Source: an uncultured Bacilli bacterium | GTDB taxonomy: Bacteria > Bacillota_I > Bacilli_A > RF39 > UBA660 | Reading direction: 5' to 3' | DNA: 64,000 nt | Assembly (NCBI GenBank): GCA_944359055.1 | Contig: CALVSO010000003.1 | Coordinates: 4,832 to 68,831, forward strand | Part shown: positions 1 to 64,000 of the stretch, piece by piece | Layout: each line of letters starts with the position of its first letter | How positions within the stretch are numbered: the stretch's first letter is position 1 | The notes under the pieces: model-generated | What the model saw: only the letters and a program-made list of their open reading frames with translations | The model's database searches: none | Told to the model about the DNA's origin: nothing | Position numbers and translations under genes: made by a program

Positions 1-171
1 TACAATAATATCAATATATGGACAAGCATCTTCTATTACATCAACCCAATCAAAAGATACTAAATTACCTTCATAATCAGATTTAAAAAACATTTCAGAA
101 CCTAATTTTTTCAAAAATATATCAGTTTTATCTTTTACATTTTTTTCAACTTCACATTTAAAATTGTCCAT
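1..171 (-). CDS. hypothetical protein, N-terminal part only (gene continues past the left edge)
   Basis: Reverse-strand ATG at 169-171 (MDNFKCEVEKNVKDKTDIF...), open to position 1. AGGGG Shine-Dalgarno 10 nt upstream. Immediately downstream of the AAA ATPase gene on the same strand. Confidence 0.3.
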   Translation of the reverse strand, partial: MDNFKCEVEKNVKDKTDIFLKKLGSEMFFKSDYEGNLVSFDWVDVIEDACPYIDIIV

Positions 172-188
172 ATAATATCAACCCCTAA

Positions 189-1727
189 CTATATGCTTTT
201 CTTAAGATTTTGTAAATATGCAATACATTCCTTCATTACATCTTTACCAAATTTTTTATTTAAATAAGAAATAAATGGATCAATTTCATCTCTTAATAAA
301 GCAACACTTAATTGATCAAATTTTCTTAATATTTTTTTAGCAATAAAGTAATCAATTGCTTCTATTTCTTTACCACCACAAGCTACATAAACTGGAGTGA
401 ATACCCCTAATTGTTTCATAATACGATTACCAAATGCAATTCTAAAATGTTCAATAACGTAATCATCTATTTCTCCAACATAATTTAATCCTTTATCAGA
501 TAATGGATATTTTTCAACTGCATCAGCAAACAAACTATCTAAATAACTTGAATTAATTTTTACTACATCTTGCTCACGACATTTAAATGGATCTACTTTA
601 GTATTAATATCAATAGGCATTGCTCTATCATATACTTTATCAGTAACCATAAAAGTTGAATCATCATTATTAATAGTACCAATATACCAAAGATTTCCAG
701 GTAATTTAATTTTTCCTTTAATTAATTTTTTAGGATCATCTGGCCAAGCACTAGGTACTAAGTCTACTAACCATTCATCACGACTAGGCATTTCAAGAAT
801 TGATAATAAATCTGCAAAATAATATTCAACACGAGCTAAGTTCATTTCATCTAGAATAATTGTGTGAACATCATCATCAAATGAAGCAGCATATATTTCA
901 CCTAAAGCTTTAGTTTCATTAAATTTTTTTGTAAATTCATTAAAATATCCTAAGAAATCTGATTTATCTCTCCAAGATGGTTCAACAGAAGATACACAAG
1001 CATCCATTCCCATAAATTTTCCCCAAGCATAAGCTAAGGAAGTTTTACCTGTACCAGAGATACCTTGTAGAATAATTAACTTACCACAAGCTAAACCACC
1101 AAAGAAAGGTCTTAAAATTGAAAAATCATAATATAAATGTAATTGGCTAGCTGCGAAGCATCTGAAATCATCAATTAATTGTGCTAAAGTTGTATCGTTT
1201 TGATATTTTTTAATTTTACAACCTTCAAATTGTTCATCGATAGCCACCAATTTAGGAAATCTAATTCCTTTAATAGCAGCATCTTCTTCCTCTTTATTTT
1301 TTTCTTCATCACCAGTTGTATTTTCTTCATTTTCTTCTTCAGGATTTATTCCTAATTGAGAAACTTTCATAGCCATTAATTCTTCTCTTTCTTTCATTAA
1401 CTTTCTAACTTGATCATTTAAATTACCAATTTCAGTTAATAATTCATCTTTGCTTAAATTATTATTTAATTTTCTTATTATTTTTTTAACTAGCAAGAAA
1501 ATTAATAATGCTATTAATAAAACTATTATTATTAAACAAACAACACACATAACAACAAATACTTTTTCATTGCCATTAAAATTATCTTTATAACTTTCAA
1601 TTATTTTAGCGTAATCACTAAAACTAAACATTTGTTTAATACCATTAATAAATCCTTTAAAAGCATTAAACAATCCATCAAAAAAGATAGATATAAATTC
1701 GTAAAAAAATCTTAAAAATGTATTCAT
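189..1727 (-). CDS. membrane-anchored AAA+ ATPase, McrB/AAA_5-like (N-terminal TM helix plus coiled coil, C-terminal P-loop domain)
   Basis: Walker A LIILQGISGTGKTSLAYAW. McrB/AAA_5-like second motif TIILDEMNLARVEYYFADLLSILE. One hydrophobic helix (VVMCVVCLIIIVLLIALLIFLLV) and a KE-rich coiled-coil linker precede the ATPase domain. Confidence 0.65.
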   Translation of the reverse strand: MNTFLRFFYEFISIFFDGLFNAFKGFINGIKQMFSFSDYAKIIESYKDNFNGNEKVFVVMCVVCLIIIVLLIALLIFLLVKKIIRKLNNNLSKDELLTEIGNLNDQVRKLMKEREELMAMKVSQLGINPEEENEENTTGDEEKNKEEEDAAIKGIRFPKLVAIDEQFEGCKIKKYQNDTTLAQLIDDFRCFAASQLHLYYDFSILRPFFGGLACGKLIILQGISGTGKTSLAYAWGKFMGMDACVSSVEPSWRDKSDFLGYFNEFTKKFNETKALGEIYAASFDDDVHTIILDEMNLARVEYYFADLLSILEMPSRDEWLVDLVPSAWPDDPKKLIKGKIKLPGNLWYIGTINNDDSTFMVTDKVYDRAMPIDINTKVDPFKCREQDVVKINSSYLDSLFADAVEKYPLSDKGLNYVGEIDDYVIEHFRIAFGNRIMKQLGVFTPVYVACGGKEIEAIDYFIAKKILRKFDQLSVALLRDEIDPFISYLNKKFGKDVMKECIAYLQNLKKSI

Positions 1728-1730
1728 AAA

Positions 1731-3767
1731 CTACTCTCCCCAATAACTTCCTATTTTACTTGCTATATCATCATAAGCAATTTTATTGTGTAATTCCTCT
1801 TTAATTGATGATAAAACATCAATTGATTCAAACATTTTCCCTTTTACTCTTTTATCGACAAATATGTATTCCATTGCTTCAACAATACCTTGATCTTTTG
1901 ATTTTACTGCTGAAGTTTTTAAATCAACGGCAAATCTATATCCATCTTTAATTAATGATTTAATAATCTTTTTATTCTTTGATAATTCTTCATATTGTGC
2001 TAAAACAATAATATTATTTTTAGCGTATTCATCACCAAACAAATTAAATATTTTATCTAATTTATTAGATTTAGTATATAAACTTTCTGGTATATAGAAT
2101 ATATATTTTTTATTAAAATCAGCATTCAACATATCTTTAACAACTTGTACCAGTAATAATGTTAATAAAACTTCTATTTTATCTTCAGCAACAATACCAT
2201 CATAATAAGTTTTATCTACAATATAATCACTATATACTTTACTAAAATTGATATTATGATTTAATTCAACGGCATAAACATTTTTTATTGATAAATTATT
2301 ATAATTTAATTCAAATAAACTTGTTTCTAATTTTTCGATTGATTCTTTAATCACTGATTTATAAGTTCTTTGAATTTTTAATATATTACTAATCATAGAA
2401 TTAATTGTTTTAGGATCAACTTCAGTTCCGATTAATTTAACCATCTTATTTTTATAAGTTTGTTTTTTTATTTTAGTATCATCGATAACTAAATATGTAT
2501 GTTCTAAATACATAATCAAAGTAAATATATTAGTGTATTTTTTAACCTTTTCGCTATATTTATTATCAGTACCTTTATATGCTTTAATCATTTTTTCTGC
2601 TGCTTCTTTTAATGCATTTTCAATTCTAGTATTCATATTACGGCCATTATACTCAACATTGACATCTCCGCAATAATTATAATATTTACCATCAATATAT
2701 ACTCTTAAGAAATTTTCTCTAATTGTTGCTTCATTTGTTTTTAAATTTTCACCATTATTTAAAACTTCAATTATTTCTTTTAGTTCTTCTTCTTTCATAA
2801 ACATAATTTTTTCAATTATATTTTTGAATTTTTTCTTTTTATTTTTTAACATTTCTAATTTTAATTCTACTTCATTAGATTTAACTTCTTCTTCTTTTTC
2901 TATGATCTCTGGTTGCTCTTCTTCAATTTCAATTTTTTTAGCATAAGCATTTTCAATTTCATCTTTATCAACTTGAATCATTCTAAAATACATAGTTTTA
3001 TCCAAATCTTCAGCTTCTAAAGGTTTTAAATCAATAATTGTCTTATCTAATTTCTCATCTTTTACTTCTTCTACTTTTGTAACTTTTACTTCTTGAACTT
3101 CTTCTTTTATATTGCTTTTAATTTTTTCTGACTTTTCTTTAATATACTTATCATTGATTGTTTTTTTATTATTATTTTTAATTAATTTAATAATATTTTT
3201 TATAAATATTTTTATCTTTTTAACTACATTTGCCATAAATACATCAAATTTTTTCATATCTTTTTCCTTCTTATTCTTCTTAATTGTTAATGTTACTAAA
3301 TAAACTGTAATAATAATTGCAACTAAAACATAAGGATTAAATATTGTTTTTTTAAATATACCAAAAGCAGGTAATACTTTGACAACTTTTCCAACTATTT
3401 GCTCTTGTGTAATTGGATCATCCTTAACATCATTAGCATCACCTTTAGTTACATAAGTACCTTGGTATGCCTCAATAACTCTATGAGTTATAAATTCACC
3501 ATCTTGTTTAAATGTAATAATATCATCTAATTTTATATTTTTAGAATACTTAACAACAATCCAATCGCCAGGTTCAACTGCTTCCCCCATACTTCCTGTC
3601 TGCACTTCAAATACAGAGTAACCAAAAAAACTAGAGTAATCATTACCTAATAATTTGACTTGGATATTGTTATATATAGAAATTAGTAAAACTATTCCAA
3701 AAATAAAAATCAATATATTTAAACCGATATTGGCAACTTTTTCTAAAATTTTACCTTTATTTACCAT
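1731..3767 (-). CDS. sipW-like: SipW-type (archaeal/ER-type) signal peptidase I domain fused to an about 500 aa charged/coiled-coil C-terminal region
   Basis: Residues about 40-160 align with B. subtilis SipW: VQTGSMGEAVEPGDWIVVK matches LSGSMEPEFNTGDLILVK; DDIITFKQDGEFITHRVIE matches GDIITFMQDQNTAVTHRIV; TKGDANDVKDDP matches TKGDNNAAADSAP. Catalytic Ser (GSM) and His (THR) are present. A TM helix precedes and another follows the domain, then a 500 aa K/E-rich extension. Confidence 0.75.
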   Translation of the reverse strand: MVNKGKILEKVANIGLNILIFIFGIVLLISIYNNIQVKLLGNDYSSFFGYSVFEVQTGSMGEAVEPGDWIVVKYSKNIKLDDIITFKQDGEFITHRVIEAYQGTYVTKGDANDVKDDPITQEQIVGKVVKVLPAFGIFKKTIFNPYVLVAIIITVYLVTLTIKKNKKEKDMKKFDVFMANVVKKIKIFIKNIIKLIKNNNKKTINDKYIKEKSEKIKSNIKEEVQEVKVTKVEEVKDEKLDKTIIDLKPLEAEDLDKTMYFRMIQVDKDEIENAYAKKIEIEEEQPEIIEKEEEVKSNEVELKLEMLKNKKKKFKNIIEKIMFMKEEELKEIIEVLNNGENLKTNEATIRENFLRVYIDGKYYNYCGDVNVEYNGRNMNTRIENALKEAAEKMIKAYKGTDNKYSEKVKKYTNIFTLIMYLEHTYLVIDDTKIKKQTYKNKMVKLIGTEVDPKTINSMISNILKIQRTYKSVIKESIEKLETSLFELNYNNLSIKNVYAVELNHNINFSKVYSDYIVDKTYYDGIVAEDKIEVLLTLLLVQVVKDMLNADFNKKYIFYIPESLYTKSNKLDKIFNLFGDEYAKNNIIVLAQYEELSKNKKIIKSLIKDGYRFAVDLKTSAVKSKDQGIVEAMEYIFVDKRVKGKMFESIDVLSSIKEELHNKIAYDDIASKIGSYWGE

Positions 3768-3809
3768 ACTATATCAACCCTATCTTTGACTCTTTTCTTA
3801 CTATATATA

Positions 3810-3838
3810 ATTTTACCATATTCGACATTTTTTTACAA
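3810..3838 (-). promoter_or_regulatory. candidate sigma-A promoter (TTGTAA-17-TAAAAT) with a Spo0A 0A box (TGTCGAA, 3821-3827) in the spacer; a hairpin plus U-run terminator lies just upstream at 3840-3864
   Basis: Reverse strand reads TTGTAA aaaaaTGTCGAAtatgg TAAAAT; the 0A-box consensus TGTCGAA is matched exactly. The hairpin AGAATG-tttaatc-CATTCT at 3847-3864 is followed by an 8-nt U-run on the minus transcript. Confidence 0.4.
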
Positions 3839-3863
3839 TACAAAAAATCAAAAAAAAGAATGT

Positions 3864-5474
3864 TTAATCATTCTCTTTAATTTCTTTAGCAACAATTTTT
3901 TCAACTTGCACAATAAACCAAATTTTTTCAATTGTTGTATCACTTTTTTCTATTTTATTTACTCTTAATATCAATAATATTTTATTAAGTAAATTTTTAA
4001 GATTATCTTCATTTAAATCATCTTCACTAATATTAATACTATTTAATCGATATTTATTACTAATTGTTTTAGCTATATTATTAGTAGAGAAAATTGGTAC
4101 TCCTGTAATAATAATATTAGTTGGATTCATTGCAAACAAATCAAAATTATCGCTATATTTAATAATTTCATCATAATCAGTTATATTATAAACTTTTTGA
4201 ATAGTTAATTTTTTGAAATAATCAAAACTATAATATAAGTTTAAAACATCAGATATAGTTAATGTATCATTTAATATCATCATTACTTTATCTTTGAAAT
4301 ATTCAATATCATAAGTTTTATATAACTCATATAATTCTTTTGCTTTTAAAACTGATTGTAATTTTAATTGTTTTAAAGCACTATCAGATCTAAATTCAAA
4401 TAATCCTGGTCGACCACTAAAGATTTTTTTATTTAATTTTTCTAATTCATTTTCTTTAGTTTCTATTTGATCAATAATAGTTTTTAAACCTTTATACTCT
4501 TTTTTATCAGTAGTTAATAATTTTTCATATTCATCTTTAAAATATTTGAACATCGGATAAAATTCTAAATAATTTTGATATTCTAAAATATTTAATTTTA
4601 ATTTTTCTAAAGCTGGCGCTACTTTATCAACATCAGTAACTTCTGGAATTAAAGAATCAAATGCTGTTTTGCGTCCTTTACTATCACTTAAATATTGTTC
4701 GATATCTAATTCTTTAGTTTTAGCCATAGCTATTATGTCACTAATAGTTTCTTTACTAGCCAAATTTAAATCAATATAAGCATCTTGTAATTTTTCTAAA
4801 CAGTGATTATAATCTTTAATTCTATTTTTCTCCATTACTTCTTTTTGTAACGTCAAAATATAATTATTTAATTTACGACTATTTTTCTTAATTAGTTTTC
4901 TAAAATTTAATTCAATATGTTGAATAAGTTCAGGATTTACCCAATAAATTTGTTCAAAAATTTCTGATACCTTATCATAGCTTTTTAATCTTCTATTTCT
5001 TACTTCTAAAAAAGCAGTCATATATTCATGAACATAACAAGTATAATTAAAATCATCACTTTCTAAATGAATACCTGCTTGTTCAAATTTATCTAATAAA
5101 CCATTTATTATTTCATTTAAAGATTTGAAATTAAATGTATCATAATTATTAATTTGATATAGTAAATCATCAAAACACATTTTTTCGACATAAGTATTAG
5201 TTGGATTTAAAAGAAATTTAACATTTTCTAAAGTTTCTAATTTTTCTGTTAATTTATCTATATCAGTTGATTCCTTAACTTCAAAACTTTTAGCTTTAGC
5301 AATTAAATAATTTCTAGTACTGGTTTTATATTCTTCATATCTTTCAATTATGTTATCAATTGTTTCATTAAATTTCTTTTTATTTGTTTTAGTTTTAGTA
5401 GGCATAGTGGAAATTAATGTTTTTTTTGCTTCAATATCTTTATTTATAAATTCTAAAAAATTATTCATCTTCAT
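3864..5474 (-). CDS. hypothetical cytoplasmic coiled-coil protein
   Basis: 536 aa ORF with no TM segment, K/E-rich with heptad-like stretches. Same strand and tight spacing with the surrounding locus. Confidence 0.45.
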   Translation of the reverse strand: MKMNNFLEFINKDIEAKKTLISTMPTKTKTNKKKFNETIDNIIERYEEYKTSTRNYLIAKAKSFEVKESTDIDKLTEKLETLENVKFLLNPTNTYVEKMCFDDLLYQINNYDTFNFKSLNEIINGLLDKFEQAGIHLESDDFNYTCYVHEYMTAFLEVRNRRLKSYDKVSEIFEQIYWVNPELIQHIELNFRKLIKKNSRKLNNYILTLQKEVMEKNRIKDYNHCLEKLQDAYIDLNLASKETISDIIAMAKTKELDIEQYLSDSKGRKTAFDSLIPEVTDVDKVAPALEKLKLNILEYQNYLEFYPMFKYFKDEYEKLLTTDKKEYKGLKTIIDQIETKENELEKLNKKIFSGRPGLFEFRSDSALKQLKLQSVLKAKELYELYKTYDIEYFKDKVMMILNDTLTISDVLNLYYSFDYFKKLTIQKVYNITDYDEIIKYSDNFDLFAMNPTNIIITGVPIFSTNNIAKTISNKYRLNSINISEDDLNEDNLKNLLNKILLILRVNKIEKSDTTIEKIWFIVQVEKIVAKEIKEND

Positions 5475-5604
5475 TTTCCTCTTCTAACTCTATTTTACTT
5501 TCAACTAAAAATTGCGAAAAATCTGTAATATTTTGATAAACTTCTATTAGTTCTTTTAAAGTTAGTGCCGATAAATCGAAATCTACTTTTTCTTCCCTTT
5601 TCAT
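5461..5604 (-). CDS. possible small acidic protein (47 aa), stop overlapping the start of the downstream gene
   Basis: Reverse-strand ORF MKREEKVDFDLSALTLKELIEVYQNITDFSQFLVESKIELEEENEDE, preceded by AAGGTGAT. Its stop overlaps the ATGAAGATGAAT start of the 536 aa gene. It falls below the ORF-track length cutoff, and the coordinates are accurate only to about 1 nt. Confidence 0.25.
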   Translation of the reverse strand: MKREEKVDFDLSALTLKELIEVYQNITDFSQFLVESKIELEEENEDE

Positions 5605-5620
5605 CTTATCACCTTTTCCC

Positions 5621-6667
5621 CTATTCATATCCTTGTGTATCTTTTAAGAAATTTAATGAAATATATATTTCAGCTCCATCAGAATCTGTTTCTAGACTAT
5701 CAATATCTTGTCCTTCAATCCAAACATACACTCTTGTTTTTGTTATACCATCTGGTACAGTAAATAATGGTTTTTCAAAATCATCATCAGTCATAGTTTC
5801 TTGTAATTCAAAATAATTTGGGTCAAGATTTGGTGAACCAGATACCGTATTTGCTACAAATATAGGACCACCTGCTCTTGTAAATGCATATGTTGGAAAC
5901 TCTTGTCCATCGATTAAATTAACGCCATATTTAGTAGCCCTTTCAATGGAAAGATTAGAATGCGCCTTACTATTTGGCTCAAAAATAATAGAATAACAAT
6001 TATTATTACATTCAATATTTTGAACTTCATTTGCTGGTGCATCTTTAGCAACAGATCCTAACTTAACAATACCAATACGAGCAGAATTTAATAAACCAAT
6101 CATTTCTTCTTCTGCATCTTTTTCCATTGTAATTGAAGTACCATATTCAAAATATAAATTATCGCTTACTGGAGATCCTGAATCATTTTTAAAAAACAAA
6201 TCAAATGCTATATAATTATTGTACTCATTTCTGCCACCTTCATGCATTAAATTAGTTCTTATATAACCATTATTTTTATCCTTATTTGGATATCTAACCC
6301 CACTACTTGAAAACATATTAAATATCGGACTATCATGATTAGTAATTCCATTTGAAGAAATAGGTACTAATCCACCACCTGCCCATTGACTTGTATTATT
6401 AGGATAAGTATATCTTAATCCTCTTATAAGTTCATCAGCAGATATAATTAAATCAGTATCAAAATTAATACCATCTAAAGAAATAGATAATCCAGTATTT
6501 TTTTTAACTGTCATAGTAAATGTTTTTACTCTAACATTTAAATTGGTTGAAAACCACGCATATGTTGAAAAAATAAGCAAAATACCTACTAATACCATAA
6601 CAGTGATAGTAACTTTTTTATTTGTTTTTTCGATAATTCTTTGTCTAAAAGTATTTTGTTTTTTCAT
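5621..6667 (-). CDS. secreted TasA/camelysin-like protein, paralogue class D (SipW-cognate type signal)
   Basis: N-terminus is a basic stretch, then an h-region, then FSTYAWFSTNLNV (compare TasA GGGTWAAFND). C-terminus TKTRVYVWIEGQDIDS is shared with the other paralogues. Confidence 0.6.
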   Translation of the reverse strand: MKKQNTFRQRIIEKTNKKVTITVMVLVGILLIFSTYAWFSTNLNVRVKTFTMTVKKNTGLSISLDGINFDTDLIISADELIRGLRYTYPNNTSQWAGGGLVPISSNGITNHDSPIFNMFSSSGVRYPNKDKNNGYIRTNLMHEGGRNEYNNYIAFDLFFKNDSGSPVSDNLYFEYGTSITMEKDAEEEMIGLLNSARIGIVKLGSVAKDAPANEVQNIECNNNCYSIIFEPNSKAHSNLSIERATKYGVNLIDGQEFPTYAFTRAGGPIFVANTVSGSPNLDPNYFELQETMTDDDFEKPLFTVPDGITKTRVYVWIEGQDIDSLETDSDGAEIYISLNFLKDTQGYE

Positions 6668-6696
6668 TTTTCACCACCTAATTAATAAAGGAAGAG

Positions 6697-6720
6697 TAAT
6701 TAACCAAATTACTCTTCTTT
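6697..6720 (-). terminator. intra-operon hairpin (AAGAGTAAT-taaccaa-ATTACTCTT) followed by a U-rich tract on the minus transcript, downstream of class B gene 6729-8030
   Basis: Perfect 9-bp inverted repeat seen in the sequence; the minus-strand RNA continues cuuccuuuauuaauu. Confidence 0.35.
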
Positions 6721-6728
6721 ATTATCAA

Positions 6729-8030
6729 TTATTCACCATTTGTTGGAGTAATATCTGTACTTGGTCCATCATAACCTGGAATATCAGATTCATTATATCT
6801 TTCTTTAGTGAATCCAAAATTAACTGTAATTTTCTTTCCTAATGAAGCAAAGTCGTAATTATCGATATCTTGTCCTTCAATCCAAATGTAAACTCTAACT
6901 TTTGTAATACTATTTGGAGCTAATGTCATAAATTGTGGACGATCTTTACCAGCAACATTTTTCATTGTATCAGTAAAGTATGGGAATTCAACTAAGTTAT
7001 ATGTATTTCTAACTCCAGCAACATAAGTTTCATAATCTACTGTGTTTTTTGTATAAGTATTGTAAGCTGCACCATCATAAATATTTACATTATCAGCAAT
7101 TTCAATATTATTACTAATTGCATATGTTGGATAAGCTGTACCATCTTTTACAGCAGTACATTTTGAACCAGCATTATATGAATCTGGATCATTAACATCG
7201 TCACCATCAGTAGAAGCTTTTCTTGTTAAACAAGATTTTTGATACCAATTAATAGCATTTTGTACGTGTTTAGTATCGTTTGGTTCCCAAATTTGAGCAT
7301 CTCTACAAATTCCAGTTACTTGAACTTGGCCATCAGCAGCAGGTACATTAGCACAAGTTATTTTTGTGATATTATCAGCTGAAGTTGTATCTGCTTTAAC
7401 ACGCCCGATTTGTGCGAAAGCAACTCTTACTGAATTTTCAATACCAGCTTTTTCTTTTCCACCATTTGCAGAAACTTTAACTTCTGAATTAGTAGTTAAA
7501 TAAATTGCTTCTTCATTTAATGGATTATTATCAGCATAATAAGCATTTCCTGATAAGTTTTTAATGAACAAGTCAAATGCTACATAACCATTTCCTTCTT
7601 CATATTCAACACCACCAGCATTTAAAGTTGTATGATTATCAACTTGTTCTGATAATAATCTATAACCACCTGTAACAGCAGTTAAACTTCCTTTTTCAAA
7701 TAATTTCATTCTTGATGAAGCTTTATCCATATCACCAACAGATGACATTGGAATTAAACCTTCTCCAGGTTGATCTAACCATTGATTAGCATTTCCTTCA
7801 TAAGGATCAGCATTTCTTGCATCTAATGTATATTTCCAGTTTTCTCCATCCATAGATAAGTATAAACCTTCTGTTGTTGCTATGTTAACACTAAATTCTG
7901 CAACATTAACAGTTTTCATACCAATAAACCATGCATATGTTGAAACTGATAATAAGATTGCACATAAAGAACAAATAGCAACTAAATCTCTAATTCTTTT
8001 ACTTTTTTTACTATTATGTTTTTTTGCCAT
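6729..8030 (-). CDS. secreted TasA/camelysin-like protein, paralogue class B (copy 2)
   Basis: N-terminus ...LCAILLSVSTYAWFIGMKTVNVAEFSV. Conserved core AGIENSVRVAFAQIGRV. C-terminus LAPNSITKVRVYIWIEGQDIDNYDFASLGKKITVNFGFTKE. GGAGG Shine-Dalgarno. Confidence 0.7.
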   Translation of the reverse strand: MAKKHNSKKSKRIRDLVAICSLCAILLSVSTYAWFIGMKTVNVAEFSVNIATTEGLYLSMDGENWKYTLDARNADPYEGNANQWLDQPGEGLIPMSSVGDMDKASSRMKLFEKGSLTAVTGGYRLLSEQVDNHTTLNAGGVEYEEGNGYVAFDLFIKNLSGNAYYADNNPLNEEAIYLTTNSEVKVSANGGKEKAGIENSVRVAFAQIGRVKADTTSADNITKITCANVPAADGQVQVTGICRDAQIWEPNDTKHVQNAINWYQKSCLTRKASTDGDDVNDPDSYNAGSKCTAVKDGTAYPTYAISNNIEIADNVNIYDGAAYNTYTKNTVDYETYVAGVRNTYNLVEFPYFTDTMKNVAGKDRPQFMTLAPNSITKVRVYIWIEGQDIDNYDFASLGKKITVNFGFTKERYNESDIPGYDGPSTDITPTNGE

Positions 8031-8057
8031 AATTTCCTCCTATATTTAAATTTTAGT

Positions 8058-8095
8058 AACCTAGAAGATTAATTAAAATCTTCTAGTTACTTTAA
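8058..8095 (-). terminator. intra-operon imperfect hairpin (AGTAACCTAGAAGAT...ATCTTCTAGTTACT) between the class A and class B genes; possible attenuator or processing/stability element
   Basis: About 14-bp stem with one bulge; only a weak A/U-rich tail follows on the minus transcript. Confidence 0.3.
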
Positions 8096-8098
8096 TAA

Positions 8099-9346
8099 TT
8101 ATTCACCTAATGTTGGTCTCTTATCAACATCACTTGGTAATTCAGGATCACCATCATAGTTGATATCTTCACCATATAATTGTTCTTTAGTAAATCCAAA
8201 TGAAAGTGAGATTTGTCCTCCTAATGAAGCAAAATCATAGTTATCAACGTCTTGTCCTTCAATCCAAATATAAACTCTAATTTTTGTAATACTATTTGGA
8301 GCTAAATAGAATAATTCTGGTCTTTCAGTTCCTTCTAAATTTTTCATTGTATCTGTGAATGTTGGAACTTTCATTAATTTACCTTTTGTAGCAGTCATAG
8401 CAACTGAAGCAGTATAACCATTGTATTCAGTACCATCATATACATCTACTTGATCAGTGTAATTAATTTCACCACTTACTGCATATGTTGGAACAAAAGT
8501 ACCATCAGTAACAGTACCACATGTACCACTAAATGAACTTGGATTAGTAATATCAGCCGCATTTCTCTTTAAGCATGATTTTTCATACCATTTAATAGCA
8601 TTATTTACGTGTTTTGTATCATTTGGTTCCCAAATTGTAGCATCTCTATTTGTACAAATACTAGAAACGCCATCACCACCTGTACAATTAATTCCTTGAA
8701 TTTTTGAAGTATTTTCTTCAGTTGCAACTACACGTCCAATTTGTGCGAAAGCAACTCTTACTGAATTTTCAATACCAGCTGTTTTTTGTCCAGCAGCACC
8801 AGTTTTAACAACTGATTGTGGAGTTAAATAAATTCCTTCTTCATTTTTTATATCAACTGTATCATAATAAGCATTTCCTGATAAGTTTTTAACAAATAAA
8901 TCAAATGCTACATACCCATCAACTTCTTTAGCACCAGTATTTTTTACTCTTGCAGCCATTACACGATAACCACCAGGTGATGCTGTAAAACTTCCTTTTT
9001 CATACATTATAAGTCTTGATGAATCAGTATCGATTTTTCCAACTGTTGACATTGGAATCAATCCTTTGCCACCCCAACTGTTTGTATTAGTCAAATATGT
9101 TCCTTTAACACCAGGATCACTATAATTACTTTCATTAATTGTTACTGTGTCACCGAAATTTTTACCATCTAATGAAAGTGATAAACCATCGATTGCAGCA
9201 ATTTCTACATCGAATGCGGTAACGTTAACAGTTTTCATACCAATAAACCATGCATAGGTTGAAACTGATAAAATAGTAGCACATAAACCAGCTCCAACAA
9301 GCAATCTTTTGACACGTTTTTCATGTCTTCTATTTCTTTTTTCCAT
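8099..9346 (-). CDS. secreted TasA/camelysin-like protein, paralogue class A (copy 2)
   Basis: N-terminus MEKRNRRHEKRVKRLLVGAGLCATILSVSTYAWFIGMKTVNVTAFDVEIAAIDGLSLSLDGKNF. C-terminus ITKIRVYIWIEGQDVDNYDFASLGGQISLSFGFTKE. Confidence 0.7.
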   Translation of the reverse strand: MEKRNRRHEKRVKRLLVGAGLCATILSVSTYAWFIGMKTVNVTAFDVEIAAIDGLSLSLDGKNFGDTVTINESNYSDPGVKGTYLTNTNSWGGKGLIPMSTVGKIDTDSSRLIMYEKGSFTASPGGYRVMAARVKNTGAKEVDGYVAFDLFVKNLSGNAYYDTVDIKNEEGIYLTPQSVVKTGAAGQKTAGIENSVRVAFAQIGRVVATEENTSKIQGINCTGGDGVSSICTNRDATIWEPNDTKHVNNAIKWYEKSCLKRNAADITNPSSFSGTCGTVTDGTFVPTYAVSGEINYTDQVDVYDGTEYNGYTASVAMTATKGKLMKVPTFTDTMKNLEGTERPELFYLAPNSITKIRVYIWIEGQDVDNYDFASLGGQISLSFGFTKEQLYGEDINYDGDPELPSDVDKRPTLGE

Positions 9347-9365
9347 ATGTACCTCTCTCTTTTCA

Positions 9366-10061
9366 TTAATTTTCTACGTACTCTGAATTGAAATCCATAT
9401 AAACAGAGAATTCTCCACCTAAAATATCATCTGTACATTCAGGATCACTACCTTCAACCCAAATGACAATTGTGTATTTATCGATATCTCCAGGTTTAAA
9501 ATCATCAACTTTATTACGAGCAACTAATTTTTCTTCTTCAAATGGAATAGTATCTGGCTCATTTCTTCCGTCAGAAGCTTTCTTAGCATACGTAACAGGT
9601 TGTCCATTTCGATAGACTCTAATTCTTACAGCACCGTCAATTTTTTTGATAACATCTGTGATAAAAAGTTCACTCCAATAGCTTGTAATTTCATCTCCAA
9701 CATTCTCAACAAAAAATGTATAAGCAAGGTATTCAGAACCATTATGAGAACCACCAGTAGAATCATCTAAATTATCAGGTAACCAATTACCAGATATATT
9801 AGTGAATGTTTTAGGCGAAGCAACTGATAATTCTGCTTGATACACTTTATAATTAGGATCATCGTAAATGATAATACCTCTACTAAAGTATAAATTTTTA
9901 TCCAGTGTTATACTAAAATTACCACTATTATAAATAATACCTATAACTAAATACAAAAGAATAAATAGGAAAAGAAATATTAATAAAGCTATTCTAAAGA
10001 TATTTTTAAGTTTTCTTTCATTTTTGATTTTCTTTGAACTAAGCTTAATCTTATCTTCCAT
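9366..10061 (-). CDS. membrane-anchored protein sharing the C-terminal WxEGxD domain, paralogue class C (copy 2)
   Basis: A basic N-terminus of about 20 aa, then a single TM helix, then NSGNFSITLDKNLYF...IIIYDD. C-terminus KYTIVIWVEGSDPECTDDILGGEFSVYMDFN. It is 231 aa, versus 230 aa for the copy at 19159-19851. Confidence 0.6.
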   Translation of the reverse strand: MEDKIKLSSKKIKNERKLKNIFRIALLIFLFLFILLYLVIGIIYNSGNFSITLDKNLYFSRGIIIYDDPNYKVYQAELSVASPKTFTNISGNWLPDNLDDSTGGSHNGSEYLAYTFFVENVGDEITSYWSELFITDVIKKIDGAVRIRVYRNGQPVTYAKKASDGRNEPDTIPFEEEKLVARNKVDDFKPGDIDKYTIVIWVEGSDPECTDDILGGEFSVYMDFNSEYVEN

Positions 10062-10126
10062 AACTCTACCCCTTCATATTACCCTATAAACTAGGGTCAC
10101 TATGATATTCTTTACAATACAATATA

Positions 10127-10154
10127 ATTATAACATACATATTTTTTTTGTCAA
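10127..10154 (-). promoter_or_regulatory. near-consensus sigma-A promoter for cassette 2 (TTGACA-16-TGTTATAAT, extended -10)
   Basis: Reverse strand reads TTGACAaaaaaaatatgtatgtTATAAT. About 47 bp, including the -10 and the leader, is conserved with 19874-19920. Confidence 0.55.
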
Positions 10155-10161
10155 TATAATA

Positions 10162-10178
10162 TGTCGATAATTGTCGAA
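10162..10178 (+). promoter_or_regulatory. tandem Spo0A-box-like motifs TGTCGAT (10162-10168) and TGTCGAA (10172-10178) in the divergent promoter region
   Basis: Exact 7-mer match to the Spo0A 0A box TGTCGAA, with a 6/7 copy 10 bp upstream. They sit upstream of the -35 for the minus-strand cassette and about 190 bp upstream of the plus-strand gene. Confidence 0.4.
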
Positions 10179-10363
10179 TTTAATTTTACTTTGTTTTTCT
10201 TTAGTTTACAATACTTTTTGTCAATCTTTTACATTATTTGAATATATTTATTAAATATTTTACACATATTGACACATATAAAATCATATTTTACATTTTT
10301 TTATTGATTTTATACATATATATATGTATAATAAAGATGTAAAAGAAGAAAGAAGGGTTTTAA

Positions 10364-10975
10364 ATGGCAATGAAATTTAAAATATTGTTAGTTATTAGTT
10401 CTTTGGCATTGACATTAAGTTTGATGAGTAATACTTATTCAAGATATGTTGCTGATGTTGATAGCAATATTGATTTGTTATTTGCTAAGTGGCAAATTTT
10501 AGTTAATGAAAATGATATTACCAATAATACTACAACTTCTATCAATATTACTCCAGTAATGGAAGAAAATGTTAACGTTGCTGAAAACACCGTTGCTCCT
10601 TCTTCTAAAGGTTATTTTGATATTGACATTGATCCATCTAATGCTGGTGTATCATTTGATTATTCAATCAACTTAAATATTGAAGATGAAAATATGCCTG
10701 ATTTAATGATTAGTAAATATGCAGTTTTAGATAAGGATTATAATGAAGGTGATCAAATAACTACAACCACTATTTTAAATAATACAATAGATGGAACTGT
10801 TGATTATAATGCTACAGCACATGAACCATTTACAGTAAGAGTTTTCTTTGAATGGTATGAAGGTGTTGATGAAAAAATGGATGATGAAGCTGATACAAAT
10901 ATAGGTTATGAAGCAGCTTTAAATGATAAATCATTATTAGTAAATGCGTCAATTAGTTTCAATCAAAAAATTTAA
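10364..10975 (+). CDS. small secreted protein of the same family (signal-like N-terminus ...LMSNTYSRYV; C-terminal FFEWYEGVDE motif)
   Basis: N-terminal hydrophobic signal; C-terminal motif VRVFFEWYEGVDE resembles the WIEGQD strand of the paralogues. Putative promoter TTGATT-17-TATAAT at 10304-10332. A hairpin terminator follows. Confidence 0.5.
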   Translation: MAMKFKILLVISSLALTLSLMSNTYSRYVADVDSNIDLLFAKWQILVNENDITNNTTTSINITPVMEENVNVAENTVAPSSKGYFDIDIDPSNAGVSFDYSINLNIEDENMPDLMISKYAVLDKDYNEGDQITTTTILNNTIDGTVDYNATAHEPFTVRVFFEWYEGVDEKMDDEADTNIGYEAALNDKSLLVNASISFNQKI

Positions 10976-11033
10976 GAGATTAAAAAATCTCTTTTTTTTA
11001 TACATAAAAAAACACAATTTTATTGTGTTTTAT
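10975..11033. terminator. two adjacent hairpin terminators (AGAGATT-aaaaa-AATCTCT plus T-run; AAACACAAT-ttt-ATTGTGTTT) separating convergent genes
   Basis: Inverted repeats with flanking A and T runs are seen directly in the sequence. Confidence 0.6.
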
Positions 11034-11563
11034 TCTTCTACATCTACTTCATCACCATATTTAATTTCAACTATTAATGCATATAATTCATAAATAAAGA
11101 TTAAGAAACATGGTACTAATACGATAAATAAGAAGCCCCATTGTGATTCAATAATTCCTAAAACATTTCCAATATCATTATATACTTTAGTAGGTCTACC
11201 AATCAAATATTTAATTGAATATGTTTCACCATTTTCAAATGTAAGATAATCATCCATAACTTCTCCAACTTTGCCAATATTTATATCAGCAGTTTTAGAC
11301 ATCTTATCAACTTTATAAACAAATACTTCTTCACCTTTTTGTAAATTTTCTGGCGCTGCTGCTTCAACTAAAACTAAATCACCTTTTTGATATTCTTCAT
11401 GACTTACTTTATCTTTTAAAATTACTAATGAAGTTTCACCAAATACTGTTACTCGATAATCATTGAAATTTAATAATAAAATTGTCATAAATAATGCAAA
11501 AGTAAAATAAACAATTCCCAATGTTACTAATAATACTTTTTTTATTTTTTTTAAAACTTTCAT
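11030..11563 (-). CDS. divergent SipW-like signal peptidase I paralogue (possibly catalytically degenerate)
   Basis: N-terminal TM anchor. YQKGDLVLVE...APENLQKGEEVFVY aligns with SipW NTGDLILVK...NPDDLQKGDIITF. The SGSM and THR catalytic motifs are not clearly conserved. Confidence 0.45.
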   Translation of the reverse strand: MKVLKKIKKVLLVTLGIVYFTFALFMTILLLNFNDYRVTVFGETSLVILKDKVSHEEYQKGDLVLVEAAAPENLQKGEEVFVYKVDKMSKTADINIGKVGEVMDDYLTFENGETYSIKYLIGRPTKVYNDIGNVLGIIESQWGFLFIVLVPCFLIFIYELYALIVEIKYGDEVDVEE

Positions 11564-11572
11564 ACTTCCTCC

Positions 11573-12430
11573 TTAATTACATTCTATTTCTAATAAAGAA
11601 AATTCATTTACATTATAAGTAGCATCTTTATCTACTTTATAAAATATATAACTTAAATTATCTTTACTAGGTATTTCTAAAATTATTTCATTAATATAAC
11701 CATTTGACATATTATAATTTGTTATATTTTCGTTATCAATTCTTAATTTATTAGCATCCCAATTTATTTTAACACATTTTTTAGTGTCAGAAGAATTAGT
11801 TACTGTTAATCGATCATAATTAGAAAATGATTGATATAACATATCTGTTTTTTCTACTAAGTTTTTATCTTTTTTAAGAATAAATGTTCCAGTTAATATC
11901 TTCTCATATGGTTCAGTAGTAACAACTTCAATATTAGCAGTTACATTATCATTTTCTACATCAAAATATATATCTGAAGTAGCTTTTTGAATAACCCAAT
12001 CATAACCTTTTACTTCACAAGTTGCTTTATCAAAATCAGTTGTATCTACACCATCATTTGTATTATTTACACAACTATTATAACTAGATAATGTCCCATA
12101 ATAAACATTCGAATCAGTTCCATTGACTTTACAATTACTACCATCATCTAATGTACAAGTTACTTTATATTTTATATCATAATCAGTAACTAAAGCATCG
12201 TTAATATTATTTTTTAAATTAAAATGAATACTTGTTCCATCCCAAACATTATTAACATTTTTAACGTTATTTCCTAGTTGATCACTACTTAAATAAAATC
12301 CTTGAGAATTTAAATAATAATTCCAAACTGTATTAGATACATATTTTGCTAATGTAAAACCATTTGTAATAAGTAAAATTGTACCTAAAAATATAACAAT
12401 CATTATTAAATATTTGCGCATTTTAATCAC
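11573..12430 (-). CDS. secreted protein with a SipW-type-like signal (ITNGFTLAKYVSN)
   Basis: Basic N-terminus plus h-region, then N/T-rich mature part. Same operon as the TasA-like and SipW-like genes. Confidence 0.45.
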   Translation of the reverse strand: MIKMRKYLIMIVIFLGTILLITNGFTLAKYVSNTVWNYYLNSQGFYLSSDQLGNNVKNVNNVWDGTSIHFNLKNNINDALVTDYDIKYKVTCTLDDGSNCKVNGTDSNVYYGTLSSYNSCVNNTNDGVDTTDFDKATCEVKGYDWVIQKATSDIYFDVENDNVTANIEVVTTEPYEKILTGTFILKKDKNLVEKTDMLYQSFSNYDRLTVTNSSDTKKCVKINWDANKLRIDNENITNYNMSNGYINEIILEIPSKDNLSYIFYKVDKDATYNVNEFSLLEIECN

Positions 12431-12959
12431 CTAACTTCTGCCAACTATTTATTTCTACATCAATGAAATCAGCTAAATTTGTATATTCTAATGAATTATA
12501 TTCACTAGGGAATGTTACTTTTAATTTATAATTATCTAATATTTCATTTGTATGTTCTAGTGTTTGAATTGAAGAATTACATACTAATTCATTTTTTTCA
12601 TTTCTTGAGTAAGTTTCATCACATTTCATTATTAATTCTTCTGTTTCCCCTACTTTATATAATTCAATATCTAATGGCATAAAATGAAATGTTTTAATAG
12701 TAATTTGATATTCAACTGTTACATTACTTAATTCATTATCTTTATTAGTAACTGAAAATAAGTATTCTTCATTACTACCAGGATTTAAATTACTTAGATT
12801 TAATTCTAAATGATTCAATTGTTTACTTTCAAATACAAATTTAGCGATTTTTTGATCTACTTTTACATTACTGTTAGAATTAAACATTGAATATGTAACA
12901 CCAGTACCTAAAAATATAGTTATTAAAATAAACAAAATTATTAATACTTTATGTTTCAT
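12423..12959 (-). CDS. TasA/camelysin family protein (peptidase M73-like fold)
   Basis: GVTYSMFNSNSNVKVDQKIAKFVFESKQLNHLELNLSNLNPGSNEEYLFSVTN aligns with B. subtilis TasA GGGTWAAFNDIKSKDATFASGTLDLSAKENSASVNLSNLKPGDKLTKDFQFEN. Confidence 0.75.
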   Translation of the reverse strand: MKHKVLIILFILITIFLGTGVTYSMFNSNSNVKVDQKIAKFVFESKQLNHLELNLSNLNPGSNEEYLFSVTNKDNELSNVTVEYQITIKTFHFMPLDIELYKVGETEELIMKCDETYSRNEKNELVCNSSIQTLEHTNEILDNYKLKVTFPSEYNSLEYTNLADFIDVEINSWQKLGD

Positions 12960-12968
12960 GATTTCCTC

Positions 12969-15900
12969 CTATCTAACAATAAATTTCTTTTCGATTGTTC
13001 CTATTTTAGTTGTACCATCATATAATTCAAATACAAATTTGTAACCACCTAACATATTTTTAAGTTCTAATTTGTTAGGTAATTCATAAATATTATCAGT
13101 TATTTTGTTTAATTTTGTAGTAGTATAATTACTTAAATCAACTAATGAATAATCTTGATTATAAGCTGATAAAACTTGTTTCTTATATAATGAAACTCTT
13201 ACAGTTGGATTAGTAAAATTACCAGTTTTAATTATGTCAAAATCAATTATATTGTCTGTTATAACATTATTAAATGATACATCAAATCCATAATCAATTG
13301 TAACATTGTTAGTTACAGTTACTGGAACAGTTATTTCATTACTATATGAATTAGCATATTTTCCATCATAAGATGCAAGTGCTTTTATTTTAAAGTAATA
13401 AGTGCCTGTTTCTAATTTGCTATTATCAACTGAAGTAGTTATTTCTAAATTACCAATAGCAGGTATTCTAACTATACCATCATTATTTGGTGAGTATTCT
13501 TTTCCATTTACTTTAAATGTTAAATTTTTTAAATATTCTTTATTTACTATATTTCCATTTTTATCAACTAAACTAACATTTAATCCCATTATTTTATCTT
13601 CATATGTTGTATCATTTATTTGTTTATCATTTATAAAATCATATACTAAATTACTTGTAATATCAATTGTATTAGTAGAATCACTATTATAAATAATTGT
13701 ATCACTATAATTAGAACTAATATTTATACTAGCACTACTTTCATAAATATTAAATGGTTTTAAAGTAGTTGTTAAAGTTTTAATTACACTATCTTGATTG
13801 TTTAATTCCATAGCTATTTTAATATCTTCAATATCAGTTATATCAGTGTTTTTAAAATCTAAAACAATAGTAAAATTCTCATTTATTTGATTTGTATAAT
13901 TATCTTCACTAAATAAAGTATCACTACCTACTTCTTTAAATAAAGTTAAATTATAAATTGTATCTTGTTTGTCAACTGTATATGTATATACTTTATTTTG
14001 GTTGTTATCAATTAAAGTTATTTTTGTATTAAGTGGTAAGGAAGTATTAGATACAATACTATGTGTTTTTCCTTCGTTATAATTATAACTTGATTGATAA
14101 CTTACATTTAAAGTAATAGATGATTTATTTGTTATATAATTTGTAGTAAAGTTATTATTTCTACCAGCATTTAAACTATTAATACTATAACCATCAAATA
14201 TTATATATTCACTATTAACATAAGTAATATAATCAGCATTATCAATTACTTTAACATATAAAATATAAGTACCTTTATTATTAATCGTTATTTTATCATT
14301 ATAAGCATTCCAACTAACACTATCTAATTTATCTTCATTTATTATTTCATTAGATAAATAATATTCTACACTTTTAATACCAGATAAATTATCAATAGCA
14401 GTTATTGTTAAATCGGTATTTTCATTTATATAATTTTTAATAGTTGGATTATTTAATTTATTCCAAGTCTTATCATTCATATTAATAGTAACATCAGAAC
14501 CAGATAAATCCACTATAATTAAATCAGAATTTAAATAATAGATATTATCATTATTATCGACTACTTTAGCATATATAACATATTTACCTTCATTATTTAA
14601 TTCAACTATATTTTCATAATTACTAAAAGTTAAATTTTGTATTTCTTCTTTTGTTAATTCTTTATCACTAATATAATAACTAACTTCTTTAAATGGTCTT
14701 AATGGATCAATTTGTTCGATACTAAAAGCAGTTGCTTTATTAAACTTAATTGAATTTAATTCGTATCCTAAATTGTTCCATGAATATGTTCCCACATGAA
14801 TATTAGCAATTGGATTATTTATATCATCAGTAGCTAATATAGGAAAACTTCCTTCTTCATAAACCCAAACATTTTCTGCGTTACTAGTTAAATCAGTACT
14901 ATCAATAAATTCATTAAATTGTAAATTATTAATAACAAATTCTTTATCTTTTAAATTATTAATATCTGTTAAAGTAACAGTTCCAAATATACTTCCTTCA
15001 TTGGTTATTTCACCATCAGTATAATAAGAATTTTTAAAATTAACAACACTACTTACAATAGAATTTACTAAATATGTTGTTTCTGTTGCAAAAGAATTAT
15101 TAATAGTTAAATTACCATTTGTAACATTATTAATTAAATGAGTAACATTACCTGTACTATAAACTTTATTTAGTGTTCCTTTACCATGAAGTTTATTAAT
15201 TAATCCAGATGTTTTATCACCTGATAATGTTCCGTTATTATATGATTTATTAATTGTAATATCATTAGTATATCCTACTAAACCAACACTATTTTTACCT
15301 ATAATATTAGCTTTATTAATAACATTATTTAAAGTAATTTTATCAGCCTTAGCAACTATTCCACTACTAATACCATAATTATAAGTTACATCATAAGTTA
15401 AATTATCTAATGTTATATTAGTATCTATAACTATTTTACTAATATTTCCTAAATCGAGACTGAAATCACCAGTTACTTCATTATTATTAATTTTTATTTT
15501 ATTTTCACCAATGCTACCTTTAATTGTAACATTAATTATATCACCTTTTATATAAGGAATCATTATATTAGAAAAATTAGATATTGTAGGAACATTAAAT
15601 GTTTCTGTTTTAGTTAATTCTTCATTTGTACCAACAACATAACCATTATATAAAACATTAGTTATATTACAATTAGTAGCACTAGAAGCAATTCCTGCAG
15701 TAATATTACCACCATAAATCATAGAATTTTCAACATACAAATTACTTACATTACCACTTAAATTAGTAAATAAACCAACTTCTTCATTTTCACTAGAAAT
15801 ATATAAACCATATATTCTAAAATAATTACCATCTAAATTACCCTTAAAATTATTTAATGATTCAAATAAATTAATAGATTTTATTTTAGTGCCAGTTTTA

Positions 15901-16298
15901 TCTACATTATCATATATTTCATTAGTATTTTCTTTTACATAAAAGGTTGTATTATTTAATTTATATTTAATACCTTCTTCATCATAACTAAATATACCAT
16001 CATTTAAAACAATATCCTTATTTAACTCAAAATATGTATCAGCATAATCAGTAGTTTTTAACATTTGCGCAAAATAAGCTAATTCATTACCATTAGAAAT
16101 AATATAAGGATCATCAATTGTACCACTACCACTTCGATAACTAGTAGCTACATTACCATCCCAAACTTCAATATCTTTAATAGTATTTCTATTTTTATAT
16201 CTTGCCAAACTAGGTATCATAATTGAACAAATCAATATTAAGCCTAAAATTAAAATTAAATAATTTTGCTTAGGTATTTTTTTCAATAAATCTTTCAT
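12969..16298 (-). CDS. large N/T-rich secreted surface protein: SipW-like signal, parallel beta-helix N-cap motif, tandem Ig-like repeats
   Basis: Signal ...IMIPSLARYKNRNT. DPYIISNGNELAYFAQMLKTTDYADTYFELNKDIVL resembles the cap of right-handed beta-helix adhesin or pectate-lyase-like domains. There are two repeats of about 95 aa (GKYVIYAKVVDNNDNIYYLNSDLIIVD and GTYILYVKVIDNADYITYVNSEYIIFD). No LPXTG motif. Confidence 0.6.
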   Translation of the reverse strand: MKDLLKKIPKQNYLILILGLILICSIMIPSLARYKNRNTIKDIEVWDGNVATSYRSGSGTIDDPYIISNGNELAYFAQMLKTTDYADTYFELNKDIVLNDGIFSYDEEGIKYKLNNTTFYVKENTNEIYDNVDKTGTKIKSINLFESLNNFKGNLDGNYFRIYGLYISSENEEVGLFTNLSGNVSNLYVENSMIYGGNITAGIASSATNCNITNVLYNGYVVGTNEELTKTETFNVPTISNFSNIMIPYIKGDIINVTIKGSIGENKIKINNNEVTGDFSLDLGNISKIVIDTNITLDNLTYDVTYNYGISSGIVAKADKITLNNVINKANIIGKNSVGLVGYTNDITINKSYNNGTLSGDKTSGLINKLHGKGTLNKVYSTGNVTHLINNVTNGNLTINNSFATETTYLVNSIVSSVVNFKNSYYTDGEITNEGSIFGTVTLTDINNLKDKEFVINNLQFNEFIDSTDLTSNAENVWVYEEGSFPILATDDINNPIANIHVGTYSWNNLGYELNSIKFNKATAFSIEQIDPLRPFKEVSYYISDKELTKEEIQNLTFSNYENIVELNNEGKYVIYAKVVDNNDNIYYLNSDLIIVDLSGSDVTINMNDKTWNKLNNPTIKNYINENTDLTITAIDNLSGIKSVEYYLSNEIINEDKLDSVSWNAYNDKITINNKGTYILYVKVIDNADYITYVNSEYIIFDGYSINSLNAGRNNNFTTNYITNKSSITLNVSYQSSYNYNEGKTHSIVSNTSLPLNTKITLIDNNQNKVYTYTVDKQDTIYNLTLFKEVGSDTLFSEDNYTNQINENFTIVLDFKNTDITDIEDIKIAMELNNQDSVIKTLTTTLKPFNIYESSASINISSNYSDTIIYNSDSTNTIDITSNLVYDFINDKQINDTTYEDKIMGLNVSLVDKNGNIVNKEYLKNLTFKVNGKEYSPNNDGIVRIPAIGNLEITTSVDNSKLETGTYYFKIKALASYDGKYANSYSNEITVPVTVTNNVTIDYGFDVSFNNVITDNIIDFDIIKTGNFTNPTVRVSLYKKQVLSAYNQDYSLVDLSNYTTTKLNKITDNIYELPNKLELKNMLGGYKFVFELYDGTTKIGTIEKKFIVR

Positions 16299-16350
16299 AA
16301 ATATCTTCCTTTACCACTTATTTATTCTTTAACTTTTCTACCTTATATCA

Positions 16351-16379
16351 ATTATAACATAATTCGACATCTTTTGCAC
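16351..16379 (-). promoter_or_regulatory. promoter for the large-protein operon: extended -10 TGTTATAAT, weak -35 (GTGCAA), Spo0A 0A box TGTCGAA (16363-16369) in the spacer/-35 region
   Basis: Reverse strand reads GTGCAAaagaTGTCGAAttatgtTATAAT. The arrangement resembles Spo0A-activated sigma-A promoters, which have poor -35 elements. Confidence 0.45.
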
Positions 16380-16385
16380 CTATTT

Positions 16386-16415
16386 TCAAAAAAAATATCA
16401 CACAAATTGTGTGAT
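16386..16415. terminator. bidirectional intrinsic terminator (ATATCACACAA-at-TTGTGTGATAT, flanked by A8 and T4)
   Basis: Perfect 11-bp inverted repeat downstream of the class B1 gene. Confidence 0.6.
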
Positions 16416-16423
16416 ATTTTAAA

Positions 16424-17740
16424 TTATTCATTTGTTGTTGGAACATCTGGTCCATCATAATCAGGGAAATCTGATTGATTGTATCTTTCTTTAGTGAATC
16501 CAAAGTTAATAGTAATTTTCTTTCCTAAAGATGCGAAATCATAGTTATCAATATCTTGTCCTTCAATCCATACATAAACTCTTAATTTAGTAATACTATT
16601 TGGAGCTAAAGTCATAAATTGTGGACGATCTTTACCTTCAACATTTTTCATTGTATCAGTAAAGTATGGGAATTCAATTAATTTCATTGCACCTTTTTGT
16701 CCTGGTTGTGTTCCTTCTGCAGCAGCATTGTATTCTGCTAATGTATTAGTATTAGCTGTATATTTATTATAAGCAGTACCATCATAAATATTAACATTAT
16801 CATCAATTCCAATTGTTCTACTAATAGCATATGTTGGATAAGCAGTTGTTTTATTTAATGTTTTACATGGTGTAGCATCAGTATAAGATGCGCTTGAATT
16901 AACATCTGCACCAGTTCTTTCTAAACATGATTCATTATACCAATTAATAGCATTTTGTACGTGTTTAGTATCATTTGGTTCCCAAATTTGAGCATCTCTA
17001 CAAATACCTGTAACATGTTCTGGATCTTCTGCATCATCTAAACTATCAGCACAAGTCATACTTGTTACTAATTTTTGATTTTCTGTTACATCTGTATCTA
17101 AAGCAGCACTTACACGACCTAATTGAACAAATCCAACTCTTACAGAATTTTCAATACCAGCTTTACCTTCACCATCTAAAGCAACTGTAACAGCTGAATT
17201 AGTATTTAAATAAATTGCTTCTTCATTTTTGACATTATTTTCTGGATAATAAGGATTTCCTGATAAGTTCTTAACAAATAAGTCAAATGCAATATAACCA
17301 TCACCTTCAACATATTCTTTTGAACTAGTTGATCCACCTACTTGTTTAGTATGGTTGTCAACTCGACTAGATAACAATCTATAACCACCTGTAACAGCAG
17401 TTAAACTTCCTTTTTCATATAACTTCATTCTTGATGAAGTTGCATCCATTTCACCAATTGAAGACATTGGAATTAAACCTTGTTTAGGTTGATCTAACCA
17501 TTGATTTGCATTTCCATCATAAGCTGGTGCATTTTTTGCATCTAATGTATATGACCAATCCTTACCATTCATTGATAAGAATAAGCCTTCGGTTGTTGCA
17601 ATATTAATGTCGAATTCTGTTACATTAACAGTTTTCATACCTATAAACCATGCATAAGTTGAAACTGATAATAAAATAGCACATAAAGCACAAAGAGTAA
17701 TCAGATTTCTTACTTTTTGATTTTTCTTTCTTCTTTTCAT
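16424..17740 (-). CDS. secreted TasA/camelysin-like protein, paralogue class B (copy 1)
   Basis: N-terminus MKRRKKNQKVRNLITLCALCAILLSVSTYAWFIGMKTVNVTEFDINIATTEGL. C-terminus ITKLRVYVWIEGQDIDNYDFASLGKKITINFGFTKE. A 49/50-nt tract is identical with copy 2 (16952-17001 versus 7261-7310). Confidence 0.7.
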   Translation of the reverse strand: MKRRKKNQKVRNLITLCALCAILLSVSTYAWFIGMKTVNVTEFDINIATTEGLFLSMNGKDWSYTLDAKNAPAYDGNANQWLDQPKQGLIPMSSIGEMDATSSRMKLYEKGSLTAVTGGYRLLSSRVDNHTKQVGGSTSSKEYVEGDGYIAFDLFVKNLSGNPYYPENNVKNEEAIYLNTNSAVTVALDGEGKAGIENSVRVGFVQLGRVSAALDTDVTENQKLVTSMTCADSLDDAEDPEHVTGICRDAQIWEPNDTKHVQNAINWYNESCLERTGADVNSSASYTDATPCKTLNKTTAYPTYAISRTIGIDDNVNIYDGTAYNKYTANTNTLAEYNAAAEGTQPGQKGAMKLIEFPYFTDTMKNVEGKDRPQFMTLAPNSITKLRVYVWIEGQDIDNYDFASLGKKITINFGFTKERYNQSDFPDYDGPDVPTTNE

Positions 17741-17750
17741 TTTATACCTC

Positions 17751-19169
17751 CTAATTTATTGTCCATATATCATCTACTCGCGTAGCTGTTTTTTTAACTC
17801 CACCATCTTTGAATGTAAATTTAGTCATCCAACTTGGTAAAGTAAATTCCTTTTTGTCATTATCATAAGTAATTTTTGAATTTGAAATATCAGTTATTTC
17901 ACCAGTATTAACATAAGATACTGTTTGGTCTCTAACTACATCATCTGGTAATTCTGGATCACCATCATAATCGATATCTTCTCCATAGAATCTTTCTTTA
18001 GTAAATCCAAATGATACAGAGATCTTTCTTCCTAACGAAGCAAAATCATAGTTGTCTATATCTTGTCCTTCTATATAAATATAGATTCTTACCTTAGTAA
18101 TACTATTTGGAGCAAGTGTTATAAAATCAGGTCTATTAACTCCTTCATTAAACTTATCAGTATCAGTAAAGTAATCTACTTTGTATAGTTTACCTTTTTG
18201 ATATGAATTTGCTATTGATTTAGTATAGCCATTATATTCTTTACCATCATACACATCAATTTGATCTGTATAATCAATAACTCCACTTACTGCATAAGTT
18301 GGATAATAAATTCCATCTTTAATAGTTTTACAAGGTCCACTAAATGAAGCAGGATTAGTTATATCACTGCCAATTCTTTTACGACATGATGTTGTATACC
18401 AACTAATAGCATTAGTAACATGTTTAGTGTCATTAGGTTCCCAAATTTGAGCGTCCCTATCAGCACATATACCAGTAACATCATCATCAGATTTACAAGT
18501 AATGCCTGTAATAACATCAACATCGTCTTCTACTGCTATAACACGTCCGATTTGTGCGAAAGCTACTCTTACAGAATTTTCAATACCAGCTTTTATTTCT
18601 CCATCTTCAGCAACTTTTACTTCTGATTCTGGATCTAAATAAATTGCTTCTTCGTTTTTTGGATTTAATTCTTTATAGTATGCATGTCCTGATTTATTTT
18701 TAATAAATAAATCAAATGCTACATATCCATCAACTTCTTTAGCGCCAGTATTTTCTACTATTGCAGCCATCACACGATAACCACCAGGTGATGCTGTAAA
18801 ACTTCCTTTTTCATACATTATAAGTCTTGATGAGCCAGTATCAATCTTACCAACTGATGAAACAGGAACTAATCCTTTGCCACCCCAACTGTTAGTGTTT
18901 CCAGGATAACTTACAGTTTTATGATTTTCTTCATTAATCGTTACTGTTGTTTCCCAATTCTTACCATCTAACGATAATAATAAACTATCAATAGCAGCAA
19001 TAGAAACATCAAAACTAGAAACATTAACAACCTTCATACCAATAAACCATGCATAAGTTGAAACGGTTAGAATAATCGTACATAAAACAGCAGCAACAAG
19101 TAATTTTTTTACTCTTGTTTCATGTTTTTTCTTACGTCTTTTCATAATCCCTTCTTTCTTATTCTGCAT
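17751..19169 (-). CDS. secreted TasA/camelysin-like protein, paralogue class A (copy 1) with a 55 aa C-terminal extension; the real start is probably the second Met (about 19145)
   Basis: ...LLVAAVLCTIILTVSTYAWFIGMKVVNVSSFDVSIAAIDSL. The other paralogues begin at the basic MKRRKK segment, and GAAGGGA precedes that internal ATG. Confidence 0.7.
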   Translation of the reverse strand: MQNKKEGIMKRRKKKHETRVKKLLVAAVLCTIILTVSTYAWFIGMKVVNVSSFDVSIAAIDSLLLSLDGKNWETTVTINEENHKTVSYPGNTNSWGGKGLVPVSSVGKIDTGSSRLIMYEKGSFTASPGGYRVMAAIVENTGAKEVDGYVAFDLFIKNKSGHAYYKELNPKNEEAIYLDPESEVKVAEDGEIKAGIENSVRVAFAQIGRVIAVEDDVDVITGITCKSDDDVTGICADRDAQIWEPNDTKHVTNAISWYTTSCRKRIGSDITNPASFSGPCKTIKDGIYYPTYAVSGVIDYTDQIDVYDGKEYNGYTKSIANSYQKGKLYKVDYFTDTDKFNEGVNRPDFITLAPNSITKVRIYIYIEGQDIDNYDFASLGRKISVSFGFTKERFYGEDIDYDGDPELPDDVVRDQTVSYVNTGEITDISNSKITYDNDKKEFTLPSWMTKFTFKDGGVKKTATRVDDIWTIN

Positions 19170-19851
19170 CTATTGGCTTAAAATTCATACGAACTTTAAA
19201 TTCACCACCTAAAATATTATCAGTACAATCAGGATCTTCGCCTTCAATCCATAAAACTATTGTATACTTGTCAATATCGTTAGGTTTAAAATTAGTAACA
19301 TCTTCACTCATGATTATTTTATTATCAATAAATGGAACTGTATTTGGTTCTACTTCTCCTTCACTTGATAATTTTGCATAAGTTTGATATTCTCTATTCT
19401 TATAAATTCTAACTCTGATGGCAGCATCAACATTCTTGATAACATCATCGATAATAACCTCTCTAGTATAACCAGCAACTTCATCTCCAGTATTTTCAAT
19501 ATAAAATGTATATACTAAATAACTATCGCCATTATGTGATCCACCTTCGTAATCTTTGATTTCTTCCGGTAACCATATTTCCTTAATACTATTAAAAGTT
19601 TCAGGAGCTTTAGCTAATAATTCTGTACGATATACTTTATATTGAAAATCATCATAAATAATTATGCCATTATCCAAATAAAGATTTTTATCGAGTGTTA
19701 TGCTAAAATTACCATTATTATAAACAATACCCATTACAAAATATAAAATAAGTAAAAGTAAAAGTAATAATATCACAACTAGTTTAAATCTTTTCTTAAG
19801 TTTTTTTTCTTTTTTTAATTTATCGGTAGTTTTAGTAAATTTACTTTCCAT
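19159..19851 (-). CDS. membrane-anchored WxEGxD-domain protein, paralogue class C (copy 1)
   Basis: 230 aa; MESKFTKTTDKLKKEKKLKK, then a TM helix, then NNGNFSITLDKNLYLDNGIIIYDD. C-terminus KYTIVLWIEGEDPDCTDNILGGEFKVRMNF. Confidence 0.6.
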   Translation of the reverse strand: MESKFTKTTDKLKKEKKLKKRFKLVVILLLLLLLILYFVMGIVYNNGNFSITLDKNLYLDNGIIIYDDFQYKVYRTELLAKAPETFNSIKEIWLPEEIKDYEGGSHNGDSYLVYTFYIENTGDEVAGYTREVIIDDVIKNVDAAIRVRIYKNREYQTYAKLSSEGEVEPNTVPFIDNKIIMSEDVTNFKPNDIDKYTIVLWIEGEDPDCTDNILGGEFKVRMNFKPIDAE

Positions 19852-19904
19852 CTTTTACCTACACCCCTTTTTGTACACTACGATATCCTTTACAATACAA
19901 TATA

Positions 19905-19956
19905 ATTATAACATACTTACTTTTTTTGTCAATATTAATTGTCAATGATTGTCGAA
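19905..19956 (-). promoter_or_regulatory. near-consensus sigma-A promoter for cassette 1 (TTGACA-16-TGTTATAAT; -10 at 19905-19910, -35 at 19927-19932) with upstream TGTCAAT, TGTCGAA (19950-19956) and TGTCAT repeats
   Basis: Reverse strand reads atgacatttttCGACAAtcaTTGACAAttaataTTGACAaaaaaagtaagtatgtTATAAT. A perfect 0A-box 7-mer is present, and the leader is conserved with cassette 2. Confidence 0.5.
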
Positions 19957-20025
19957 AAATGTCATATATGTTATTTAGCAATAAAAAAAGTCAAATGTTA
20001 TAATTTGACAATTATTCTTTATTAA

Positions 20026-20790
20026 TTAAGAACCTAATAAAGATAAAATCATATTAATATCTATGTGACTAAAATAAATAATTAAGGCTGCCATACTTAG
20101 AAAAGGTCCATATGGTATTTCGTGATTTTTATTTGTTTTCATTATAAATACTGATACAGGCAAAGCGATAAAAGCTGACAAAAATATAGTAATAATTGAT
20201 AATTCCCAGCCAATTATTAAACCAAAAACAGCCATTAATTTAATATCTCCACCGCCCATAGATTCTCTTTTAAAAATAAAATCGCCAAATAATTTTAGTA
20301 ATAACATAATTATAAAAGATATCAAAGCACTTAATAGTGAATTTAACAAAACATCTAATCCGTTAATAAAATATATTTCAATCATTAATAAAATACTAAA
20401 AACAATTAAAACACTATCTTCAATAATCATATAATAATAATCACTTAAAATAACTATTATCAATAAAGATGTAAATGTTAAAGCAATTATTAAATCAAAT
20501 GAAATACCAAATGATAAATAGCAAATTACAAATAATAAACCACAAATTATTTCAGATATTGGATAAAATATTGATATTTTATCTTTACAATTAACACACT
20601 TACCTTTTTGTAATATATAAGATAAAATAGGTATTAATTCTAAAGGTTTTAATTTATGATTACATTTTGGACAATGGCTACCCGGATATAAAATTGATTC
20701 TCCTTTAGGTAATCTATAAGCCACAACATTATAGAAGGAACCAAAAATGGTTCCTAGTATAAACAACCCTATTATAATACTTAATTCCAT
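20026..20790 (-). CDS. pilD: prepilin peptidase (A24 family, PilD/ComC-like)
   Basis: N-terminal CPKC...CVNC zinc-binding tetrad, catalytic GGGDIKL motif, multiple TM helices. Confidence 0.8.
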   Translation of the reverse strand: MELSIIIGLFILGTIFGSFYNVVAYRLPKGESILYPGSHCPKCNHKLKPLELIPILSYILQKGKCVNCKDKISIFYPISEIICGLLFVICYLSFGISFDLIIALTFTSLLIIVILSDYYYMIIEDSVLIVFSILLMIEIYFINGLDVLLNSLLSALISFIIMLLLKLFGDFIFKRESMGGGDIKLMAVFGLIIGWELSIITIFLSAFIALPVSVFIMKTNKNHEIPYGPFLSMAALIIYFSHIDINMILSLLGS

Positions 20791-20800
20791 AAAATCCCCC

Positions 20801-22741
20801 TTACACTTGAATTGAACTATAGAAACTAAACATTGGAATTACAATTGATAATACTATTCCACCAACCGTAAATGTTAAGAATAAAATCAAAGCTGGTTCA
20901 ACAAATGTTTTAATTCTTGTAACAGCATTTCGATGTAATTCTTGATAATAAGCTGATACTTTTTGCATCATCTCAGCTAATTGACCAGTTCTTTCACCTG
21001 TTGTAATCATTTCATAAGCTGGTACTGGGAAAGCCCAGTGATCTTTAAATGCTAATGAAATTCTTTCTCCTTTAGCTAAATTAGTAATAGTATCTAATAT
21101 TAGCATTTTATATATTTCATTATTTGTCATTTTATTTAATATTTCCATACTATCTGTTATAAAAACATTATGAGCTAAAAGGGATGCGAATGTTTTTGTA
21201 AACATAGTTACTTCATTATAAATAATAACATTACCAAAAATAGGCATGTGCATTAAAAACCACTGAACAAACGTTTTAAATGCTTTAATATTTTTATATA
21301 AATAAACAAATATTAATATAAATACACATACACCAATAATTAAGAATAAATAATTTTTTTGTAAAAATTCACTTGTGTTCATAACAAATATAGTGATTCC
21401 TGGTATCTTTGCACCATCAATTCCTTCATAAATTGCAACGAATTGTGGAACTACCCATACCATAATAAATATTACAGCTGCAATTGCTAAAACAAATATA
21501 ATAGCAGGATAAGTCATTGCGGTAATCATTTGTCTTCTTGTTTTGTCTGATTCAGTAAAATAATCAGCCATGTTATCTAAAACTTCTGGCAATTCACCAG
21601 TCATTTCTGATGTCTTAACCATATTGATAAGTAATCTTGGAAAAGCATTTCCTTGTTTATCCATTGCAGTTGAAAAATTATCTCCCATGGTTAAATCATA
21701 TATCATCGTTCTAAAAATTCTTGAATAACCTTTATTTTTAAATTGATGTGACAATATTTTTAAAGATTCAACTAATGTAATACCAGCTTTAATATATGTG
21801 GATAATTGAGTACAAAAGAAAATTAAATCCTTAGTTTTTATTCTCTTTCTATTAGCATGATTACCATTTCCATAGATTCTTTGAATCCATTTATTAGTTT
21901 CAATACTATATACTTCATTTCCTTCACTTAACAAAAATGAATGAACTTCAACTTTAGAATATGCTGGAAATAATCCTTTAATAATTTTTCCATCTGGACT
22001 TTTAGCAACATATTTATACATAATTTTTTCTTCACTTTTTTCGGCATCTGCACCATCAAAATCCAATAATAATGCTTGCCTATTAATATCTTTTTTATTT
22101 TGAGCATTTTTAACAAATCTATTATTAGTAAATAATTCTTTTATTTTTTTGGGAATACTTCCAATAGCTAAGAAAAATGAATTTATATAATCATTAACTG
22201 TTTTCTTTTCTAAAGTAACATTTTCATTAATATAGATATCAGCTTTAGTTTTTTCTTTCTTCTCTTGTTTTTTCTGTTCTATTTCTTCTTTTTCTTTTAT
22301 TTTTAATTCTTGTAATCTTTTTTTATTCTCTTCTTTTATTTGCCTATTTCTCTCTCTAGCAGCCATTTTCTTTTCTTGTTCCATTTGTTGTTTAGCACGC
22401 ATTTTCTCATTCATTTCATTTACTTTAATAATTCCTCTAACTATTAAAACTATTGGGAAAGCAAAACCAAACACAACATATTTTATAAACAAATATACAA
22501 ATCTTGAACTAACTACAAATCCAATAAATATATATTTTATAAATTTGTAAACAAAATAAGATAAATATAAGAATAAATAACTTATCATCTTAAAAAAGTA
22601 ATATAGAGATGATACTACTATATCAATCAATACAAATAATGTTACAAAAAAACCTATATTTATATATTTAAAAATTACAAACAAAAAACGTACCATTTTA
22701 TACACATATATAAATGGCAACAAATATATTGGTTTATTCAA
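20801..22741 (-). CDS. PilC/GspF-like inner-membrane platform protein with an extra N-terminal domain of about 230 aa (4 TM plus coiled coil); the canonical PilC N-terminus (MYKYVAKSPDGKIIKG) begins at an internal Met near 22021
   Basis: Paired T2SSF-type region (KDLIFFCTQLSTYIKAGITLVESL...) and C-terminal TM segments. In-frame N-terminal extension rich in F, Y and K, with a K/E coiled coil. Confidence 0.65.
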   Translation of the reverse strand: MNKPIYLLPFIYVYKMVRFLFVIFKYINIGFFVTLFVLIDIVVSSLYYFFKMISYLFLYLSYFVYKFIKYIFIGFVVSSRFVYLFIKYVVFGFAFPIVLIVRGIIKVNEMNEKMRAKQQMEQEKKMAARERNRQIKEENKKRLQELKIKEKEEIEQKKQEKKEKTKADIYINENVTLEKKTVNDYINSFFLAIGSIPKKIKELFTNNRFVKNAQNKKDINRQALLLDFDGADAEKSEEKIMYKYVAKSPDGKIIKGLFPAYSKVEVHSFLLSEGNEVYSIETNKWIQRIYGNGNHANRKRIKTKDLIFFCTQLSTYIKAGITLVESLKILSHQFKNKGYSRIFRTMIYDLTMGDNFSTAMDKQGNAFPRLLINMVKTSEMTGELPEVLDNMADYFTESDKTRRQMITAMTYPAIIFVLAIAAVIFIMVWVVPQFVAIYEGIDGAKIPGITIFVMNTSEFLQKNYLFLIIGVCVFILIFVYLYKNIKAFKTFVQWFLMHMPIFGNVIIYNEVTMFTKTFASLLAHNVFITDSMEILNKMTNNEIYKMLILDTITNLAKGERISLAFKDHWAFPVPAYEMITTGERTGQLAEMMQKVSAYYQELHRNAVTRIKTFVEPALILFLTFTVGGIVLSIVIPMFSFYSSIQV

Positions 22742-22859
22742 ATAGTATCACCACGCATTCCCTTTTGCTATTCTTAATACTAACATGATTATACCATATT
22801 TTTCTAAAAAGTAAAACTTTTTTTAAAAATTCATATAATATTTTTGAAAGGAGGAAATT

Positions 22860-23201
22860 ATGAATTTTTATCCTTATTATAATTTTCCTTACACTTCTTT
22901 TACACAAGTACCAAAAGTTGGTGGTTTAAAATCTTTATTTGGTAACATTAAATGGAGTTCTATATTAAGTGGAACTCAAAAAACATTAAATGTTATTAAT
23001 CAAGCAATTCCTATTATTAAACAAGCAGGTCCTGTTATTAATAACGCTAAAACAATGTTTAGAGTTATGAATGAATTTAAAAAAGTTGATATGTCACAAG
23101 AAAACATTATTCAAAATAATATTTCTAATAATACAAATTCAAATGATACAAATGTAGAAACTATTAAAAAAATAGATAATGGTCCTGTATTTTTCCAATA
23201 A
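22860..23201 (+). CDS. hypothetical small protein
   Basis: Strong Shine-Dalgarno (AAAGGAGGAAATT ATG); N-rich, 113 aa. Followed by a bidirectional hairpin terminator at 23204-23226. Confidence 0.4.
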   Translation: MNFYPYYNFPYTSFTQVPKVGGLKSLFGNIKWSSILSGTQKTLNVINQAIPIIKQAGPVINNAKTMFRVMNEFKKVDMSQENIIQNNISNNTNSNDTNVETIKKIDNGPVFFQ

Positions 23202-23213
23202 AAAAAGCCATTT

Positions 23214-25037
23214 TTAGGCTTTTTTACTATCTTCTTTTTTTCTTAGTTCAGTATTTAATATTTTCTTACGCATTCTATAACTCATAGGTGTAACTTCTAC
23301 CAATTCATCATTATTTATATAATCTAAACATACTTCTAAGCTTAATAATCTAGGTCTTTTTAAAACTACTGTATGATCACTTCCACTAGCACGTGTGTTA
23401 GTTAATTTTTTACCTTTTACAACATTAACAGCTAAATCATTATCATGATTATTTTCTCCTACAATCATACCTTCATATACTTCAGCACCAGGTTCAATAA
23501 ACATAACTCCTCTATCTTCTAGTTGTCCTAAAGCATAAGCAGTAGCTTTTCCATTTTCCATAGAAACTAAAACACCTTGTTTTCTTTGACCAACTTTTGA
23601 TCCTGCTAATTTACGATATTCTTTAAATGTATGATTAATTATACCATAACCTTTAGTCATAGTCATAAATTCTGTCATAAAACCAATTAATCCACGAGAA
23701 GGAACAATATAACTTAATCTTACTTGATTTTCATGGCTATGCATATTAACCATTTCACCATCACGATTTCCTAATGCTTCGATAACTGATCCTACATATT
23801 CTTCTGGAACTTCTACTAAAACATCTTCAAATGGTTCACATTTAATACCATCTATTTCTTTTACAATGACTTGAGGTTTAGATACTTGAAGTTCAAATCC
23901 TTCTCTTCGCATGTTTTCAATTAAAATAGATAAGTGTAATTCTCCTCTACCAGATACAATAAATGATTCACTATCATTTGGTTTAACTTTTAAAGATACA
24001 TCTCTTTCTGTTTCTTTATATAATCTTTCTTCAATTTTTCTAGCAGTTAATATTTTACCTTCTTTACCACAAAATGGACTAGTATTAACGCCAAACGTCA
24101 TTTGTAAAGTTGGTTCATCTATTCTAAGTAATGGTAAAGCTTCTTCTTTACCTTGAGTGCAAACTGTTTCACCAACTTCAATATCAGGTAACCCAGCTAT
24201 TGCTACTATTTCTCCTGCTTTAGCTTCAGTTATCTCGATTCTTTTTAATCCTAAATAACCATACATTTTTTGAATTCTAAATTGTTTAATAGAACCATCA
24301 CGTCTTACACAAGATACCATTTCATTTACTTTAGCTTTACCTCTTTTAACTCTACCAATTCCGATTCTTCCTACGAAATCATTATAATCTAGTAAAGCAG
24401 GTTGAAATTGAAATCCGCCATCTAAATCTACATTAGGAGCTGGAATATAATTTATAATTGCTTCTAATATAGGTTGCATTGTATGTTCTTGTGTTTCTAT
24501 TTCCGGATGAATACTAGATGTTCCATTAATAGCAGAGGCATATATTACTGGAAAATCTAATTGATCAATATCCGCACCTAATTCAATAAATAAATCTAAT
24601 ACTTCATCTACTACTTCTTTAGGACGAGCTGTTGGTTTATCTATTTTATTTACAACAACAATTGGTGTTACTCCTGCTTCTAAAGCTTTTTTAAGAACAA
24701 ATCTAGTTTGTGGCATTGTTCCTTCATATGCATCGACTACTAATAAAACACCGTCAACCATATTCATAATTCTTTCAACTTCTCCACCAAAATCAGCATG
24801 TCCTGGAGTATCTAATATATTTATTCTATATCCATCATAATTAATAGCAGTTGTTTTAGCTAAAATAGTAATACCTCTTTCTTTTTCAATATCATTTGAA
24901 TCCATTGAATAAGTATTTTCATTTTCTCTAAAAGTTCCTGACATTTCTAACAATTTATCAACTAATGTAGTTTTTCCATGGTCAACATGCGCAATAATAG
25001 CTATATTTCTTATTTTTTCCATAAACTCACTCCTCAA
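23214..25037 (-). CDS. typA: translational GTPase TypA/BipA
   Basis: IAIIAHVDHGKTTLVDKLL G1 motif, DTPGHADF, NKIDKP. About 607 aa, with a BipA-like C-terminus. Confidence 0.9.
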   Translation of the reverse strand: MRSEFMEKIRNIAIIAHVDHGKTTLVDKLLEMSGTFRENENTYSMDSNDIEKERGITILAKTTAINYDGYRINILDTPGHADFGGEVERIMNMVDGVLLVVDAYEGTMPQTRFVLKKALEAGVTPIVVVNKIDKPTARPKEVVDEVLDLFIELGADIDQLDFPVIYASAINGTSSIHPEIETQEHTMQPILEAIINYIPAPNVDLDGGFQFQPALLDYNDFVGRIGIGRVKRGKAKVNEMVSCVRRDGSIKQFRIQKMYGYLGLKRIEITEAKAGEIVAIAGLPDIEVGETVCTQGKEEALPLLRIDEPTLQMTFGVNTSPFCGKEGKILTARKIEERLYKETERDVSLKVKPNDSESFIVSGRGELHLSILIENMRREGFELQVSKPQVIVKEIDGIKCEPFEDVLVEVPEEYVGSVIEALGNRDGEMVNMHSHENQVRLSYIVPSRGLIGFMTEFMTMTKGYGIINHTFKEYRKLAGSKVGQRKQGVLVSMENGKATAYALGQLEDRGVMFIEPGAEVYEGMIVGENNHDNDLAVNVVKGKKLTNTRASGSDHTVVLKRPRLLSLEVCLDYINNDELVEVTPMSYRMRKKILNTELRKKEDSKKA

Positions 25038-25108
25038 TCAACTGTGTAATTATAGCATTTTTATTTTAATTTGTAAAGGTTTTTGATATAATTATAATAG
25101 GTGGTAGA

Positions 25109-25690
25109 ATGAAATTTTTATTTAGTATATTTATTAGTTTTCTATTTATAGTCAATGTAGATGCTCAAAAATTAGAAGTTACCTTAGATAAATGTGTTGA
25201 TGGTGATACTGCATGGTTTTATTTAGATAATGAAGAACTTAAAGCAAGATTTTTAGCAATCGATACTCCAGAGTCAACAACAAAAAAAGAAGCTTTTGGT
25301 AAAGAAGCTAGTGATTTTACTTGTAATTTATTGAAAAACGCTAATAAAATAGAAATAGAATATGATGATAACAGTGATAAATTAGATAAATATAATAGAC
25401 ATTTAGTTTGGGTATTTGTTGATGACAATTTACTACAAGACTTAATAATTAAAAATGGTTTAGGTGAAGTAGAATATTTATATGGTGATTATAAATATAC
25501 TTCTATATTAGAAGCTAGTGAAATATTAGCTAAAACTAATCGAGTTGGAATGTGGAATGATACATATGATTATTTATACATAATAGGAACTATAATTTTA
25601 ATTGTTATTATAATAATTATTTGTATTTTTAATAAAAAAGTAAGAAAAAAAGTATTCAATAAAATCAAAAAAAAGGTATTTACTTTATAA
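25109..25690 (+). CDS. secreted thermonuclease (SNase-like) with a C-terminal TM anchor
   Basis: Signal peptide; LDKCVDGDTAWF...ARFLAIDTPES staphylococcal-nuclease motifs; C-terminal hydrophobic IIGTIILIVIIIIICIF. Confidence 0.7.
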   Translation: MKFLFSIFISFLFIVNVDAQKLEVTLDKCVDGDTAWFYLDNEELKARFLAIDTPESTTKKEAFGKEASDFTCNLLKNANKIEIEYDDNSDKLDKYNRHLVWVFVDDNLLQDLIIKNGLGEVEYLYGDYKYTSILEASEILAKTNRVGMWNDTYDYLYIIGTIILIVIIIIICIFNKKVRKKVFNKIKKKVFTL

Positions 25691-26927
25691 TAAAACAAAT
25701 ACCTTTTTTTTCATTATTAACAGTTATTTCATACCCTAATAAATTAAGGGTTTTTTTAACAATTGATAAACCTAATCCAAATTGTCCTTTTATCCCTTTT
25801 TTGTAAGGAGTAAATATATTATTTAGGATATTAGGATCAATATGTGGTCCATCATTATATAGTGTAATTTTATTATTTTTAATTGTTATTTTTATTTCTT
25901 TTAAAGCATATCTCATAAAATTGTTTAATAAATTATCAATTATTGCTTCCCACATATCTAATGTACCATTAAATATAGTTTTGCCACTAATATTAACGAT
26001 AAAATTAACATCTGGTCGTTGTATTTTAAATTTATCAACGCTACTTTCAATAATTGGTTTTATATCAATTTTTTCATCTTTTTTTTCTATATCTTTAAGA
26101 TACGCTAATTTATTTAAGTATAAAAGGGAGTGTACTTTTATTTCGAGTTTATTTATTTGTTCTTTAATAATACTTCCGCCTGTTTGAGGATCCATAATTC
26201 CATCCTCAATAGCTTCCATATGTGATTTTATAACAGTAAGTGGAGTTTTAAAATCATGAGAAATATTTTGATACATTTGATTTTTGTATTCTTCTTGTTT
26301 TTTTAAGGTAGCTTTCATGTCGTCAATCGCTTTATTTAAAGTGCTTAACTCGTCATCTACCATATATTCATATTTATCAACATAATCATCATTGTCTAAA
26401 TTATCGACTTTTTCTTTCAGATGATATATTTTTGTTACTATTTGATTCGCCCATAATATAATAATACCAATTGTAATTAATAATGTTCCGATTATTACGG
26501 GTAGTAAAGTTTTCATAATATCGGATCTTATTTCTAATAAATAATCATTATTAGTAATTGCAATTTTATTAATGTATTCGGAATCAATATTATAATAATA
26601 ATATGTTTTACCTAAATAAGTAAATTTGCCATATTCATTATTTACTTTATCTAATATCTGTTTAGTATCAATATCAATTATATCTTTTAAATTATCTGAT
26701 ACTATAATTTTTCCATCAACAACATATAAATAAGCAATATCTTCAAAATCAGCTTTATCTACATTACTTTCAATCAATTCTAATGGTTGTTTTAGATATT
26801 GATATATATTTTTTTCATAGATAGGGAGTAAAAGTTTTGGGAGGAGTAAGCCCAAACTTATAAATATAATTCCACATATAATAATAGCTAATGAAACTAA
26901 TTGTCTATATAAAGTGGTTTTTATCAT
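25680..26927 (-). CDS. sensor histidine kinase (two TM helices, HisKA plus HATPase_c)
   Basis: H-box ISHDFKTPLTVIKSHMEAIEDG; C-terminal GLGLSIVKK G-box. Overlaps the response-regulator gene. Confidence 0.8.
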   Translation of the reverse strand: MIKTTLYRQLVSLAIIICGIIFISLGLLLPKLLLPIYEKNIYQYLKQPLELIESNVDKADFEDIAYLYVVDGKIIVSDNLKDIIDIDTKQILDKVNNEYGKFTYLGKTYYYYNIDSEYINKIAITNNDYLLEIRSDIMKTLLPVIIGTLLITIGIIILWANQIVTKIYHLKEKVDNLDNDDYVDKYEYMVDDELSTLNKAIDDMKATLKKQEEYKNQMYQNISHDFKTPLTVIKSHMEAIEDGIMDPQTGGSIIKEQINKLEIKVHSLLYLNKLAYLKDIEKKDEKIDIKPIIESSVDKFKIQRPDVNFIVNISGKTIFNGTLDMWEAIIDNLLNNFMRYALKEIKITIKNNKITLYNDGPHIDPNILNNIFTPYKKGIKGQFGLGLSIVKKTLNLLGYEITVNNEKKGICFIIK

Positions 26928-27589
26928 GTTAATCGATAACCAAAACCATAAATTGTATTAATATGCAATTTAGGCATTTTCTTTCTTAATCTTCTAATTA
27001 AATCATCAACTACACGATCAGTACCAAAATAATCTTCCCCCCAAATAACATTTAATATGTCATCTCGGCTAAATGATTTACCTTTATTATTTATAAACAT
27101 ATACAATAAATCAAATTCTAAAGTAGTTAAATTAACTTCTTTATCATTATGTAGAACTATTCTTTTATCAATATCTATTTCATAACATTCATATTTTATT
27201 TTATTAGAATTAGTGTAGACTCTTTTTAATATATTGTTGATTCTTAACATCAATTCTTTTGGTGAATATGGTTTAGCTATATAATCATCACTACCCAACT
27301 CAAGACCTAAAATTTTATCCAAGTCTTGATCTCGAGCCGAAGTGAATATAACAGGAACATTTTTGTCTAAACTTCTTATTTTTTTTATTAAATCATATCC
27401 ACTAATTGAATCACCTAACATAATATCTAAAATCCAAAGATCTATTTTTTCTTTGCCTATATACTCTAAAGCATCATTTCCTTTATAAAATTGGATTACA
27501 TCATATCCCTCTTTTTCCATATAGGACTTTATTAAATTATTTAATGATATTTCATCTTCTACTAAACAAATCTTATACACATTCATCAC
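26924..27589 (-). CDS. OmpR-family response regulator
   Basis: Receiver LVEDE...DLWILDIMLGDSISGYDL plus a winged-helix C-terminus (FDLLYMFINNKGKSFSRDDILNVIWG...YGFGYRL). Confidence 0.85.
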   Translation of the reverse strand: MMNVYKICLVEDEISLNNLIKSYMEKEGYDVIQFYKGNDALEYIGKEKIDLWILDIMLGDSISGYDLIKKIRSLDKNVPVIFTSARDQDLDKILGLELGSDDYIAKPYSPKELMLRINNILKRVYTNSNKIKYECYEIDIDKRIVLHNDKEVNLTTLEFDLLYMFINNKGKSFSRDDILNVIWGEDYFGTDRVVDDLIRRLRKKMPKLHINTIYGFGYRLT

Positions 27590-27736
27590 CTATTTTTAGT
27601 ATAACATAAATTTATTCATATACCACCTTCTTTCTTTAAATTTTTTTAATTTATATCTTCATCTATCACCTCCAACACATTAAGTATATAATATCATTGT
27701 GGTAATATTTTGATAAAAATATGGAAAAATGTGGTA

Positions 27737-30184
27737 TTAAATATTTTCTGTATAATTACATCCTTTATGATAATTAGTACAACCTATAAAATCATAATTC
27801 TTTTTATTACTATGTTTAACAATCAATTCTCCATCACATTTAGGACACTTCTTTATTTCTTTTTTATATTTTAAATTATTAGTTTTAAAACTACATAATT
27901 CTTTATCATTAGAACAAACATATAAATTACTTATTTTAAAACTATTATACTTTCTAATTAATGGATAGCCACACTTTGGACATATATGTGGTTTTTTTGA
28001 TAATTTGATACCTGTTTTATTATATAAGGATACATTATCATATTTAATTATTTCTAAAATAAAATCAGATGGTTTATTAACTGGTGTTAAAATATAAACT
28101 TTATTTTTAGTTCTAGTTAATGCTACATAAAATAATCTTCTTTCTTCCGCAAATATAAATGATTTATCTTCTACATTAATTATTTTCATAATCGGATCAT
28201 CTTTAATTTGAGATGGAAAACCATAAGTTCCATCATCACCATTTAAAATAATTACTTGATCATAACCTAGTCCTTTAGAAGAATGAGCAGATAAAAAATC
28301 AATTTCAAAATTAGGAAATTTTTTAGATTTTATTTTGTCATTACTTATTTCATAAAAATCTTCACTGTTTATTAAATAATATTTTTCAAAATTATATCTA
28401 CCAATTAGTAGTATCTTTTGCTTATCACCAAATTTATTTTGAATATCTTTTAAACAATTATTTAACATATTAACCTTATTTTTTAATTTATTACTTGAAT
28501 CATCATAAGTTATAACCATAACTGGATTTTTTAATCTTTTAGGAGAAACTAATTTCTTTTTAATTTGTTTATTATTAGTCATAACAAACTTACCTGCTAC
28601 ATCAATTAATTGTTGACTATTACGATAAGTATGCGTTATTTGTAACAATTCTGCATAACCCATTAAATCTTTAAATTCTGTAAATAATGATATATCACTT
28701 CCTGCAAAAGCAAATATACTTTGAAAATCATCACCAACAGCTATTATTTTAGAATCACTTACTTCCCCTATTTTTTTTGTTAAATTAAATCGTTGCATCG
28801 AGATATCTTGATACTCATCAATAATCACATATTTATAATTTAATTTAGTATTATCTAATTTATAATAAGCTTCATTTATCATATCTTCAAAGTCAATGTA
28901 ATTATTTATTTTTAATTGTTCTTGATAATAATCATATACCCCTTCGATAAAATTTAAAAATAAATTAGTTCGCTCATCAGTATAAATATGTTTTAATTTA
29001 GAAAAATCTTCTTTCGTATAACCTTTTATTTTAAATCCTTGAATAAAATTTAAACAAAATATTATAAACCTAGTATAATAAACATCTTTAGAAGTATCAA
29101 CTAATTTAGAATATACTTCAATATCTTTTTTCGGATTTAATATAATATTATGTTTTAATAATTGTTCTTTTAAATCTTTTAACAAATCACTACTTGAATA
29201 AGTTTCAATTAAGGTTGTATTATTTAATTTATGTATTTTTCTTTTATTATTAATTTGATATTTATATTTTAAACTATTTATATAACCATATAATTTATTA
29301 TAACCTTGTTTATTTAAACTATAATGTTCTAAATAAAATACTCTTTCTCCTTGATAAATAGTAAAATCTGGTAAATAAGTTTTACTTTTATCTAATTTAG
29401 GATAAGGCTTTTCATATTCATAATCAATATTATTTAAATATAAAAAGTTAGCAATCATTACTTCTTCATTAGATTTTAAAAACTCACCTAAAATAGTATA
29501 CCTTTTATTAGTTCGTTCATCAATTACTTGTTTATTATAATCATTTAATCTTGATTTTAAAGTAATATAATCATTTCTTTTCTTATAATTAAAATATTCA
29601 TTTAGACTATTAAATTTTAAAGCGAAATTAGGTATATCAAAATAAAATACAAAAAATTTTAAAAACTCTTTCAATTTTTTATTATCATTACATAACTCTT
29701 TATCAAAATAATCTTTAACTAAATTATAAGAATTAGTTAATACTTTTAAATGTTCATCCGTATTACTTTTTAATATTTCAACACCAAATTTATGAAATGT
29801 ACAAACTAAAGCTGGTATTTTAAAATCTTTATTAATTCTTTGTTTTAATTCAGATACTGCTTTATTTGTATAAGATATTAATATTATATCTTTAGGATCT
29901 ACTTTTTTTATATCAACTAAAAACTTAACTTTAGCTGCCATAGTAGTAGTTTTACCAGCACCAGCACCTGCTATTATTAAATTATAATCTTCATCAGTTA
30001 GTATTGCGATTCTCTGTTCTTCATCTAGAATAATGTTATCATCTATTCCTTTATACATATTATCAAAATAATCTTTATATTTGATTAATGCTTCCTTAAT
30101 ATATTTTTGATTATGTATTTTTACTTTATCATAATCTAAATTATATCTTTTTATATCTTTTACTGAAATGTATTCAAAAGGCAT
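27737..30184 (-). CDS. UvrD/Rep-family helicase-like protein with C-terminal topoisomerase-type C4 zinc ribbons
   Basis: Walker A IIAGAGAGKTTTMAAK, UvrD-like motifs, and a C-terminus CPKCGYPLIRKY...CPKCDGELIVKH...GCTNYHKGC. Confidence 0.7.
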   Translation of the reverse strand: MPFEYISVKDIKRYNLDYDKVKIHNQKYIKEALIKYKDYFDNMYKGIDDNIILDEEQRIAILTDEDYNLIIAGAGAGKTTTMAAKVKFLVDIKKVDPKDIILISYTNKAVSELKQRINKDFKIPALVCTFHKFGVEILKSNTDEHLKVLTNSYNLVKDYFDKELCNDNKKLKEFLKFFVFYFDIPNFALKFNSLNEYFNYKKRNDYITLKSRLNDYNKQVIDERTNKRYTILGEFLKSNEEVMIANFLYLNNIDYEYEKPYPKLDKSKTYLPDFTIYQGERVFYLEHYSLNKQGYNKLYGYINSLKYKYQINNKRKIHKLNNTTLIETYSSSDLLKDLKEQLLKHNIILNPKKDIEVYSKLVDTSKDVYYTRFIIFCLNFIQGFKIKGYTKEDFSKLKHIYTDERTNLFLNFIEGVYDYYQEQLKINNYIDFEDMINEAYYKLDNTKLNYKYVIIDEYQDISMQRFNLTKKIGEVSDSKIIAVGDDFQSIFAFAGSDISLFTEFKDLMGYAELLQITHTYRNSQQLIDVAGKFVMTNNKQIKKKLVSPKRLKNPVMVITYDDSSNKLKNKVNMLNNCLKDIQNKFGDKQKILLIGRYNFEKYYLINSEDFYEISNDKIKSKKFPNFEIDFLSAHSSKGLGYDQVIILNGDDGTYGFPSQIKDDPIMKIINVEDKSFIFAEERRLFYVALTRTKNKVYILTPVNKPSDFILEIIKYDNVSLYNKTGIKLSKKPHICPKCGYPLIRKYNSFKISNLYVCSNDKELCSFKTNNLKYKKEIKKCPKCDGELIVKHSNKKNYDFIGCTNYHKGCNYTENI

Positions 30185-30292
30185 AATATCACCAAAGTTA
30201 TTATATATTAAATGTTTAAAAAAATCAAAGCAATTAAAAAATGCACAATATTTTTAAAATACTATGCATTTTATTTACACTATTTTGCACAA

Positions 30293-30823
30293 TCATTGTG
30301 CATTTTTAAAATAAATATTATTTTCTTTTTCATATCCTAAATTGGTTATTTCTCCATGACCTGGATATAATGTTATATCATTAGGATATTTTTTTATCTT
30401 ATTTATTGATTCAAACATATCTAATTTATTACTATTTTCTAAATCAATTCTACCTATAGAATCTTTAAATATAAAATCTCCAACAAACATTAATTTATCT
30501 TTTTCAAAATATATAGTAATACAAGTATCATCATGTCCTTTAGTATGAATTACTTTAAATTTAAAATTATTTATACTATATTCTTTTTCTTCTAATTTGT
30601 AATCATATACTTTTACATTATATTTATTAACTAATTCCTTTAAAGCACCTATATGATCAAAATGATAATGCGTAATAATAATTCCAACTGGTTTTAAATT
30701 ACCAATTTCATTTATAATTTTATTTCCTTCATCACCAGGATCAATTATTAAACATTCATTATCAATACTTGCAATATAACAATTTGTTTCTAAATATCCA
30801 ACTTTAACTGTTTTTATTTTCAT
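30293..30823 (-). CDS. MBL-fold metallo-hydrolase
   Basis: HYHFDHIG motif plus downstream H/D ligands; 176 aa. Confidence 0.65.
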   Translation of the reverse strand: MKIKTVKVGYLETNCYIASIDNECLIIDPGDEGNKIINEIGNLKPVGIIITHYHFDHIGALKELVNKYNVKVYDYKLEEKEYSINNFKFKVIHTKGHDDTCITIYFEKDKLMFVGDFIFKDSIGRIDLENSNKLDMFESINKIKKYPNDITLYPGHGEITNLGYEKENNIYFKNAQ

Positions 30824-31306
30824 TTATAACTCCTTTTTCATTTTGTACATTTCAATATCATTTCCTAGTTTCTTATATAAATTATAAGCATCAATATTAT
30901 CTTTAAACACTGATATTTCAACTATTTTAACATTATTATCTTTGCACCATTCATAAAACTTGTTTATTAAAGAAGTTGCGATTCCTTTTTTACGATAACT
31001 ATCTAGTACATATAAAGCATCTATTTGAGCAACAGTTTTATAAAATAAATTGCTTGTAACAGATTTTATATAACCATAAATAAATCCTACCGGTTTATCA
31101 TTATCATAAACTGCAAATAAAATATTGTTTTCTTTTTTATATAAATTAACATAATTATTCGTAACAACAAAATCTTCTTTTACATTATTATCATATATTC
31201 TTTCATATTGGACTAATTTAGTTAATAGATTATCACAATCCTTAGCCATTTGATCATTATTTACCTTTTTTATTTCAAACATCATTATTCTCCTTAATAA
31301 TTGCAT
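30824..31306 (-). CDS. GNAT family N-acetyltransferase
   Basis: Acetyl-CoA-binding motif YVLDSYRKKGIATSLI; 160 aa. Confidence 0.65.
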   Translation of the reverse strand: MQLLRRIMMFEIKKVNNDQMAKDCDNLLTKLVQYERIYDNNVKEDFVVTNNYVNLYKKENNILFAVYDNDKPVGFIYGYIKSVTSNLFYKTVAQIDALYVLDSYRKKGIATSLINKFYEWCKDNNVKIVEISVFKDNIDAYNLYKKLGNDIEMYKMKKEL

Positions 31307-32171
31307 CTTTAAATATTTCTTTAATTATTTTTTCTTTTAAATAAATTGGTAGAGGGCTCCCTGAAGCATTGAAATGGCCACCACCATTATATTTTTTAGC
31401 TATTACACTTAAATCAACTTTGTTGTTACCACGATAACTAATACTTTTATCAACATTGATTAATATGACATAATCTAAATAATCATATTTATTAACTAAA
31501 TAATTACCTAATTCACTCATATTTCGTTCAGCAAATACTACTCCCACTTTTTTATTATCTAAAGATATTTCAATTATTTCTTTTTCTTCAATATATCTTT
31601 TTATTCTTAAATTTTCTAGTTCAATTAAATTTAAATCTTCCTTACTATATAATTCATTACTATTAATTATTACATTATAAAATTTGTCTATAAATAATTC
31701 TCTACCATATATTTTAAATAATACTACAATATTATTAGCTTCCTCTTTGCTTGTAATGCTAAAATCATAAGTATCCATTGTTCTTACATGTTCAACTAAT
31801 TTTTTAGTTACATCTTTATTTAATAAATCATTATTATACTTTTCTAATAAAAACTTATAATACAAAGTAGTACCAGATTGTTTAATACCATCAACATCAA
31901 CTACTTTAATAAATGGATATTTATTCATATGAATATTACTTAAATGATGATCAAATACTAAAACATTTTTATTATTAATTAAAATATAATTAGCAGTTTC
32001 TTCACTAATATTTAAATCAACTACAATAATTTCTTCATCGATATTATCCATTACAAATTTATCAACTTCATCTATATCAGCTAAAATATATTTAAAATCC
32101 TTAAATACTAATTTAGATAATATAACTGGTGTAACACCATCTGGATCTGCTTTATGACTAATTATTAGCAT
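31275..32171 (-). CDS. DHH/DHHA1 phosphoesterase (NrnA-like)
   Basis: N-terminal DHH-type fold, C-terminal GGGH motif (YNGGGHFNASG). Confidence 0.65.
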   Translation of the reverse strand: MLIISHKADPDGVTPVILSKLVFKDFKYILADIDEVDKFVMDNIDEEIIVVDLNISEETANYILINNKNVLVFDHHLSNIHMNKYPFIKVVDVDGIKQSGTTLYYKFLLEKYNNDLLNKDVTKKLVEHVRTMDTYDFSITSKEEANNIVVLFKIYGRELFIDKFYNVIINSNELYSKEDLNLIELENLRIKRYIEEKEIIEISLDNKKVGVVFAERNMSELGNYLVNKYDYLDYVILINVDKSISYRGNNKVDLSVIAKKYNGGGHFNASGSPLPIYLKEKIIKEIFKDAIIKENNDV

Positions 32172-32784
32172 CTAATACCTCCTTTATTGGACCATAAGAT
32201 TTTCTATATCCATCAATTAATCCATATTTATGAATTGCTTCAATATGTTTTTTAGTAGGATATCCTTTATGAGAAGCAAAACCATACATAGGATATTTTT
32301 CATCTAATTCATACATCATACTATCACGAGTTACTTTAGCAATTACACTGGCTGCTGCAATAGAAATACTTTTAGCGTCCCCCTTAATAATACTAGTAGT
32401 TGGAATATCTAAATTAATCGGCATAGCATCAATTAAAACATGCTCTAAATTAATTTGTTCTCTTACTTTATTTATAGATATAATCATTGCTTTTCTACTT
32501 GCTTCATAAATATTTATTTCATCTATCTCTTCTGGTGATACAACACCTACTGCGTATGCTACACAATGATTAATTATATAATCATAAAACAAATTTCTTT
32601 TTTTTTCGGATAATTTTTTTGAATCAGTTAACCCTTCTAGTACAAAATCTTTTGGTAATACAACACAACTAGCAACAACAGGTCCTATTAAAGGGCCACG
32701 CCCTACTTCATCTACTCCACCTATATACTTAATACCTTTATCATATAATTCATTTTCATATTCATATAAATCCATTTTTATCAC
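32158..32784 (-). CDS. rnhB: ribonuclease HII
   Basis: GVDEVGRGPLIGPVV catalytic motif; length and architecture typical of RnhB. Confidence 0.85.
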   Translation of the reverse strand: MIKMDLYEYENELYDKGIKYIGGVDEVGRGPLIGPVVASCVVLPKDFVLEGLTDSKKLSEKKRNLFYDYIINHCVAYAVGVVSPEEIDEINIYEASRKAMIISINKVREQINLEHVLIDAMPINLDIPTTSIIKGDAKSISIAAASVIAKVTRDSMMYELDEKYPMYGFASHKGYPTKKHIEAIHKYGLIDGYRKSYGPIKEVLDANN

Positions 32785-32905
32785 CTTATTTATTATATCA
32801 TTTTTATGTGTAAAATTTTAAATTTTTTTAAAATTTGCTATTACACGAAAAATTTTTTTGTACTATAATCGATAAATTTATTTAATTTATATACATTATA
32901 AATTC

Positions 32906-33028
32906 CATACCAATAGTGATTGGCATAATCTAAATCATTATGATATTGCTATCAATGTTGATTCATTAGGTGTTGAAAAAACAGCAGAATTATTAAAAAA
33001 TATTATATTAGAAAAAAACTTACATTAA
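32906..33028 (+). pseudogene. possible C-terminal remnant of a small nucleotide kinase gene in a 470 bp intergenic region
   Basis: Open frame HTNSDWHNLNHYDIAINVDSLGVEKTAELLKNIILEKNLH with a stop upstream. It resembles kinase C-termini such as DSTNLTIDEVVEKFIEVIK of the cmk in this window. A bidirectional terminator follows at 33011-33042. Confidence 0.2.
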
Positions 33029-33251
33029 TTTGTAAGTTTTTTTAACCAGTAATCAAATTATTTTCATGAATTATAACTTAAAATAGTAATATAAATTTAC
33101 TGTTAATTATTATTGTTTGGATTATTGATCCTTCTTTTTTTACTAATTTTGGTACTTATTATTCTATTTTATAAGAAAACAAATCTAAATACCTTTTATT
33201 TTAAGAAATCTTTTGGTTTAATTATTAATTGTCTTTCTTAGAATTATTAGC

Positions 33252-33962
33252 TTACTCAACAGCATTTATCATTAAATATTTATATTTTTCATCTTTATTA
33301 ATGACTTTAATTATTCCTTTTGATATTAGTTCATCTATGCGCTCCATAAAAATTAAATCTATATAGAAGCCACATAATTTCTCCGAAATACATTTTCCTA
33401 CCAATTCTAAATATTCAATTTTTTTCTCTATTTTTATAAAATTTATTATCATACTATCCAAGTAATCAAATGAAAATGACATTAACTTTCCATAATTTAA
33501 AACTCGTAAATCATTATTTTCTTTAACTAAATCATCCCAAATTTTTTTATAATTTATTTTTTCATTATTATCTAAAAGAATTGTATTTTTAGACAATTCT
33601 TTTATTTCACTTGATGTATAACTGCTAAATGAAAAATGATCTTTATTTGCAATATCACAAATAAATATATCAATATTTTTATTACAAAAATAAGATATTA
33701 AAAAATATAACGAACACATATCTTCATTATCTAAAGATGAATACCAAATACGAATTTGTGTTTCTTTTATAGATTTTAGTTTTTCTATTTCACTATTTAC
33801 TGGAATAGTAACATTTTTTAATATTTTAATTTTATAATCTGTCAAACATTTAATATTCCCATAACTGAGAACACAACAAAAAGTCATAACATTATTAAAT
33901 CCAGCACTTTTTAATAAATTTTCACCATATCCATCTATTATAATTTCTAACATTTTTTTCAA
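33252..33962 (-). CDS. hypothetical protein
   Basis: 236 aa ORF with no recognisable motif. Confidence 0.4.
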   Translation of the reverse strand: MKKMLEIIIDGYGENLLKSAGFNNVMTFCCVLSYGNIKCLTDYKIKILKNVTIPVNSEIEKLKSIKETQIRIWYSSLDNEDMCSLYFLISYFCNKNIDIFICDIANKDHFSFSSYTSSEIKELSKNTILLDNNEKINYKKIWDDLVKENNDLRVLNYGKLMSFSFDYLDSMIINFIKIEKKIEYLELVGKCISEKLCGFYIDLIFMERIDELISKGIIKVINKDEKYKYLMINAVE

Positions 33963-34076
33963 TTTCTTATCTCCTTTATTTTTTTATTTATATTTTATTC
34001 TATATAATAGAAAAACTAATCCATTTCTGAATTAGCTATTTATCAAAACTCAAAAATTTCGAGTTTCATATCATAT

Positions 34077-34151
34077 TGGAGGGCCCAGCCGGACTTGAAC
34101 CGACGCTCGGGGAGTTGCAGTCCCATGCCTTACCAACTTGGCTATGGACCC
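34077..34151 (-). tRNA. tRNA-Cys (GCA), CCA encoded
   Basis: Reverse complement GGGTCCATAGCCAAGTTGGTAAGGCATGGGACTGCAACTCCCCGAGCGTCGGTTCAAGTCCGGCTGGGCCCTCCA. Acceptor pairing, T-loop GGTTCAAGTCC, anticodon loop CUGCAAC. Confidence 0.8.
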
Positions 34152-34212
34152 GTGTAAATAAATTATAGCAAAATATTTTTACTTAATCAAGTATTTTACT
34201 ATAATTTATTCA

Positions 34213-35961
34213 TTATTTAAACAAATTATACCTAATTATATTATTTGATATTTCAATTAAGTTTCTTGCATATTCTTCTTTTTCTTTTATATAATTAGAA
34301 TCTACACTTTCATACATTTTATATTCACTTAATTGATTATTATAATATATTTTATCTGTTAACCAATTACCATTTGGAAAAACTACAATATTGTCTTCTA
34401 CACTAAATATGTCATTACCTAAAGCATATTTTGTATCAACACCAAACATATTACCAATAGTAGGCATAACATCAATAGCTCCCATTACTTTATCTATTTC
34501 TTTATGTTTAATATCTTTACTCCATATTATTAAAGGAACTTTAGTCAACTGCTCATATTCATAAAAATCTATTTCCTTACCTAAATATTCTTCATATTCT
34601 TTTTGAGAAAATTTTGCATCATGATCACCATAAATAACTAATACTGTATTATCAAGATTAACTTTATTTATAAATTCACCTATTGCTTCATCAGCATAAT
34701 GAACCAATTTAATATAATTTCCTATTCTAGTACCTTCAGCATTTTCTACATTGAAATCAATTCCTTCAGTATAAAACGGAGTATGATTAGATAACATAAT
34801 TAAAGTTCCGTAATATTTATCATACTCTAAATTATTAATTATATCAGCTGATTGAATAAAAAATGATTTATCAGATAGTCCTAAACCTAATTGTTCAGTT
34901 AAATCATAAGTATCATAACAATAATAGTAATCATAGCCTATTTTTTGATACATTTTATCTCTATTCCAATAATTACATGTATTACCATGCATACTAAAAG
35001 TATAATAACCATTATTTTTAAATAATTTAATTAACGAATTGTATTCATTTTTATCATAACTAGTAAATACTGTTCCTGTTCCTATTGGAAGTAATGAATT
35101 AGTAATAGCTAGTTCGGTATCACTACTTGTTCCAACACTTTCTTCAGAATAATAATTATTAAAATAAATTCCTTCATTTTTCAATTTGTATAGGTTTGGT
35201 GTTATAGTTTCATTTATAAACATACTTTGAATACTTTCAGCATGAATAAACAAAATATTTTTATCTTTAAATATATTAGTGTATTCATTTGTTTTAGTTT
35301 CTTTATTACTATAAAACTCTTCGACTTCTTCTTTAGCTTCAGTATATCCACATTTTGGACACATAAATTTAGATGCTACATAAAATATATCATTTAATTG
35401 ATAGGTATAAACACCTAAATTTCTTACAACATACGCTTTATTCCAATCATGTTTTAACCTGTATATATCATTAGAATTAATTGTTAATAAAGATATTACT
35501 AAAATAGTAAAATAAACTGTAAAACTCTTTTTAAACATATTAATATCTTTAGTTTTATTACTTTTCTTGTATAAAACAATCATTAAAATTATTTGCCAAA
35601 GAAAAATAAAATCAATTATTTTAAATGTTCCAGTTATTGCTTCAGAAGGAAGTCTTAACGCTTGTACAAATGCTTCTAATAAATAAATTGAAGCAAAGTC
35701 ATTAAAATTATTATAGTATAATGAATTAATTGTACAAATAGCAGTTAAAACAATAGAAAATATTAAAAAATATAAATTTCTTTTTTTTATTAAAAATGAG
35801 AAACTATAAATAAAAAGTAATAAAGTTAAATCAAATAATAGATATTTTAAGCTTATAAAACCTGTCGTTAAATAAATTAATATACTACTATTTATTAAAC
35901 TAGATATAATAAATATAACACCATAATCTTTTAATGATGATGAAATATTAAACTTATGCAT
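34213..35961 (-). CDS. ltaS: LTA synthase family protein (polytopic N-terminus plus extracellular sulfatase-like domain)
   Basis: 5 TM helices followed by an alkaline-phosphatase/sulfatase-like domain, about 580 aa. Confidence 0.75.
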   Translation of the reverse strand: MHKFNISSSLKDYGVIFIISSLINSSILIYLTTGFISLKYLLFDLTLLLFIYSFSFLIKKRNLYFLIFSIVLTAICTINSLYYNNFNDFASIYLLEAFVQALRLPSEAITGTFKIIDFIFLWQIILMIVLYKKSNKTKDINMFKKSFTVYFTILVISLLTINSNDIYRLKHDWNKAYVVRNLGVYTYQLNDIFYVASKFMCPKCGYTEAKEEVEEFYSNKETKTNEYTNIFKDKNILFIHAESIQSMFINETITPNLYKLKNEGIYFNNYYSEESVGTSSDTELAITNSLLPIGTGTVFTSYDKNEYNSLIKLFKNNGYYTFSMHGNTCNYWNRDKMYQKIGYDYYYCYDTYDLTEQLGLGLSDKSFFIQSADIINNLEYDKYYGTLIMLSNHTPFYTEGIDFNVENAEGTRIGNYIKLVHYADEAIGEFINKVNLDNTVLVIYGDHDAKFSQKEYEEYLGKEIDFYEYEQLTKVPLIIWSKDIKHKEIDKVMGAIDVMPTIGNMFGVDTKYALGNDIFSVEDNIVVFPNGNWLTDKIYYNNQLSEYKMYESVDSNYIKEKEEYARNLIEISNNIIRYNLFK

Positions 35962-36638
35962 ATTATCAAAGCTCCTATTATAAATCCTGTTATATTATTT
36001 TTTTTATTTTGATGTTTTAAATGTTCTAGTAATTCAAAAAATACAATATATACTAGCATTCCTAATGTTATAGCAAACATAACCCCAATAAAGAATTCAC
36101 TAACATCACCTATCAAATATAATATAAATGATCCAATAAAAGTAGATAGTGATATTACAAAACTTATTAAAATTATTTTTATTTTACTATATTTCGCATC
36201 TTTTAATGTACTACCTATTACCATTCCTAATGGAATATTATGTAAACCAATACCTATTCCTAATAAAATACCTAAATTAAAGTTTTTATTTAAAGTAGAA
36301 TATAAAATCATTCCTTCAATCAAATTATGAATAATTAAAGCTATAGAAGACATTAATCCGATATGGAAAACATGTTCTTTATGATTAGAGTGTTCATGAT
36401 CTGGAATAAATATATCTAATAATTTTAATAGTACAAATCCTATTAAAGCAAATATTATCATATTAAAATAGTTAATATGTTCTAAAGTATGGGGTATTAC
36501 TTCTAAAAATATTAAACAAAACAAAACACTAAAAGCAATACTAATAGATAATTCTGATATTTTTTTCTTTCTTTTAAATAATAATATAATAATAGTACCT
36601 AATAAAACTGTTAATCCAAATAAAAATGTAATAAACAT
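35931..36638 (-). CDS. ZIP family metal transporter (ZupT-like)
   Basis: 8 TM; HNIPLGMVIGS and HEHS His-rich motifs. Confidence 0.7.
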   Translation of the reverse strand: MFITFLFGLTVLLGTIIILLFKRKKKISELSISIAFSVLFCLIFLEVIPHTLEHINYFNMIIFALIGFVLLKLLDIFIPDHEHSNHKEHVFHIGLMSSIALIIHNLIEGMILYSTLNKNFNLGILLGIGIGLHNIPLGMVIGSTLKDAKYSKIKIILISFVISLSTFIGSFILYLIGDVSEFFIGVMFAITLGMLVYIVFFELLEHLKHQNKKNNITGFIIGALIICISLIFHHH

Positions 36639-36642
36639 ATAA

Positions 36643-38892
36643 TCACTCCTTAAACAACTTAGGATATTTTTTAATTAATTTATCCACAAAAATACTCATC
36701 AAGCTAAATATTATAGTCGATATAAATACTAATATCAAGATAAAAATAAACATTTTTAAATTTAAAATAGTTAATGAGAAAAATTCTCTAAAACCAACTA
36801 TTGTAGTTATAAAACCAATTATTAATGAAACAATTAAGACAAATCTTAATTTATTTAAAGGATAACATATTTTAAATAAAAGTAAAAACCCTGTAAAACC
36901 AGTCATTAATACACATAAGGTTGATATTTGGTTATTGTTTAATTTAAATAAATTACCTAAAATAGCCAAAATAATAATATTTAAAACAATAGTCAATGAA
37001 GCAGGTAAAGCTTTACTAAAAACATTAATTAAAAAGTTGCCTTTAATTCGATTATTATTAGGTTCTAAAGCTAAAATAAATGAAGGAACACCAATTGTAA
37101 AAAAGTTAGTTAATGTTAATTGAATTGGTTCAAAAGGATAATTAAAACTTACAAACATAAATATTAAAACTAATAAAAATGAATAAGTTGTTTTTGCTAA
37201 AAATAAAGTAGCACTTCTTTCAATATTATTAATTGTTCTTCTTCCTTCTTTTATAATACTTGGAATTGCGTCAAAATCATCATCTAATAAAACTAATTGA
37301 CTTACATTTCTAGCTGCATCTGTCCCACTCTTAATAGTAATACTACAGTCTGCTTGTTTTAAAGCTAAAACATCATTAACGCCATCACCAGTCATTGCTA
37401 CAAAATGATTGTTACTTTGTAACTGTTCTATTATTTTCTTTTTCTCTATTGGCGTTACCCTTGCAAAAACATTATATTTATTTATATCATCAATTTCTTC
37501 TTTTGATAAATCAATTCCTTTAACACTTAATCCAACATTATTAGCTATTTTACTAATAGTTTTTAAATTATCTCCAGATATAATTTTTATATCAACATTT
37601 TGATTTTTTAAATAATTCAACATTTTTTTAGCATTTTTTCTTATTTCATCTTTTAGAACAATAATACCAATTGGTAAATCATCTTTAGTTATTAATAATG
37701 TTCTATTATCTTGATTATTAATAACTTCTTTTATTTTATTTTTACATAAAAATTCCGGAGCTCCTATTAAAAACTTACCTTCTTCAAACTCTACTCCACT
37801 ATATTTATTAATTGGTGAAAACGGTATTTTTTTAATAACTTTATAATTATCATATTTTTTAAAATAATTTTCTAAAGCATCACTAGTGGCATTATCAGAA
37901 TCTAATGTATTTACTATATTCCCCATTATTTCATTTAAATCATAATCTTCTAATTTAATAACATCGATTACTTCCATCTTACCACTTGTAATAGTACCTG
38001 TTTTATCTAAACAAATTGTATCAACTCTAGCTAACATTTCAATACAATATAATTCTTGAACTAAAACATTTAATCTAGCTAATCTAATTACGGAAACAGC
38101 TAAAACAGTACTAGTTAATAATACTAATCCTTCAGGTATCATACCTAGTAAAGCTGCTACAGTATTAACAATTGAAGATTCTAAATTTTTATCTAAATTA
38201 TATTGATTAAAAAACAATAATAAACCTAATGGAATAATAAATATAGAAACTAATTTAATTATTTTATTTAAAGAATTCATTAATATAGAATTTAATGGTT
38301 TTACATATTTAGCATCTTTACTTATCGTGTTAACATAATTATCATTACCAACATGAATTACTTTAGCTATTACTTTACCTACTACTACAAAACTACCTGA
38401 TTTTAATTCATCATCTTTTTTATAACTTACTAAATCAGATTCACCAGTTATAAAAGCTTCATTTACTTCAACACTACCTTCTAGTATAATACAATCAGTT
38501 ACAATTTGATTACCAGCTTTTAAAATAATTATATCATCTACTACAATATCTTCATTATCAATATTAACAATCTTATTATCTCTTATAACATTAGATTTTA
38601 AAGAGGTAATAATTGATAATTTATCAACAATTCTTTTAGATCTTATTTCTTGAACCATACTTATTAAAGCATTACATACTACAATACCCATAAATAATAA
38701 GTTTTTATAAGAACTAACAAAAAATATTAATAGCGCTAAAATAAAATTTAATAAATTAAATAAAGTAAAAATATTATCAGTTATTATTTTTAAAATACTT
38801 TTAGTTGGAACTACTTTATTTTTATTCGTTAAACCTTTTTTTACTCTTTCATTTACTTCTTTATTATTTAATCCTTTATAATTATGTTCCAT
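36643..38892 (-). CDS. cation-transporting P-type ATPase
   Basis: ICLDKTGTITSGKM phosphorylation motif, MTGDGVNDVLALKQADCSI hinge, TGES-like actuator region. Confidence 0.85.
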   Translation of the reverse strand: MEHNYKGLNNKEVNERVKKGLTNKNKVVPTKSILKIITDNIFTLFNLLNFILALLIFFVSSYKNLLFMGIVVCNALISMVQEIRSKRIVDKLSIITSLKSNVIRDNKIVNIDNEDIVVDDIIILKAGNQIVTDCIILEGSVEVNEAFITGESDLVSYKKDDELKSGSFVVVGKVIAKVIHVGNDNYVNTISKDAKYVKPLNSILMNSLNKIIKLVSIFIIPLGLLLFFNQYNLDKNLESSIVNTVAALLGMIPEGLVLLTSTVLAVSVIRLARLNVLVQELYCIEMLARVDTICLDKTGTITSGKMEVIDVIKLEDYDLNEIMGNIVNTLDSDNATSDALENYFKKYDNYKVIKKIPFSPINKYSGVEFEEGKFLIGAPEFLCKNKIKEVINNQDNRTLLITKDDLPIGIIVLKDEIRKNAKKMLNYLKNQNVDIKIISGDNLKTISKIANNVGLSVKGIDLSKEEIDDINKYNVFARVTPIEKKKIIEQLQSNNHFVAMTGDGVNDVLALKQADCSITIKSGTDAARNVSQLVLLDDDFDAIPSIIKEGRRTINNIERSATLFLAKTTYSFLLVLIFMFVSFNYPFEPIQLTLTNFFTIGVPSFILALEPNNNRIKGNFLINVFSKALPASLTIVLNIIILAILGNLFKLNNNQISTLCVLMTGFTGFLLLFKICYPLNKLRFVLIVSLIIGFITTIVGFREFFSLTILNLKMFIFILILVFISTIIFSLMSIFVDKLIKKYPKLFKE

Positions 38893-39015
38893 AATATTAC
38901 CTCTTTATTATTTTATCACACCAACAAAATTATATCAAAAAAAACTAATATTTTTAATTACAAATTTGTAATATTAATTATCATTTGTTTATAAATTATT
39001 ATATCAATAAAAAAG

Positions 39016-42000
39016 TTAAGCTTCATCACTTAACTTTTTATAATATTCATAAGTTTTAATTGCATTTTCTTTATTTAATTCTAATAATTCAGCTGCTTCT
39101 TTATTAAGTTTATCCAACATTGTATATCTTGTTTGTTTTAATAAGAATTCATCATAAAAACTAAAGTCAGGATTACAATCTAAAGTAAATTTAGTTAGTG
39201 GATTTCTTCTAAATATTGGAAAATACCCACATTTAACTGCTTCTTTTTCAATATCGATACTATTTACCATACCACCTTTAATACCATGTGATATACAAGG
39301 TGCATAAGCAATTATAATAGCTGGACCATCATAATTATTTGCTTCATTAAATGCTTTAATTAATTGCATTGGATTAGCTCCTAAAGATACTTGAGCTACA
39401 TAAACATTAGGATAAGTCATCATCATTCTGGCTAAATCTTTTTTATTTGTTTGTTTTCCTGAACTTGCAAATAAAGCAACACTACCCTTTGGTGTAGCTT
39501 TACTAGCTTGACCACCAGTATTAGAATATACTTGTGTGTCAAGTACTAATATTTTAATGTTTTCACCACTTGCTAAAACATGATCAATACCAGAAAATCC
39601 TATATCATAAGCCCAACCATCGCCACCGATAGCCCATATATTTCTTTTAACAATATAATCTTTATAAGGTAATAGTTCTTTATATTTATTAAAATCAATA
39701 CTATCATAATATTTTTTTGTTATATTATAATCGTTAATATTATTGATATATTCCTCAAATTCATCATATTTACTCATAATATTAACTATTTTTTGTTTAT
39801 TAATTTTATCTGCTTGTAAAAATCCAAATCCATATTCAGCATTATCTTCAAATAATGAACTAGCCCAAGGTATTGTATAAGGTGTTGATGGTGCGCTAGC
39901 TCCATATATTGAAGAACAACCTGTTGCATTAGCAATTATCATACTATCACCAAATAATTGTGTTAACAATTTAATATAAGGTGTTTCCCCACAACCAGCA
40001 CATGCTCCACTAAATTCAAACTTAGGTTGTTTAAATTGGGTATTTTTAACATTATTTAAATTAATCTCTTTACAAGTTATATTTTTAGATAAATAATCAA
40101 ATACTTTTTGCTCTTCTTCTACATCAATTAATTCTTTGAATTCTAAAGATTTTTCTTTAGACATACAAGATTTAATACATAATCCACATCCTGTACAATC
40201 TTTGACACTAATACCAATTATATAATTATTAACACATCTTTCTTTAATATAATCAGGAGCTTTTTCATATTCTTCATCTGATAATTGATAAGGTCTAATT
40301 ACTCCATGAGGACACACAAATGAACACATATTACATTTAATACAATTACTGCTTATCCAATGAGGTACGAAATCAGAAATGCATCTTTTTTCATCTTTAC
40401 TAGTTCCAGCATTAAATGTACCATCTGGCATATTTTCAAAACTAGATACTTTTAATTCATCACCTTTACGATGACGCATTGCCAAATAAACATCAATGTA
40501 TTTTGGTTTTTCAACATATTCATAATTGCCATCTAATTTAACTTCTTTTAAATAACTAATTGCATTATCAATAGTAAATATATTAGCTTTTACTATTTCT
40601 TCACTTTTTAAACCAAATCTATTTTTAATATCTTCTTTTAACTGATTAATTATATCATCATTAAGTAAATTAGATAAATATAGTATTACTACTTCCATAA
40701 TAGTACTTATTTTATTTTTAATACCAGCTTTAGATGCTAATTCATAAGCATTAATAATATAAAATTTAATATTTTTATTCTTAATAATATATTTAACATC
40801 ATCTGGTAAAAAATTTATTACTTCTTTTTCATTTTTTACTGTATTTAATATAAAAATACCATTATCTTTTATTTTATTTAATATTTCGTAATCATCTAAA
40901 TATGTATCTTTAGTAACTACTATTAAACTAGGCTGTTCTACATAATAAGTTGATTTTATTTTATTATCACTAAATCTTAAATGACAATTAGTTACTCCGC
41001 CTGATTTTTTAGAATCATATTGAAAATATCCTTGAACATATTTATTAGTATTTTTTCCTACTAATTTTATTAATGATTTAGAAGCACTTACCATACCATC
41101 AGAACCATAACCATAAACTAACATTTCTAAACTATTATTTAATTTATAATTTGTTTCTTTTAAACTTAAATTAGTTACATCATCATCAATTCCAATAGTA
41201 AAATTATTTATAGGATTATCTAACATATCATATATAGCTTTTATTTGAGCAGGAGTTGTATTTTTGCTTGATAATCCATATCTTCCACCAACAACACTAA
41301 TATTCTTATCTTTTAAAACATTCACAACATCTAAATATAAAGGCTCACTATTAAATTCTTTAGTTCTATCTAATACAGCAATTTTTTCAACTGTATCAGG
41401 TAAAATATTTAAAAAATATTTACTAGAAAATGGACGATATAAATGAACTTCAATTAAACCATATTCTTTTAAATCATCTATTACTTCTTTTATAGTTTCG
41501 CAAACAGAGCCCATTGCTATAATAACTTTTTTTGCTTTATTACTTCCATAATAATTAAATGGTTTATAATCACTATTAGTTATTTTATTAATTTTTTCCA
41601 TATAATTATTAACTATATCAGGTACTTTATCATAATACTTATTTCTTATTTCTGTTGCTTGAAAATAAACATCATCACTTTCACTAGTACCATAAGTTTT
41701 AGGATTATTAGGATTAATTGCTTTATTTCTAAATTCATTTAATTTATCATAATTGATTAAATCTTTAACATCATCGCTCTCTAAAATATCTATTTTTTGT
41801 AATTCATGAGAAGTTCTAAAACCATCAAAAAAATGCATAAATGGTAAACTAGATTCTATAGCTGATAAATGAGCAACTACACCTAAATAATTAGCATCAC
41901 TTACATTACTAGAAGCTAACATATTAAATCCTGTTGCTCTAGTTGCATAAACGTCTTGATGATCACCTAAAATTGATAAAGCATGAGTAGATAAACTACG

Positions 42001-42342
42001 AGCTGCCACATGCATAACACATGGTAACATTTCTCCAGCTATTTTATACATATTAGGTATCATTAATAATAATCCCTGACTTGCTGTAAAAGTAGTAGTT
42101 AAAACACCTGCTCTAAGTAAACCATGAACTAACCCACTAGCTCCAGCTTCACTTTGCATTTCGATTACTTTTACTTTATCACCAAATATATTAGTAACAC
42201 CTTTATTTGACCATTCATCCATATGTTCAGCCATCGGACTAGAAGGTGTAATTGGATAAATACCAGCTGCTTCAGTAAATAAATAAGCAGCATTACTACA
42301 AGCTTCATTTCCATCAATAATAACTTTTTTCACTTTAATCAC
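39016..42342 (-). CDS. nifJ: pyruvate:ferredoxin (flavodoxin) oxidoreductase
   Basis: 1108 aa single-chain PFOR. Two 4Fe-4S ferredoxin motifs (CIKCNMCSFVCP, CTGCGLCIKSC) and a TPP-binding GDG motif. Confidence 0.9.
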   Translation of the reverse strand: MIKVKKVIIDGNEACSNAAYLFTEAAGIYPITPSSPMAEHMDEWSNKGVTNIFGDKVKVIEMQSEAGASGLVHGLLRAGVLTTTFTASQGLLLMIPNMYKIAGEMLPCVMHVAARSLSTHALSILGDHQDVYATRATGFNMLASSNVSDANYLGVVAHLSAIESSLPFMHFFDGFRTSHELQKIDILESDDVKDLINYDKLNEFRNKAINPNNPKTYGTSESDDVYFQATEIRNKYYDKVPDIVNNYMEKINKITNSDYKPFNYYGSNKAKKVIIAMGSVCETIKEVIDDLKEYGLIEVHLYRPFSSKYFLNILPDTVEKIAVLDRTKEFNSEPLYLDVVNVLKDKNISVVGGRYGLSSKNTTPAQIKAIYDMLDNPINNFTIGIDDDVTNLSLKETNYKLNNSLEMLVYGYGSDGMVSASKSLIKLVGKNTNKYVQGYFQYDSKKSGGVTNCHLRFSDNKIKSTYYVEQPSLIVVTKDTYLDDYEILNKIKDNGIFILNTVKNEKEVINFLPDDVKYIIKNKNIKFYIINAYELASKAGIKNKISTIMEVVILYLSNLLNDDIINQLKEDIKNRFGLKSEEIVKANIFTIDNAISYLKEVKLDGNYEYVEKPKYIDVYLAMRHRKGDELKVSSFENMPDGTFNAGTSKDEKRCISDFVPHWISSNCIKCNMCSFVCPHGVIRPYQLSDEEYEKAPDYIKERCVNNYIIGISVKDCTGCGLCIKSCMSKEKSLEFKELIDVEEEQKVFDYLSKNITCKEINLNNVKNTQFKQPKFEFSGACAGCGETPYIKLLTQLFGDSMIIANATGCSSIYGASAPSTPYTIPWASSLFEDNAEYGFGFLQADKINKQKIVNIMSKYDEFEEYINNINDYNITKKYYDSIDFNKYKELLPYKDYIVKRNIWAIGGDGWAYDIGFSGIDHVLASGENIKILVLDTQVYSNTGGQASKATPKGSVALFASSGKQTNKKDLARMMMTYPNVYVAQVSLGANPMQLIKAFNEANNYDGPAIIIAYAPCISHGIKGGMVNSIDIEKEAVKCGYFPIFRRNPLTKFTLDCNPDFSFYDEFLLKQTRYTMLDKLNKEAAELLELNKENAIKTYEYYKKLSDEA

Positions 42343-42411
42343 CTTTAATAATTATATCATAAATTTGATTTTTTCAACTAAAATGATATAATATTTTTAG
42401 GAGATGACATT

Positions 42412-43197
42412 ATGAATTTCAAAAAAATTAATACCAAAAAATTAATTTGTGTTTTATTATCAGGATTTATTATTATATCTATGGTAGGATGCTCAAAAAC
42501 GGATTCTAGTTTAAACGATTCTTATAATCAAGATAATGAAAATATGCCAAAAACTAAAGAAGAATATTTAGATAATAGTCAAGAAATTATAATAGAATCT
42601 AAAGAGGATGATAAAAATAATAATTCAAATGAACCAAATGATAAAAAACAAGATAATAACACACAAGATAATACAATAACTTATTCAGCTAATGATGAGA
42701 CAGCTATTCAAACATTTAATAACATAAATAATGAAATTGATAGCATTTTAAATAGTGAAGATATAGAAAACGCTAAAGATAAAGTAAAAGGAACATTTAT
42801 TACAATAGTTGATTTTATCTTTTATGATAGTGAAATAAATGGAGTAACATTTGATGAATTAACCGATGAAGGTAAACAAAAAGTATTAGAATTAGCTAAT
42901 AAAATTGATACAAAAATTGAAAATAAATTTCCTGATTATAAAGAAACTATATCAGATACAACAAAAAAAGCTTTTAACAAAGCTAGTGAATTAATAAAAA
43001 AAGGTGCTTATAATTTAAGTGAATTTTCAAAAGAAAAATTAGGTGAAGAAAATTATAATGCCATTATTGATGCAAAAGATGAATTTGTTGATTATACAAA
43101 ACAAGCAATTGATATCATCGGTGATGTCGGAAGTAATATATTTGAGAATGGAAAAGAATATATTAAAAATTGGTATGAAAACTTAAAAAGAGACTAA
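42412..43197 (+). CDS. lipoprotein (lipobox MVGC), D/N/K-rich
   Basis: Signal peptide with ISMVGCSK. The stop lies inside the loop of the bidirectional terminator at 43187-43210 (AAAGAGA-ctaattaa-TCTCTTT). Confidence 0.5.
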   Translation: MNFKKINTKKLICVLLSGFIIISMVGCSKTDSSLNDSYNQDNENMPKTKEEYLDNSQEIIIESKEDDKNNNSNEPNDKKQDNNTQDNTITYSANDETAIQTFNNINNEIDSILNSEDIENAKDKVKGTFITIVDFIFYDSEINGVTFDELTDEGKQKVLELANKIDTKIENKFPDYKETISDTTKKAFNKASELIKKGAYNLSEFSKEKLGEENYNAIIDAKDEFVDYTKQAIDIIGDVGSNIFENGKEYIKNWYENLKRD

Positions 43198-43216
43198 TTA
43201 ATCTCTTTTTGTTTTA

Positions 43217-43942
43217 TCATTTTTCTTCTAATTCTTTACTATATATTACACTATTATTTTTACCATTTCTTTTTACATAATATAACGCTATATCAATTTC
43301 TTTAATTGTTTTTGATGAAGTTTTGTTTTTGTCATATATTGAAATTCCAGACGAAAAAGATAAATTTAAATTTTTACTTTTCAAATTAAAAATTTTATTT
43401 ATTTTATCAATACGTTTTTTTACTATTTCAACATTATTAGTGTCAAAAATAATCAAAAATTCTTCGCCTCCATAACGACCAGCAAAATCATTTTTTCTTA
43501 TATTTTCTTTGATAATAGTACCTAACATATTCAAAACTTGATCACCTATTTGATGACCATAATTATCATTTACTTTTTTAAAATCATCTATATCACATAA
43601 AGCAAAAACACTTGCTTTCTTTAGTTTGGAAATAAAATCATCTAAATCTTCTCTGGTTGCTAATCCAGTTATTTTATCTTTTTTTAATGTTGAAATATGC
43701 TCAAAATAATTTGTTACATCTTCTAAATACTCAATTTTATAATTTATATCATTTAAATTAAAACATTTGCTTTTATTTTCATAATATTTATTTCTATATT
43801 TGAAAATATTTTCATCAACTTTATTTTTTGTTAATTCCAAATATCTAGAACTAAAATATTCATTATTATCAAATATTATATGATATTCCCAACCAAATTT
43901 AGATAATAATTCTTTTATATTTTCTAAAGACAAAACGATCAC
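43217..43942 (-). CDS. GGDEF-domain diguanylate cyclase
   Basis: RYGGEEFLIIF active-site motif; 241 aa. Confidence 0.8.
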   Translation of the reverse strand: MIVLSLENIKELLSKFGWEYHIIFDNNEYFSSRYLELTKNKVDENIFKYRNKYYENKSKCFNLNDINYKIEYLEDVTNYFEHISTLKKDKITGLATREDLDDFISKLKKASVFALCDIDDFKKVNDNYGHQIGDQVLNMLGTIIKENIRKNDFAGRYGGEEFLIIFDTNNVEIVKKRIDKINKIFNLKSKNLNLSFSSGISIYDKNKTSSKTIKEIDIALYYVKRNGKNNSVIYSKELEEK

Positions 43943-43993
43943 CTCTAAAATAATTATAAATTATAATCATTAAAAAGTCAAAAAAAGATGTAT

Positions 43994-44554
43994 TTAAACA
44001 TCTAATATTTCTACTTCATCACCAGTTTTTAATAAAAATGCATTAGCATCATCAGTATCTAAATGTAACTCAAAATAAGCTTCTTTACTTACTTTAACAT
44101 TTGTTTCAATTATACCTGGTTTAATTCCCCCTACTTTTATTAATATTTTATCAGGTAAATTATATTTTTCTTTATCTTCATACGTAACATGAATATGTCT
44201 ATCAGCTATAATACAACCATTAGTTTCAATAGATCCTTTTGGCCCTATTATAGTAACAACTTCACTACCATCTAAATCACCAGATGTTCTAACTGGAGGA
44301 TTTAATCCTAATTTATAAGCATCTGTTTTAGAAATTTCAATTTGAGTATAATTTCTTGTAGGACCTAAAACTCTCACATTATTAATTTCGGATTTATTAG
44401 TTTTAATAGTTACTGTTTCATTACAAGCAAACTGGCCAGGTTGAGTTATCATTTTTTTTATAGTTAGATTTTTTCCAAATAAAATATCTAAATCACTTTG
44501 CTTTAAATGAACATGTCTATTAGAAACTCCAACTTTTATTTTCATAATCATCAC
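43994..44554 (-). CDS. PduL/EutD-type phosphate acyltransferase-like protein
   Basis: KVGVSNRHVHLKQSDLDILFG and a second ADRHIHV repeat, typical of the PduL two-repeat fold. Confidence 0.6.
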   Translation of the reverse strand: MMIMKIKVGVSNRHVHLKQSDLDILFGKNLTIKKMITQPGQFACNETVTIKTNKSEINNVRVLGPTRNYTQIEISKTDAYKLGLNPPVRTSGDLDGSEVVTIIGPKGSIETNGCIIADRHIHVTYEDKEKYNLPDKILIKVGGIKPGIIETNVKVSKEAYFELHLDTDDANAFLLKTGDEVEILDV

Positions 44555-44616
44555 CTGTATAATTATATCATATTTCTAACAATTTTTAATATATTTTATT
44601 ATGAGAGGAGAATTTT

Positions 44617-44961
44617 ATGAATTATTATAATCAATACAATGGGCAACCATTATATGTTAAACCTACCCCACCGGGTAATACAAATTATCAACAAATGGCA
44701 CTTCCACCTGAACAATCTTATATTGAAAATATATTACGATTAAATAAAGGAAAAAAAGTTAGAGTACATCAAACATTTCCGGATTCTAATGAATGGCGTG
44801 ACCTAGAATTTACAGGTATTATTGAACAATCAGGAAGAGATCACATAATATTAAGTGATCCAACTAATGGTGTTTGGGAAATGTTATTAATGATATATGT
44901 AGATTATATTTCATTTGATGAACCAATAAATTATGATCCAGATTTTTATCCAAGTAATTGA
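44617..44961 (+). CDS. gerQ: spore coat protein GerQ-like
   Basis: QSYIENILRLNKGKKV...GRDHIILSDP...MIYVDYISFDE matches the conserved GerQ C-terminal domain. Confidence 0.55.
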   Translation: MNYYNQYNGQPLYVKPTPPGNTNYQQMALPPEQSYIENILRLNKGKKVRVHQTFPDSNEWRDLEFTGIIEQSGRDHIILSDPTNGVWEMLLMIYVDYISFDEPINYDPDFYPSN

Positions 44962-45003
44962 TATTTAATAAAATATTTGTTATAATTAGTATGGTGAGTA
45001 TAG

Positions 45004-45549
45004 ATGAGTGCATTTTTTATAACATTAATAATTATTATCATTATTTGTTTAATTTTAGTATGGTATGTTAACACATATAATAAATTTCAAAGTTTTATTA
45101 TCAGAATAAATGAAGTTGAAGCTAATATAGATACTACTTTAAGAAAAAGATTTGACTTATTAAATAAATCAATTAATATTATTAAAGGTAATATAAATAC
45201 AGAAGAAGATGTTTTAGGATTAATAGTAAAATTAAGAAGTAGAAAATTATCTAATTTTGATTTAGACCGACAACTTTATGAAGCAATTAATGAATTTAAT
45301 TATTATAAAGAAAACTACCCAGAATTAAATGAAAGTGATGCCTTATTAAAAATAGATATTTCCTTAAATGAAAGTGAGCACGAAATAACAGCATTAAGAA
45401 AATATTATAATGACATAATTACTGATTATAATAAATTAGTTAGAAAATTTCCAAGTAATATTGTAGCCATATTATCAAAAAATAAAGAAAAAACTTATTA
45501 TGATGGTAAAAATATGAATGACGATATTACAAATGATTTTAAATTATAA
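45004..45549 (+). CDS. LemA family protein
   Basis: N-terminal TM, then LemA-like helices (YNKFQ...LRKYYNDIITDYN). Confidence 0.65.
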   Translation: MSAFFITLIIIIIICLILVWYVNTYNKFQSFIIRINEVEANIDTTLRKRFDLLNKSINIIKGNINTEEDVLGLIVKLRSRKLSNFDLDRQLYEAINEFNYYKENYPELNESDALLKIDISLNESEHEITALRKYYNDIITDYNKLVRKFPSNIVAILSKNKEKTYYDGKNMNDDITNDFKL

Positions 45550-45559
45550 AAAGAGAATT

Positions 45560-45967
45560 TTACTTCTCTTTTTTCTTTCTTCTAAATATCAATAAACAGA
45601 TTAAAAATAATATAATTCCAATAATATAATATACATTATTATTATCTGTAACAACATTATCTTCAGTATCCTCAGTAGTATCTATTTTTAAAACATATTC
45701 TCCATCAGCAGAATATAAATAATTTTCTTTAGCATATCTAGCAACATATTCTGGATCATTTAATTTTTGAATTTCTATTTTTAAATTAGCTTTTTTATCT
45801 TGTAGAGAAACTAATTGATTCTTTAAATTATTTTCTTCTCTTTTTAAAGAAATATAACTATAAGTATATCCGAATAAAGTAACAAAAAAATATACTATTG
45901 CCATAATAGAAAGAATTCCAAATACCATTAATCTTCTTTTAGACGCTTTTGAAACTTTTTTCTTCAT
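45560..45967 (-). CDS. divIC: cell division protein DivIC/FtsB family
   Basis: TM anchor plus coiled coil plus DPEYVARYAKENYLY. Gene order yabP-yabQ-divIC as in Bacillus. Confidence 0.65.
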   Translation of the reverse strand: MKKKVSKASKRRLMVFGILSIMAIVYFFVTLFGYTYSYISLKREENNLKNQLVSLQDKKANLKIEIQKLNDPEYVARYAKENYLYSADGEYVLKIDTTEDTEDNVVTDNNNVYYIIGIILFLICLLIFRRKKKEK

Positions 45968-45990
45968 ACCTATCCTCCTAAAAGATTATA

Positions 45991-46272
45991 TCATTTTTTT
46001 TTAAATAATACAAATTTTTTTAGAAGTTTTTTTATTCCAAATTCTAACAAAAAACCTATTACAAATGAAAAAATATAATAAGGATGAATTATAGCATTGT
46101 TTAATTTAAGTAAAATAAAAAAGTAAATTAATGTAAATACTATAACAATTATTAGAGATAAAATTATATTAAAAAGTTTTGTTTTATAAAATATATCCAA
46201 TAATAATGAAAATAAAATTCCAAATAATATAGAAACTAAAAAAGTTTTTATTTGAATGCTTAAAGTCATCAT
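45991..46272 (-). CDS. yabQ: spore cortex protein YabQ-like (small polytopic membrane protein)
   Basis: 93 aa, 3 TM helices; position between yabP and divIC. Confidence 0.5.
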   Translation of the reverse strand: MMTLSIQIKTFLVSILFGILFSLLLDIFYKTKLFNIILSLIIVIVFTLIYFFILLKLNNAIIHPYYIFSFVIGFLLEFGIKKLLKKFVLFKKK

Positions 46273-46577
46273 TTAAATAATTTACTAAATACTCCTTCTT
46301 CTTTTTTTACACTATCATAACTTAAACTGATTATTGTTCCTTTAATTGAAACTGTACCCTGATATGTATCTAATTTGATTATTTCTAATTCAGTACCTTT
46401 TATTGTAATGTTTCCCATAGTAGTTTCTAATAAAAATTCTTCATTATCAAAACTTTCTATTTTTTTTACACCACTTATTATTATATTTTTTCTTTCATTA
46501 ATAGTTATATTATGATTTAAATTATTTAATGAATCTATCTTGTCCATAAAATCCTCCTTTTTATAAAATATATGCAC
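46269..46577 (-). CDS. yabP: sporulation protein YabP
   Basis: HNITINERKNIIISGVKKIESFDNEEFLLETTMGNITIKGTELEI, a typical YabP beta-rich domain. Confidence 0.7.
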   Translation of the reverse strand: MHIFYKKEDFMDKIDSLNNLNHNITINERKNIIISGVKKIESFDNEEFLLETTMGNITIKGTELEIIKLDTYQGTVSIKGTIISLSYDSVKKEEGVFSKLFK

Positions 46578-46604
46578 AATAAAAAAAGACTATTCTAAAA
46601 TAGC

Positions 46605-47246
46605 CTATTTAATTACTTCAATAAATTTTTCTACTACTTCATCAATAGTTAAATTAGTAGAATCAATATAAATTTGATCATCAGTTCTTGTTAATGAACC
46701 AACTTCTTTATGTGAATCATTATAATCTCTAGATTTAATATTTTCATATATTTCATCATAACTCATATCAATGTTTTTTTCTTGATATTCTTTATATCTT
46801 CTATTAACACGTTCTTCTAAAGTTGCATCCAAATAAAATTTATAATCAGCATTAGGAAATACCACTGTTGTTATATCTCTACCTTCCATTACAACATTAT
46901 TAGAATTACCTAATCTTCTTTGTAAATCAACCATGTTTTTTCTTACTTCAACAATACTAGATATAGGCGATACAATACTAGTTACCTCTTTACTTCTAAT
47001 TTCTTTAGTAACATTTTCACCATCTAAATAAACATTATTATTTAAATCAAATTTAATATCAATGTTATTTGATAATTTAATTATTTCTTCTTTATCTTCA
47101 ACACTCAAATTATTTCTTAATGCTTTTAATGCAACACAACGATAAGTTGCTCCTGTATCAATATTAACTAAATTTAATTTTCTTGATAAGATACTTGCAA
47201 TTGTACCTTTCCCGCTTCCTGCAGGTCCATCAATAGCTACTATCAT
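46605..47246 (-). CDS. cmk: cytidylate kinase
   Basis: IVAIDGPAGSGKGTIA P-loop; CMP-binding region. Confidence 0.85.
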   Translation of the reverse strand: MIVAIDGPAGSGKGTIASILSRKLNLVNIDTGATYRCVALKALRNNLSVEDKEEIIKLSNNIDIKFDLNNNVYLDGENVTKEIRSKEVTSIVSPISSIVEVRKNMVDLQRRLGNSNNVVMEGRDITTVVFPNADYKFYLDATLEERVNRRYKEYQEKNIDMSYDEIYENIKSRDYNDSHKEVGSLTRTDDQIYIDSTNLTIDEVVEKFIEVIK

Positions 47247-47767
47247 TTTATTCCTCCTAATATTTTTAATATTTCTTCTTTTGTTTTATTTAAATTTGTA
47301 TTATCTATAACGTAATCAAAAGTGTAATTATCTAAATCAATTTCTGTAATATGATTTTTTTGTTTATCTGTTAAATTATTATCACTACCATTAATTCTAA
47401 TAGTAATACAATTAAATAATTGCTTAGGTATTGCGATTTCTCCCTTCAATCTTGCATCAGTTACAATAATAACATCAAAAAAATAACTATATACTTTTAT
47501 ATCTTCCATAACTCTTCTAATTAATAATTCTTTATCTATTTTCTTTATCAAATCAATTCCTAATGACTGTAATAAATCACGTGGCTTAGTTTCTTCTCTT
47601 CCATCCCATTTAGTTATCTTTTTTACATATTGTTTCAAATAATAAGCATAAGATATTTGAATACTATTTTTATAATAATCACTTATTATATCTGCAACAT
47701 AATTTTTACCACTTTTAGCCTTGCCTGATAAAATAAATATTTTTGGATTTTTGTTAATATATTCCAT
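47243..47767 (-). CDS. P-loop kinase-like protein (function unclear)
   Basis: ILSGKAKSGKNYVA Walker A; 174 aa; translationally coupled to cmk. Confidence 0.4.
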   Translation of the reverse strand: MEYINKNPKIFILSGKAKSGKNYVADIISDYYKNSIQISYAYYLKQYVKKITKWDGREETKPRDLLQSLGIDLIKKIDKELLIRRVMEDIKVYSYFFDVIIVTDARLKGEIAIPKQLFNCITIRINGSDNNLTDKQKNHITEIDLDNYTFDYVIDNTNLNKTKEEILKILGGIK

Positions 47768-47831
47768 AAATGTTCACCATATATAGTATAACATGTATAC
47801 TTTAAAATGTAAATTAATAGCTATATTTGAA

Positions 47832-48068
47832 TTATTTAATTGATTCTCTCATTTCATCTAAAAATATTTTATCTGGTTTAGTATTTAATATTTTTGCTAT
47901 CTTAAAAGCCATTTTATAAGTTAAATTTCTTTCTTTATTTTCAATTTGCCAATAAAAACATTTGCTAATATTTAATTTATCGGCCATTTTTTGATAAGTA
48001 TAACCTTTACTAATTCTTAATTCTTGCAACTTTTTTAAACAATCTTTTTCCATATTTATTCCTTTCAT
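47832..48068 (-). CDS. XRE-family HTH transcriptional regulator
   Basis: QKMADKLNISKCFYWQIENKERN helix-turn-helix. Confidence 0.6.
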   Translation of the reverse strand: MKGINMEKDCLKKLQELRISKGYTYQKMADKLNISKCFYWQIENKERNLTYKMAFKIAKILNTKPDKIFLDEMRESIK

Positions 48069-48159
48069 ATCTATTTTAGCATACTTTTATAAAAAAGTAC
48101 ATATATTAAATGTAGTCGTTTTCTATTTGTGTATGAGAAGATTTAATTAGGTGAGATAA

Positions 48160-48399
48160 ATGAAAATTGATGAAAATAATAATAAATACATCTATGTAAT
48201 AGTTGGAAAAAACATTAAAAGAATTAGAAAGGCTAAAGGACTTACACAAGTACAATTAGCCGATTTAATTCAATATAATGAAGGAACTATCGCTAATATT
48301 GAAAACAATAGTTTCCAAACATTCAGCTTAGAATTCTTATATATTATATCTAAAAAATTAAATGTCCCAATAGAAGAATTTTTTAAAGGTTTACATTAA
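48160..48399 (+). CDS. XRE-family HTH transcriptional regulator (divergent partner)
   Basis: LTQVQLADLIQYNEGTIANIENN helix-turn-helix. Confidence 0.6.
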   Translation: MKIDENNNKYIYVIVGKNIKRIRKAKGLTQVQLADLIQYNEGTIANIENNSFQTFSLEFLYIISKKLNVPIEEFFKGLH

Positions 48400-49899
48400 A
48401 GGTGCAAACAATCTTAACACAGCTCGTTTTAAACTTCTAAACAAACCTATTTTAGTATCTTCTAAAGTAATTTGTTTTGATATTTCTAAAGTTTCTGAAA
48501 TATCTTTTTTTATATCTTTTATACTATCCGTTTTATATAATAATGTTCCACATTCAAAATGTAAATGTAAACTTCGATAATCCAAATTAACTGTACCTAC
48601 AGTTGCAATTTCATCATCGACCAAAAAAGTTTTAGCATGTATAAATCCTTTAGTATATTCATATATTTTCACATCATTATCTAATAAATTATTATAGTAT
48701 GCTTTAGTTACTTCGTTTACTATTTTTTTATCTGGTATCCCAGGTGTTATAATTTTTACATCAACACCACTTTTAGCTGCTAAGCATAAAGCTGTTTCCA
48801 ATTCATTATCGATAATCAAATATGGTGTTGTAATATAAACATATTTTTTAGCTTTATTAATCATATTTAAACATATATTTTCACTAACTAATTCATCATC
48901 AAATGGACTATCATCATAAGGTTGAACATATCCACTACCTTTTATTTTAATATCTGGTTTAAATTTGTTTAAATCTTCTTTGGTGTTATTAATGTAATCC
49001 CATAAATTTAAGAATATATTAGTTAAATTAAATACCGCATCACCTTTTAACAATATACCATTATCTTTCCAATGACCAAATCTTACTTTTTTATTTATAT
49101 ATTCATCTGCCAAATTAATACCACCAGTAATTCCTACATTGCCATCAATAACTGTTATTTTTCTATGATCTCTATTATTTAATTTAGCCGTTAAAATTGG
49201 TACAAATTTATTAAATGAACATGCTTTAATGCCATATTTCTTTAATTCATCATAATATTTATTAGGTAATGTTACAATACATCCCATATCATCATAAATA
49301 ACCCTTACATCCAATCCTTCACTAGCTTTTTGTTTTAAAACATCTAAAATATCATTCCAAAATATACCTTTTTCAATTATAAAATATTGCATAAAAATAA
49401 ATTTTTTGGCTTGCTTTAATTCTTCAATTAATCTTTTATAATAAACTTCCCCTACTTCTAAATATTCAGTATAAGTGTTTTTATAGATTGGATAACCTGC
49501 ATTATTATATATATAACTAGTTTGATTATAAAAATTAATATCTTTTATTTCTTTAAGAACTTTTTCATCTTGAATTAAAATTTGGTTTAATTTGTTTTTA
49601 TGTTCTAATAATTTTCCTTTTTTGTTTATTTTATTACCAAATATTATATAAATTAATGTTCCAAAAATAGGAATTGTTAAAACTGGAATAATCCACGCTA
49701 TTTTATAACTAGGATTTGCATTACCATTAATTATTTTTAATAATACCAAAATTCCTATAACATAGAAAAATATATAAAAATACCAACCATATTCTTCAAA
49801 TTTATTTAATATTAAAATTAAAACTAATAATTGAATTAATAATAATACCCCCACTATAAAAATTCTATGAGTTAGAAAATTTAGAATTTTTTTAATCAT
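48391..49899 (-). CDS. cls: cardiolipin synthase
   Basis: Two HKD motifs (HRKITVIDG, HAKTFLVDD) and N-terminal TM helices. Confidence 0.85.
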   Translation of the reverse strand: MIKKILNFLTHRIFIVGVLLLIQLLVLILILNKFEEYGWYFYIFFYVIGILVLLKIINGNANPSYKIAWIIPVLTIPIFGTLIYIIFGNKINKKGKLLEHKNKLNQILIQDEKVLKEIKDINFYNQTSYIYNNAGYPIYKNTYTEYLEVGEVYYKRLIEELKQAKKFIFMQYFIIEKGIFWNDILDVLKQKASEGLDVRVIYDDMGCIVTLPNKYYDELKKYGIKACSFNKFVPILTAKLNNRDHRKITVIDGNVGITGGINLADEYINKKVRFGHWKDNGILLKGDAVFNLTNIFLNLWDYINNTKEDLNKFKPDIKIKGSGYVQPYDDSPFDDELVSENICLNMINKAKKYVYITTPYLIIDNELETALCLAAKSGVDVKIITPGIPDKKIVNEVTKAYYNNLLDNDVKIYEYTKGFIHAKTFLVDDEIATVGTVNLDYRSLHLHFECGTLLYKTDSIKDIKKDISETLEISKQITLEDTKIGLFRSLKRAVLRLFAPLM

Positions 49900-49965
49900 A
49901 CTACCACCAACTTAATAATACCATATTTTTAAAATTAAATAAAGAAAAAAGAGTTTATTTAAACT

Positions 49966-50181
49966 CTAAAATCCTATTACTAAACATATGACAAAGAATA
50001 ATAACCCTAAAACCATAGTTAATCTAGTTATAAATAATTCGCCACCACGTTCTTTTCTGTTAGCAAATAAAGCATCACTACCACCAGTTATTACATTAGA
50101 AGCACTTTCTGCCTTACCTGCTTGTAATAATACTATAGAAATTAATAAAATTGAAATTATTATTAATAATATTTGTAACAT
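49966..50181 (-). CDS. secG: preprotein translocase subunit SecG; probable start MLQILL, shorter than the track ORF
   Basis: LLQAGKAESASNVITGGSDALF SecG signature with two TM helices. Terminator hairpin AGAGTTTA-ttt-AAACTCT at 49943-49960. Confidence 0.7.
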   Translation of the reverse strand: MLQILLIIISILLISIVLLQAGKAESASNVITGGSDALFANRKERGGELFITRLTMVLGLLFFVICLVIGF

Positions 50182-50396
50182 TTTAATACATTCCTCCTCG
50201 AACGAGTTATATTGTACCATACTTTTAAAAATAATGCAAATCAATCAAAAATGCTTTATTTTCAAAGGAAATATGGCTATTATATTATATGTAATTAAAT
50301 TTTTTTGATAATTTTATTAAATTTTATTAAATTTTTTGATAATTTTATTAAACTATCTTTAATTTTTATAAAAAATGTGCTATAATTTAGTTACTT

Positions 50397-50472
50397 GTCT
50401 CGTTAGCTCAGTTGGTAGAGCAACAGACTCTTAATCTGTGGGTCTAGGGTTCGAACCCCTAACGGGACACCA
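50397..50472 (+). tRNA. tRNA-Lys (CUU), CCA encoded
   Basis: GTCTCGTTAGCTCAGTTGGTAGAGCAACAGACTCTTAATCTGTGGGTCTAGGGTTCGAACCCCTAACGGGACACCA. Preceded by an extended -10 TGCTATAAT. Confidence 0.85.
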
Positions 50473-50481
50473 ATTTAAATA

Positions 50482-51666
50482 TCAATCAGGCAAATCCTGA
50501 TTTTTTATTTTGTTTATAATTTTTTGATGTTCTAAACTATTAAAATAAGATTCATCTAAAACATTATCATTTAAATATGTATACTTAAATAACAATATTT
50601 TTTTTACTGATTGATTTATCCTATCAATAGAAATATTTTCTTTAATTGTTTTAATTGCATTATAAGCATTATTAGGCATTAACAATATATCAACTCCAGC
50701 ATTTATTGCCATTATATATATTTCTTCATCAGTATAATTATTGTTTAATGCTCCCATATTTAAGGCATCAGTTATAACAAGTCCATCAAATCCTAATTGA
50801 TTTTTTAATAAATCTGTTATTATTTTTTTAGATAAAGTTGCAGGAACTATTTCGTTAGTTATCTTTGGAAATGCAATATGTCCAGTCATTATTATTTTAG
50901 CACCATTTTCAATTGCTTTTTTAAAAGGAACTATTTCATTATCTAATATTTCTTCATAAGTTTTATTAATTATTGGTAAAGATGTATGAGAATCAACAGC
51001 AGTGTCTCCATGACCAGGAAAATGTTTATAAATAGCTATGATACCATTATCTTCTAATCCTTTACCTAAACTAGTGCACATACTAGCAACTAAATTTTTA
51101 TCACTACCGAAACTTCTAGTACCAATAACTTTATTATTAGGATTGGAAAATATATCACAAACAGGACCATTTACAACATTAATTCCTAATACTCTCATAT
51201 CTTCAGCCATAACTTTACCAACTTGATAGGCCAAATTAGTATCTTCAGTTTTTCCCAACTCATACATACTAGGAATATAAGTAGCCTTTTTATCCTGTAA
51301 TCCTTGTAATCTTTGAACAACTCCTCCTTCTTGATCAATCGAAATAATTAAAGGTATTTTACTATTTAATTTTAAATCGTATATATATTTTTTAGTCTTA
51401 GATAATGTAGTAATATTACTTTGATTAATAATAAATCCACTTGGTTTTATATCATTCATAAAATCAATTAATTTTTCGTTTACTATATTATGAGTATCAT
51501 ATATCATCAACATTTGACCAATTTTTTCTTCAATTGTCATATTATTCATAATATTTAATACTTTATCTTCAATTGTCTCAATTTGTGGCTTTGGTGTTTC
51601 AACAATTTTTTCTTGATAAGAACATCCGGACAATAATATTAAAAATAGCCAAAATAATTTTTTCAT
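50482..51666 (-). CDS. glycoside hydrolase family 3 beta-N-acetylhexosaminidase-like lipoprotein
   Basis: Lipobox LLSGCSY; KHFPGHGDTAVDSHT GH3 catalytic region. Confidence 0.7.
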   Translation of the reverse strand: MKKLFWLFLILLSGCSYQEKIVETPKPQIETIEDKVLNIMNNMTIEEKIGQMLMIYDTHNIVNEKLIDFMNDIKPSGFIINQSNITTLSKTKKYIYDLKLNSKIPLIISIDQEGGVVQRLQGLQDKKATYIPSMYELGKTEDTNLAYQVGKVMAEDMRVLGINVVNGPVCDIFSNPNNKVIGTRSFGSDKNLVASMCTSLGKGLEDNGIIAIYKHFPGHGDTAVDSHTSLPIINKTYEEILDNEIVPFKKAIENGAKIIMTGHIAFPKITNEIVPATLSKKIITDLLKNQLGFDGLVITDALNMGALNNNYTDEEIYIMAINAGVDILLMPNNAYNAIKTIKENISIDRINQSVKKILLFKYTYLNDNVLDESYFNSLEHQKIINKIKNQDLPD

Positions 51667-51700
51667 TTATTCATCCCCTTATTATTATGGTTATATTATT

Positions 51701-53446
51701 TTAAACTAATTCTTTTTCATATAATTTCTTATAAAATTCATTATTTTTAATTAATTCATCATGAGTTCCTTCATCTAATATTTTACCATCATCTATTAAA
51801 ATTATTCGATCACTATCAATAACAGTTGATAAACGGTGAGCAATAATCAATATGGTATACTCACCTTTCATATTATTAATAGCTTTTTGAATACTTGCTT
51901 GAGTTTCATTATCTAAAGCACTAGTAGCTTCATCAAATAAAATTATTTCTGTTTTTTTAAGAAGTGCTCTTGCAATTGCTAATCTTTGTCTTTGACCACC
52001 AGATAAAGTAATTCCACCCTCGCCTACAATAGAATCATAACCATCTTTTAAAGTCATAATAAAATCATGTAAACAAGCAAGTTTGCAAGCTTCAATCATT
52101 TCTTCATCAGTCATATCATCTTTAACTAATTTTAAATTATCTCTTATTGAAAAATTAAATATATAAGGATTTTGATTTATAATTGACATATTATTTCTGA
52201 TTGAATCTTTTGTTAAATCGTTTATATTAACATTATCAATTAATATTTCGCCTGAATCTATTGAATATAATCTATTTAACAAACTAAATATAGTTGATTT
52301 ACCACTTCCACTTTTACCTACAAAAACAACAGTTTCATTAGCATGTATTTTAAAACTAATATTTTTAAGTACAACTTTATCTTCATTATAAGAGAAACTA
52401 ACATCTCTAAATTCAAAATCACCATTTATTTTATCTAATATTTTATTACCAAAACTTTCTTTTTTAAATTTTTCATCATCAATTATTTCAAATACTCTTG
52501 TTGCTGCAACATTGAATTTTTTGGTTAATTCAATTAAATAACTGCAATAACTTAATAATTCTAATAATCTATCTTTATACATATAAATTATAACAAAATT
52601 AGCAATACTTAAATAATTTTTCAAACATAAATATGTACCTAACATTATTAAAAACAAATTACTAAAGTCTTGAATACTACCTGTTAAAAAAGTATATTTT
52701 GCATTTACTTTCATCATTTTATAATTTTCATTGTTAGATTCAACTAATTTTTTTTCAGCTTTTTTTAGAAAATTATTTTCAATATTTAATGATTTTATAT
52801 CTCTAGATCCTCTTATTAATTCACTTACTAATCCCGTATTTTTTTCGGATAATTTTCTTCTTTCCTTATCTAATTCAAAATATTTCTTCATTCTGATATG
52901 CTCTAAAATAAATATAATTAATAATATAAGTAAAAAATAAGCAAACATAATTTTATTTATAAAATAAATAGCAATTAAAACACCAATATTACTTATAACA
53001 TCAATTAAGCCATCGCCTAAATTAGAAAATATATTAACAATTTCTTTTGTATCATTATTTATTCTATCAATAAAAATACCAGATGAATTATTATCTAATT
53101 CCGTAGTTTCTAGTTTCATAGCTTCTTTAGCAATATTTACTTGAATTCTAGATGTTGCTTTTAAAGTATATTTATGAAACAAAATATTATATAAAAAATT
53201 AAAAAGATTTCTAATTAATTCTACTATCAAAACCATTATAGTAATTGTTAATAATTCTTTAAACATTCCATCAGTTAAATATAGTAACATCTTAGCTGAT
53301 AAAAGAGGTGTTATAACACTTATACCACATAAAACTAAAGAAAAAATTAAAAATAAAATTATATATTTTTTATCTTCTTTAACAAATTTCCAAGTCTTTT
53401 TAAAATTAATTAATATGTTTTTTAAATTATCTTCCATAAAGCACAC
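51701..53446 (-). CDS. ABC exporter, fused permease plus ATPase (MsbA-like)
   Basis: 6 TM; Walker A GKSGSGKST; signature LSGGQRQRLAIARA; Walker B ILFDEATSALD. Confidence 0.85.
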   Translation of the reverse strand: MCFMEDNLKNILINFKKTWKFVKEDKKYIILFLIFSLVLCGISVITPLLSAKMLLYLTDGMFKELLTITIMVLIVELIRNLFNFLYNILFHKYTLKATSRIQVNIAKEAMKLETTELDNNSSGIFIDRINNDTKEIVNIFSNLGDGLIDVISNIGVLIAIYFINKIMFAYFLLILLIIFILEHIRMKKYFELDKERRKLSEKNTGLVSELIRGSRDIKSLNIENNFLKKAEKKLVESNNENYKMMKVNAKYTFLTGSIQDFSNLFLIMLGTYLCLKNYLSIANFVIIYMYKDRLLELLSYCSYLIELTKKFNVAATRVFEIIDDEKFKKESFGNKILDKINGDFEFRDVSFSYNEDKVVLKNISFKIHANETVVFVGKSGSGKSTIFSLLNRLYSIDSGEILIDNVNINDLTKDSIRNNMSIINQNPYIFNFSIRDNLKLVKDDMTDEEMIEACKLACLHDFIMTLKDGYDSIVGEGGITLSGGQRQRLAIARALLKKTEIILFDEATSALDNETQASIQKAINNMKGEYTILIIAHRLSTVIDSDRIILIDDGKILDEGTHDELIKNNEFYKKLYEKELV

Positions 53447-53636
53447 TTCCTAAAATAATTATAACATTTTTATTTCAATCGAACAATATAACTTGCAATT
53501 AACTCAAAAATATGCTATCATGTATATAGATGTGATTTTTATCATATAATAAAAAAGGTAATACTTGATTTTGCGCGTTAAGTATCTACCTATTAGTTGG
53601 TGGTAGATACCTAATCTACAATAGTGATTAGGTATC

Positions 53637-53729
53637 TTATTTTATTTCTATTATAATTAATAGAGTTACTAATAAAACGATTATAATTAATAAAAATATA
53701 TTTATTATAAATACATCTTTTTTAGTCAT
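53637..53729 (-). CDS. candidate 30 aa hydrophobic peptide (type I toxin-like)
   Basis: GGAGG 9 nt upstream of the ATG. Peptide MTKKDVFIINIFLLIIIVLLVTLLIIIEIK. The SD lies in an inverted repeat (CCTCC-ttcca-GGAGG), and two overlapping hairpins follow the stop. Confidence 0.3.
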   Translation of the reverse strand: MTKKDVFIINIFLLIIIVLLVTLLIIIEIK

Positions 53730-53819
53730 TTTATCAATCCTCCTTCCAGGAGGTAGACACCTAACAATCTTGCATTACCTAATATAAATTATATCATAAA
53801 ATTAATTATATGTAAATAA

Positions 53820-54524
53820 TTAATTTTTATTTTGCATTTTAAACTCTTTGAATATTTTTGTTAAAGCTCTTTTTTCAATTCTTGAAACATAGCTTCTTGA
53901 AATTCCTAATTGTTTAGCTATTTCTTTTTGAGTAACTTCTCTTTCATTATTTAAACCATATCTTTTAATTATTATTTCTTTTTCTCTTTCATCTAAAATA
54001 TTAAAATATTTTTTTAATAAAACAATATTATCTTTTTTTTGAATATCATTCTCAAAATCAGGTTTAGGCGTTTTTAATATATCTAAAAATGTTATTTCAT
54101 TACCATCTTTATCAAATCCAATTGATTCATTTAAACTAATGTTTTTACTATTCTTTTTATCACTTCGATAATACATTAATATCTCATTTTCAATACATTT
54201 GGCAGCATAAGTAGTTAATCTTGTTCCTTTTTTGTAACTAAAACTATCTACTCCTTTAATTAATCCAATTGTTCCAATACTAATTAAATCATCAACATCA
54301 TTTTTTTTATGATCATATTTTTTTACTATATGCGCTACCAATCTTAAATTGTGTTCAATCAATTTATTTCTTGCATCTTTATCTCCTAGATGCATTAAAG
54401 ATACACATTTTTCTTCTTCCTCTTTTGATAATGGATCAGGAAAAACATTATTTGAATAAGCAGCTGTAAAAATATAAAAGTCTTTGAACAATTTTTTTAA
54501 TAATTCTAACATATCACACCTCAA
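53820..54524 (-). CDS. sigK: sporulation sigma factor SigK-like, with N-terminal pro-sequence
   Basis: AFPDPLSKEEEEKCVSLMHLGDKDARNKLIEHNLRLVAHIVKKY...DLISIGTIGLIKG...KDGNEI...ISRSYVSRIEKRAL closely parallels B. subtilis SigK. Confidence 0.8.
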   Translation of the reverse strand: MRCDMLELLKKLFKDFYIFTAAYSNNVFPDPLSKEEEEKCVSLMHLGDKDARNKLIEHNLRLVAHIVKKYDHKKNDVDDLISIGTIGLIKGVDSFSYKKGTRLTTYAAKCIENEILMYYRSDKKNSKNISLNESIGFDKDGNEITFLDILKTPKPDFENDIQKKDNIVLLKKYFNILDEREKEIIIKRYGLNNEREVTQKEIAKQLGISRSYVSRIEKRALTKIFKEFKMQNKN

Positions 54525-55293
54525 TTAAATTTTATGTTTTTGCTTTTAAAAGTATTAAAACTTTAATTTTGTAGTAAAATCTTGTGATACCACAAAAATT
54601 TAAAACTTAGTCATATCATAAAAATATCAAAAAAAATTTACTTTTTTATCATTATATGTTAAAATAACTAAAGATGGAGTTGATATGGTAAGGAGAACTT
54701 TTGTTTTATTTGTTTTAGTCGCTATAGTAATAACAATATTTAAAACAACGAAATACAGAAAATTAAGAAACGAGAAATTATTTTGAATTAAGTTTCATAA
54801 AGTGAAAAAATAATTTTGTTCAAAATGCAGCTTTAACTTAACACTTGATAAACAATGTGATAGAAAGAAAATAATAAAAATTGCTTTAATAAAATGAAAA
54901 GAGTATGAAAAAAAATAATTGATAAATCAAATAGTTGTATTAATTGTAATTCTTAATTAATAAAAAAAGAAAAACAATTGAATATAAAGTAGATTTGACG
55001 AGAATGATATTACTTATTATAACAAATTTAGGATTTATTTTATAATATGATTTTTTTGTTCTATTATCTACATAAAAAATGATTTGAAACTAAATTAAAT
55101 GTTGCTAATATTTTAGTGTAAATTCAAACACTAAGTTTTATTTAATGTGTTTTTCTTTATAGTTGTTATTGATTTACAAAAAATTACATTGCTTATTTAA
55201 TAAATGAGTATAAAGTTACAAGCATCCTTTTATCTTATAATTTATTTAATGATTTACTAGTAATAACATTAGCTTATATTTATATGAAAGTAG

Positions 55294-55644
55294 GTGAAAT
55301 GTAAAATGGCTTTAATTAAATGTGAAGAATGTGGAAAAGAGATAAGTGATAAAACTAAACAATGTGTTCATTGTGGTTATAATAATAGCGAAATAAATTC
55401 TTATTTAAAAAGTGGAAATGGCGTTGCAGTTGCAATTGTTGTACTTGGAATAACGGTAGGATGTATATTATTTTTAACGGGAATAGATTTAACTCAACTT
55501 GAGTCTGTATCTGGCAATTCTGTAGCAGAAAGTTATTATCAACATATAGGCTTCGCATTAATCGGTATATCTTTATATATAATTATGATAACAATTTATA
55601 TGTACAATAAAGTTAAAGGAAGTAAGGAAATAAAATGGCTTTAA
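55294..55644 (+). CDS. zinc-ribbon plus 2-TM small membrane protein (likely start MALIKCEECGK near 55306)
   Basis: CEECGKEISDKTKQCVHCGY followed by two hydrophobic helices. Confidence 0.5.
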   Translation: MKCKMALIKCEECGKEISDKTKQCVHCGYNNSEINSYLKSGNGVAVAIVVLGITVGCILFLTGIDLTQLESVSGNSVAESYYQHIGFALIGISLYIIMITIYMYNKVKGSKEIKWL

Positions 55645-56033
55645 TTAAATGCAAAGAATGTGGAAAAGAGATAAGTGATAAAGCTAAACAATGTGTTCAT
55701 TGTGGTTATGAGAATGATACAATAAAATGTAAAGAATGTGGAAAAGAAATAAGTAAAAATGCTAATGTTTGCTTTCATTGTGGAAATCCAATTAATAAAA
55801 ACATTAGACATAATGAAACTAATAATAATGAATTAGAAACAAAAGCATCTACTGCATATACATTTGCAATATTAGGTTTATTATTAATAGGTCCTCTAAC
55901 CATACCAGGATTAATTATGGCAAATAGTGTATTACAAGTAAATCCTAATCATCCAAAAGCTAAAAATGCTAAAATTATAAGTATAATTGGTTTAATTTTA
56001 TGGGGTCTAATTTTTATAATAACTATATCATGA
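55635..56033 (+). CDS. double zinc-ribbon plus 2-TM membrane protein (tandem paralogue)
   Basis: MALIKCKECGKEISDKAKQCVHCGY plus a second ribbon CKECGKEISKNANVCFHCG, then two TM helices. Confidence 0.55.
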   Translation: MALIKCKECGKEISDKAKQCVHCGYENDTIKCKECGKEISKNANVCFHCGNPINKNIRHNETNNNELETKASTAYTFAILGLLLIGPLTIPGLIMANSVLQVNPNHPKAKNAKIISIIGLILWGLIFIITIS

Positions 56034-56353
56034 TATTTTAAATAACTTTATTTAACAACTGGCACACTTTTTTCTCTCATCAAACAGAACAATTATTAGA
56101 TCAACTCCATTTAATAGTTAGAAAATATAAATTTGGCGTATGCCAAATTTTTTATAATGTCAATAATAGTGTTAACTGTAGAAATTTCCTTTTAAGATTA
56201 TTTATTAATTATTATGCTTGAATGTAGAAATCACCTAATGTAAAAATCAACCTACCTACACTAAAAATGTGAATTTTGTTTTATCGCCAAAACCAATTTT
56301 TTCAACTAAAATTCTTCTAATTATCTAAAATTTTTTTAATCTATTTGACAATT

Positions 56354-56701
56354 TTATAGTGTGAACATTATTTTTTCAGTAGATTTAGCAACATATCTTG
56401 TTCCTTTTTTGTAACTAAAACTATCTACTCCTTTAATTAATCCAATTGTTCCAATACTAATTAAATCATCAACATCATTTTTTTTATGATCATATTTTTT
56501 TACAATATGAGCTACTAATCTTAAGTTGTGTTCAATCAATTTATTACGTGCTTCTTTATCTCCTAAATGCATTAAGGATACACATTTTTCTTCCTCTTCT
56601 TTTGATAATGGATCAGGAAATACATTATTTGAATAAGCTGCTGTAAAAATATAAAAGTCTTTAAACAATTTTTTTAATAATTCTAACATAACACACCTCA
56701 A
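56354..56701 (-). pseudogene. truncated duplicate of the sigK 5' region (promoter, RBS and first 101 codons nearly identical, then decayed)
   Basis: 99/101 identical residues with 53820-54524. The upstream leader (56702-56760) is near-identical to 54525-54585. It diverges after KKGTR through a 9-bp deletion plus substitutions. Confidence 0.7.
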
Positions 56702-56793
56702 TTAAATTTTATGTTTTTACTTTTAAAAGTATTAAATTTAAGATATAATAGTATTAATAGTTTATTTTTTCACATACTAGAAAGGGTGATTTT

Positions 56794-58041
56794 ATGTATA
56801 GTAATTGTTCAAATAAAGCTTACAATCTACACATTATTAGAACTGATAAATTTAAAACAGTATCAGTAAGAATAAACTTTAAAAAATTATTAGAAAAAAA
56901 AGATATTACATATCGTAATTTATTAGGCAAAATATTATTAAATTCTAATAATACATATAAAACAAAAAGAGATTTAGATATTGAAACAGAAAATTTATAT
57001 GGTATTGGAATAGGATGTTCTAATTCATTGATGGGTAATTATATTGTTACTTCATTCAACTCTAATTTTTTAAATGAAAAATATACTGAAGAAAATATGA
57101 ATAAAACATCAATTGAATTTTTATTAAGTTTAATATTTAATCCTAATGTTGAAGATAATAAGTTTAAAGATTTTGATTTAGCTAAAAGATTGGTAACTGA
57201 TGAAATAGATTCTTTAAAAGATAATACTAAAAGATATTCTTTACAAAGAATGTTTGAAATATTAGGTAAAGATACACCATTAGAATATAATTCAATTGGT
57301 TATAAAGAAGATTTAGATCCTGATAATTTATATGAATATTATAAAAAAATGCTTAAAAGTGATTTAATTGACATATTTGTAATTGGTGATGTTAATGAAG
57401 AAGAAATTGTAGAAATATTTAATAAAAACTTTAATGTTAATACAATCAAAAGACCTGGTATATCTCATTTTGTAACTCAAAATATAACTAAATTAAGTAA
57501 AATTAAAGAAACATTACCAATTGAACAAACTAATTTAAATATTGGATTTAAAATTAAAGATTTAACTGACTTTGAAAAACAATATGTTTTATATATTTAT
57601 TCTTTTATTTTAGGCGGTAGTCCTAATTCAAAACTATTTAAAACAGTAAGAGAAAAAAATAGTTTATGTTATAGTATAAACGCTACTTTTAAAGCAATTT
57701 ATAATATTTTATATATTACAGTTGGTACTAATAAAGACGATGTTAAAAAATGCTTAAGTTTAATAAAAAAAGAATTCAATAGAATGGGCAAAGGTGATTT
57801 TACTGATAATGATATCGAATCAGCTAAAATAACTTACATAAATAGTTTAAAAGATATTGAAGATTATCAAGCTAGTATTTTAAGAATGTATGAAAGTAAT
57901 ATTTATTTCAATTACGACTTGTTAGATGAAAGAATTAAAAATATAAGTAAAGTTACCAAAGAGGATATTATTAATTTACATAAAAAAATTAATATGGATA
58001 CAATATTTGTTTTAGAAGGTGAAAATAATGAAGAAAATTAA
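56794..58041 (+). CDS. M16 family peptidase-like protein lacking the HxxEH motif (non-catalytic partner)
   Basis: Pitrilysin-like fold and length, with no zinc-binding HxxEH. Overlaps the downstream M16 gene. Confidence 0.55.
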   Translation: MYSNCSNKAYNLHIIRTDKFKTVSVRINFKKLLEKKDITYRNLLGKILLNSNNTYKTKRDLDIETENLYGIGIGCSNSLMGNYIVTSFNSNFLNEKYTEENMNKTSIEFLLSLIFNPNVEDNKFKDFDLAKRLVTDEIDSLKDNTKRYSLQRMFEILGKDTPLEYNSIGYKEDLDPDNLYEYYKKMLKSDLIDIFVIGDVNEEEIVEIFNKNFNVNTIKRPGISHFVTQNITKLSKIKETLPIEQTNLNIGFKIKDLTDFEKQYVLYIYSFILGGSPNSKLFKTVREKNSLCYSINATFKAIYNILYITVGTNKDDVKKCLSLIKKEFNRMGKGDFTDNDIESAKITYINSLKDIEDYQASILRMYESNIYFNYDLLDERIKNISKVTKEDIINLHKKINMDTIFVLEGENNEEN

Positions 58042-59293
58042 TTTTAAAAACTTGGATTTAGATTTATTCTATGAAAAATTAGATAATGGACTAGAAATAT
58101 TTGTCTTGCCTAAAACAAATGTTAATAATATCTATGTAACTTTTAATACAAAATATGGATCTAATATAAGTGAATTTAAACCAATTGATAAAGATAAAAT
58201 GATTAAAGTACCATTAGGCATTGCCCACTTTCTAGAACATAAAATGTTTGAGCAAGAAGATGGTTCTGATATATTTTCATTTTATAGTGAACGAGGTGCA
58301 GATTGTAACGCTAATACTAATTATACTAAAACAACTTACCTATTCTCTTGTCCTAATTTCTTTAAAGAAAATATAGATATGTTGTTAGATTATGTACAAT
58401 CCCCTTATTTTACTGATGAAAACGTTGATAAAGAAAAAGGCATAATAACTCAAGAAATTAAAATGTATCAAGATATGCCTGGTACAATGATATATGATAA
58501 GATAATTGAAAATACTTTTAAAATTAATCCAATGAAACATCCAATTATTGGTGATATTGAAAATATTAATAAAATTACTAAAGAAGATTTATATACCTGT
58601 TATAATACATTTTATCATCCTTCTAATATGTTTGTAGTAGTTACAGGTAATGTTGATGCCGAAGAAGTTATCAATGTAATTAGAGAAAATCAAAATAAGA
58701 AAAAATTTAAAAAAGAAGAGAAAATTAAAGTTAAATCTTATAATGAACCAAAAGAAGTAGCTAAAGAAAATGATGAAATAAAATTAAATGTCAGTATTCC
58801 TAAATGTGCTATTTGTTATAAATTAAAAATAGAAAAAAATATTCAAAATATCTTTTATTTATTAACATTATTTGATTGTAAATTTTCTTCAACTAGTGAA
58901 TTTGTTCATAATTTATTAGAAGAAAAAATAATAAATGATAACTTAGCTGTTGATTTTGATGATAGTACTGATTATACTTTAATGTTCGTTTTAGGAGAAT
59001 CAACTAATCCTAAAAAATTATTAGAAAAAATAGAAGATGAAATGAAAGATTTAAATATTTCTGAAACTGATTTTGAAAGAAAGAAAAAAGTATTATTAAG
59101 TTCAATTATTTATATGACTGAAAATATCTTTAGTTTAAATAGTAACATAACTAGTGATATTATAAGATATGGTAAATTTAATGAAAATAAATATAATGAT
59201 ATTAAAAATTTAAATTATAAAGATTTTATGAATTTTATTAAAAAAATTGATTTTAAAAATAATACAACTTTAATAATTAATCCAAAAAACTGA
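58019..59293 (+). CDS. M16 family zinc peptidase
   Basis: Inverted zinc motif HFLEHKMFE plus a downstream Glu. Confidence 0.75.
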   Translation: MKIMKKINFKNLDLDLFYEKLDNGLEIFVLPKTNVNNIYVTFNTKYGSNISEFKPIDKDKMIKVPLGIAHFLEHKMFEQEDGSDIFSFYSERGADCNANTNYTKTTYLFSCPNFFKENIDMLLDYVQSPYFTDENVDKEKGIITQEIKMYQDMPGTMIYDKIIENTFKINPMKHPIIGDIENINKITKEDLYTCYNTFYHPSNMFVVVTGNVDAEEVINVIRENQNKKKFKKEEKIKVKSYNEPKEVAKENDEIKLNVSIPKCAICYKLKIEKNIQNIFYLLTLFDCKFSSTSEFVHNLLEEKIINDNLAVDFDDSTDYTLMFVLGESTNPKKLLEKIEDEMKDLNISETDFERKKKVLLSSIIYMTENIFSLNSNITSDIIRYGKFNENKYNDIKNLNYKDFMNFIKKIDFKNNTTLIINPKN

Positions 59294-59318
59294 TGAATTT
59301 TCATCAGTTTTTATCATT
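59286..59318. terminator. bidirectional intrinsic terminator AAAAACTGATGAA-ttt-TCATCAGTTTTT
   Basis: Perfect 10-bp stem flanked by A and T runs, between convergent genes. Confidence 0.65.
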
Positions 59319-59972
59319 TGTAATATTACCATCGCCAGTAACAGGAATTGTATCACCACCATAAGTAGAATTAGGTTTTAATAAAGCTTTAACAAAATCT
59401 TTATCTCTAGCTAATACTTCTCTTACTTCCCTTTTAAATTGACCTGGATAATCTCTTAGATTAGAACTAACACCATATGCTTCTATTCCTAAATTTTTAG
59501 CAATATATAATGCTCTATATAAATGATATTCTTGCGTTACAATAACAACTTTTTTTACTTCAAATATTTCTTTAGCTCGATATAAACTATCATAAGTAGA
59601 TATTCCTGCATGATCCATAAAAATATCATTAGATGGTACACCTTCATTAATTGCATATGTTTTCATAACATTAACTTCATCATAGTCTTCTTGCATATGG
59701 TCACCACTCATAATAATTTTATTTGATACATTGTTATTATATAATTCAACACCTCTTAAGATTCTATCTTCTAACATCGGTCTAGGTTGGTTACCATATA
59801 CTCCAGCTCCTAAAACTAAAATACAATCTACATTTTCTAATGTTTTAGCTTCATCAACTGTTATTATTTTATCTTTATTACTAAAAACAACATAAAAATT
59901 AACACCTAATACACCAACTATAAATAATAATACTATAACTAATAAATATTTTACTATCTTCATATGTAACAC
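59304..59972 (-). CDS. SanA/YdcF (DUF218) family membrane protein
   Basis: N-terminal TM, then VLGAGV...IMSGDH...IVTQEYHLYRALYIAK, characteristic of DUF218. Confidence 0.6.
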   Translation of the reverse strand: MLHMKIVKYLLVIVLLFIVGVLGVNFYVVFSNKDKIITVDEAKTLENVDCILVLGAGVYGNQPRPMLEDRILRGVELYNNNVSNKIIMSGDHMQEDYDEVNVMKTYAINEGVPSNDIFMDHAGISTYDSLYRAKEIFEVKKVVIVTQEYHLYRALYIAKNLGIEAYGVSSNLRDYPGQFKREVREVLARDKDFVKALLKPNSTYGGDTIPVTGDGNITNDKN

Positions 59973-59995
59973 CTATTACTATTTTACCATACAAA

Positions 59996-60847
59996 TTACT
60001 TATTTTCGATTAATTTTTCATCTTTATATTCATAACCTAAATAATTATCTTTAGATATAACAGTTTCTCCTAATTGCTTTTCTAATTCATCGCGAGCAAC
60101 TTTAGCCACACTACCACCTATTTTAGCTACTTTTATATTGTTCCTTAATCCTTGTGGTTTTTGTTTATTAGCTAGTCTTTTTGTTGCCTCTTCACCTAAA
60201 TCAGCTAATGTTACTTCAATACTATCCATATTATCCCTTAAAGATTCTTTTCTTAATCCTTTATATTCTTTATACTCTTTAGCAGTCATACCTGACCAAC
60301 TTTTATATATTTCATTTGTTAAAATGCCATATTCATAATTTTCAGTAATTCCATTTTCTTTCCATACATCAGTTAAACTTTTTCTTTGCTGAATTCCCTT
60401 TATTCGTTTAGCTATCCATAATTCATCGTATCCTTTAGAACGATATAAATCTATTAATCTTTGAATACCAATTGAAGGATCAAATACTTCATCAATTCTT
60501 TCACCACCTAATTTTGCCAACCATTGTTTTATCGGTTCAGCATTTTTACTTGGTATTGATTCAATTATTCTAAACATTCCTTCAATATCTACAACATCTG
60601 TTAAGCGATATTTACCATCTTGAGCTTTCAATTTCAACTGGTGACAATTTGTCACCGTTTCATTTCCTTCTTCTTTTAATCTTTGTTTTAATTTATTCCA
60701 GTATTTTCTTCCATCCTTACTTTCTGATAGAATACTTACAACGTCAACAACACTAATATAATATTTTTCTTCATCTTTGTCCCATATTGTTCTAATATTA
60801 TCATTATTAAATATTTTATTTATTAAATATGTTTTATCTTGTTTCAT
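59996..60847 (-). CDS. Bro-N domain protein (DinD/antirepressor-like)
   Basis: N-terminal NIRTIWDKDEEKYYISVVDVVSILSES...KYWNKLKQRL resembles Bro-N/KilA-N. Confidence 0.45.
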   Translation of the reverse strand: MKQDKTYLINKIFNNDNIRTIWDKDEEKYYISVVDVVSILSESKDGRKYWNKLKQRLKEEGNETVTNCHQLKLKAQDGKYRLTDVVDIEGMFRIIESIPSKNAEPIKQWLAKLGGERIDEVFDPSIGIQRLIDLYRSKGYDELWIAKRIKGIQQRKSLTDVWKENGITENYEYGILTNEIYKSWSGMTAKEYKEYKGLRKESLRDNMDSIEVTLADLGEEATKRLANKQKPQGLRNNIKVAKIGGSVAKVARDELEKQLGETVISKDNYLGYEYKDEKLIENK

Positions 60848-60932
60848 ATTCCTCCTTCTAAACTCCTACAAACATATTATATCATACGAACATATATTTG
60901 TAAACGGTTGTTAAAAAAAGAAAAGAACAAAA

Positions 60933-63900
60933 TTAATTCTTTTCTACTTTGATAATAACATCTTCATCATTTAATTTATCATCAAATGCTAAAGTTTCAT
61001 CTTTAACTAATTCATCACCTAAAACTTCACCCATAACATAATCATAATATTTATCTAACATTTGATTTATTTTTTCACTTCCATGATAAATAACTTTAAT
61101 ATGATCTGTTATAACAAAGTCAGCTTCTTTTCTTAAACTTTGAACTTTACGAACAAATTCACGAGCTAAGCCTTCTAATATTAAATCTTCATTTAATTCA
61201 GTGTTTAATACAACACAAGTTTTATTATTACTACTTGAAGCATAACCTTCTTTTTGTTTTAAAGAAATTAAAACCATTTCATTAGTTAATTTAAAATCTT
61301 CATCGCCTAATTTAACAGTTAATCCATCACTTTGTAATAAGTTAATATCTTTAGTTGATAATTTAGTTAATATTTCTTGTAATTCTTTTACTTTAGGGCC
61401 TAAAGTCTTACCTAAAACTTTAAAATTAGGCTTAACTATATAATCTAAATATTCACTCATATCTTCTTTAAATATTATTTCTTTAACATTTAATTCTTCT
61501 TGGATAACAGATATTAAATTACCAATAATTCTTTCATCATTTTTAGGTAAAATTAAGTGTGATATTGGTTGTCTTACTTTAATATTAGCTTCTTCACGAG
61601 CAAATCTTCCTAATGAACAAACGTCTCTTACTAAATCCATTTGTTCTTCAATTTTTTCATCAATTAATTTTTCATTATATTTAGGGAAATCTGCTAAATG
61701 AATAGATTCTTCACCAGTTAATTTTTGATATATTTCTTCAGTTAAGAATGGCGTTATAGGAGCACATAACTTACATAATGTTACTAATACTTCATAAGTT
61801 GTTAAATAAACAGCTTTTTTAGATTCAGATAATTCACTATCCCAGAATCTTCTTCTATTACTTCTAATATACCAATTTGATAAATCATCATTTAAAAATG
61901 GTACTATTAATCTTGCAACTTTATTTAAATCATATTCTTCATAAGCTGAAGTTACATTTTTAATTAATTTATTTAATTTAGATAATAACCATCTATCAAT
62001 TAATTCTCTTTTACTTTCTTCAATATGATATTCTCTTGGATCAATATGATCAGCATTAGCATACATTTCGAAGAATGAATAAGCATTTTTAAATGTTGAT
62101 ATATATTTAGAATATATTTCTTTTAAACCAGTTTCATCAAATTTTAAAGGTGTCCAAACAGGAGAGGCATATAGCATATAATATCTTACTGTATCAGCTC
62201 CATATTCTGTCATAATTTTAACAGGATCAATAATATTACCAGTTGATTTACTCATTTTTTTACCATAAGCATCTAACATCATATCATTAACTACAACATT
62301 TTTAAAACTTGATTCTCCTGATATAATAGTTGATATAACTAATAATACATAGAACCATCCTCTTGTTTGATCTACACCTTCTGCTATAAAATCAGCTGGA
62401 AATTGTGATTCAAACAATTCTTTGTTTTCAAATGGATAATGAAATTGAGCATATGGCATAGATCCTGAATCAAACCAAACATCTAATACATCTTTCACTC
62501 TATCCATTACTTTACCACATTTACTACATTTAATATGTAATTCATCAACATAAGGACGATGCAATTCTATATTTTTTACATCAACATCTTCAATTATTTT
62601 TTCTTGTAATTCATCTAGAGATCCAATCACTTCTTTATGTCCACATTCACAAGTCCAAATAGGCATTGGACAACCCCAATATCTATTTCTTGAAATTCCC
62701 CAATCAACCATATTTTCTAACCAATTAGCAAATCTTTTTTCACCAATATAATCAGGATACCAATTAATCTTTTTATTTGCTTCAATTATTTTGTCTTTAT
62801 AAGCTGTAGTTTTAACATACCAAGCTGGTTTAGCATAATAAATTAAAGGACTCTTACATCTCCAACAATGTGGATAATCGTGAACTATTTTGATTTTCTT
62901 AAATAATTTATCATTTTCTTTTAAATATTTAACAATTTCAATTTCTAAATCAGTATCAGTTACTAATCTACCTTTCCAAGGTCCTTCTAAATAACATCCA
63001 TCTTTTCCAACAGAATTAACAAAAGAAATTCCTTTTTCACGACATACTCTATTATCATCTTCACCATAAGCAGGTGCGATATGAACAATACCAGTACCAT
63101 CAGAATCAGTTACGTAACTATCTGCTACAACTTCAAAAGCTTTACCTTCTACTTTAACAAAAGGTAATAATTGTTCGTATTTGATACCTTGTAAATCACT
63201 ACCTTTATATTTTTCTAATACTTTATAATCTTCACCCAATACTTTATCAGCTAAAGATTCACATAAAATAAATTTATAACCTTGACTTTCAACTTTTAAA
63301 TAAGTTAAATCTGGATTAACACAAATAGCAACATTAGCCATTAAAGTCCATGGTGTTGTTGTCCAAACTAAGAAATAAACATCTTCATCTTTTTTCTTAA
63401 AAGGAACAATAACAGTATTTACTGAATCTTGTTGATATCCTTGCGCTACTTCGTTACTAGATAATTCAGTACCACATCTTGGACAATAAGGTAATACTTT
63501 ATTTCCATGATAAATCAAACCTTTTTTGTCCATTTCTTTAACAATCCACCACTCAGATTCAATATATTCATTGTCACAAGTAACATATGGATGATCACAA
63601 TCAATAAATTGTCCCATCATATCAGTTATTTTTTTAACTTCACTTATATTAGTAGCTGTTTCACAATTACATTCATGACAAAAATTTTCAATACCAAACT
63701 TTTCAATATCAGATTTATTTTTAAAACCTAATTTCTTTTCAACATTAACTTCAATAGGTAATCCATGAGTATCTAATCCTATTTTTCTTAAAACTCGATA
63801 TCCTTGCATTGTTTTATATTTAGTAAATGAATCTTTGATTGTTTTAGCAAACACATGATGAATACCAGGTTTTGCATTAGCATAAATAGGTCCATCATAA

Positions 63901-64000
63901 AAAACATAATTTTTTTTATCTTTTCTATTTTCTATAGATTTTTCAAATATATTATTTTCTTTCCAAAAAGATAATATTTCTGTTTCTGATTCATTAATTG
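60933..64000 (-). CDS. ileS: isoleucyl-tRNA synthetase (the N-terminus lies beyond the right edge; the track ORF begins at an internal GTG)
   Basis: The frame stays open upstream of 63854 to the window end (...ETEILSFWKENNIFEKSIENRKDKKNYVFYDGPIYANAKPGIHHV). KMSKS motif (KMSKSTGN); C-terminal zinc CxxC pairs. Confidence 0.9.
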   Translation of the reverse strand, partial: INESETEILSFWKENNIFEKSIENRKDKKNYVFYDGPIYANAKPGIHHVFAKTIKDSFTKYKTMQGYRVLRKIGLDTHGLPIEVNVEKKLGFKNKSDIEKFGIENFCHECNCETATNISEVKKITDMMGQFIDCDHPYVTCDNEYIESEWWIVKEMDKKGLIYHGNKVLPYCPRCGTELSSNEVAQGYQQDSVNTVIVPFKKKDEDVYFLVWTTTPWTLMANVAICVNPDLTYLKVESQGYKFILCESLADKVLGEDYKVLEKYKGSDLQGIKYEQLLPFVKVEGKAFEVVADSYVTDSDGTGIVHIAPAYGEDDNRVCREKGISFVNSVGKDGCYLEGPWKGRLVTDTDLEIEIVKYLKENDKLFKKIKIVHDYPHCWRCKSPLIYYAKPAWYVKTTAYKDKIIEANKKINWYPDYIGEKRFANWLENMVDWGISRNRYWGCPMPIWTCECGHKEVIGSLDELQEKIIEDVDVKNIELHRPYVDELHIKCSKCGKVMDRVKDVLDVWFDSGSMPYAQFHYPFENKELFESQFPADFIAEGVDQTRGWFYVLLVISTIISGESSFKNVVVNDMMLDAYGKKMSKSTGNIIDPVKIMTEYGADTVRYYMLYASPVWTPLKFDETGLKEIYSKYISTFKNAYSFFEMYANADHIDPREYHIEESKRELIDRWLLSKLNKLIKNVTSAYEEYDLNKVARLIVPFLNDDLSNWYIRSNRRRFWDSELSESKKAVYLTTYEVLVTLCKLCAPITPFLTEEIYQKLTGEESIHLADFPKYNEKLIDEKIEEQMDLVRDVCSLGRFAREEANIKVRQPISHLILPKNDERIIGNLISVIQEELNVKEIIFKEDMSEYLDYIVKPNFKVLGKTLGPKVKELQEILTKLSTKDINLLQSDGLTVKLGDEDFKLTNEMVLISLKQKEGYASSSNNKTCVVLNTELNEDLILEGLAREFVRKVQSLRKEADFVITDHIKVIYHGSEKINQMLDKYYDYVMGEVLGDELVKDETLAFDDKLNDEDVIIKVEKN

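Follow-up and report, generated by a model that had tools for sequence, protein, structure and literature searches.

The window, which is the whole stretch of DNA that was analysed (64,000 nucleotides from an uncultured Bacilli bacterium, GCA_944359055.1 CALVSO010000003.1:4832-68831), contains a locus of 17 genes at positions 189-22741, of which 16 are co-oriented on the minus strand and one (10364-10975) is divergent. An initial annotation of this DNA had counted 18 co-oriented genes plus a divergent one; the contiguous block and its divergent member were recovered, with the count corrected to 16 plus one. The 1109-aa repeat protein, McrB-like ATPase, PilD and PilC that it listed were all found in the region. 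The fibre system proposed below extends beyond the left edge of the window. Its features are:

1-171, minus strand: first 57 codons of the gene for a McrC-like protein of about 374 aa (X374), which leaves the window at its left edge
189-1727, minus strand: McrB-like NxD-motif GTPase, predicted to be membrane-anchored, whose 55 conserved N-terminal residues precede a TM helix (about 56-80), followed by a coiled coil and an AAA+ domain
1731-3767, minus strand: intact SipW/SEC11-type signal peptidase (TM helix, catalytic domain, TM helix) with a cytoplasmic domain of about 500 aa
3864-5474, minus strand: U536, 536 aa, without signal peptide or recognisable domain, present in 57 related loci
5621-6667, minus strand: class A' paralogue, 348 aa, TYAWF signal, 27-29% identity to the large paralogues (hhalign E 5e-53), candidate minor subunit
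6729-8030, minus strand: class A1 copy b, 433 aa, STYAWF signal, 67% identity to 16424-17740 and 52% to 8099-9346, candidate major subunit
8099-9346, minus strand: class A2 copy b, 415 aa, the protein whose structure was modelled, candidate major subunit
9366-10061, minus strand: class C copy b, 231 aa, compact and related to class A, long TM helix at the N-terminus, no cleavage motif, candidate membrane anchor
10127-10154, minus strand: predicted perfect sigma-70-type promoter (TTGACA, 16 nt, TG-TATAAT) ahead of class C copy b
10364-10975, plus strand: D203, 203 aa, secreted, with the signal motif (signal end TYSRY), divergent orientation kept in 17 loci
11030-11563, minus strand: SipW-like pseudo-peptidase, 177 aa, two TM helices, TM-domain-TM layout kept
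11573-12430, minus strand: S285, 285 aa, secreted, with the signal motif (signal end TLAKY), always following S178 in related loci
12423-12959, minus strand: S178, 178 aa, the locus member nearest TasA in sequence
12969-16298, minus strand: BIG, 1109 aa, secreted, with the signal motif (signal end SLARY) and repeats of Ig-like modules, candidate adhesin or tip protein
16424-17740, minus strand: class A1 copy a, 438 aa, placed by paralogue identity and signal motif
17751-19169, minus strand: class A2 copy a, 472 aa, placed in the same way
19159-19851, minus strand: class C copy a, 230 aa, 54% identity to 9366-10061, candidate membrane anchor
19905-19932, minus strand: predicted perfect sigma-70-type promoter ahead of class C copy a, between the fibre genes and PilD

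The conservation of this cassette, raised in the initial annotation as a matter for comparative genomics, proved to be strong. Gene order is kept in 75 related loci (synteny comparison), and the same gene set (GTPase, DUF2357, peptidases, class C and class A) recurs in two distant loci, L080 (from a Clostridia MAG) and L081. The locus is a real, conserved gene cluster of uncultured gut Firmicutes; it is carried by uncultured gut bacteria that bear the labels Bacilli, Tenericutes or Mollicutes, and by Clostridia-type MAGs. Tandem, stoichiometric-looking A2-A1 pairs recur across the related loci. In the window, each C-A2-A1 module is preceded by a perfect consensus promoter and a hairpin follows A1b. 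Both promoters match 12 of 12 consensus positions and carry the extended TG, and about 85 nt around the one at 10127-10154 are near-identical to the sequence ahead of class C copy a. The hairpin after A1b, at 6717-6691, is terminator-like and sets the class A' gene (5621-6667) apart from the genes upstream.

Of the 17 locus proteins, 9 carry a motif of the form [ST][YLWF][AS]x[FY] directly after the N-terminal hydrophobic stretch; the remaining 38 ORFs of the window are all without it, a split far beyond chance. A TasA-type signal is thus common to several secreted proteins, as the initial annotation had stated, although their number is nine rather than at least ten, the class C pair being without the motif. 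The cleavage position in TasA itself (TWA|AF) is confirmed by the fibre chain 8aur, which begins at A28. The HMM for the SipW-cognate signal (TIGR04088) matched no window protein in the NCBIfam search. In the first 120 residues of A1 and A2, the most conserved 10-residue window is the mature N-terminus (0.93-0.94 versus a protein mean of 0.70); past the cleavage site, the N-terminus is disordered or of low confidence in the predicted model.

Likeness to TasA in the mature domains is less direct. No window protein matches PF12389 (Peptidase_M73; IPR022121) of Pfam at E<=0.1, or the TasA, camelysin and TapA models of NCBIfam at E<=1, and the paralogues that had been called TasA/camelysin-like therefore find no counterpart among these family models. 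Two of 68 remote relatives of S178 do match PF12389 (best E 8.5e-5). The alignment of about 50 residues reported between 12423-12959 and TasA exists (hhalign E 5e-5), but it consists mostly of signal peptide, and the S178 family profile falls to E 1.6e-3 against TasA once signal peptides are removed. Similarly, the family profiles of D203 and S178 are linked at 95% with the signal peptide and weakly without it. After this removal, the profiles of the small classes, of class A and of TasA lose most of their similarity to one another.

The paralogy of classes A, A' and C, in contrast, is clear on mature domains. The five large STYAWF paralogues (5621-6667, 6729-8030, 8099-9346, 16424-17740 and 17751-19169) share 27-69% mutual identity. 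Class C aligns with class A at hhalign E 2e-4 to 1e-3 with signal peptides removed, and the two have a C-terminal motif in common (YTIVIWVEGSDPECTD..GGEF versus RVYIWIEGQDVDNYD..GGQI). Judged by these alignments, class C is a homologue of class A with a putative TM anchor, and the two proteins of about 230 aa look like uncleaved signal-anchor proteins. A homologue of class C (19159-19851) is present in L080 (E 1.6e-65). The predicted models are beta-sandwiches without enzyme-like matches, at modest scores, and the top structural matches, also of modest score, are all subunits of linear donor-strand filaments. That locus proteins may bind calcium is a guess from their sequences.

BIG gives E 4e-8 against an OmpL47-type domain of NCBIfam, below that model's cut-off. 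It is conserved at 30-43% identity, and its counterparts in L080 and L081 reach 2600-2700 aa. In the 57 loci that carry it, U536 always has the 348-aa paralogue on one side and the giant protein on the other, and a homologue occurs in L081 (E 4e-20). Its family has no PDB match and no Pfam match; the protein is probably cytoplasmic.

Of the two SipW-type peptidases described initially, one is intact and the other is not. In 1731-3767, the catalytic Ser (GSM), His (THR) and Asp (GDxN...D) are in place between the two TM helices, and residues S59, H95, D110 and D116 are invariant in nine orthologues; the protein matches SEC11C/A of the PDB (E 1.7e-6 to 2e-5) and Peptidase_S24 of Pfam (24.6 bits, cut-off 23.3). 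In L080 and L081, its C-terminal domain has a gene of its own, immediately upstream of the GTPase. In 11030-11563, no Ser, His or Asp is conserved at the catalytic positions in an alignment of 32 orthologues, TIGR02228 is matched at 21.4 bits (cut-off 51.85), and the homologue in L081 has EMEP where SipW has SMEP. The alignments thus mark this protein as a SipW homologue that appears to have lost catalysis. Wherever a locus extends far enough, the McrC-like gene is followed directly by the gene for a second intact peptidase, which here falls outside the window.

The McrB-like GTPase, which the initial annotation had treated as incidental, is the most conserved and most unusual component of the locus. 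Its identity across loci is 63-78%, and it is found in the two distant loci (one of them from a Clostridia MAG) at E 1e-194 and 4e-184. An hmmsearch against McrB of the PDB (6hz4) gave E 5.6e-5, and in the alignment the Walker A (GISGTGKTS), Walker B (ILDEMN) and GTINNDDS sequences are invariant. The last of these reads as N-N-D followed by D, which fits the shortened NxD criterion of CoCoPALM. A heptad-rich stretch lies at residues 90-125. No likeness of the GTPase N-terminus to FtsB was found, either as a Pfam DivIC/FtsB match in nine orthologues or as BLAST similarity to the window's own DivIC-like protein. The gene next to it encodes X374, whose translation (MDNFKCEVEKNVKDK...) matches L004:19171-20295, a region with E 1.3e-11 to DUF2357 of Pfam (the McrC N-terminal domain). 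An alignment of nine sequences of the X374 family shows no invariant PD-(D/E)xK nuclease motif. In every locus that reaches that far, the GTPase sits between two signal peptidases.

This arrangement leads to CoCoPALM, in which a TM/coiled-coil NxD McrB and a McrC homologue occur with signal peptidases and are predicted to be pilus-linked (Bell et al. 2024; PMC11090510). The locus is alike in its NxD McrB-like GTPase, which carries a TM helix and a coiled coil at the N-terminal end, its adjoining DUF2357 McrC homologue of coiled-coil character and its flanking signal-peptidase-family genes, and by sequence the GTPase, its DUF2357 neighbour and the flanking peptidases appear to match that system. 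CoCoPALM was named in 2023-24 in one paragraph, its description deferred (PMC11090510); the combination of TM/coiled-coil McrB, McrC and signal peptidase is thus named in one paper and has never been characterised. TasA-like cargo, classes A and C, the pseudo-peptidase, the fusion of peptidase and cytoplasmic domain and the giant protein, all present here, are absent from that paper. The claim that the organisation is undescribed was accordingly overstated: the CoCoPALM link is in print (PMC11090510), as are multi-paralogue TasA/BsaA operons with signal peptidases (PMC11580942).

On balance, we favour the reading of the locus as a TasA/SipW-type surface-fibre system joined to a McrBC-derived GTPase module, that is, a CoCoPALM system. 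The dedicated TasA-fold fibre or appendage first suggested for it remains the best explanation, given the signal, the intact peptidase, the anchored paralogue and the conservation, support that is structural and contextual and does not extend to family HMMs; membership of PilD and PilC and a second live SipW within the locus do not stand. Nine precursors would leave via Sec and would be cut after [TS]-x-[AS], in SipW/SEC11 fashion, by 1731-3767 and the second intact peptidase just outside the window. The freed N-terminus (WFIGMKTVNV... in the large subunits) would act as a donor strand that fills the beta-sandwich of the neighbouring subunit, and A2/A1 pairs, which would be highly expressed, are therefore proposed to polymerise into a heteropolymeric shaft. 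Uncleaved class C may anchor this shaft in the membrane, and the small TasA-like proteins and the 1109-aa protein may act as adaptors, as adhesins or as minor subunits. In the cytoplasm, the McrB-like GTPase, as a membrane-anchored hexamer, would be tied together with its McrC-like partner to the peptidase through the 500-aa domain of the latter, and this complex may control or drive processing and assembly. Gene content, signal motif, catalytic residues, fold similarity, conservation and synteny are what the analysis shows; from these we infer polymerisation by donor strands, the part played by each subunit and any coupling to GTP hydrolysis. A stronger form, in which the McrBC-derived complex (NxD McrB hexamer, McrC-like partner and SipW-fused cytoplasmic domain) is an obligatory motor or gate for TasA-like donor-strand fibres, is tentative, and we would sooner doubt it than assert it. 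We know of no NTPase in the assembly of TasA, AbpA or cannulae, so such a role for the GTPase would be without precedent.

Several known systems can be compared. Relative to tapA-sipW-tasA of Bacillus subtilis and sipW-tasA-calY of B. cereus, the locus encodes 9-11 cargo proteins that fall into three or more size classes, and its main subunits are of 415-470 aa, as against 261 aa in TasA. No match to the Peptidase_M73 HMM was found among the window proteins. Unlike the Bacillus operons, the locus has two intact peptidases (one outside the window) and a dead one, as well as a paralogue with a TM anchor, the probably cytoplasmic U536 and the McrBC-like GTPase pair. The sipW-bsaA-bsaB-bsaC operon of C. 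perfringens is closer in that several TasA-like paralogues, a signal peptidase and a large secreted partner share one operon; heteropolymer assembly by donor-strand exchange has already been suggested, and the BsaA/TasA survey, which describes an N-E-K isopeptide triad, makes no mention of a McrBC-like module (PMC11580942). The TasA-superfamily filaments of archaea (AbpA bundling pili, Pyrodictium cannulae and S. acidocaldarius threads) are mostly single-subunit and without chaperone or NTPase. Chaperone-usher class 5 pili (CfaB, CooA, CS17) are built by Gram-negative periplasmic machines, whereas no chaperone or usher homologue is present here.

The same proteins could instead form a non-filamentous surface structure, such as a lattice, coat, sheath or hydrogel-like matrix. 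We regard this as unlikely, as the top structural matches all belong to linear donor-strand filaments, and a TM-anchored paralogue together with a giant adhesin-like protein fits a fibre with a base and a tip.

It is considerably less probable that the McrB/McrC-like pair acts as a defence module, or derives from one, and simply lies beside a passive TasA/SipW operon, or that the whole cluster serves cell-surface phage exclusion. The GTPase domain does match a PADLOC candidate defence model, PDC-M26A (E 5e-36), the protein is 25-40% identical to plasmid-borne AAA ATPases, and CoCoPALM shares its NxD branch with the CoCoNuT restriction systems (PMC11090510). However, no protein of the cluster is conserved as well as the GTPase in near and distant loci alike, its position between the two signal peptidases is fixed, it is membrane-anchored and without a DNA-binding domain, and its McrC-like partner has no conserved nuclease motif. 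To our knowledge, synteny of the kind seen here is absent from defence islands.

PilD (Pfam A24, E 3e-34) and PilC (T2SSF, E 5e-50) lie directly upstream of the cluster on the same strand, and T4P-assisted secretion of bsa operon products provides a precedent (PMC11580942) for secreted proteins that rely, as C. perfringens BsaC does, on a type IV pilus-like machine. Such reliance is very improbable here. The pair is missing beside the cluster in L006, L019 and L076, which are 85-96% identical to the window, and in all 75 related loci; a perfect promoter separates it from the fibre genes, and neither a PilB ATPase nor a prepilin-type N-terminus was found among the window ORFs checked. Bsa-type T4P dependence is unsupported because the adjacency is not conserved, and PilD and PilC, once counted as part of the system, are best left out of it. 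A type IV pilus or type II secretion-like system was likewise rejected, only PilD and PilC being present and their adjacency being lost in close relatives. Equally improbable is a set of unrelated secreted enzymes or binding proteins that share a signal-peptide type and form no polymer, for, despite the lack of family HMM matches and the weak mature-domain profile links between small classes, the models are beta-sandwiches with no enzyme-like or catalytic-domain matches, the A/A'/C paralogy is clear on mature domains and the A2-A1 tandem pairs recur.

TasA-type fibres are thought to self-assemble extracellularly and to need only a signal peptidase and a minor subunit. In the locus, TasA-type subunits and a GTPase motor taken over from McrBC restriction systems are kept in conserved synteny, and in this lineage the motor side is joined physically to the peptidase, which would imply regulated or energised assembly. 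If the obligatory-motor form is true, Gram-positive bacteria would have, in addition to sortase pili, type IV pili and passively assembling TasA, a fourth way of making surface filaments, one that depends on NTP, and a restriction-enzyme motor would clearly have been recruited to cell-surface biogenesis in abundant, small-genome uncultured gut Firmicutes. The present analysis also gives CoCoPALM, so far a name only, a concrete cargo and anatomy. The exceptional conservation of the subunits and the GTPase suggests a structure central to attachment to, or dependence on, hosts or partner microbes. Among the related clusters, one is found on a contig of 1.49 Mb, of which it would, at an estimated 25-30 kb, make up about 2%.

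The region 189-22741 comprises 16 minus-strand open reading frames and a single plus-strand one (D203, 10364-10975); the G+C content of the window is about 23%. The initial annotation had counted 18 co-oriented genes and one divergent gene; the divergent gene was recovered, but the co-oriented count is slightly too high because the intergenic gaps leave no room for further genes. All-against-all BLAST gave the following groups, named class A (large proteins A1 and A2, each in copies a and b, and the related A') and class C:

8099-9346 and 17751-19169, minus strand: A2 pair, 69% identity
6729-8030 and 16424-17740, minus strand: A1 pair, 67% identity
5621-6667, minus strand: A', 348 aa, 27-29% identity to the other class A proteins
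9366-10061 and 19159-19851, minus strand: class C pair, ~230 aa, 54% identity

A1 and A2 share about 50% identity. These groups indicate that a C-A2-A1 module is present twice in the region. Within class A (numbering of 8099-9346), C221, C231, C258 and C276 are invariant or near-invariant, and an invariant acidic motif, E363-G-Q-D-x-D368, is followed by N-Y-D; a related acidic motif also occurs in class C and D203. By analogy with archaeal cannulae and AbpX, the cysteines may form disulfides and the acidic motif may constitute a calcium site.

Each module is preceded by a promoter, recognized by sequence match:

19932-19905, minus strand: promoter, 12/12 consensus, extended -10, before a C-A2-A1 module
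10154-10127, minus strand: promoter, 12/12 consensus, extended -10, before a C-A2-A1 module

About 85 nt around the two promoters (10062-10240 and 19852-20030) are nearly identical, more so than the coding DNA, and carry three GACAA-type direct repeats (TTCGACAAT, ATTGACAAT and ATTGACAAA) at intervals of ~10-11 nt; the last repeat coincides with the -35 box. Together the repeats resemble a response-regulator binding site. A hairpin lies downstream of A1b (6717-6691), and a promoter before each module together with this hairpin fits bulk production of C, A2 and A1 with lower expression of the genes downstream. Elsewhere in the window, an OmpR-type two-component pair is encoded at 25680-27589.

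A TasA-type signal end, [ST][YLWF][AS]x[FY] directly after the N-terminal hydrophobic core, was found in nine locus proteins and in none of the 38 other window ORFs. The carriers are the five class A proteins, D203, S285 (11573-12430), S178 (12423-12959) and the 1109-aa protein (12969-16298); the type of signal is as initially annotated, but nine carriers fall short of the ten or more claimed. In TasA itself, cleavage between TWA and AF is confirmed by the fibre chain 8aur, which starts at A28. The motif is missing from class C; with a hydrophobic helix of 23 residues, these proteins resemble signal anchors that stay uncleaved.

Tests against the curated TasA/camelysin family were negative. 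Pfam and NCBIfam scans of all 17 locus proteins returned no match to TasA/camelysin, Peptidase_M73, TapA or TIGR04088, and no informative curated model matched any paralogue. Similarly, PDB sequence searches with the class A and S178 profiles, U536 (3864-5474) and the 1109-aa protein gave nothing useful, and a Foldseek search of the PDB with a class A model gave nothing below E 0.3. The best structural matches of that model had modest scores, and nearly all of the top eight are donor-strand filament subunits:

Highest-ranking structural matches of the class A model, with scores
Rank 1: TasA fibre 8aur, 5.3 (132 residues)
Rank 2: S. acidocaldarius thread 7pnb, 5.2
Ranks 3-6: class-5 pilins CooA, CS17 and CfaB, 4.9-5.1
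Rank 8: cannulae protein CanX, 4.6

For S178, TasA appeared in the PDB search at E 0.6-0.8 only. The protein contains the TasA-like block LxLxxLxPGxxxxYxFxVxN, and one orthologue (P0184) bears the NCBI name 'TasA family protein', which the NCBIfam models did not reproduce; among remote relatives, 2/68 match Peptidase_M73 and 4/102 match TapA. Profile-profile comparison including signal peptides linked the S178 family to TasA (81% probability), A2 (72%), and D203 and S285 (95-96%). These links are carried largely by the common signal peptide, and most vanished in a control in which the comparison was repeated on mature domains with signal peptides removed. What persisted was a certain link between A and A', and weak links of A and A' to C (E 2e-4 to 1e-3), of A' to D203 (E 1e-3) and of the S178 family to mature TasA (E 1.6e-3). 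Sequence comparison thus does not bear out a claim of TasA homology for every class. A, A' and C are best treated as one family whose predicted fold is most like TasA-type subunits, and S178 as a marginal TasA relative.

Two SipW-type peptidases had been proposed, and only one is intact. The N-terminal part of the product of 1731-3767 is a complete SipW/SEC11-type peptidase (TM, catalytic domain, TM) with invariant S59 (GSM), H95 (THR), D110 (GDAN) and D116, matching SEC11C in the PDB at E 1.7e-6. The Lys-rich stretch after TM2 places its C-terminal domain of ~500 aa in the cytoplasm. The product of 11030-11563 has the same TM-domain-TM layout and a KGDLV block, but conserved Ser, His and Asp are missing from its catalytic positions across 32 orthologues, and a distant orthologue reads EMEP where SipW has SMEP; these residues mark it as a pseudo-peptidase. 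A second intact SipW, SipW184 (SGSM, THE, GIAND), lies just beyond the window boundary, as seen in related loci. In two distant loci, the cytoplasmic domain is a free-standing gene of 325-329 aa (L080:11605-12594, L081:11546-12523) directly upstream of the GTPase gene. Such a pairing of a fused with a free-standing, neighbouring gene in different lineages is good evidence for a functional link between peptidase and GTPase complex. Comparison of the peptidase C-domain, U536 and the McrC-like protein with one another revealed no relationship.

The product of the GTPase gene (189-1727) opens with an invariant N-terminus of 55 residues, followed by a TM helix, a coiled coil and a McrB-type AAA+ domain (PDB McrB, E 5.6e-5) with Walker A and Walker B motifs and GTINNDDS, a shortened NxD signature followed by D. 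Its neighbour X374, a McrC-like gene, carries DUF2357, the McrC N-terminal domain (E 1.3e-11), and no conserved PD-(D/E)xK motif. Bell et al. (eLife 2024; PMC11090510) reported NxD McrB GTPases that carry a fused FtsB-like region (TM and coiled coil), combined with coiled-coil McrC homologues, and named the combination CoCoPALM in one paragraph, deferring its description to a future paper. The GTPase and X374 are the same combination, although FtsB homology of the GTPase N-terminus was looked for and not shown. The text supplementary files of that paper do not mention CoCoPALM, and literature searches found no follow-up paper and nothing relevant on RF39 and TasA.

A search with A2 returned more than 2111 clusters, and none of the best 120 (61-94% identity) has a Pfam domain or name. 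Scanning one genome per GTDB species gave 345 coding stretches; the best 75 loci, almost all from uncultured gut MAGs labelled Bacilli, Tenericutes or Mollicutes, served as targets onto which every window protein was mapped. This comparison established that the cassette is conserved, with a canonical order of C, A2, A1 (often repeated), A', U536, the 1109-aa gene, S178, S285 and pseudo-SipW, joined on either side, depending on the locus, by peptidase-fusion, GTPase, X374, SipW184, a ~405-aa LAWF-signal protein and divergent D203. The window holds a rearranged form that breaks off within X374; positions 171-1 (minus strand) hold the first 57 codons of this gene. Cluster size is estimated from the loci at ~25-30 kb, and a contig of 1.49 Mb carries one related copy. 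U536 (3864-5474, minus strand) is a 536-aa protein without a signal peptide, at a fixed place in the cluster and with 40-66% identity, and no relative was detected in Pfam or the PDB.

Two remote S178 relatives (~25% identity) are encoded in L080 and L081; the L080 relative belongs to a cluster labelled as a Clostridia MAG. Between them, these loci contain a 2600-2700-aa protein, SipW-like genes, a pseudo-peptidase, S178-like and S285-like proteins, the GTPase (E 1e-194 and 4e-184), DUF2357, a second SipW, a LAWF-type protein and D203. U536 is present in L081, and class C (E 9e-71) with two STYAWF class A proteins in L080. The cargo-GTPase association, as judged from these loci, is old. A prophage origin was rejected for class A because it had no match in 50,697 phage records.

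The locus thus combines cargo bearing a TasA-type signal with an intact SipW-type peptidase and a TM-anchored paralogue; subunits modelled as beta-sandwiches whose closest resemblance is to subunits of donor-strand filaments; and a GTPase/McrC-like pair, itself conserved, with ties to the peptidase. On balance, we favour a fibre system as the overall reading. The mature N-terminus of A1/A2 is the most conserved 10-residue window in the first 120 residues (0.93-0.94 against a mean of 0.70). Once exported by Sec and cleaved, each subunit would insert this freed N-terminus into the next, with its residues ~33-50 (WFIGMKTVNVTAFDVEI) as candidate donor strand, giving an A2/A1 heteropolymer that class C would anchor or end at the membrane. 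Minor, adaptor or adhesin roles would fall to S178, S285, D203 and the 1109-aa protein, in analogy to TapA, which complements TasA by strand insertion (PMC10151520). The pseudo-peptidase possibly holds signal peptides without cutting, and the GTPase complex may gate or power processing and assembly from the cytoplasmic side; that the GTPase is mechanistically required is a tentative proposal. A lattice or coat in place of discrete fibres seems unlikely.

The GTPase module could also be derived from defence and be a mere neighbour, as its PADLOC candidate match might suggest. Its extreme conservation, fixed synteny, membrane anchor and missing nuclease motif make this very improbable. The initial annotation had also included a PilD and PilC-like pair, and secretion dependent on type IV pili was considered as a rival reading. 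PilD/PilC are absent from this position in L006, L019 and L076 (genomes 96% and 85% identical to the window) and from the vicinity of the cluster in all 75 related loci, and a consensus promoter separates PilD from the first fibre gene. The pair was rejected as part of the system on this synteny, which leaves pilus-dependent secretion hardly credible; a set of unrelated secreted proteins is just as implausible.

The view that this organization had not been described holds only in part. SipW with TasA-like donor-strand fibres is a known principle, operons with several TasA-type paralogues are known (PMC11580942), and the McrBC-peptidase association has been named. Apparently undescribed are a TasA-signal cargo of the CoCoPALM system, the enlarged A1/A2 subunits with a TM-anchored relative, the dead peptidase, the peptidase fused to a cytoplasmic domain and whole-cluster conservation in small-genome gut Firmicutes.

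Several further features were observed. At 20026-22741 (minus strand), PilD adjoins a PilC homologue with an unusual N-terminal extension of ~240 residues, comprising several hydrophobic helices and a Lys/Glu-rich stretch; no PilB ATPase or prepilin-type N-terminus was present in the window ORFs checked. The block 19962-25081 (PilD, PilC, a YqfQ-like gene and BipA) lies away from the fibre cluster in close relatives. In the close relatives L001, L003, L006 and L076, an insertion of 1-2.4 kb, absent from the window (gap 16299-16423), separates A1a from the gene for the 1109-aa protein; in L076 the insertion encodes a 323-aa protein (12763-13734, minus strand) with a C-terminal hydrophobic helix, which reads like an NlpC/P60-type cell-wall hydrolase. 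Downstream of the L081 cluster (18974-20600), fragments with YD/RHS-repeat-like sequence (…TYTYDNANYKDQL…TYDGIGNPLKIGN…) suggest a polymorphic toxin gene beside that fibre system. Finally, a run of small genes at 45560-46577 (minus strand) reads like YabP, YabQ and DivIC, and 22860-23201 (plus strand) encodes a YqfQ-like protein (Pfam E 2.4e-8). Genes of these types are typical of spore-forming Firmicutes, and here they are carried by MAGs labelled Tenericutes or Mollicutes.

Follow-up and report, generated by a model that had tools for sequence, protein, structure and literature searches.

Organization of the secreted-protein locus

The window analyzed here is a 64,000-nucleotide stretch from an uncultured Bacilli bacterium of the RF39 lineage. 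It carries a locus of minus-strand operons, hereafter the fibre locus, which encodes at least nine secreted proteins, an AAA+-like protein and three peptidase-like genes, including a 187-aa gene just past the window's left edge. In the leftmost operon (189-3767, minus strand), the gene at 1731-3767 encodes a 678-aa protein that joins a SipW-like signal peptidase (Peptidase_S24) to a large unknown domain, and the gene at 189-1727 encodes a membrane-anchored P-loop/AAA+-like protein of 512 aa; the two are syntenic in many related loci. Upstream is a predicted sigma-A promoter (3810-3838, minus strand) with a -35 of TTGTAA (3833-3838), a 17-nt spacer and the extended -10 TGGTAAAAT (3810-3818), confirming the TTGTAA-17-(TGG)TAAAAT arrangement proposed in the initial annotation. 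A perfect 0A box, TGTCGAA (3821-3827, minus strand), lies in the spacer, forward with respect to transcription, at approximately -24 to -18, with five nt between it and the -10 hexamer downstream.

Two paralogous cassettes encode further proteins. Cassette A (6729-10061, minus strand) encodes proteins of 231, 415 and 433 aa, the latter two with SipW-type signal peptides (motif STYAWF); none of the three matched a Pfam family. Cassette B (16424-19851, minus strand) encodes proteins of 230, 472 and 438 aa. Both promoters (10127-10154 and 19905-19932, minus strand) read TTGACA, a 16-nt spacer and TGT-TATAAT, as earlier described; in cassette A these hexamers occupy 10149-10154 and, with the extension, 10127-10135. 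Each matches the consensus at 12/12 positions with a TG extension, and they are the two best sites of the region. Upstream of the cassette A -35, tandem plus-strand boxes (10162-10178) consist of TGTCGAT at 10162-10168, which had been reported correctly, and a perfect TGTCGAA at 10172-10178. They are 10 bp apart and run opposite to transcription, with starts 14 and 24 nt ahead of the -35. Cassette B carries a phased array at the equivalent place (19940-19966, plus strand), in which a perfect TGTCGAA (19950-19956) is flanked by imperfect TGTCAAT (19940-19946) and TGTCATA (19960-19966), all three pointing against the direction of transcription. The two promoter regions are paralogous, and their alignment spans the distal box through the leader. 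Directly downstream of the cassette A -10 is the element TTGTATTGTAAAGAATATC (10104-10122, minus strand), with a copy in cassette B at 19882-19900; it gave no Rfam hit and no covarying RNA structure, and is a conserved site separate from the boxes.

Between the cassettes lies a four-gene operon (11030-16298, minus strand) encoding secreted proteins of 1109, 178 and 285 aa and a 177-aa archaeal-type signal peptidase I-like protein. Its promoter (16351-16379, minus strand) begins just downstream of the cassette B terminator hairpin (~16397-16419) and combines a weak -35, GTGCAA (16374-16379), with a 17-nt spacer and an extended -10, TGT-TATAAT (16351-16359), bearing out the weak -35 and extended -10 initially assigned to it. 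A perfect 0A box (16363-16369, minus strand), forward with respect to transcription, occupies approximately -25 to -19 and is separated by six nt from the -10 hexamer downstream. The composite GTGCAAAAAATGTCGAATTATGTTATAAT at this promoter is kept in orthologs. The initial annotation named a 0A box near the -35 as typical of Spo0A-activated genes; the boxes at 3821 and 16363 sit instead within the spacer between -35 and -10.

Frequency and conservation of the TGTCGAA boxes

TGTCGAA occurs at all four promoter regions of the locus with the coordinates and strands first given, and the case for its presence there proved stronger than first stated. The window holds six exact matches rather than the four originally listed, two within open reading frames having been overlooked, and all six fall within 3821-19956, four of them in promoter regions. 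Dinucleotide-preserving shuffles predict ~1.7 matches (1.71), and none of 100 shuffles attained six; the earlier figure of ~5 was a mononucleotide estimate that is blind to CpG depletion. The probability of at least four of six matches falling within the 8.5% intergenic fraction is 7e-4. Because the cassette A and B promoter regions align, the boxes at 10172 and 19950 represent one homologous site, so the four placements stand as described but amount to three independent ones.

The two remaining matches are probably of little regulatory consequence. One (5184-5190, minus strand) lies inside the 536-aa gene and is probably non-functional; boxes in orthologous p536 genes are scattered in position, and the density of TGTCGAA in coding DNA overall equals the median of composition-matched heptamers. 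The other (17608-17614, plus strand) is antisense within the 438-aa gene, across codons for E-F-D-I, and is probably due to chance.

We compared the locus with 76 related loci from metagenome-assembled genomes of RF39-type uncultured gut Bacilli, which are not phylogenetically independent, so that the counts below exceed the true number of independent events. Box positions are fixed in each of the three promoter classes while the surrounding DNA diverges, and position and orientation are kept among loci with protein identities of only 50-65%. Among dereplicated cassette promoters, 41/65 have a perfect reversed box no more than 45 nt upstream of the -35, compared with a mean of 0.08 and a maximum of 3 in 1000 shuffles. 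Their starts are phased at -13/-14, -23/-24 and -34/-35 relative to the -35, and 41 are reversed versus one forward. At the SipW-fusion promoter, six of ten orthologs have a perfect box and two more have one with a single mismatch, all at the same spot; the layout TTGTAA-N6/7-TGTCGAA-TA-TGnTAAAAT is repeated in L007, L015, L033, L040, L052, L061 and L073. Among orthologs of the p1109 promoter, the equivalent spot in the spacer holds a perfect box in 4/26 cases and a version with one mismatch (TGTCGTA, TGTCAAA, TATCGAA) in about seven others. Box flanks prefer TT on the 5' side.

Across 1.14 Mb comprising the window and related loci, the 102 kb of intergenic DNA contain 84 copies of TGTCGAA versus 50 in the 1.04 Mb of coding sequence, and the empirical background in non-fibre coding DNA of related genomes is ~0.25 per 10 kb. 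The intergenic count of TGTCGAA is the highest among 180 composition-matched CG-containing heptamers, ~24 times their median of 3.5. Perfect boxes were found in 71/285 upstream regions of fibre genes versus 3/183 of non-fibre genes.

Could these be chance matches in AT-rich intergenic DNA, multiplied when the cassette promoter was duplicated? Of the four promoter sites, two are paralogous, and a mononucleotide model predicts about five matches in the window. The dinucleotide-aware expectation, the extreme intergenic enrichment of this heptamer and the retention of position and orientation across distant orthologs all speak against such an origin, which we regard as highly improbable; heptamer ranking, cassette phasing relative to shuffles and specificity for fibre upstream regions effectively refute it. 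Since position and orientation are conserved across diverged loci, sequence comparison indicates that the motifs are functional cis-elements maintained by evolution.

Spo0A as the candidate reader of the boxes

TGTCGAA is the canonical core of the Spo0A 0A box, and spoIIAA is a classic Spo0A target. This core and its contact bases G2, C4 and G5 are common to Bacillus and Clostridioides difficile Spo0A (PMC3485338). The only three non-fibre upstream regions with perfect boxes are promoters of spoIIAA-sigF-spoVAC-spoVAD operons in L052, L066 and L072, where each box lies 26-27 nt upstream of a -10. These relatives are not the window species; their 231-aa protein is only 51-54% identical to that of the window. 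No spoIIAB lies between spoIIAA and sigF in the related loci, in agreement with its reported reduced presence or absence in RF39 (PMC10868615). RF39 is predicted to include sporulating species (PMC10868615), and one related locus belongs to Ca. Coprovivens, assigned to order RF39 (PMC8035907). The initial annotation expected Spo0A from the presence of sigK, gerQ and yabPQ. The organism does carry genes of late sporulation. The window encodes full-length SigK, above the equivalog cut-off, as well as GerQ, YabP and YqfQ; YabQ is only a weak match below the Pfam cut-off. The window, 10 kb past its left edge, ~5 kb past its right edge and 1.2 Mb of related loci showed no spo0A gene, and we infer its presence in the organism.

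Spo0A is the most plausible candidate reader of the boxes. The absence of spo0A from the DNA surveyed leaves room for another DNA-binding protein, be it a regulator specific to this locus or a response regulator of the OmpR/PhoB type like the one encoded at 26924-27589, reading TTCGACA direct repeats whose likeness to 0A boxes would be coincidental. Direct repeats of 10-11 bp abutting a -35 are also typical of the OmpR/PhoB family, and the box-bearing spoIIAA operons physically adjoin the fibre locus in all three relatives. However, the core matches the Spo0A consensus at 7/7 positions with its G/C positions most conserved, and the sole targets outside the fibre genes are spoIIAA-sigF promoters. 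Moreover, the conserved locus proteins contain no detectable DNA-binding domain even at Pfam E-values up to 1, and the window's two-component pair is not syntenic elsewhere, with a homolog of RR221 only in L016. We therefore consider a different reader improbable, and direct control of the fibre locus by Spo0A, with its sign left open, moderately probable.

Proposed repression and comparison with known systems

The initial annotation proposed that Spo0A~P activates the locus through a box near the -35 of weak promoters, as cells enter biofilm formation or sporulation. The cassette boxes are indeed strictly phased and centred near -46 and -56, typical activator positions, and the poor -35 of the p1109 promoter could need help. 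Spo0A also promotes matrix production in Bacillus (PMC10134886). Yet the cassette promoters, with perfect consensus and TG extension, should need no activator, and the 14 promoters that lack boxes share the same core. The cassette boxes point the opposite way from those at spoIIAA, which are presumably activating, and in several species (L006, L063, L065, L075, L076) the cassette box lies in the spacer between perfect -35 and -10 hexamers. At the SipW-fusion and p1109 promoters the box is likewise in the spacer, a typical place for occlusion, and its distance from the -10 ranges from 4 to 7 nt, more in keeping with occlusion than with an activating contact at a set distance. Activation thus appears unlikely, and given direct Spo0A control we lean towards repression.

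We hypothesize that, in a spore-forming gut Bacillus of RF39 type, the three transcription units of this SipW-dependent, fibre-like locus are direct members of the Spo0A regulon, with the boxes serving as operator sites for Spo0A~P. At the SipW-fusion/AAA+ and 1109-aa operons, a single high-affinity spacer box beside the extended -10 would allow Spo0A~P to occlude RNA polymerase. At the cassettes, one perfect box and flanking perfect or degenerate boxes with ~10 bp phasing just upstream of the -35 could seat Spo0A~P oligomers that prevent alpha-CTD/UP contacts upstream or extend over the -35, on the model of phage phi29 promoter A2b. Strong vegetative expression of the locus would then be shut down as Spo0A~P rises.

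Spo0A represses the phi29 promoters A2b, where a box upstream of the -35 blocks binding of alpha-CTD to the UP element, and A2c, where a box overlaps the core promoter and excludes RNA polymerase (PMC2731898). Both are strong sigma-A promoters with a consensus 0A box and a flanking imperfect box, and their geometry is that of the cassette and spacer-type promoters, for which we infer repression. They differ in belonging to a phage genome rather than a chromosomal structural-gene locus, and the phi29 box sits 26 bp upstream of its -35, whereas those here start 24 and 14 nt before the first base of the -35 hexamer. The B. subtilis abrB promoter has perfect TGTCGAA cores in head-to-tail tandem with ~10-bp spacing, resembling 10162/10172, although its boxes are downstream of the transcription start and those of the window precede the -35 or fall within the spacer. 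In both cases the sites would be of high affinity and should respond to low Spo0A~P; in B. subtilis, perfect-consensus boxes occur at activated and repressed low-threshold genes alike. A perfect consensus core box in PabrB has been described (PMC3485338). The C. difficile sin locus is directly repressed by Spo0A through reversed 0A-like boxes (TTCTACA) (PMC7643835); it too is a non-sporulation target with reversed boxes upstream of its promoter, but it encodes regulators rather than secreted structural proteins. B. subtilis promoters of the spoIIG/spoIIE type also combine sigma-A elements with 0A boxes in the promoter region. That class is defined by over-long spacers and boxes overlapping the -35; the window promoters, with 16-17-nt spacers, near-perfect cores and boxes elsewhere, lack these features.

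In gene content the locus resembles tapA-sipW-tasA of B. subtilis and sipW-bsaA-bsaB-bsaC of C. perfringens, where a SipW-type peptidase accompanies several secreted proteins with SipW-type signal peptides (T-[FYW]-A-x-F), but it is much larger. Its subunits have no Pfam family, no similarity to TasA except in the signal peptide and no Foldseek match in the PDB. Spo0A controls the B. subtilis matrix indirectly in part through AbrB. It also acts on the matrix operon indirectly through SinI/SinR/SlrR, and a link to the Spo0A network would be shared by the tapA/bsa operons and the window locus (PMC10134886). Secretion of the C. perfringens bsa proteins requires type IV pilus genes (PMC11580942), and pilD and pilC adjoin the window locus. 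The boxes most likely place this unannotated secreted-protein locus under the sporulation master regulator Spo0A.

TGTCGAA sites in the window and in related loci

The window, with a G+C content of 24% over 64 kb, contains six copies of TGTCGAA, the Spo0A-binding heptamer or 0A box, compared with 1.71 expected from dinucleotide-preserving shuffles, and none of 100 shuffles gave six. All six lie between 3821 and 19956. Four are intergenic: at 3821 (minus strand), in the promoter spacer of the unit encoding a 678-aa SipW-like peptidase fusion and a 512-aa protein (SipW-fusion unit, 189–3767, minus); at 10172 (plus), in the promoter region of secreted-protein cassette A (6729–10061, minus); at 16363 (minus), in the promoter spacer of the operon for a 1109-aa protein (p1109 operon, 11030–16298, minus); and at 19950 (plus), in the promoter region of the paralogous cassette B (16424–19851, minus). 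These four exact copies, with one TGTCGAT, carry the 7-bp core including G2, C4, and G5. Each of the four is at most 120 bp from a start codon, within or adjoining the best promoter matches, and the probability of at least four of six sites falling in the intergenic 8.5% of the window is P = 7e-4. A scan of the window returned the coordinates and strands of all four as first reported in the initial annotation, but that list was incomplete, having overlooked copies at 5184 (minus) and 17608 (plus), both inside ORFs. Alignment revealed near-identity between the promoter regions of cassettes A and B over the stretch that starts at the distal box and reaches about +25. Because these regions are paralogous, the four promoter placements, although present as described, count as three independent ones.

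A scan of the genome collection with the family of the 231-aa protein, the first gene product of cassette A, yielded 80 related loci from MAGs labelled as uncultured Bacilli, Tenericutes or Mollicutes, some of them mislabelled. One comes from Candidatus Coprovivens, placed in order RF39 (PMC8035907). The order of the genes is strongly kept (231, 472/415, 433, 348, 536, 1109, 178, and 285 aa, then a small peptidase), as are the succession of the SipW-fusion and 512-aa genes and a divergent gene for a 203-aa protein. Proteins of these loci are only 50–65% identical, and the intergenic DNA is unalignable apart from the box.

Perfect boxes recur at fixed positions in all three promoter classes. 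A perfect reversed box (TTCGACA along transcription) lies no more than 45 nt upstream of the −35 in 41 of 65 dereplicated cassette promoters; 1000 shuffles average 0.08 and never exceed 3. Box starts cluster at −13/−14, −23/−24, and −34/−35 relative to the −35 hexamer, and a single forward box was found upstream compared with the 41 reversed. Six further cassette promoters have a forward box within the spacer instead, and 14 have a box in neither position, with the core promoter unchanged. Boxes are missing from loci L013, L017, L029, L044, L046, L057, and L060. At the SipW-fusion promoter (TTGTAA-N6/7-TGTCGAA-TA-TGnTAAAAT) the box is perfect in 6 of 10 cases and has one mismatch in two more. 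At the p1109 promoter (GTGCAAAAAA-TGTCGAA-TTA-TGTTATAAT) it is perfect in 4 of 26, and about seven more orthologs carry a single mismatch at the same position (e.g., TGTCGTA, TGTCAAA, TATCGAA). The recurrent ortholog variants TGTCGTA and TGTCGAT retain G2, C4, and G5.

Over 1.14 Mb, 84 copies of TGTCGAA fall in 102 kb of intergenic sequence and 50 in 1.04 Mb of coding sequence. The heptamer ranks first of 180 composition-matched CG-containing heptamers in intergenic DNA (intergenic median 3.5), where the runners-up are shifted copies of TGTCGAA itself or parts of a conserved leader. Its coding density equals the median of the control heptamers, and the positions of the two intragenic window sites are not conserved in orthologous genes; we therefore treat these two as chance occurrences. 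The original TGTCGAA observation is confirmed and, once orthologs are counted, is far beyond chance.

Spo0A as the probable reader of the box

TGTCGAA is the canonical Spo0A core, and the contacts to G2, C4, and G5 are common to the Bacillus and C. difficile proteins (PMC3485338). Full-length SigK (302.8 bits, equivalog cut-off 298.65), GerQ, YabP, YqfQ, and a weak match to YabQ are encoded in the window, indicating a sporulation programme in this organism. Sporulating species are predicted within RF39 (PMC10868615); the supplement of that study gave no matches for per-family spo0A calls. Searches by tblastn with B. subtilis Spo0A found no spo0A in the window or the 80 loci, and none was seen in 10 kb of left flank or about 5 kb of right flank. 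No homologs of abrB or sinR turned up in the window and the 80 related loci, and Pfam searches at E up to 1 returned no credible DNA-binding domain in the conserved locus proteins. Reading the box as a sigma-H −10 element (CGAAT) was rejected, as no AGGA-type −35 is present at the right distance.

The strongest evidence for Spo0A as the reader comes from genes outside the fibre locus. Among related loci, a perfect box was found upstream of non-fibre genes in 3 of 183 regions, versus 71 of 285 for the fibre genes (the SipW-dependent secreted-protein genes), and all three precede the spoIIAA-sigF-spoVAC-spoVAD operons of L052, L066, and L072, loci from relatives rather than from the window species. 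Each spoIIAA promoter has a forward perfect box 26–27 nt upstream of a −10, and 26–27 bp further upstream another box (TGTCGAA and TGTCGAT) is present in L052 and L072. All three captured spoIIAA-sigF operons, canonical targets, carry the same box and serve as an internal positive control. From sequence, conservation, and this control we infer binding of Spo0A~P at the boxes, and direct Spo0A control of the locus through them is probable. The proposal that Spo0A controls these promoters is upheld to that extent by conservation and the spoIIAA control, but its second part, activation at weak promoters, is unsupported.

In the three operons (L052 17945–20375, L066 16236–18675, L072 12398–14814) sigF comes straight after spoIIAA, spoIIAB being missing between them, and spoVAC and spoVAD come next. 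This agrees with the reported reduction or absence of spoIIAB in RF39 (PMC10868615) and raises the question of how SigF is kept inactive in these organisms. The window itself contains both an intact sigK (53820–54524, minus) and a truncated 5′ copy (56354–56701, minus), a 115-aa ORF with 93% identity over 112 aligned residues; zinc-ribbon genes lie between them. The pair may have arisen by duplication or be what remains of a skin-like element.

Promoter architecture and the sign of regulation

The promoters outlined in the initial annotation for the cassettes, the 1109-aa operon, and the SipW-fusion unit are borne out by the sequence. Both cassette promoters read TTGACA-16-TGT-TATAAT (TTGACA-16-TGTTATAAT) and are the sole 12/12 matches in the region. 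The p1109 promoter reads GTGCAA-17-TGT-TATAAT, with a poor −35, and the SipW-fusion promoter TTGTAA-17-TGG-TAAAAT. The boxes at 3821 and 16363 do not adjoin the −35: both are inside the spacer (about −25 to −18), 5–6 nt upstream of the −10 hexamer.

If Spo0A controls the locus directly, repression seems somewhat more probable than activation. The cassette cores combine perfect consensus with a TG extension, should be strong unaided, and are unchanged in species that have no box. Two window promoters have the box between −35 and −10, and several species have it there in the cassette promoter as well. This is an occlusion-type geometry at 3821 and 16363, with which the cassettes are compatible. 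The distance from box to −10 in spacer-type promoters varies from 4 to 7 nt, which favours occlusion over a fixed activating contact; Spo0A~P bound at spacer boxes would occlude RNAP. The reversed orientation of the cassette boxes relative to the spoIIAA box also favours repression, as does the cassette layout, in which an imperfect box flanks the perfect one on the −35 side, mirroring the phage phi29 promoter A2b. At A2b, Spo0A keeps alpha-CTD from binding the UP element, and A2c is repressed through RNAP exclusion (PMC2731898). These two promoters are the closest architectural analogues. Reversed boxes, as in the cassettes, also mediate repression at the C. difficile sin locus (PMC7643835).

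The original model, activation by Spo0A through a 0A box near the −35 of a weak sigma-A promoter, is not supported. Two points nevertheless speak against repression: the strict ~10-bp phasing of cassette boxes at about −46 and −56 would suit an activator too, and the −35 of p1109 is poor. The features that define spoIIG/spoIIE-type activated promoters, a suboptimal core (over-long spacer or poor −35) with a box overlapping the −35, are absent here: the cassette cores score 12/12 with their boxes upstream, and the other two boxes sit in 17-nt spacers. In B. subtilis, high-affinity Spo0A sites answer to low Spo0A~P. If that rule holds here, the perfect boxes would give an early, low-threshold response.

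Other elements accompany these promoters. A conserved 19-nt sequence, TTGTATTrTAAAGrATATC, is present at 10104–10122 and 19882–19900 (minus), with orthologs in about 50 loci. It begins 3–4 nt past the cassette −10, spans the start site and early transcript, and is kept even in species without a 0A box. For the sequence after the cassette −10, Rfam gave no match (the search returned two tRNAs elsewhere and an insignificant hit) and RNAalifold no covarying structure. A second regulator may use the element as its operator, or it may act in the RNA as a protein-binding site. Across 20 orthologous regions upstream of the 203-aa gene (10364–10975), corresponding to window positions of about 10200–10300, TTTACA is the most enriched hexamer (34 vs. 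3.7 expected), often in tandem with copies 10–11 bp apart. These repeats in the divergent intergenic region look like the site of a second, repeat-binding regulator. Between the 433-aa and 348-aa genes, a hairpin at 6691–6717 (minus) with an 11-bp stem precedes a weak T-run and could be a partial terminator dividing cassette A from the 348-aa and 536-aa genes, for which neither a 0A box nor an obvious promoter was seen.

A SipW-dependent secreted-protein locus under probable Spo0A control

Genes from 189 to 19851 are nearly all on the minus strand and nearly all without a Pfam family. Many of their products have an N-terminal transmembrane helix followed by a T-Y-A-W-F-like motif, by inspection the SipW/TasA-type signal-peptide signature. 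The 678-aa fusion provides a SipW-type signal peptidase, matching Peptidase_S24 at 24.6 bits (cut-off 23.3), and a 177-aa protein has a weak archaeal-type signal peptidase I match below cut-off. The 231-aa protein has 749 database homologs and the 433-aa protein 3077, none of them named. AlphaFold predicts a beta-rich structure for the 433-aa subunit with confidence (pLDDT 82.5). Searches of the PDB, by Foldseek and by sequence, gave no match for it, and its resemblance to TasA does not go past the signal peptide. Membership of the subunits in the TasA/camelysin family (Peptidase_M73) was rejected, similarity to TasA ending at the signal peptide. We therefore refer to a SipW-dependent secreted-protein (fibre-like) locus, not a TasA-family one.

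Genes for the prepilin peptidase PilD and a 646-aa PilC (T2SSF) lie immediately upstream of cassette B (20026–22741). Since secretion of SipW-operon matrix proteins in C. perfringens needs type IV pilus genes (PMC11580942), this adjacency may be functional. The 512-aa protein (189–1727) is a membrane-anchored P-loop protein with Walker A GISGTGKTS and DEMNLA, by eye McrB/AAA+-like. Its gene is followed, beyond the left edge of the window, by those for a DUF2357 protein, a 187-aa S26-like peptidase, and a 403-aa protein (11557–14475 of L081, the locus adjoining that edge). In many species the SipW-fusion and 512-aa genes keep their synteny with the fibre genes, and an McrBC-like pair is odd inside a secretion locus.

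In B. subtilis, AbrB is among the intermediaries between Spo0A and tapA-sipW-tasA. There, Spo0A acts on this operon only indirectly, by way of SinI/SinR/SlrR (PMC10134886), which differs from the direct link proposed here. The paper on C. perfringens sipW-bsaA mentions neither Spo0A nor AbrB (PMC7395162).

The 0A box itself is a standard, already-known regulatory device. New are its target, a very widespread secreted-protein locus that lacks annotation, and its host lineage, the uncultured RF39-type Bacilli; the apparent directness of the Spo0A link would also be new. We tentatively suggest, at somewhat less than even confidence, that the locus encodes a new surface apparatus of several subunits, a fibre or a matrix, which a SipW-type peptidase processes and which is directly and anciently wired to Spo0A through promoter operators in these Bacilli. 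The proposed apparatus has more than 3000 homologs and matches neither a Pfam family nor a PDB fold. On that reading, making fibres and sporulating (hence transmission) would exclude one another or follow in tight sequence in these reduced-genome symbionts.

Human and animal guts commonly harbour RF39 and related uncultured Bacilli, whose regulation has seen little experimental study. Our results offer a concrete, testable piece of the RF39 Spo0A regulon, with spoIIAA-sigF as positive control, and connect it with a secreted-protein locus that is large, widespread, and entirely without annotation. The promoter grammar, either reversed boxes in phase ahead of the −35 or one forward box in the spacer, could serve to predict Spo0A targets in MAGs. 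If Spo0A directly gates the locus, the production of surface structures would be linked to the sporulation decision, the basis of host-to-host transmission.

Follow-up and report, generated by a model that had tools for sequence, protein, structure and literature searches.

Same-class gene conversion between two old C-A-B operons for probable secreted fibre or matrix subunits in an uncultured Bacilli bacterium

The window analyzed here, a stretch of 64,000 nucleotides, carries two C-A-B operons. The explanation that we consider likely as a whole is that these operons stem from an old duplication, that occasional conversion takes place between genes of the same class, and that the products are probable secreted subunits of a fibre or matrix. 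Gene conversion among the paralogs had been proposed in the first-pass annotation of this DNA; mosaic alleles within classes (A1 to A2 and B1 to B2) bear this out, albeit on tracts other than those cited, and neither the cited tracts nor exchange between classes A and B lend it support.

Two old operons, each with its own promoter

The proposed duplication of the C-A-B cassette (19851–16424 and 10061–6729, all ORFs on the minus strand) was confirmed, and the duplicated promoter/leader, originally put at ~47 bp, turned out to be longer, comprising 81 nt that are 89% identical (10098–10178 vs. 19876–19956).

19876–19956, minus strand: cassette 1 promoter/leader repeat; -35 TTGACA at 19932–19927, TG-extended -10 TATAAT at 19910–19905
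19159–19851, minus strand: C1, 230 aa, a single N-terminal transmembrane helix, then a beta-rich domain; putative base subunit anchored in the membrane
17751–19169, minus strand: A1, 472 aa, class A subunit with a C-terminal extension of ~55 aa
16424–17740, minus strand: B1, 438 aa, class B subunit
10098–10178, minus strand: cassette 2 promoter/leader repeat; -35 at 10154–10149, -10 at 10132–10127
9366–10061, minus strand: C2, 231 aa, paralog of C1
8099–9346, minus strand: A2, 415 aa, class A subunit, conversion recipient
8031–8098, minus strand: A2-B2 intergenic stem-loop, 15 base pairs
6729–8030, minus strand: B2, 433 aa, class B subunit
6668–6728, minus strand: B2-D intergenic hairpin, terminator-like, MFE -16.7 kcal/mol, z -4.1
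5621–6667, minus strand: D, 348 aa, fifth, shorter and distant A/B paralog, 32% identical

The D gene, located 3' of the second cassette, was absent from the first-pass annotation. Its product shares with the A and B proteins the STYAWF end of the signal peptide and the C-terminal VYVWIEGQDID motif, and D-like ORFs lie downstream of B in many relatives. The adjacency of A and B is found in at least 40 loci; a comparison of copy number with relatives, suggested in the first-pass annotation, gave between 1 and 3 copies per locus.

The cassette duplication is old, all four A/B genes having retained their orthology in the sister species; therefore, the cassettes have not been homogenized wholesale. 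Specifically, the identity of B2 to the B2 of the sister species is 0.846, compared with 0.778 to B1, and that of A2 to its sister-species counterpart is 0.856, compared with 0.750 to A1. The paralogs are ~70% identical at the protein level and 75–79% at the DNA level, with 53% identity between C1 and C2. The GC content of the cassettes is 29–31%, compared with 21–23% nearby, and their codon bias is strong. The source chromosome is that of a very AT-rich gut Bacilli, of the MAG type labeled ‘Mollicutes/Tenericutes’.

Each operon has its own consensus sigma-70-type promoter within a conserved regulatory module, in which TTCGACA direct repeats lie upstream and a conserved motif is found at the transcript start (+1). 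The promoter, TTGACA-16-TGnTATAAT, is perfect in each cassette and lies inside the 81-nt repeat; within the 15-kb region, these are the only two sites that match at 12 of 12 positions, both with the TG-extended -10. In the cassette 1 repeat, TTCGACA-like direct repeats precede the promoter and the conserved leader motif TATTGTATTGTAAAGGATATC follows it. Promoter, repeats and leader motif are kept in ~20 species and, because they occur in species with proteins only ~60–65% identical, the duplicated leader is kept by function. The stem-loop between A2 and B2 (MFE -16.2 kcal/mol, z -3.6, with none of 200 shuffles folding equally well) has no counterpart in cassette 1, where the A1-B1 gap is 10 nt.

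The near-identical tracts reflect invariant residues and codon bias

Two short tracts had been cited as evidence of gene conversion. Both matches are real, at partly different positions: the 44/45 match between classes joins 7405–7449 (not 7416–7459) with 8736–8780, and the 49/50 match joins 7261–7310 with 16956–17005 (not 16952–17001).

7405–7449, minus strand: first cited tract, encoding AGIENSVRVAFAQIG, invariant protein core
7261–7310, minus strand: second cited tract (B2/B1), encoding ICRDAQIWEPNDTKHVQ, conserved core

These tracts do not attest to conversion, invariant residues and codon bias being sufficient to account for them. At saturation, identical amino acids in the four A/B genes are expected to share the same codon with a probability of 0.62–0.63, the observed values being 0.66–0.77, and the longest identical-codon runs among these genes are not significant (permutation p 0.06–0.70). 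In nucleotide sequence, the cross-class tract covering AGIENSVRVAFAQIGRV is conserved in 15 of 15 orthologs and paralogs from two species. The AGIENSVRVAFAQIGRV residues are invariant across 161 family members, and their synonymous-codon homozygosity, 0.649, equals the mean of the conserved columns, 0.648; therefore, of the two alternatives to conversion that had been raised for this tract, protein-level constraint is the correct one and RNA-level constraint is not indicated. Synonymous conservation of the AGIENSVRV core is likewise average across the family. Thus, what the near-identical tracts common to all four genes reflect is a core of invariant residues, encoded with a strongly biased choice of codons. 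A separate conversion origin of the B2/B1 tract is unneeded, given that it encodes a conserved core and that the divergence is on the side of the sister species. More generally, identity along the paralog alignment is uneven, from 0.4 to 0.96 in 30-codon windows, and most of this unevenness tracks protein conservation.

Taken to its limit, this argument would dispense with recombination altogether and attribute all high-identity tracts to an old duplication under amino acid constraint and codon bias. Such an explanation holds for both of the tracts cited and, taken by themselves, for the within-genome data, in line with the codon sharing, the run test and the average synonymous conservation of a core that is conserved across all orthologs. 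As a complete explanation, we consider it highly improbable: it is refuted by the test and the identity data for A2 8921–9020, a segment 96–98% identical to A1 and 71–77% identical to alleles of its own gene, with residue changes and an extra codon, and it does not explain a B1-type deletion junction that only some B2 alleles possess.

Mosaic alleles of A2 and B2

The relatives compared are four genomes with ~96% local identity and one sister species. All are MAGs and, in a collection with a single genome for each species, every one stands for a GTDB species cluster of its own, so that “population” here means a species complex.

8921–9020, minus strand: A2 conversion tract, A1-derived, outer bounds 8894–9022
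18732–18831, minus strand: donor segment for this tract, inside A1
6953–6991, minus strand: B1-type junction in B2, GAA TTC CCA plus loss of 8 codons (24 bp)
around 16667–16673: donor-type junction in B1

The segment 8921–9020 of A2 is a patch copied from A1; none of the other A2 alleles examined has it. The patch is identical to A1 of the same genome at 96 of 100 positions and to A1 of a relative at 98 of 100, compared with 71–77% identity to five other A2 alleles, and is flanked by A2-specific sequence on either side. Within it, 26 of 27 consecutive informative sites are A1-like (permutation p ≤ 5e-5), a signal that, in a set of 144 tests, persists with each of the four relatives. The patch adds one codon, common to A1, and alters ~10 residues (SSNLIL...ASQVENDTTEQDG to SSRLIM...AARVKNTGAKEVDG). 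Among the 15 alleles listed in the 90% cluster, 12 carry the A2-type tract, one (that of the window) the A1-type and two are unmatched by motif search; the A1-type tract was not found in seven A2-type database clusters. The A1 patch is thus confined to one A2 allele class, which implies a low rate of exchange.

Because the relatives are all MAGs and the A2 tract includes stretches of ~50 nt identical between the paralogs, a chimera between repeats in metagenome assembly might be suspected. This is extremely improbable: the exact 415-aa A2 sequence is present in 10 assembled contigs, which come from at least seven metagenome samples in two independent studies, and the patch differs from A1 of the window at 4 of 100 positions and has A2-specific flanks on both sides.

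In B2, the junction marks a short conversion tract, and close relatives differ in whether they have it. The B1-type junction is common to B2 of the window, B2 of two relatives, and B1; GAT ATG ACT TAT...GG(G/A) is kept by two other relatives and by both B2 and B1 of the sister species. The tract is supported by five substitutions and one indel (p = 2e-4, with the indel left uncounted), and its 3' boundary cannot be placed because the flank is conserved. The population B2 alleles listed are split 7 to 7 between the junction types. In the comparison of B1 with B2, 10 of 11 consecutive quartet-informative sites, in codon columns 92–105, group the paralogs by genome.

Recombination tests, for which the first-pass annotation had called, yielded significant signals within classes and marginal ones between A and B. 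Conversion of A and B genes by each other, in addition to same-class conversion, would be suggested by 3SEQ-like signals for B2 with the sister-species B2 and A2 as parents (p = 0.014), for B2 with A1 in place of A2 (0.046) and for A1 with B1 (0.004). We regard such exchange as quite unlikely: the p values of 0.01–0.05 are uncorrected, no signal survives correction for ~15–144 tests, the strongest signals with a paralog as parent represent lineage-specific acceleration of B1 or A1 that is common to the sister species, and the 44/45 tract is conserved in all orthologs.

Another possibility is that the mosaics arose mainly through DNA of other strains, the patches having been made elsewhere or by ectopic pairing of the import. 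Close relatives have B2 and A2 alleles that differ in blocks matching no paralog, the A2 patch is closer to A1 of a relative than to A1 of its own genome, and among the products encoded in the window are the type IV pilus/competence-like PilC and PilD. The two extra differences per 100 nt, however, fit later drift and, whatever the route, the donor is A1-type and the recipient is A2, so that information flowed from paralog to paralog; we therefore consider import as the main source unlikely.

In same-class conversion, then, a short patch from a gene of one cassette is occasionally copied non-reciprocally into the gene of the same class in the other, over 100–129 bp for A1 to A2 and, for B1 to B2, as a short junction that includes a deletion of 24 bp. 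The mosaics so formed segregate as alleles in the natural population. With the patches situated in variable, indel-rich parts, exposed loops could be altered, and antigenic variation of a surface fibre might be a consequence. Uptake of A1 from a foreign strain followed by ectopic recombination would leave a pattern identical to that of intragenomic conversion.

A programmed form of antigenic variation, with one cassette serving at high frequency as a donor library for the other, appears very unlikely. The paralogous proteins are probably surface-exposed, the conversion tracts fall in variable regions and copy number in relatives varies from 1 to 3, all as such a system would have it. Nevertheless, neither cassette is a silent copy, as each has intact ORFs and a promoter of full consensus; furthermore, orthology is kept across ~15% DNA divergence, the A2 patch occurs in a single allele among the 15 listed, and a non-exhaustive look near the cassettes revealed no G4 motif, invertase or other recombination-promoting element.

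The encoded proteins and their neighborhood

The A and B proteins have no Pfam match and are probably secreted fibre or matrix subunits. The AF2 model of B2 (pLDDT 79, pTM 0.80) has a mostly beta body, which a disordered linker, located where cleavage is proposed, joins to a transmembrane helix; a Foldseek search of the PDB with it returned no match below E 1. Long members of the A/B family possess C-terminal surface-protein modules, namely InlB B-repeat, Ig-like and DUF6273. The C family (1506 matches) has no Pfam domain, and its C-terminal 90 columns show a weak relation to the A/B family (hhalign E 3e-4, probability 39%). The AF2 model of C2 (mean pLDDT 67) combines a transmembrane helix with a beta-sandwich-like domain, for which Foldseek gave weak, generic beta-sandwich matches only.

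1731–3767, minus strand: 678 aa, SipW/ER-type signal peptidase I domain protein, domain N-terminal; Peptidase_S24 (Pfam) E 2e-5
11030–11563, minus strand: 177 aa, SipW-like membrane protein; TIGR02228 E 1.9e-4, below the curated cutoff
10364–16298: inter-cassette genes for 203-aa (plus strand), 285-aa, 178-aa and 1109-aa proteins

The 678-aa protein, whose translation contains the catalytic motifs TGSM...PGD...THRV...KGDAN, is the candidate processing enzyme of the locus, and the 177-aa protein, which lacks the GSM serine motif, is a degenerate paralog. The inter-cassette proteins have a hydrophobic helix followed by a (T/L)(Y/A)(S/A)-x-(F/Y) motif at the end of the N-terminus, suggestive of co-located secreted proteins; no Pfam or NCBIfam family was detected in them except for an OmpL47-type domain in the 1109-aa protein. 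The adjacency of PilC and PilD to the cassettes is not kept in relatives.

By parallel with TasA, which is cut at T-W-A|A-F (the bar marks the cut), the signal peptides of A, B and D, ending S-T-Y-A|W-F, could be processed by the SipW-type peptidase that the locus encodes; the NCBIfam model of SipW-cognate signals had no match. With an exposed N-terminal beta-strand and a beta-sandwich body, A and B, which are always adjacent, might then co-assemble into an extracellular fibre or matrix that the smaller, related C protein, with its one transmembrane helix, may hold at the membrane.

Comparison with known systems

The biofilm-fibre operons sipW-tasA-tapA of Bacillus subtilis and sipW-bsaA-bsaB-bsaC of Clostridium perfringens resemble the present locus in encoding a SipW/ER-type peptidase and in having paralogous subunit genes side by side. 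The A and B proteins resemble TasA-type substrates in the succession of an N-terminal hydrophobic helix, a T-aromatic-A/S end, x-F and a beta-strand; in TasA, the sequence is GTWA|AFND, and residue 28 of the precursor, which comes after T-W-A, is the first in the chain of the solved filament (8aur). BsaA has been reported to form membrane-associated oligomers, and secretion of BsaA/BsaC in C. perfringens is T4P-associated (PMC11580942). In the window, too, genes of a type IV pilus lie close by. The differences from the TasA operons are the size of A and B, about double that of TasA, the presence of a dedicated C protein that has a transmembrane helix, and the duplication of the whole operon. 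Homology to TasA was not detectable (hhalign probability 0.2%, no Pfam match, TasA not among the Foldseek matches), and no link with a solved filament, in sequence or in fold, was found.

Beta-sandwich subunits also form the donor-strand-complemented archaeal filaments of the TasA superfamily, such as the CanA cannulae of Pyrodictium and the threads of Sulfolobus. CanA (9dlo, 9hdi) and the Saci_0406 thread (7pnb) are among the weak Foldseek matches of the B2 and C2 models and, with E-values from >0.01 to >1 and TM-scores of ~0.3 on the target, do not constitute evidence of homology.

With regard to the mode of variation, antigenic variation from silent cassettes is known for pilE/pilS of Neisseria, MgPa/MgPar of Mycoplasma genitalium and vlsE of Borrelia. 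There, as here, segmental conversion diversifies exposed parts of surface proteins; unlike in those systems, each of the two copies here is full-length and has a consensus promoter, with neither a truncated-donor array nor a sign of high-frequency switching. Gene conversion between expressed paralogous genes for outer-surface proteins occurs in babA/babB and sabA/sabB of Helicobacter pylori and in opa of Neisseria. The operons described here belong to another family and phylum, show few, short events (~40–130 bp) and have no known phenotypic switch, but they share with bab, sab and opa the short non-reciprocal tracts between distant, separately promoted paralogs and the polymorphism of the resulting mosaics among strains.

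Organization of the duplicated cassettes

All genes but one between 5.6 and 19.96 kb lie on the minus strand, and both the ORFs and their paralogy bear out the duplicated C-A-B cassette proposed in the first-pass annotation, which was largely correct as an observation. A shorter fifth paralogue, D, absent from that annotation, was also identified.

Genes of the two cassettes and the fifth paralogue
19159-19851, minus, C1, 230 aa
17751-19169, minus, A1, 472 aa
16424-17740, minus, B1, 438 aa
9366-10061, minus, C2, 231 aa
8099-9346, minus, A2, 415 aa
6729-8030, minus, B2, 433 aa
5621-6667, minus, D, 348 aa, next after B2, 32% identical

At the protein level, A1/A2 and B1/B2 are about 70% identical (also given as 69%), A and B proteins share 54-58%, and C1/C2 share 53%. 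The ORFs of both cassettes are intact, each cassette has a 12/12 promoter, and the GC content is 29-31%, compared with 21-23% in the neighbourhood. The C-terminus of A1 (17751-17920) carries an extension of ~55 aa (…VSYVNTGEITDISNSKITYDNDKKEFTLPSWMTKFTFKDGGVKKTATRVDDIWTIN) without equivalent in A2, B1 or B2. Given that other members of the family bear larger, adhesin-like C-terminal modules, the C-terminus seems to be a point of display. Strong stem-loops on the minus strand occupy the A2-B2 gap (8031-8098, z -3.6) and the B2-D gap (6668-6728, z -4.1, terminator-like), whereas the A1-B1 gap of cassette 1 is merely 10 nt, which suggests that the two cassettes differ in stoichiometry or transcript processing.

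The promoter/leader segment previously noted upstream of both cassettes is indeed duplicated, as an 81-nt repeat (10098-10178 and 19876-19956) with 89% identity, next to C coding sequences that are just 68% identical. The only two perfect promoter matches in the region (TTGACA, 16 nt, TG-extended TATAAT) both lie inside this repeat, in which TTCGACA direct repeats 5' of the -35 element are followed by the consensus promoter and by a TATTGTATT(G/A)TAAAG(G/A)ATATC motif at the transcript start. The direct repeats, TTCGACA(A/T), are spaced by ~10-11 nt and directly precede the -35 element (10127-10178 and 19905-19956). The same design recurs 5' of C genes in ~20 other genomes, where the proteins are just 60-65% identical, and the transcript-start motif TATTGTATTRTAAAGRATATC is kept across distant species (loci L002-L070 in other genomes). 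Since these motifs recur at such distances, we favour function over conversion as the reason for leader conservation: the duplicated leader is, as judged from this distribution, a conserved regulatory module and not a mark of recent exchange. A riboswitch or other structured leader was rejected, given that the leader folds no better than shuffled sequences (z -0.35 and -1.5); a search of the window against Rfam returned nothing but two tRNAs and placed the leader in no Rfam family. Candidate regulators of the cassettes are encoded at 25680-27589: a response regulator of the OmpR/PhoB family (26924-27589) and a histidine kinase.

Near-identical tracts and codon usage

Two near-identical tracts had been cited as signs of recombination among the paralogues, one between B2 and A2 (7405-7449 versus 8736-8780, 44/45) and one between B2 and B1 (7261-7310 versus 16956-17005, 49/50); the positions given here slightly correct the original ones. 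With the codon usage of A1, A2, B1 and B2, 0.62-0.63 of codons at identical residues would be shared even at saturation, and the observed values are 0.66-0.77. Because codon bias alone matches 62-63% of such codons, tracts of near identity in a genome with 23% GC cannot by themselves be read as evidence of recombination between paralogues. The GENECONV-type test that the first-pass annotation had proposed, run within the genome on silent sites, found no significant run of identical codons for any pair (longest runs, p 0.06-0.70) and therefore offers no support for the claim. This test also failed to pick up the true A2 tract described below (p=0.06).

In the cross-class tract, the nucleotides that specify AGIENSVRV, the nine residues with which the AGIENSVRVAFAQIGRV core begins, are nearly identical in 15/15 orthologues and paralogues from two species. 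The residues of this core are invariant across 161 family members. Of the two kinds of constraint previously offered as an alternative to recombination, the protein-level one accounts for the core, and the RNA-level one was rejected because synonymous-codon homozygosity in the core (0.649) is the same as the mean for conserved columns (0.648). In the second tract, the core has been retained by B1 and B2 of the window and has diverged in the sister species. With codon sharing, run tests and core conservation all taken into account, the two tracts do not demonstrate recombination.

Gene conversion from A1 to A2

Conversion is provable here only through comparison with the alleles of relatives. 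A genome search retrieved, as relatives, gut-derived MAGs of uncultured Bacilli, Tenericutes or Mollicutes; identity to the window is 95.6-96.1% along 9-18 kb of synteny for four of these and 79-86% for a sister species. A1, A2, B1 and B2 each have their own orthologue in the sister species, from which it follows that the cassette duplication, by this sequence comparison, predates the split of the two species and that there has been no wholesale homogenization.

Against this background, A2 positions 8921-9020 (outer bounds 8894-9022) are 96/100 identical to A1 of the window (18732-18831) and 98/100 identical to A1 of one relative, but just 71-77% identical to five other A2 alleles (four relatives and the sister species). 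The tract has an extra codon in common with A1. In a 3SEQ-like triplet test, 26/27 consecutive informative sites go to A1 (maximum descent 25, permutation p<=5e-5), with recipient-type sites on both flanks, and the signal stands against each of the four relatives in 144 systematic tests. Across the tract, A1 matches its counterparts in a relative and in the sister species at 95-99% identity, and with A1 as the recipient the triplet test gives no signal (p=0.48), so the transfer was non-reciprocal. The A1-type patch is missing from seven A2-type database clusters; in the window's own 90% cluster, 12 of the 15 listed alleles have the A2-type tract, one (that of the window) the A1-type, and two were unmatched by the motif search. 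Protein clusters of A2, B2 and B1 have 28-32 listed members, whereas the exact A1 sequence of the window is absent from that collection. The exact 415-aa A2 allele recurs on 10 contigs, from 7 or more samples and 2 studies, which makes an assembly chimera very unlikely. A2 8921-9020 is the product of non-reciprocal gene conversion from A1.

Exchange between B1 and B2 and among strains

B2 of the window and of two relatives has the junction GAA TTC CCA with eight codons lost, exactly as in B1, whereas B2 of two other relatives keeps GAT ATG ACT TAT...GGG. In the sister species, B1 as well as B2 has the same GAT ATG ACT TAT start and keeps the eight extra codons. The junction test for B2 gives p=2e-4 with the indel left uncounted, and in quartet analysis 10/11 consecutive informative sites (codon columns 92-105) join the B paralogues by genome and not by orthology. 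Among the listed population B2 alleles, the two junction forms are represented 7 to 7. The earlier proposal of conversion among the paralogues is therefore right in kind, for exchange within a class (A1 to A2 and B1 to B2), and wrong in the tracts named as its proof. The A-B exchange implied by the cross-class tract finds no support: the tract is kept in all orthologues, and the tests yield just p 0.004-0.05 before correction and fail after it. Signals in 3SEQ with paralogues as parents (e.g., B2 with B1 and A1, p=1.5e-4) were attributed to lineage-specific acceleration of B1 or A1 rather than to conversion.

The B2 alleles of the ~96%-identical relatives (L001-L005) differ at 136 aligned sites, indel columns included, and the differing sites sit in blocks that resemble none of the paralogues (e.g., codon columns 195-236 of the L003 allele), suggesting further exchange of alleles between strains at B2. 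The arrangement is not that of silent-cassette antigenic variation, in which promoterless or truncated donors feed one expression site, as both cassettes have intact ORFs and 12/12 promoters. Strain-polymorphic conversion between two expressed operons is a route of variation for a probable major surface structure in an uncultured gut lineage.

Distribution of the A/B and C families

Adjacency of A and B is the usual arrangement (40 AB, 4 ABAB and 2 ABABAB loci), and in other lineages the A-B copies within a genome resemble each other more (71-89% identity) than do those of the window (69%). The variation in copy number and mosaic structure that was to be sought among strains is present, as one to three A-B pairs per related genome and polymorphic A2/B2 tracts. 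Three tandem pairs are found at L019 and L020, and copy number varies also at L007, L008, L015 and L023; in some related genomes one pair directly follows another and no C gene separates them.

A profile search for A/B retrieved at least 1755 clusters at 50% identity and more than 3600 at 90%, none of the clusters found carrying a Pfam domain or a name, and the C family (1506 matches) is likewise unannotated. At the C-terminus, long A/B members bear modules of kinds that typify exposed proteins of bacteria (InlB B-repeat, Ig-like, DUF6273 or glycine-rich). Both families, large and with strong promoters, lack any annotation, and their link to a SipW-type peptidase offers a testable way into the cell surface of these bacteria.

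Associated peptidases and other genes of the locus

Other genes of the locus
189-1727, minus, ORF of 512 aa, lysine-rich, no family match
1731-3767, minus, 678-aa protein with SipW/ER-type peptidase N-terminal domain (motifs GSM...PGD...HRV...KGDAN)
3864-5474, minus, ORF of 536 aa, lysine-rich, no family match
10364-16298, between the cassettes, four proteins of 203, 285, 178 and 1109 aa with a TasA-like signal-peptide end, no family assigned
11030-11563, minus, 177-aa SipW-like protein, degenerate paralogue without the serine motif
20026-20790, prepilin peptidase (PilD), within the 19965-25080 block
20801-22741, PilC/GspF-like protein extended by 240 aa at its N-terminus, within the same block

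The peptidase domain of the 678-aa protein looks catalytic and is followed by a transmembrane segment and a lysine/glutamate-rich extension of ~500 aa without family match; the ORFs of 536 and 512 aa flank its gene and are co-oriented with the locus. The 177-aa protein was rejected as the active SipW of the locus, since it lacks the serine motif that the 678-aa ORF has, and is possibly an inactive peptidase. The proteins of 203, 285, 178 and 1109 aa probably belong to the same secreted structure as accessory or minor parts; in the 1109-aa protein, one OmpL47-type/Ig-like domain was matched at E 4e-8, short of the curated cutoff.

PilD and PilC adjoin cassette 1 in the window, in a 5.1-kb block (19965-25080) that also encodes a 113-aa ORF and BipA/TypA. 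In two relatives (L009 7134-7758, L017 7112-7733) the block is missing between cassette 1 and the nuclease gene, a local rearrangement or insertion. The cassette-1 promoter abuts a homologue of window 25082-25678 in both, so the adjacency to PilD/PilC is not conserved and a functional tie to the cassettes is weakened. The class III signal peptide of type IV pilins (G|F-x-x-x-E) was not found in A, B, C or D.

Protein structure and comparison with SipW-dependent systems

Proteins of the A/B type had no match in Pfam even at E<=10 and none in NCBIfam, and a sequence search of the PDB gave only background matches to the Staphylococcus G5-E repeat (E 0.01-0.09). B2 was modelled confidently by AF2 (pLDDT 79, pTM 0.80), with a helix at the N-terminus, then a linker that is disordered (residues 29-38) and a body made mostly of beta structure, and Foldseek found nothing in the PDB below E 1. 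For C2, modelled more poorly (pLDDT 67) as a helix and a beta-sandwich, only generic, non-significant PDB matches were obtained; a weak alignment with A/B covers the C-terminal third of C2 (E 3e-4).

Homology to TasA was sought by profile comparison and not found: there is no match to the TasA/camelysin (Peptidase_M73) profile, and hhalign of a 40-sequence profile against TasA, the sequence of which was checked against 8aur and 5of1, gives a probability of 0.2%. The NCBIfam model of the SipW-cognate signal does not fire on these proteins. The likeness lies in the signal peptide. In A, B, D and the four proteins between the cassettes, the N-terminal hydrophobic helix ends in T/L-Y/A-A/S followed by x-F/Y; compared by eye, A, B and D have STYA|WF where TasA has GTWA|AF, and the solved TasA filament chain begins after T-W-A. 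The locus has a candidate dedicated SipW-type peptidase together with putatively cognate signal-peptide ends, the latter recognized by eye.

By analogy with the sipW-tasA and sipW-bsaAB systems (PMC11580942, PMC9674648), we infer that A, B and D would be secreted subunits cut by the SipW-type peptidase that assemble outside the cell, and that C may be the membrane base of the assembled structure. The full picture is one that we offer tentatively and consider rather doubtful. In it, A-D form a large family of secreted subunits not described before, with 1755 or more clusters at 50% identity and neither a Pfam domain nor a PDB fold match, confined mainly to uncultured AT-rich gut Bacilli. After SipW processing, A and B would build a heteropolymeric fibre or surface lattice anchored by C, and its exposed loops would be varied by inter-operon conversion and by change between one and three cassette copies. 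If true, a gut lineage about which little is known would have a new major surface structure. Conversion between surface-protein paralogues that are both expressed is a known phenomenon; neither the protein family nor its SipW-linked locus has been described.
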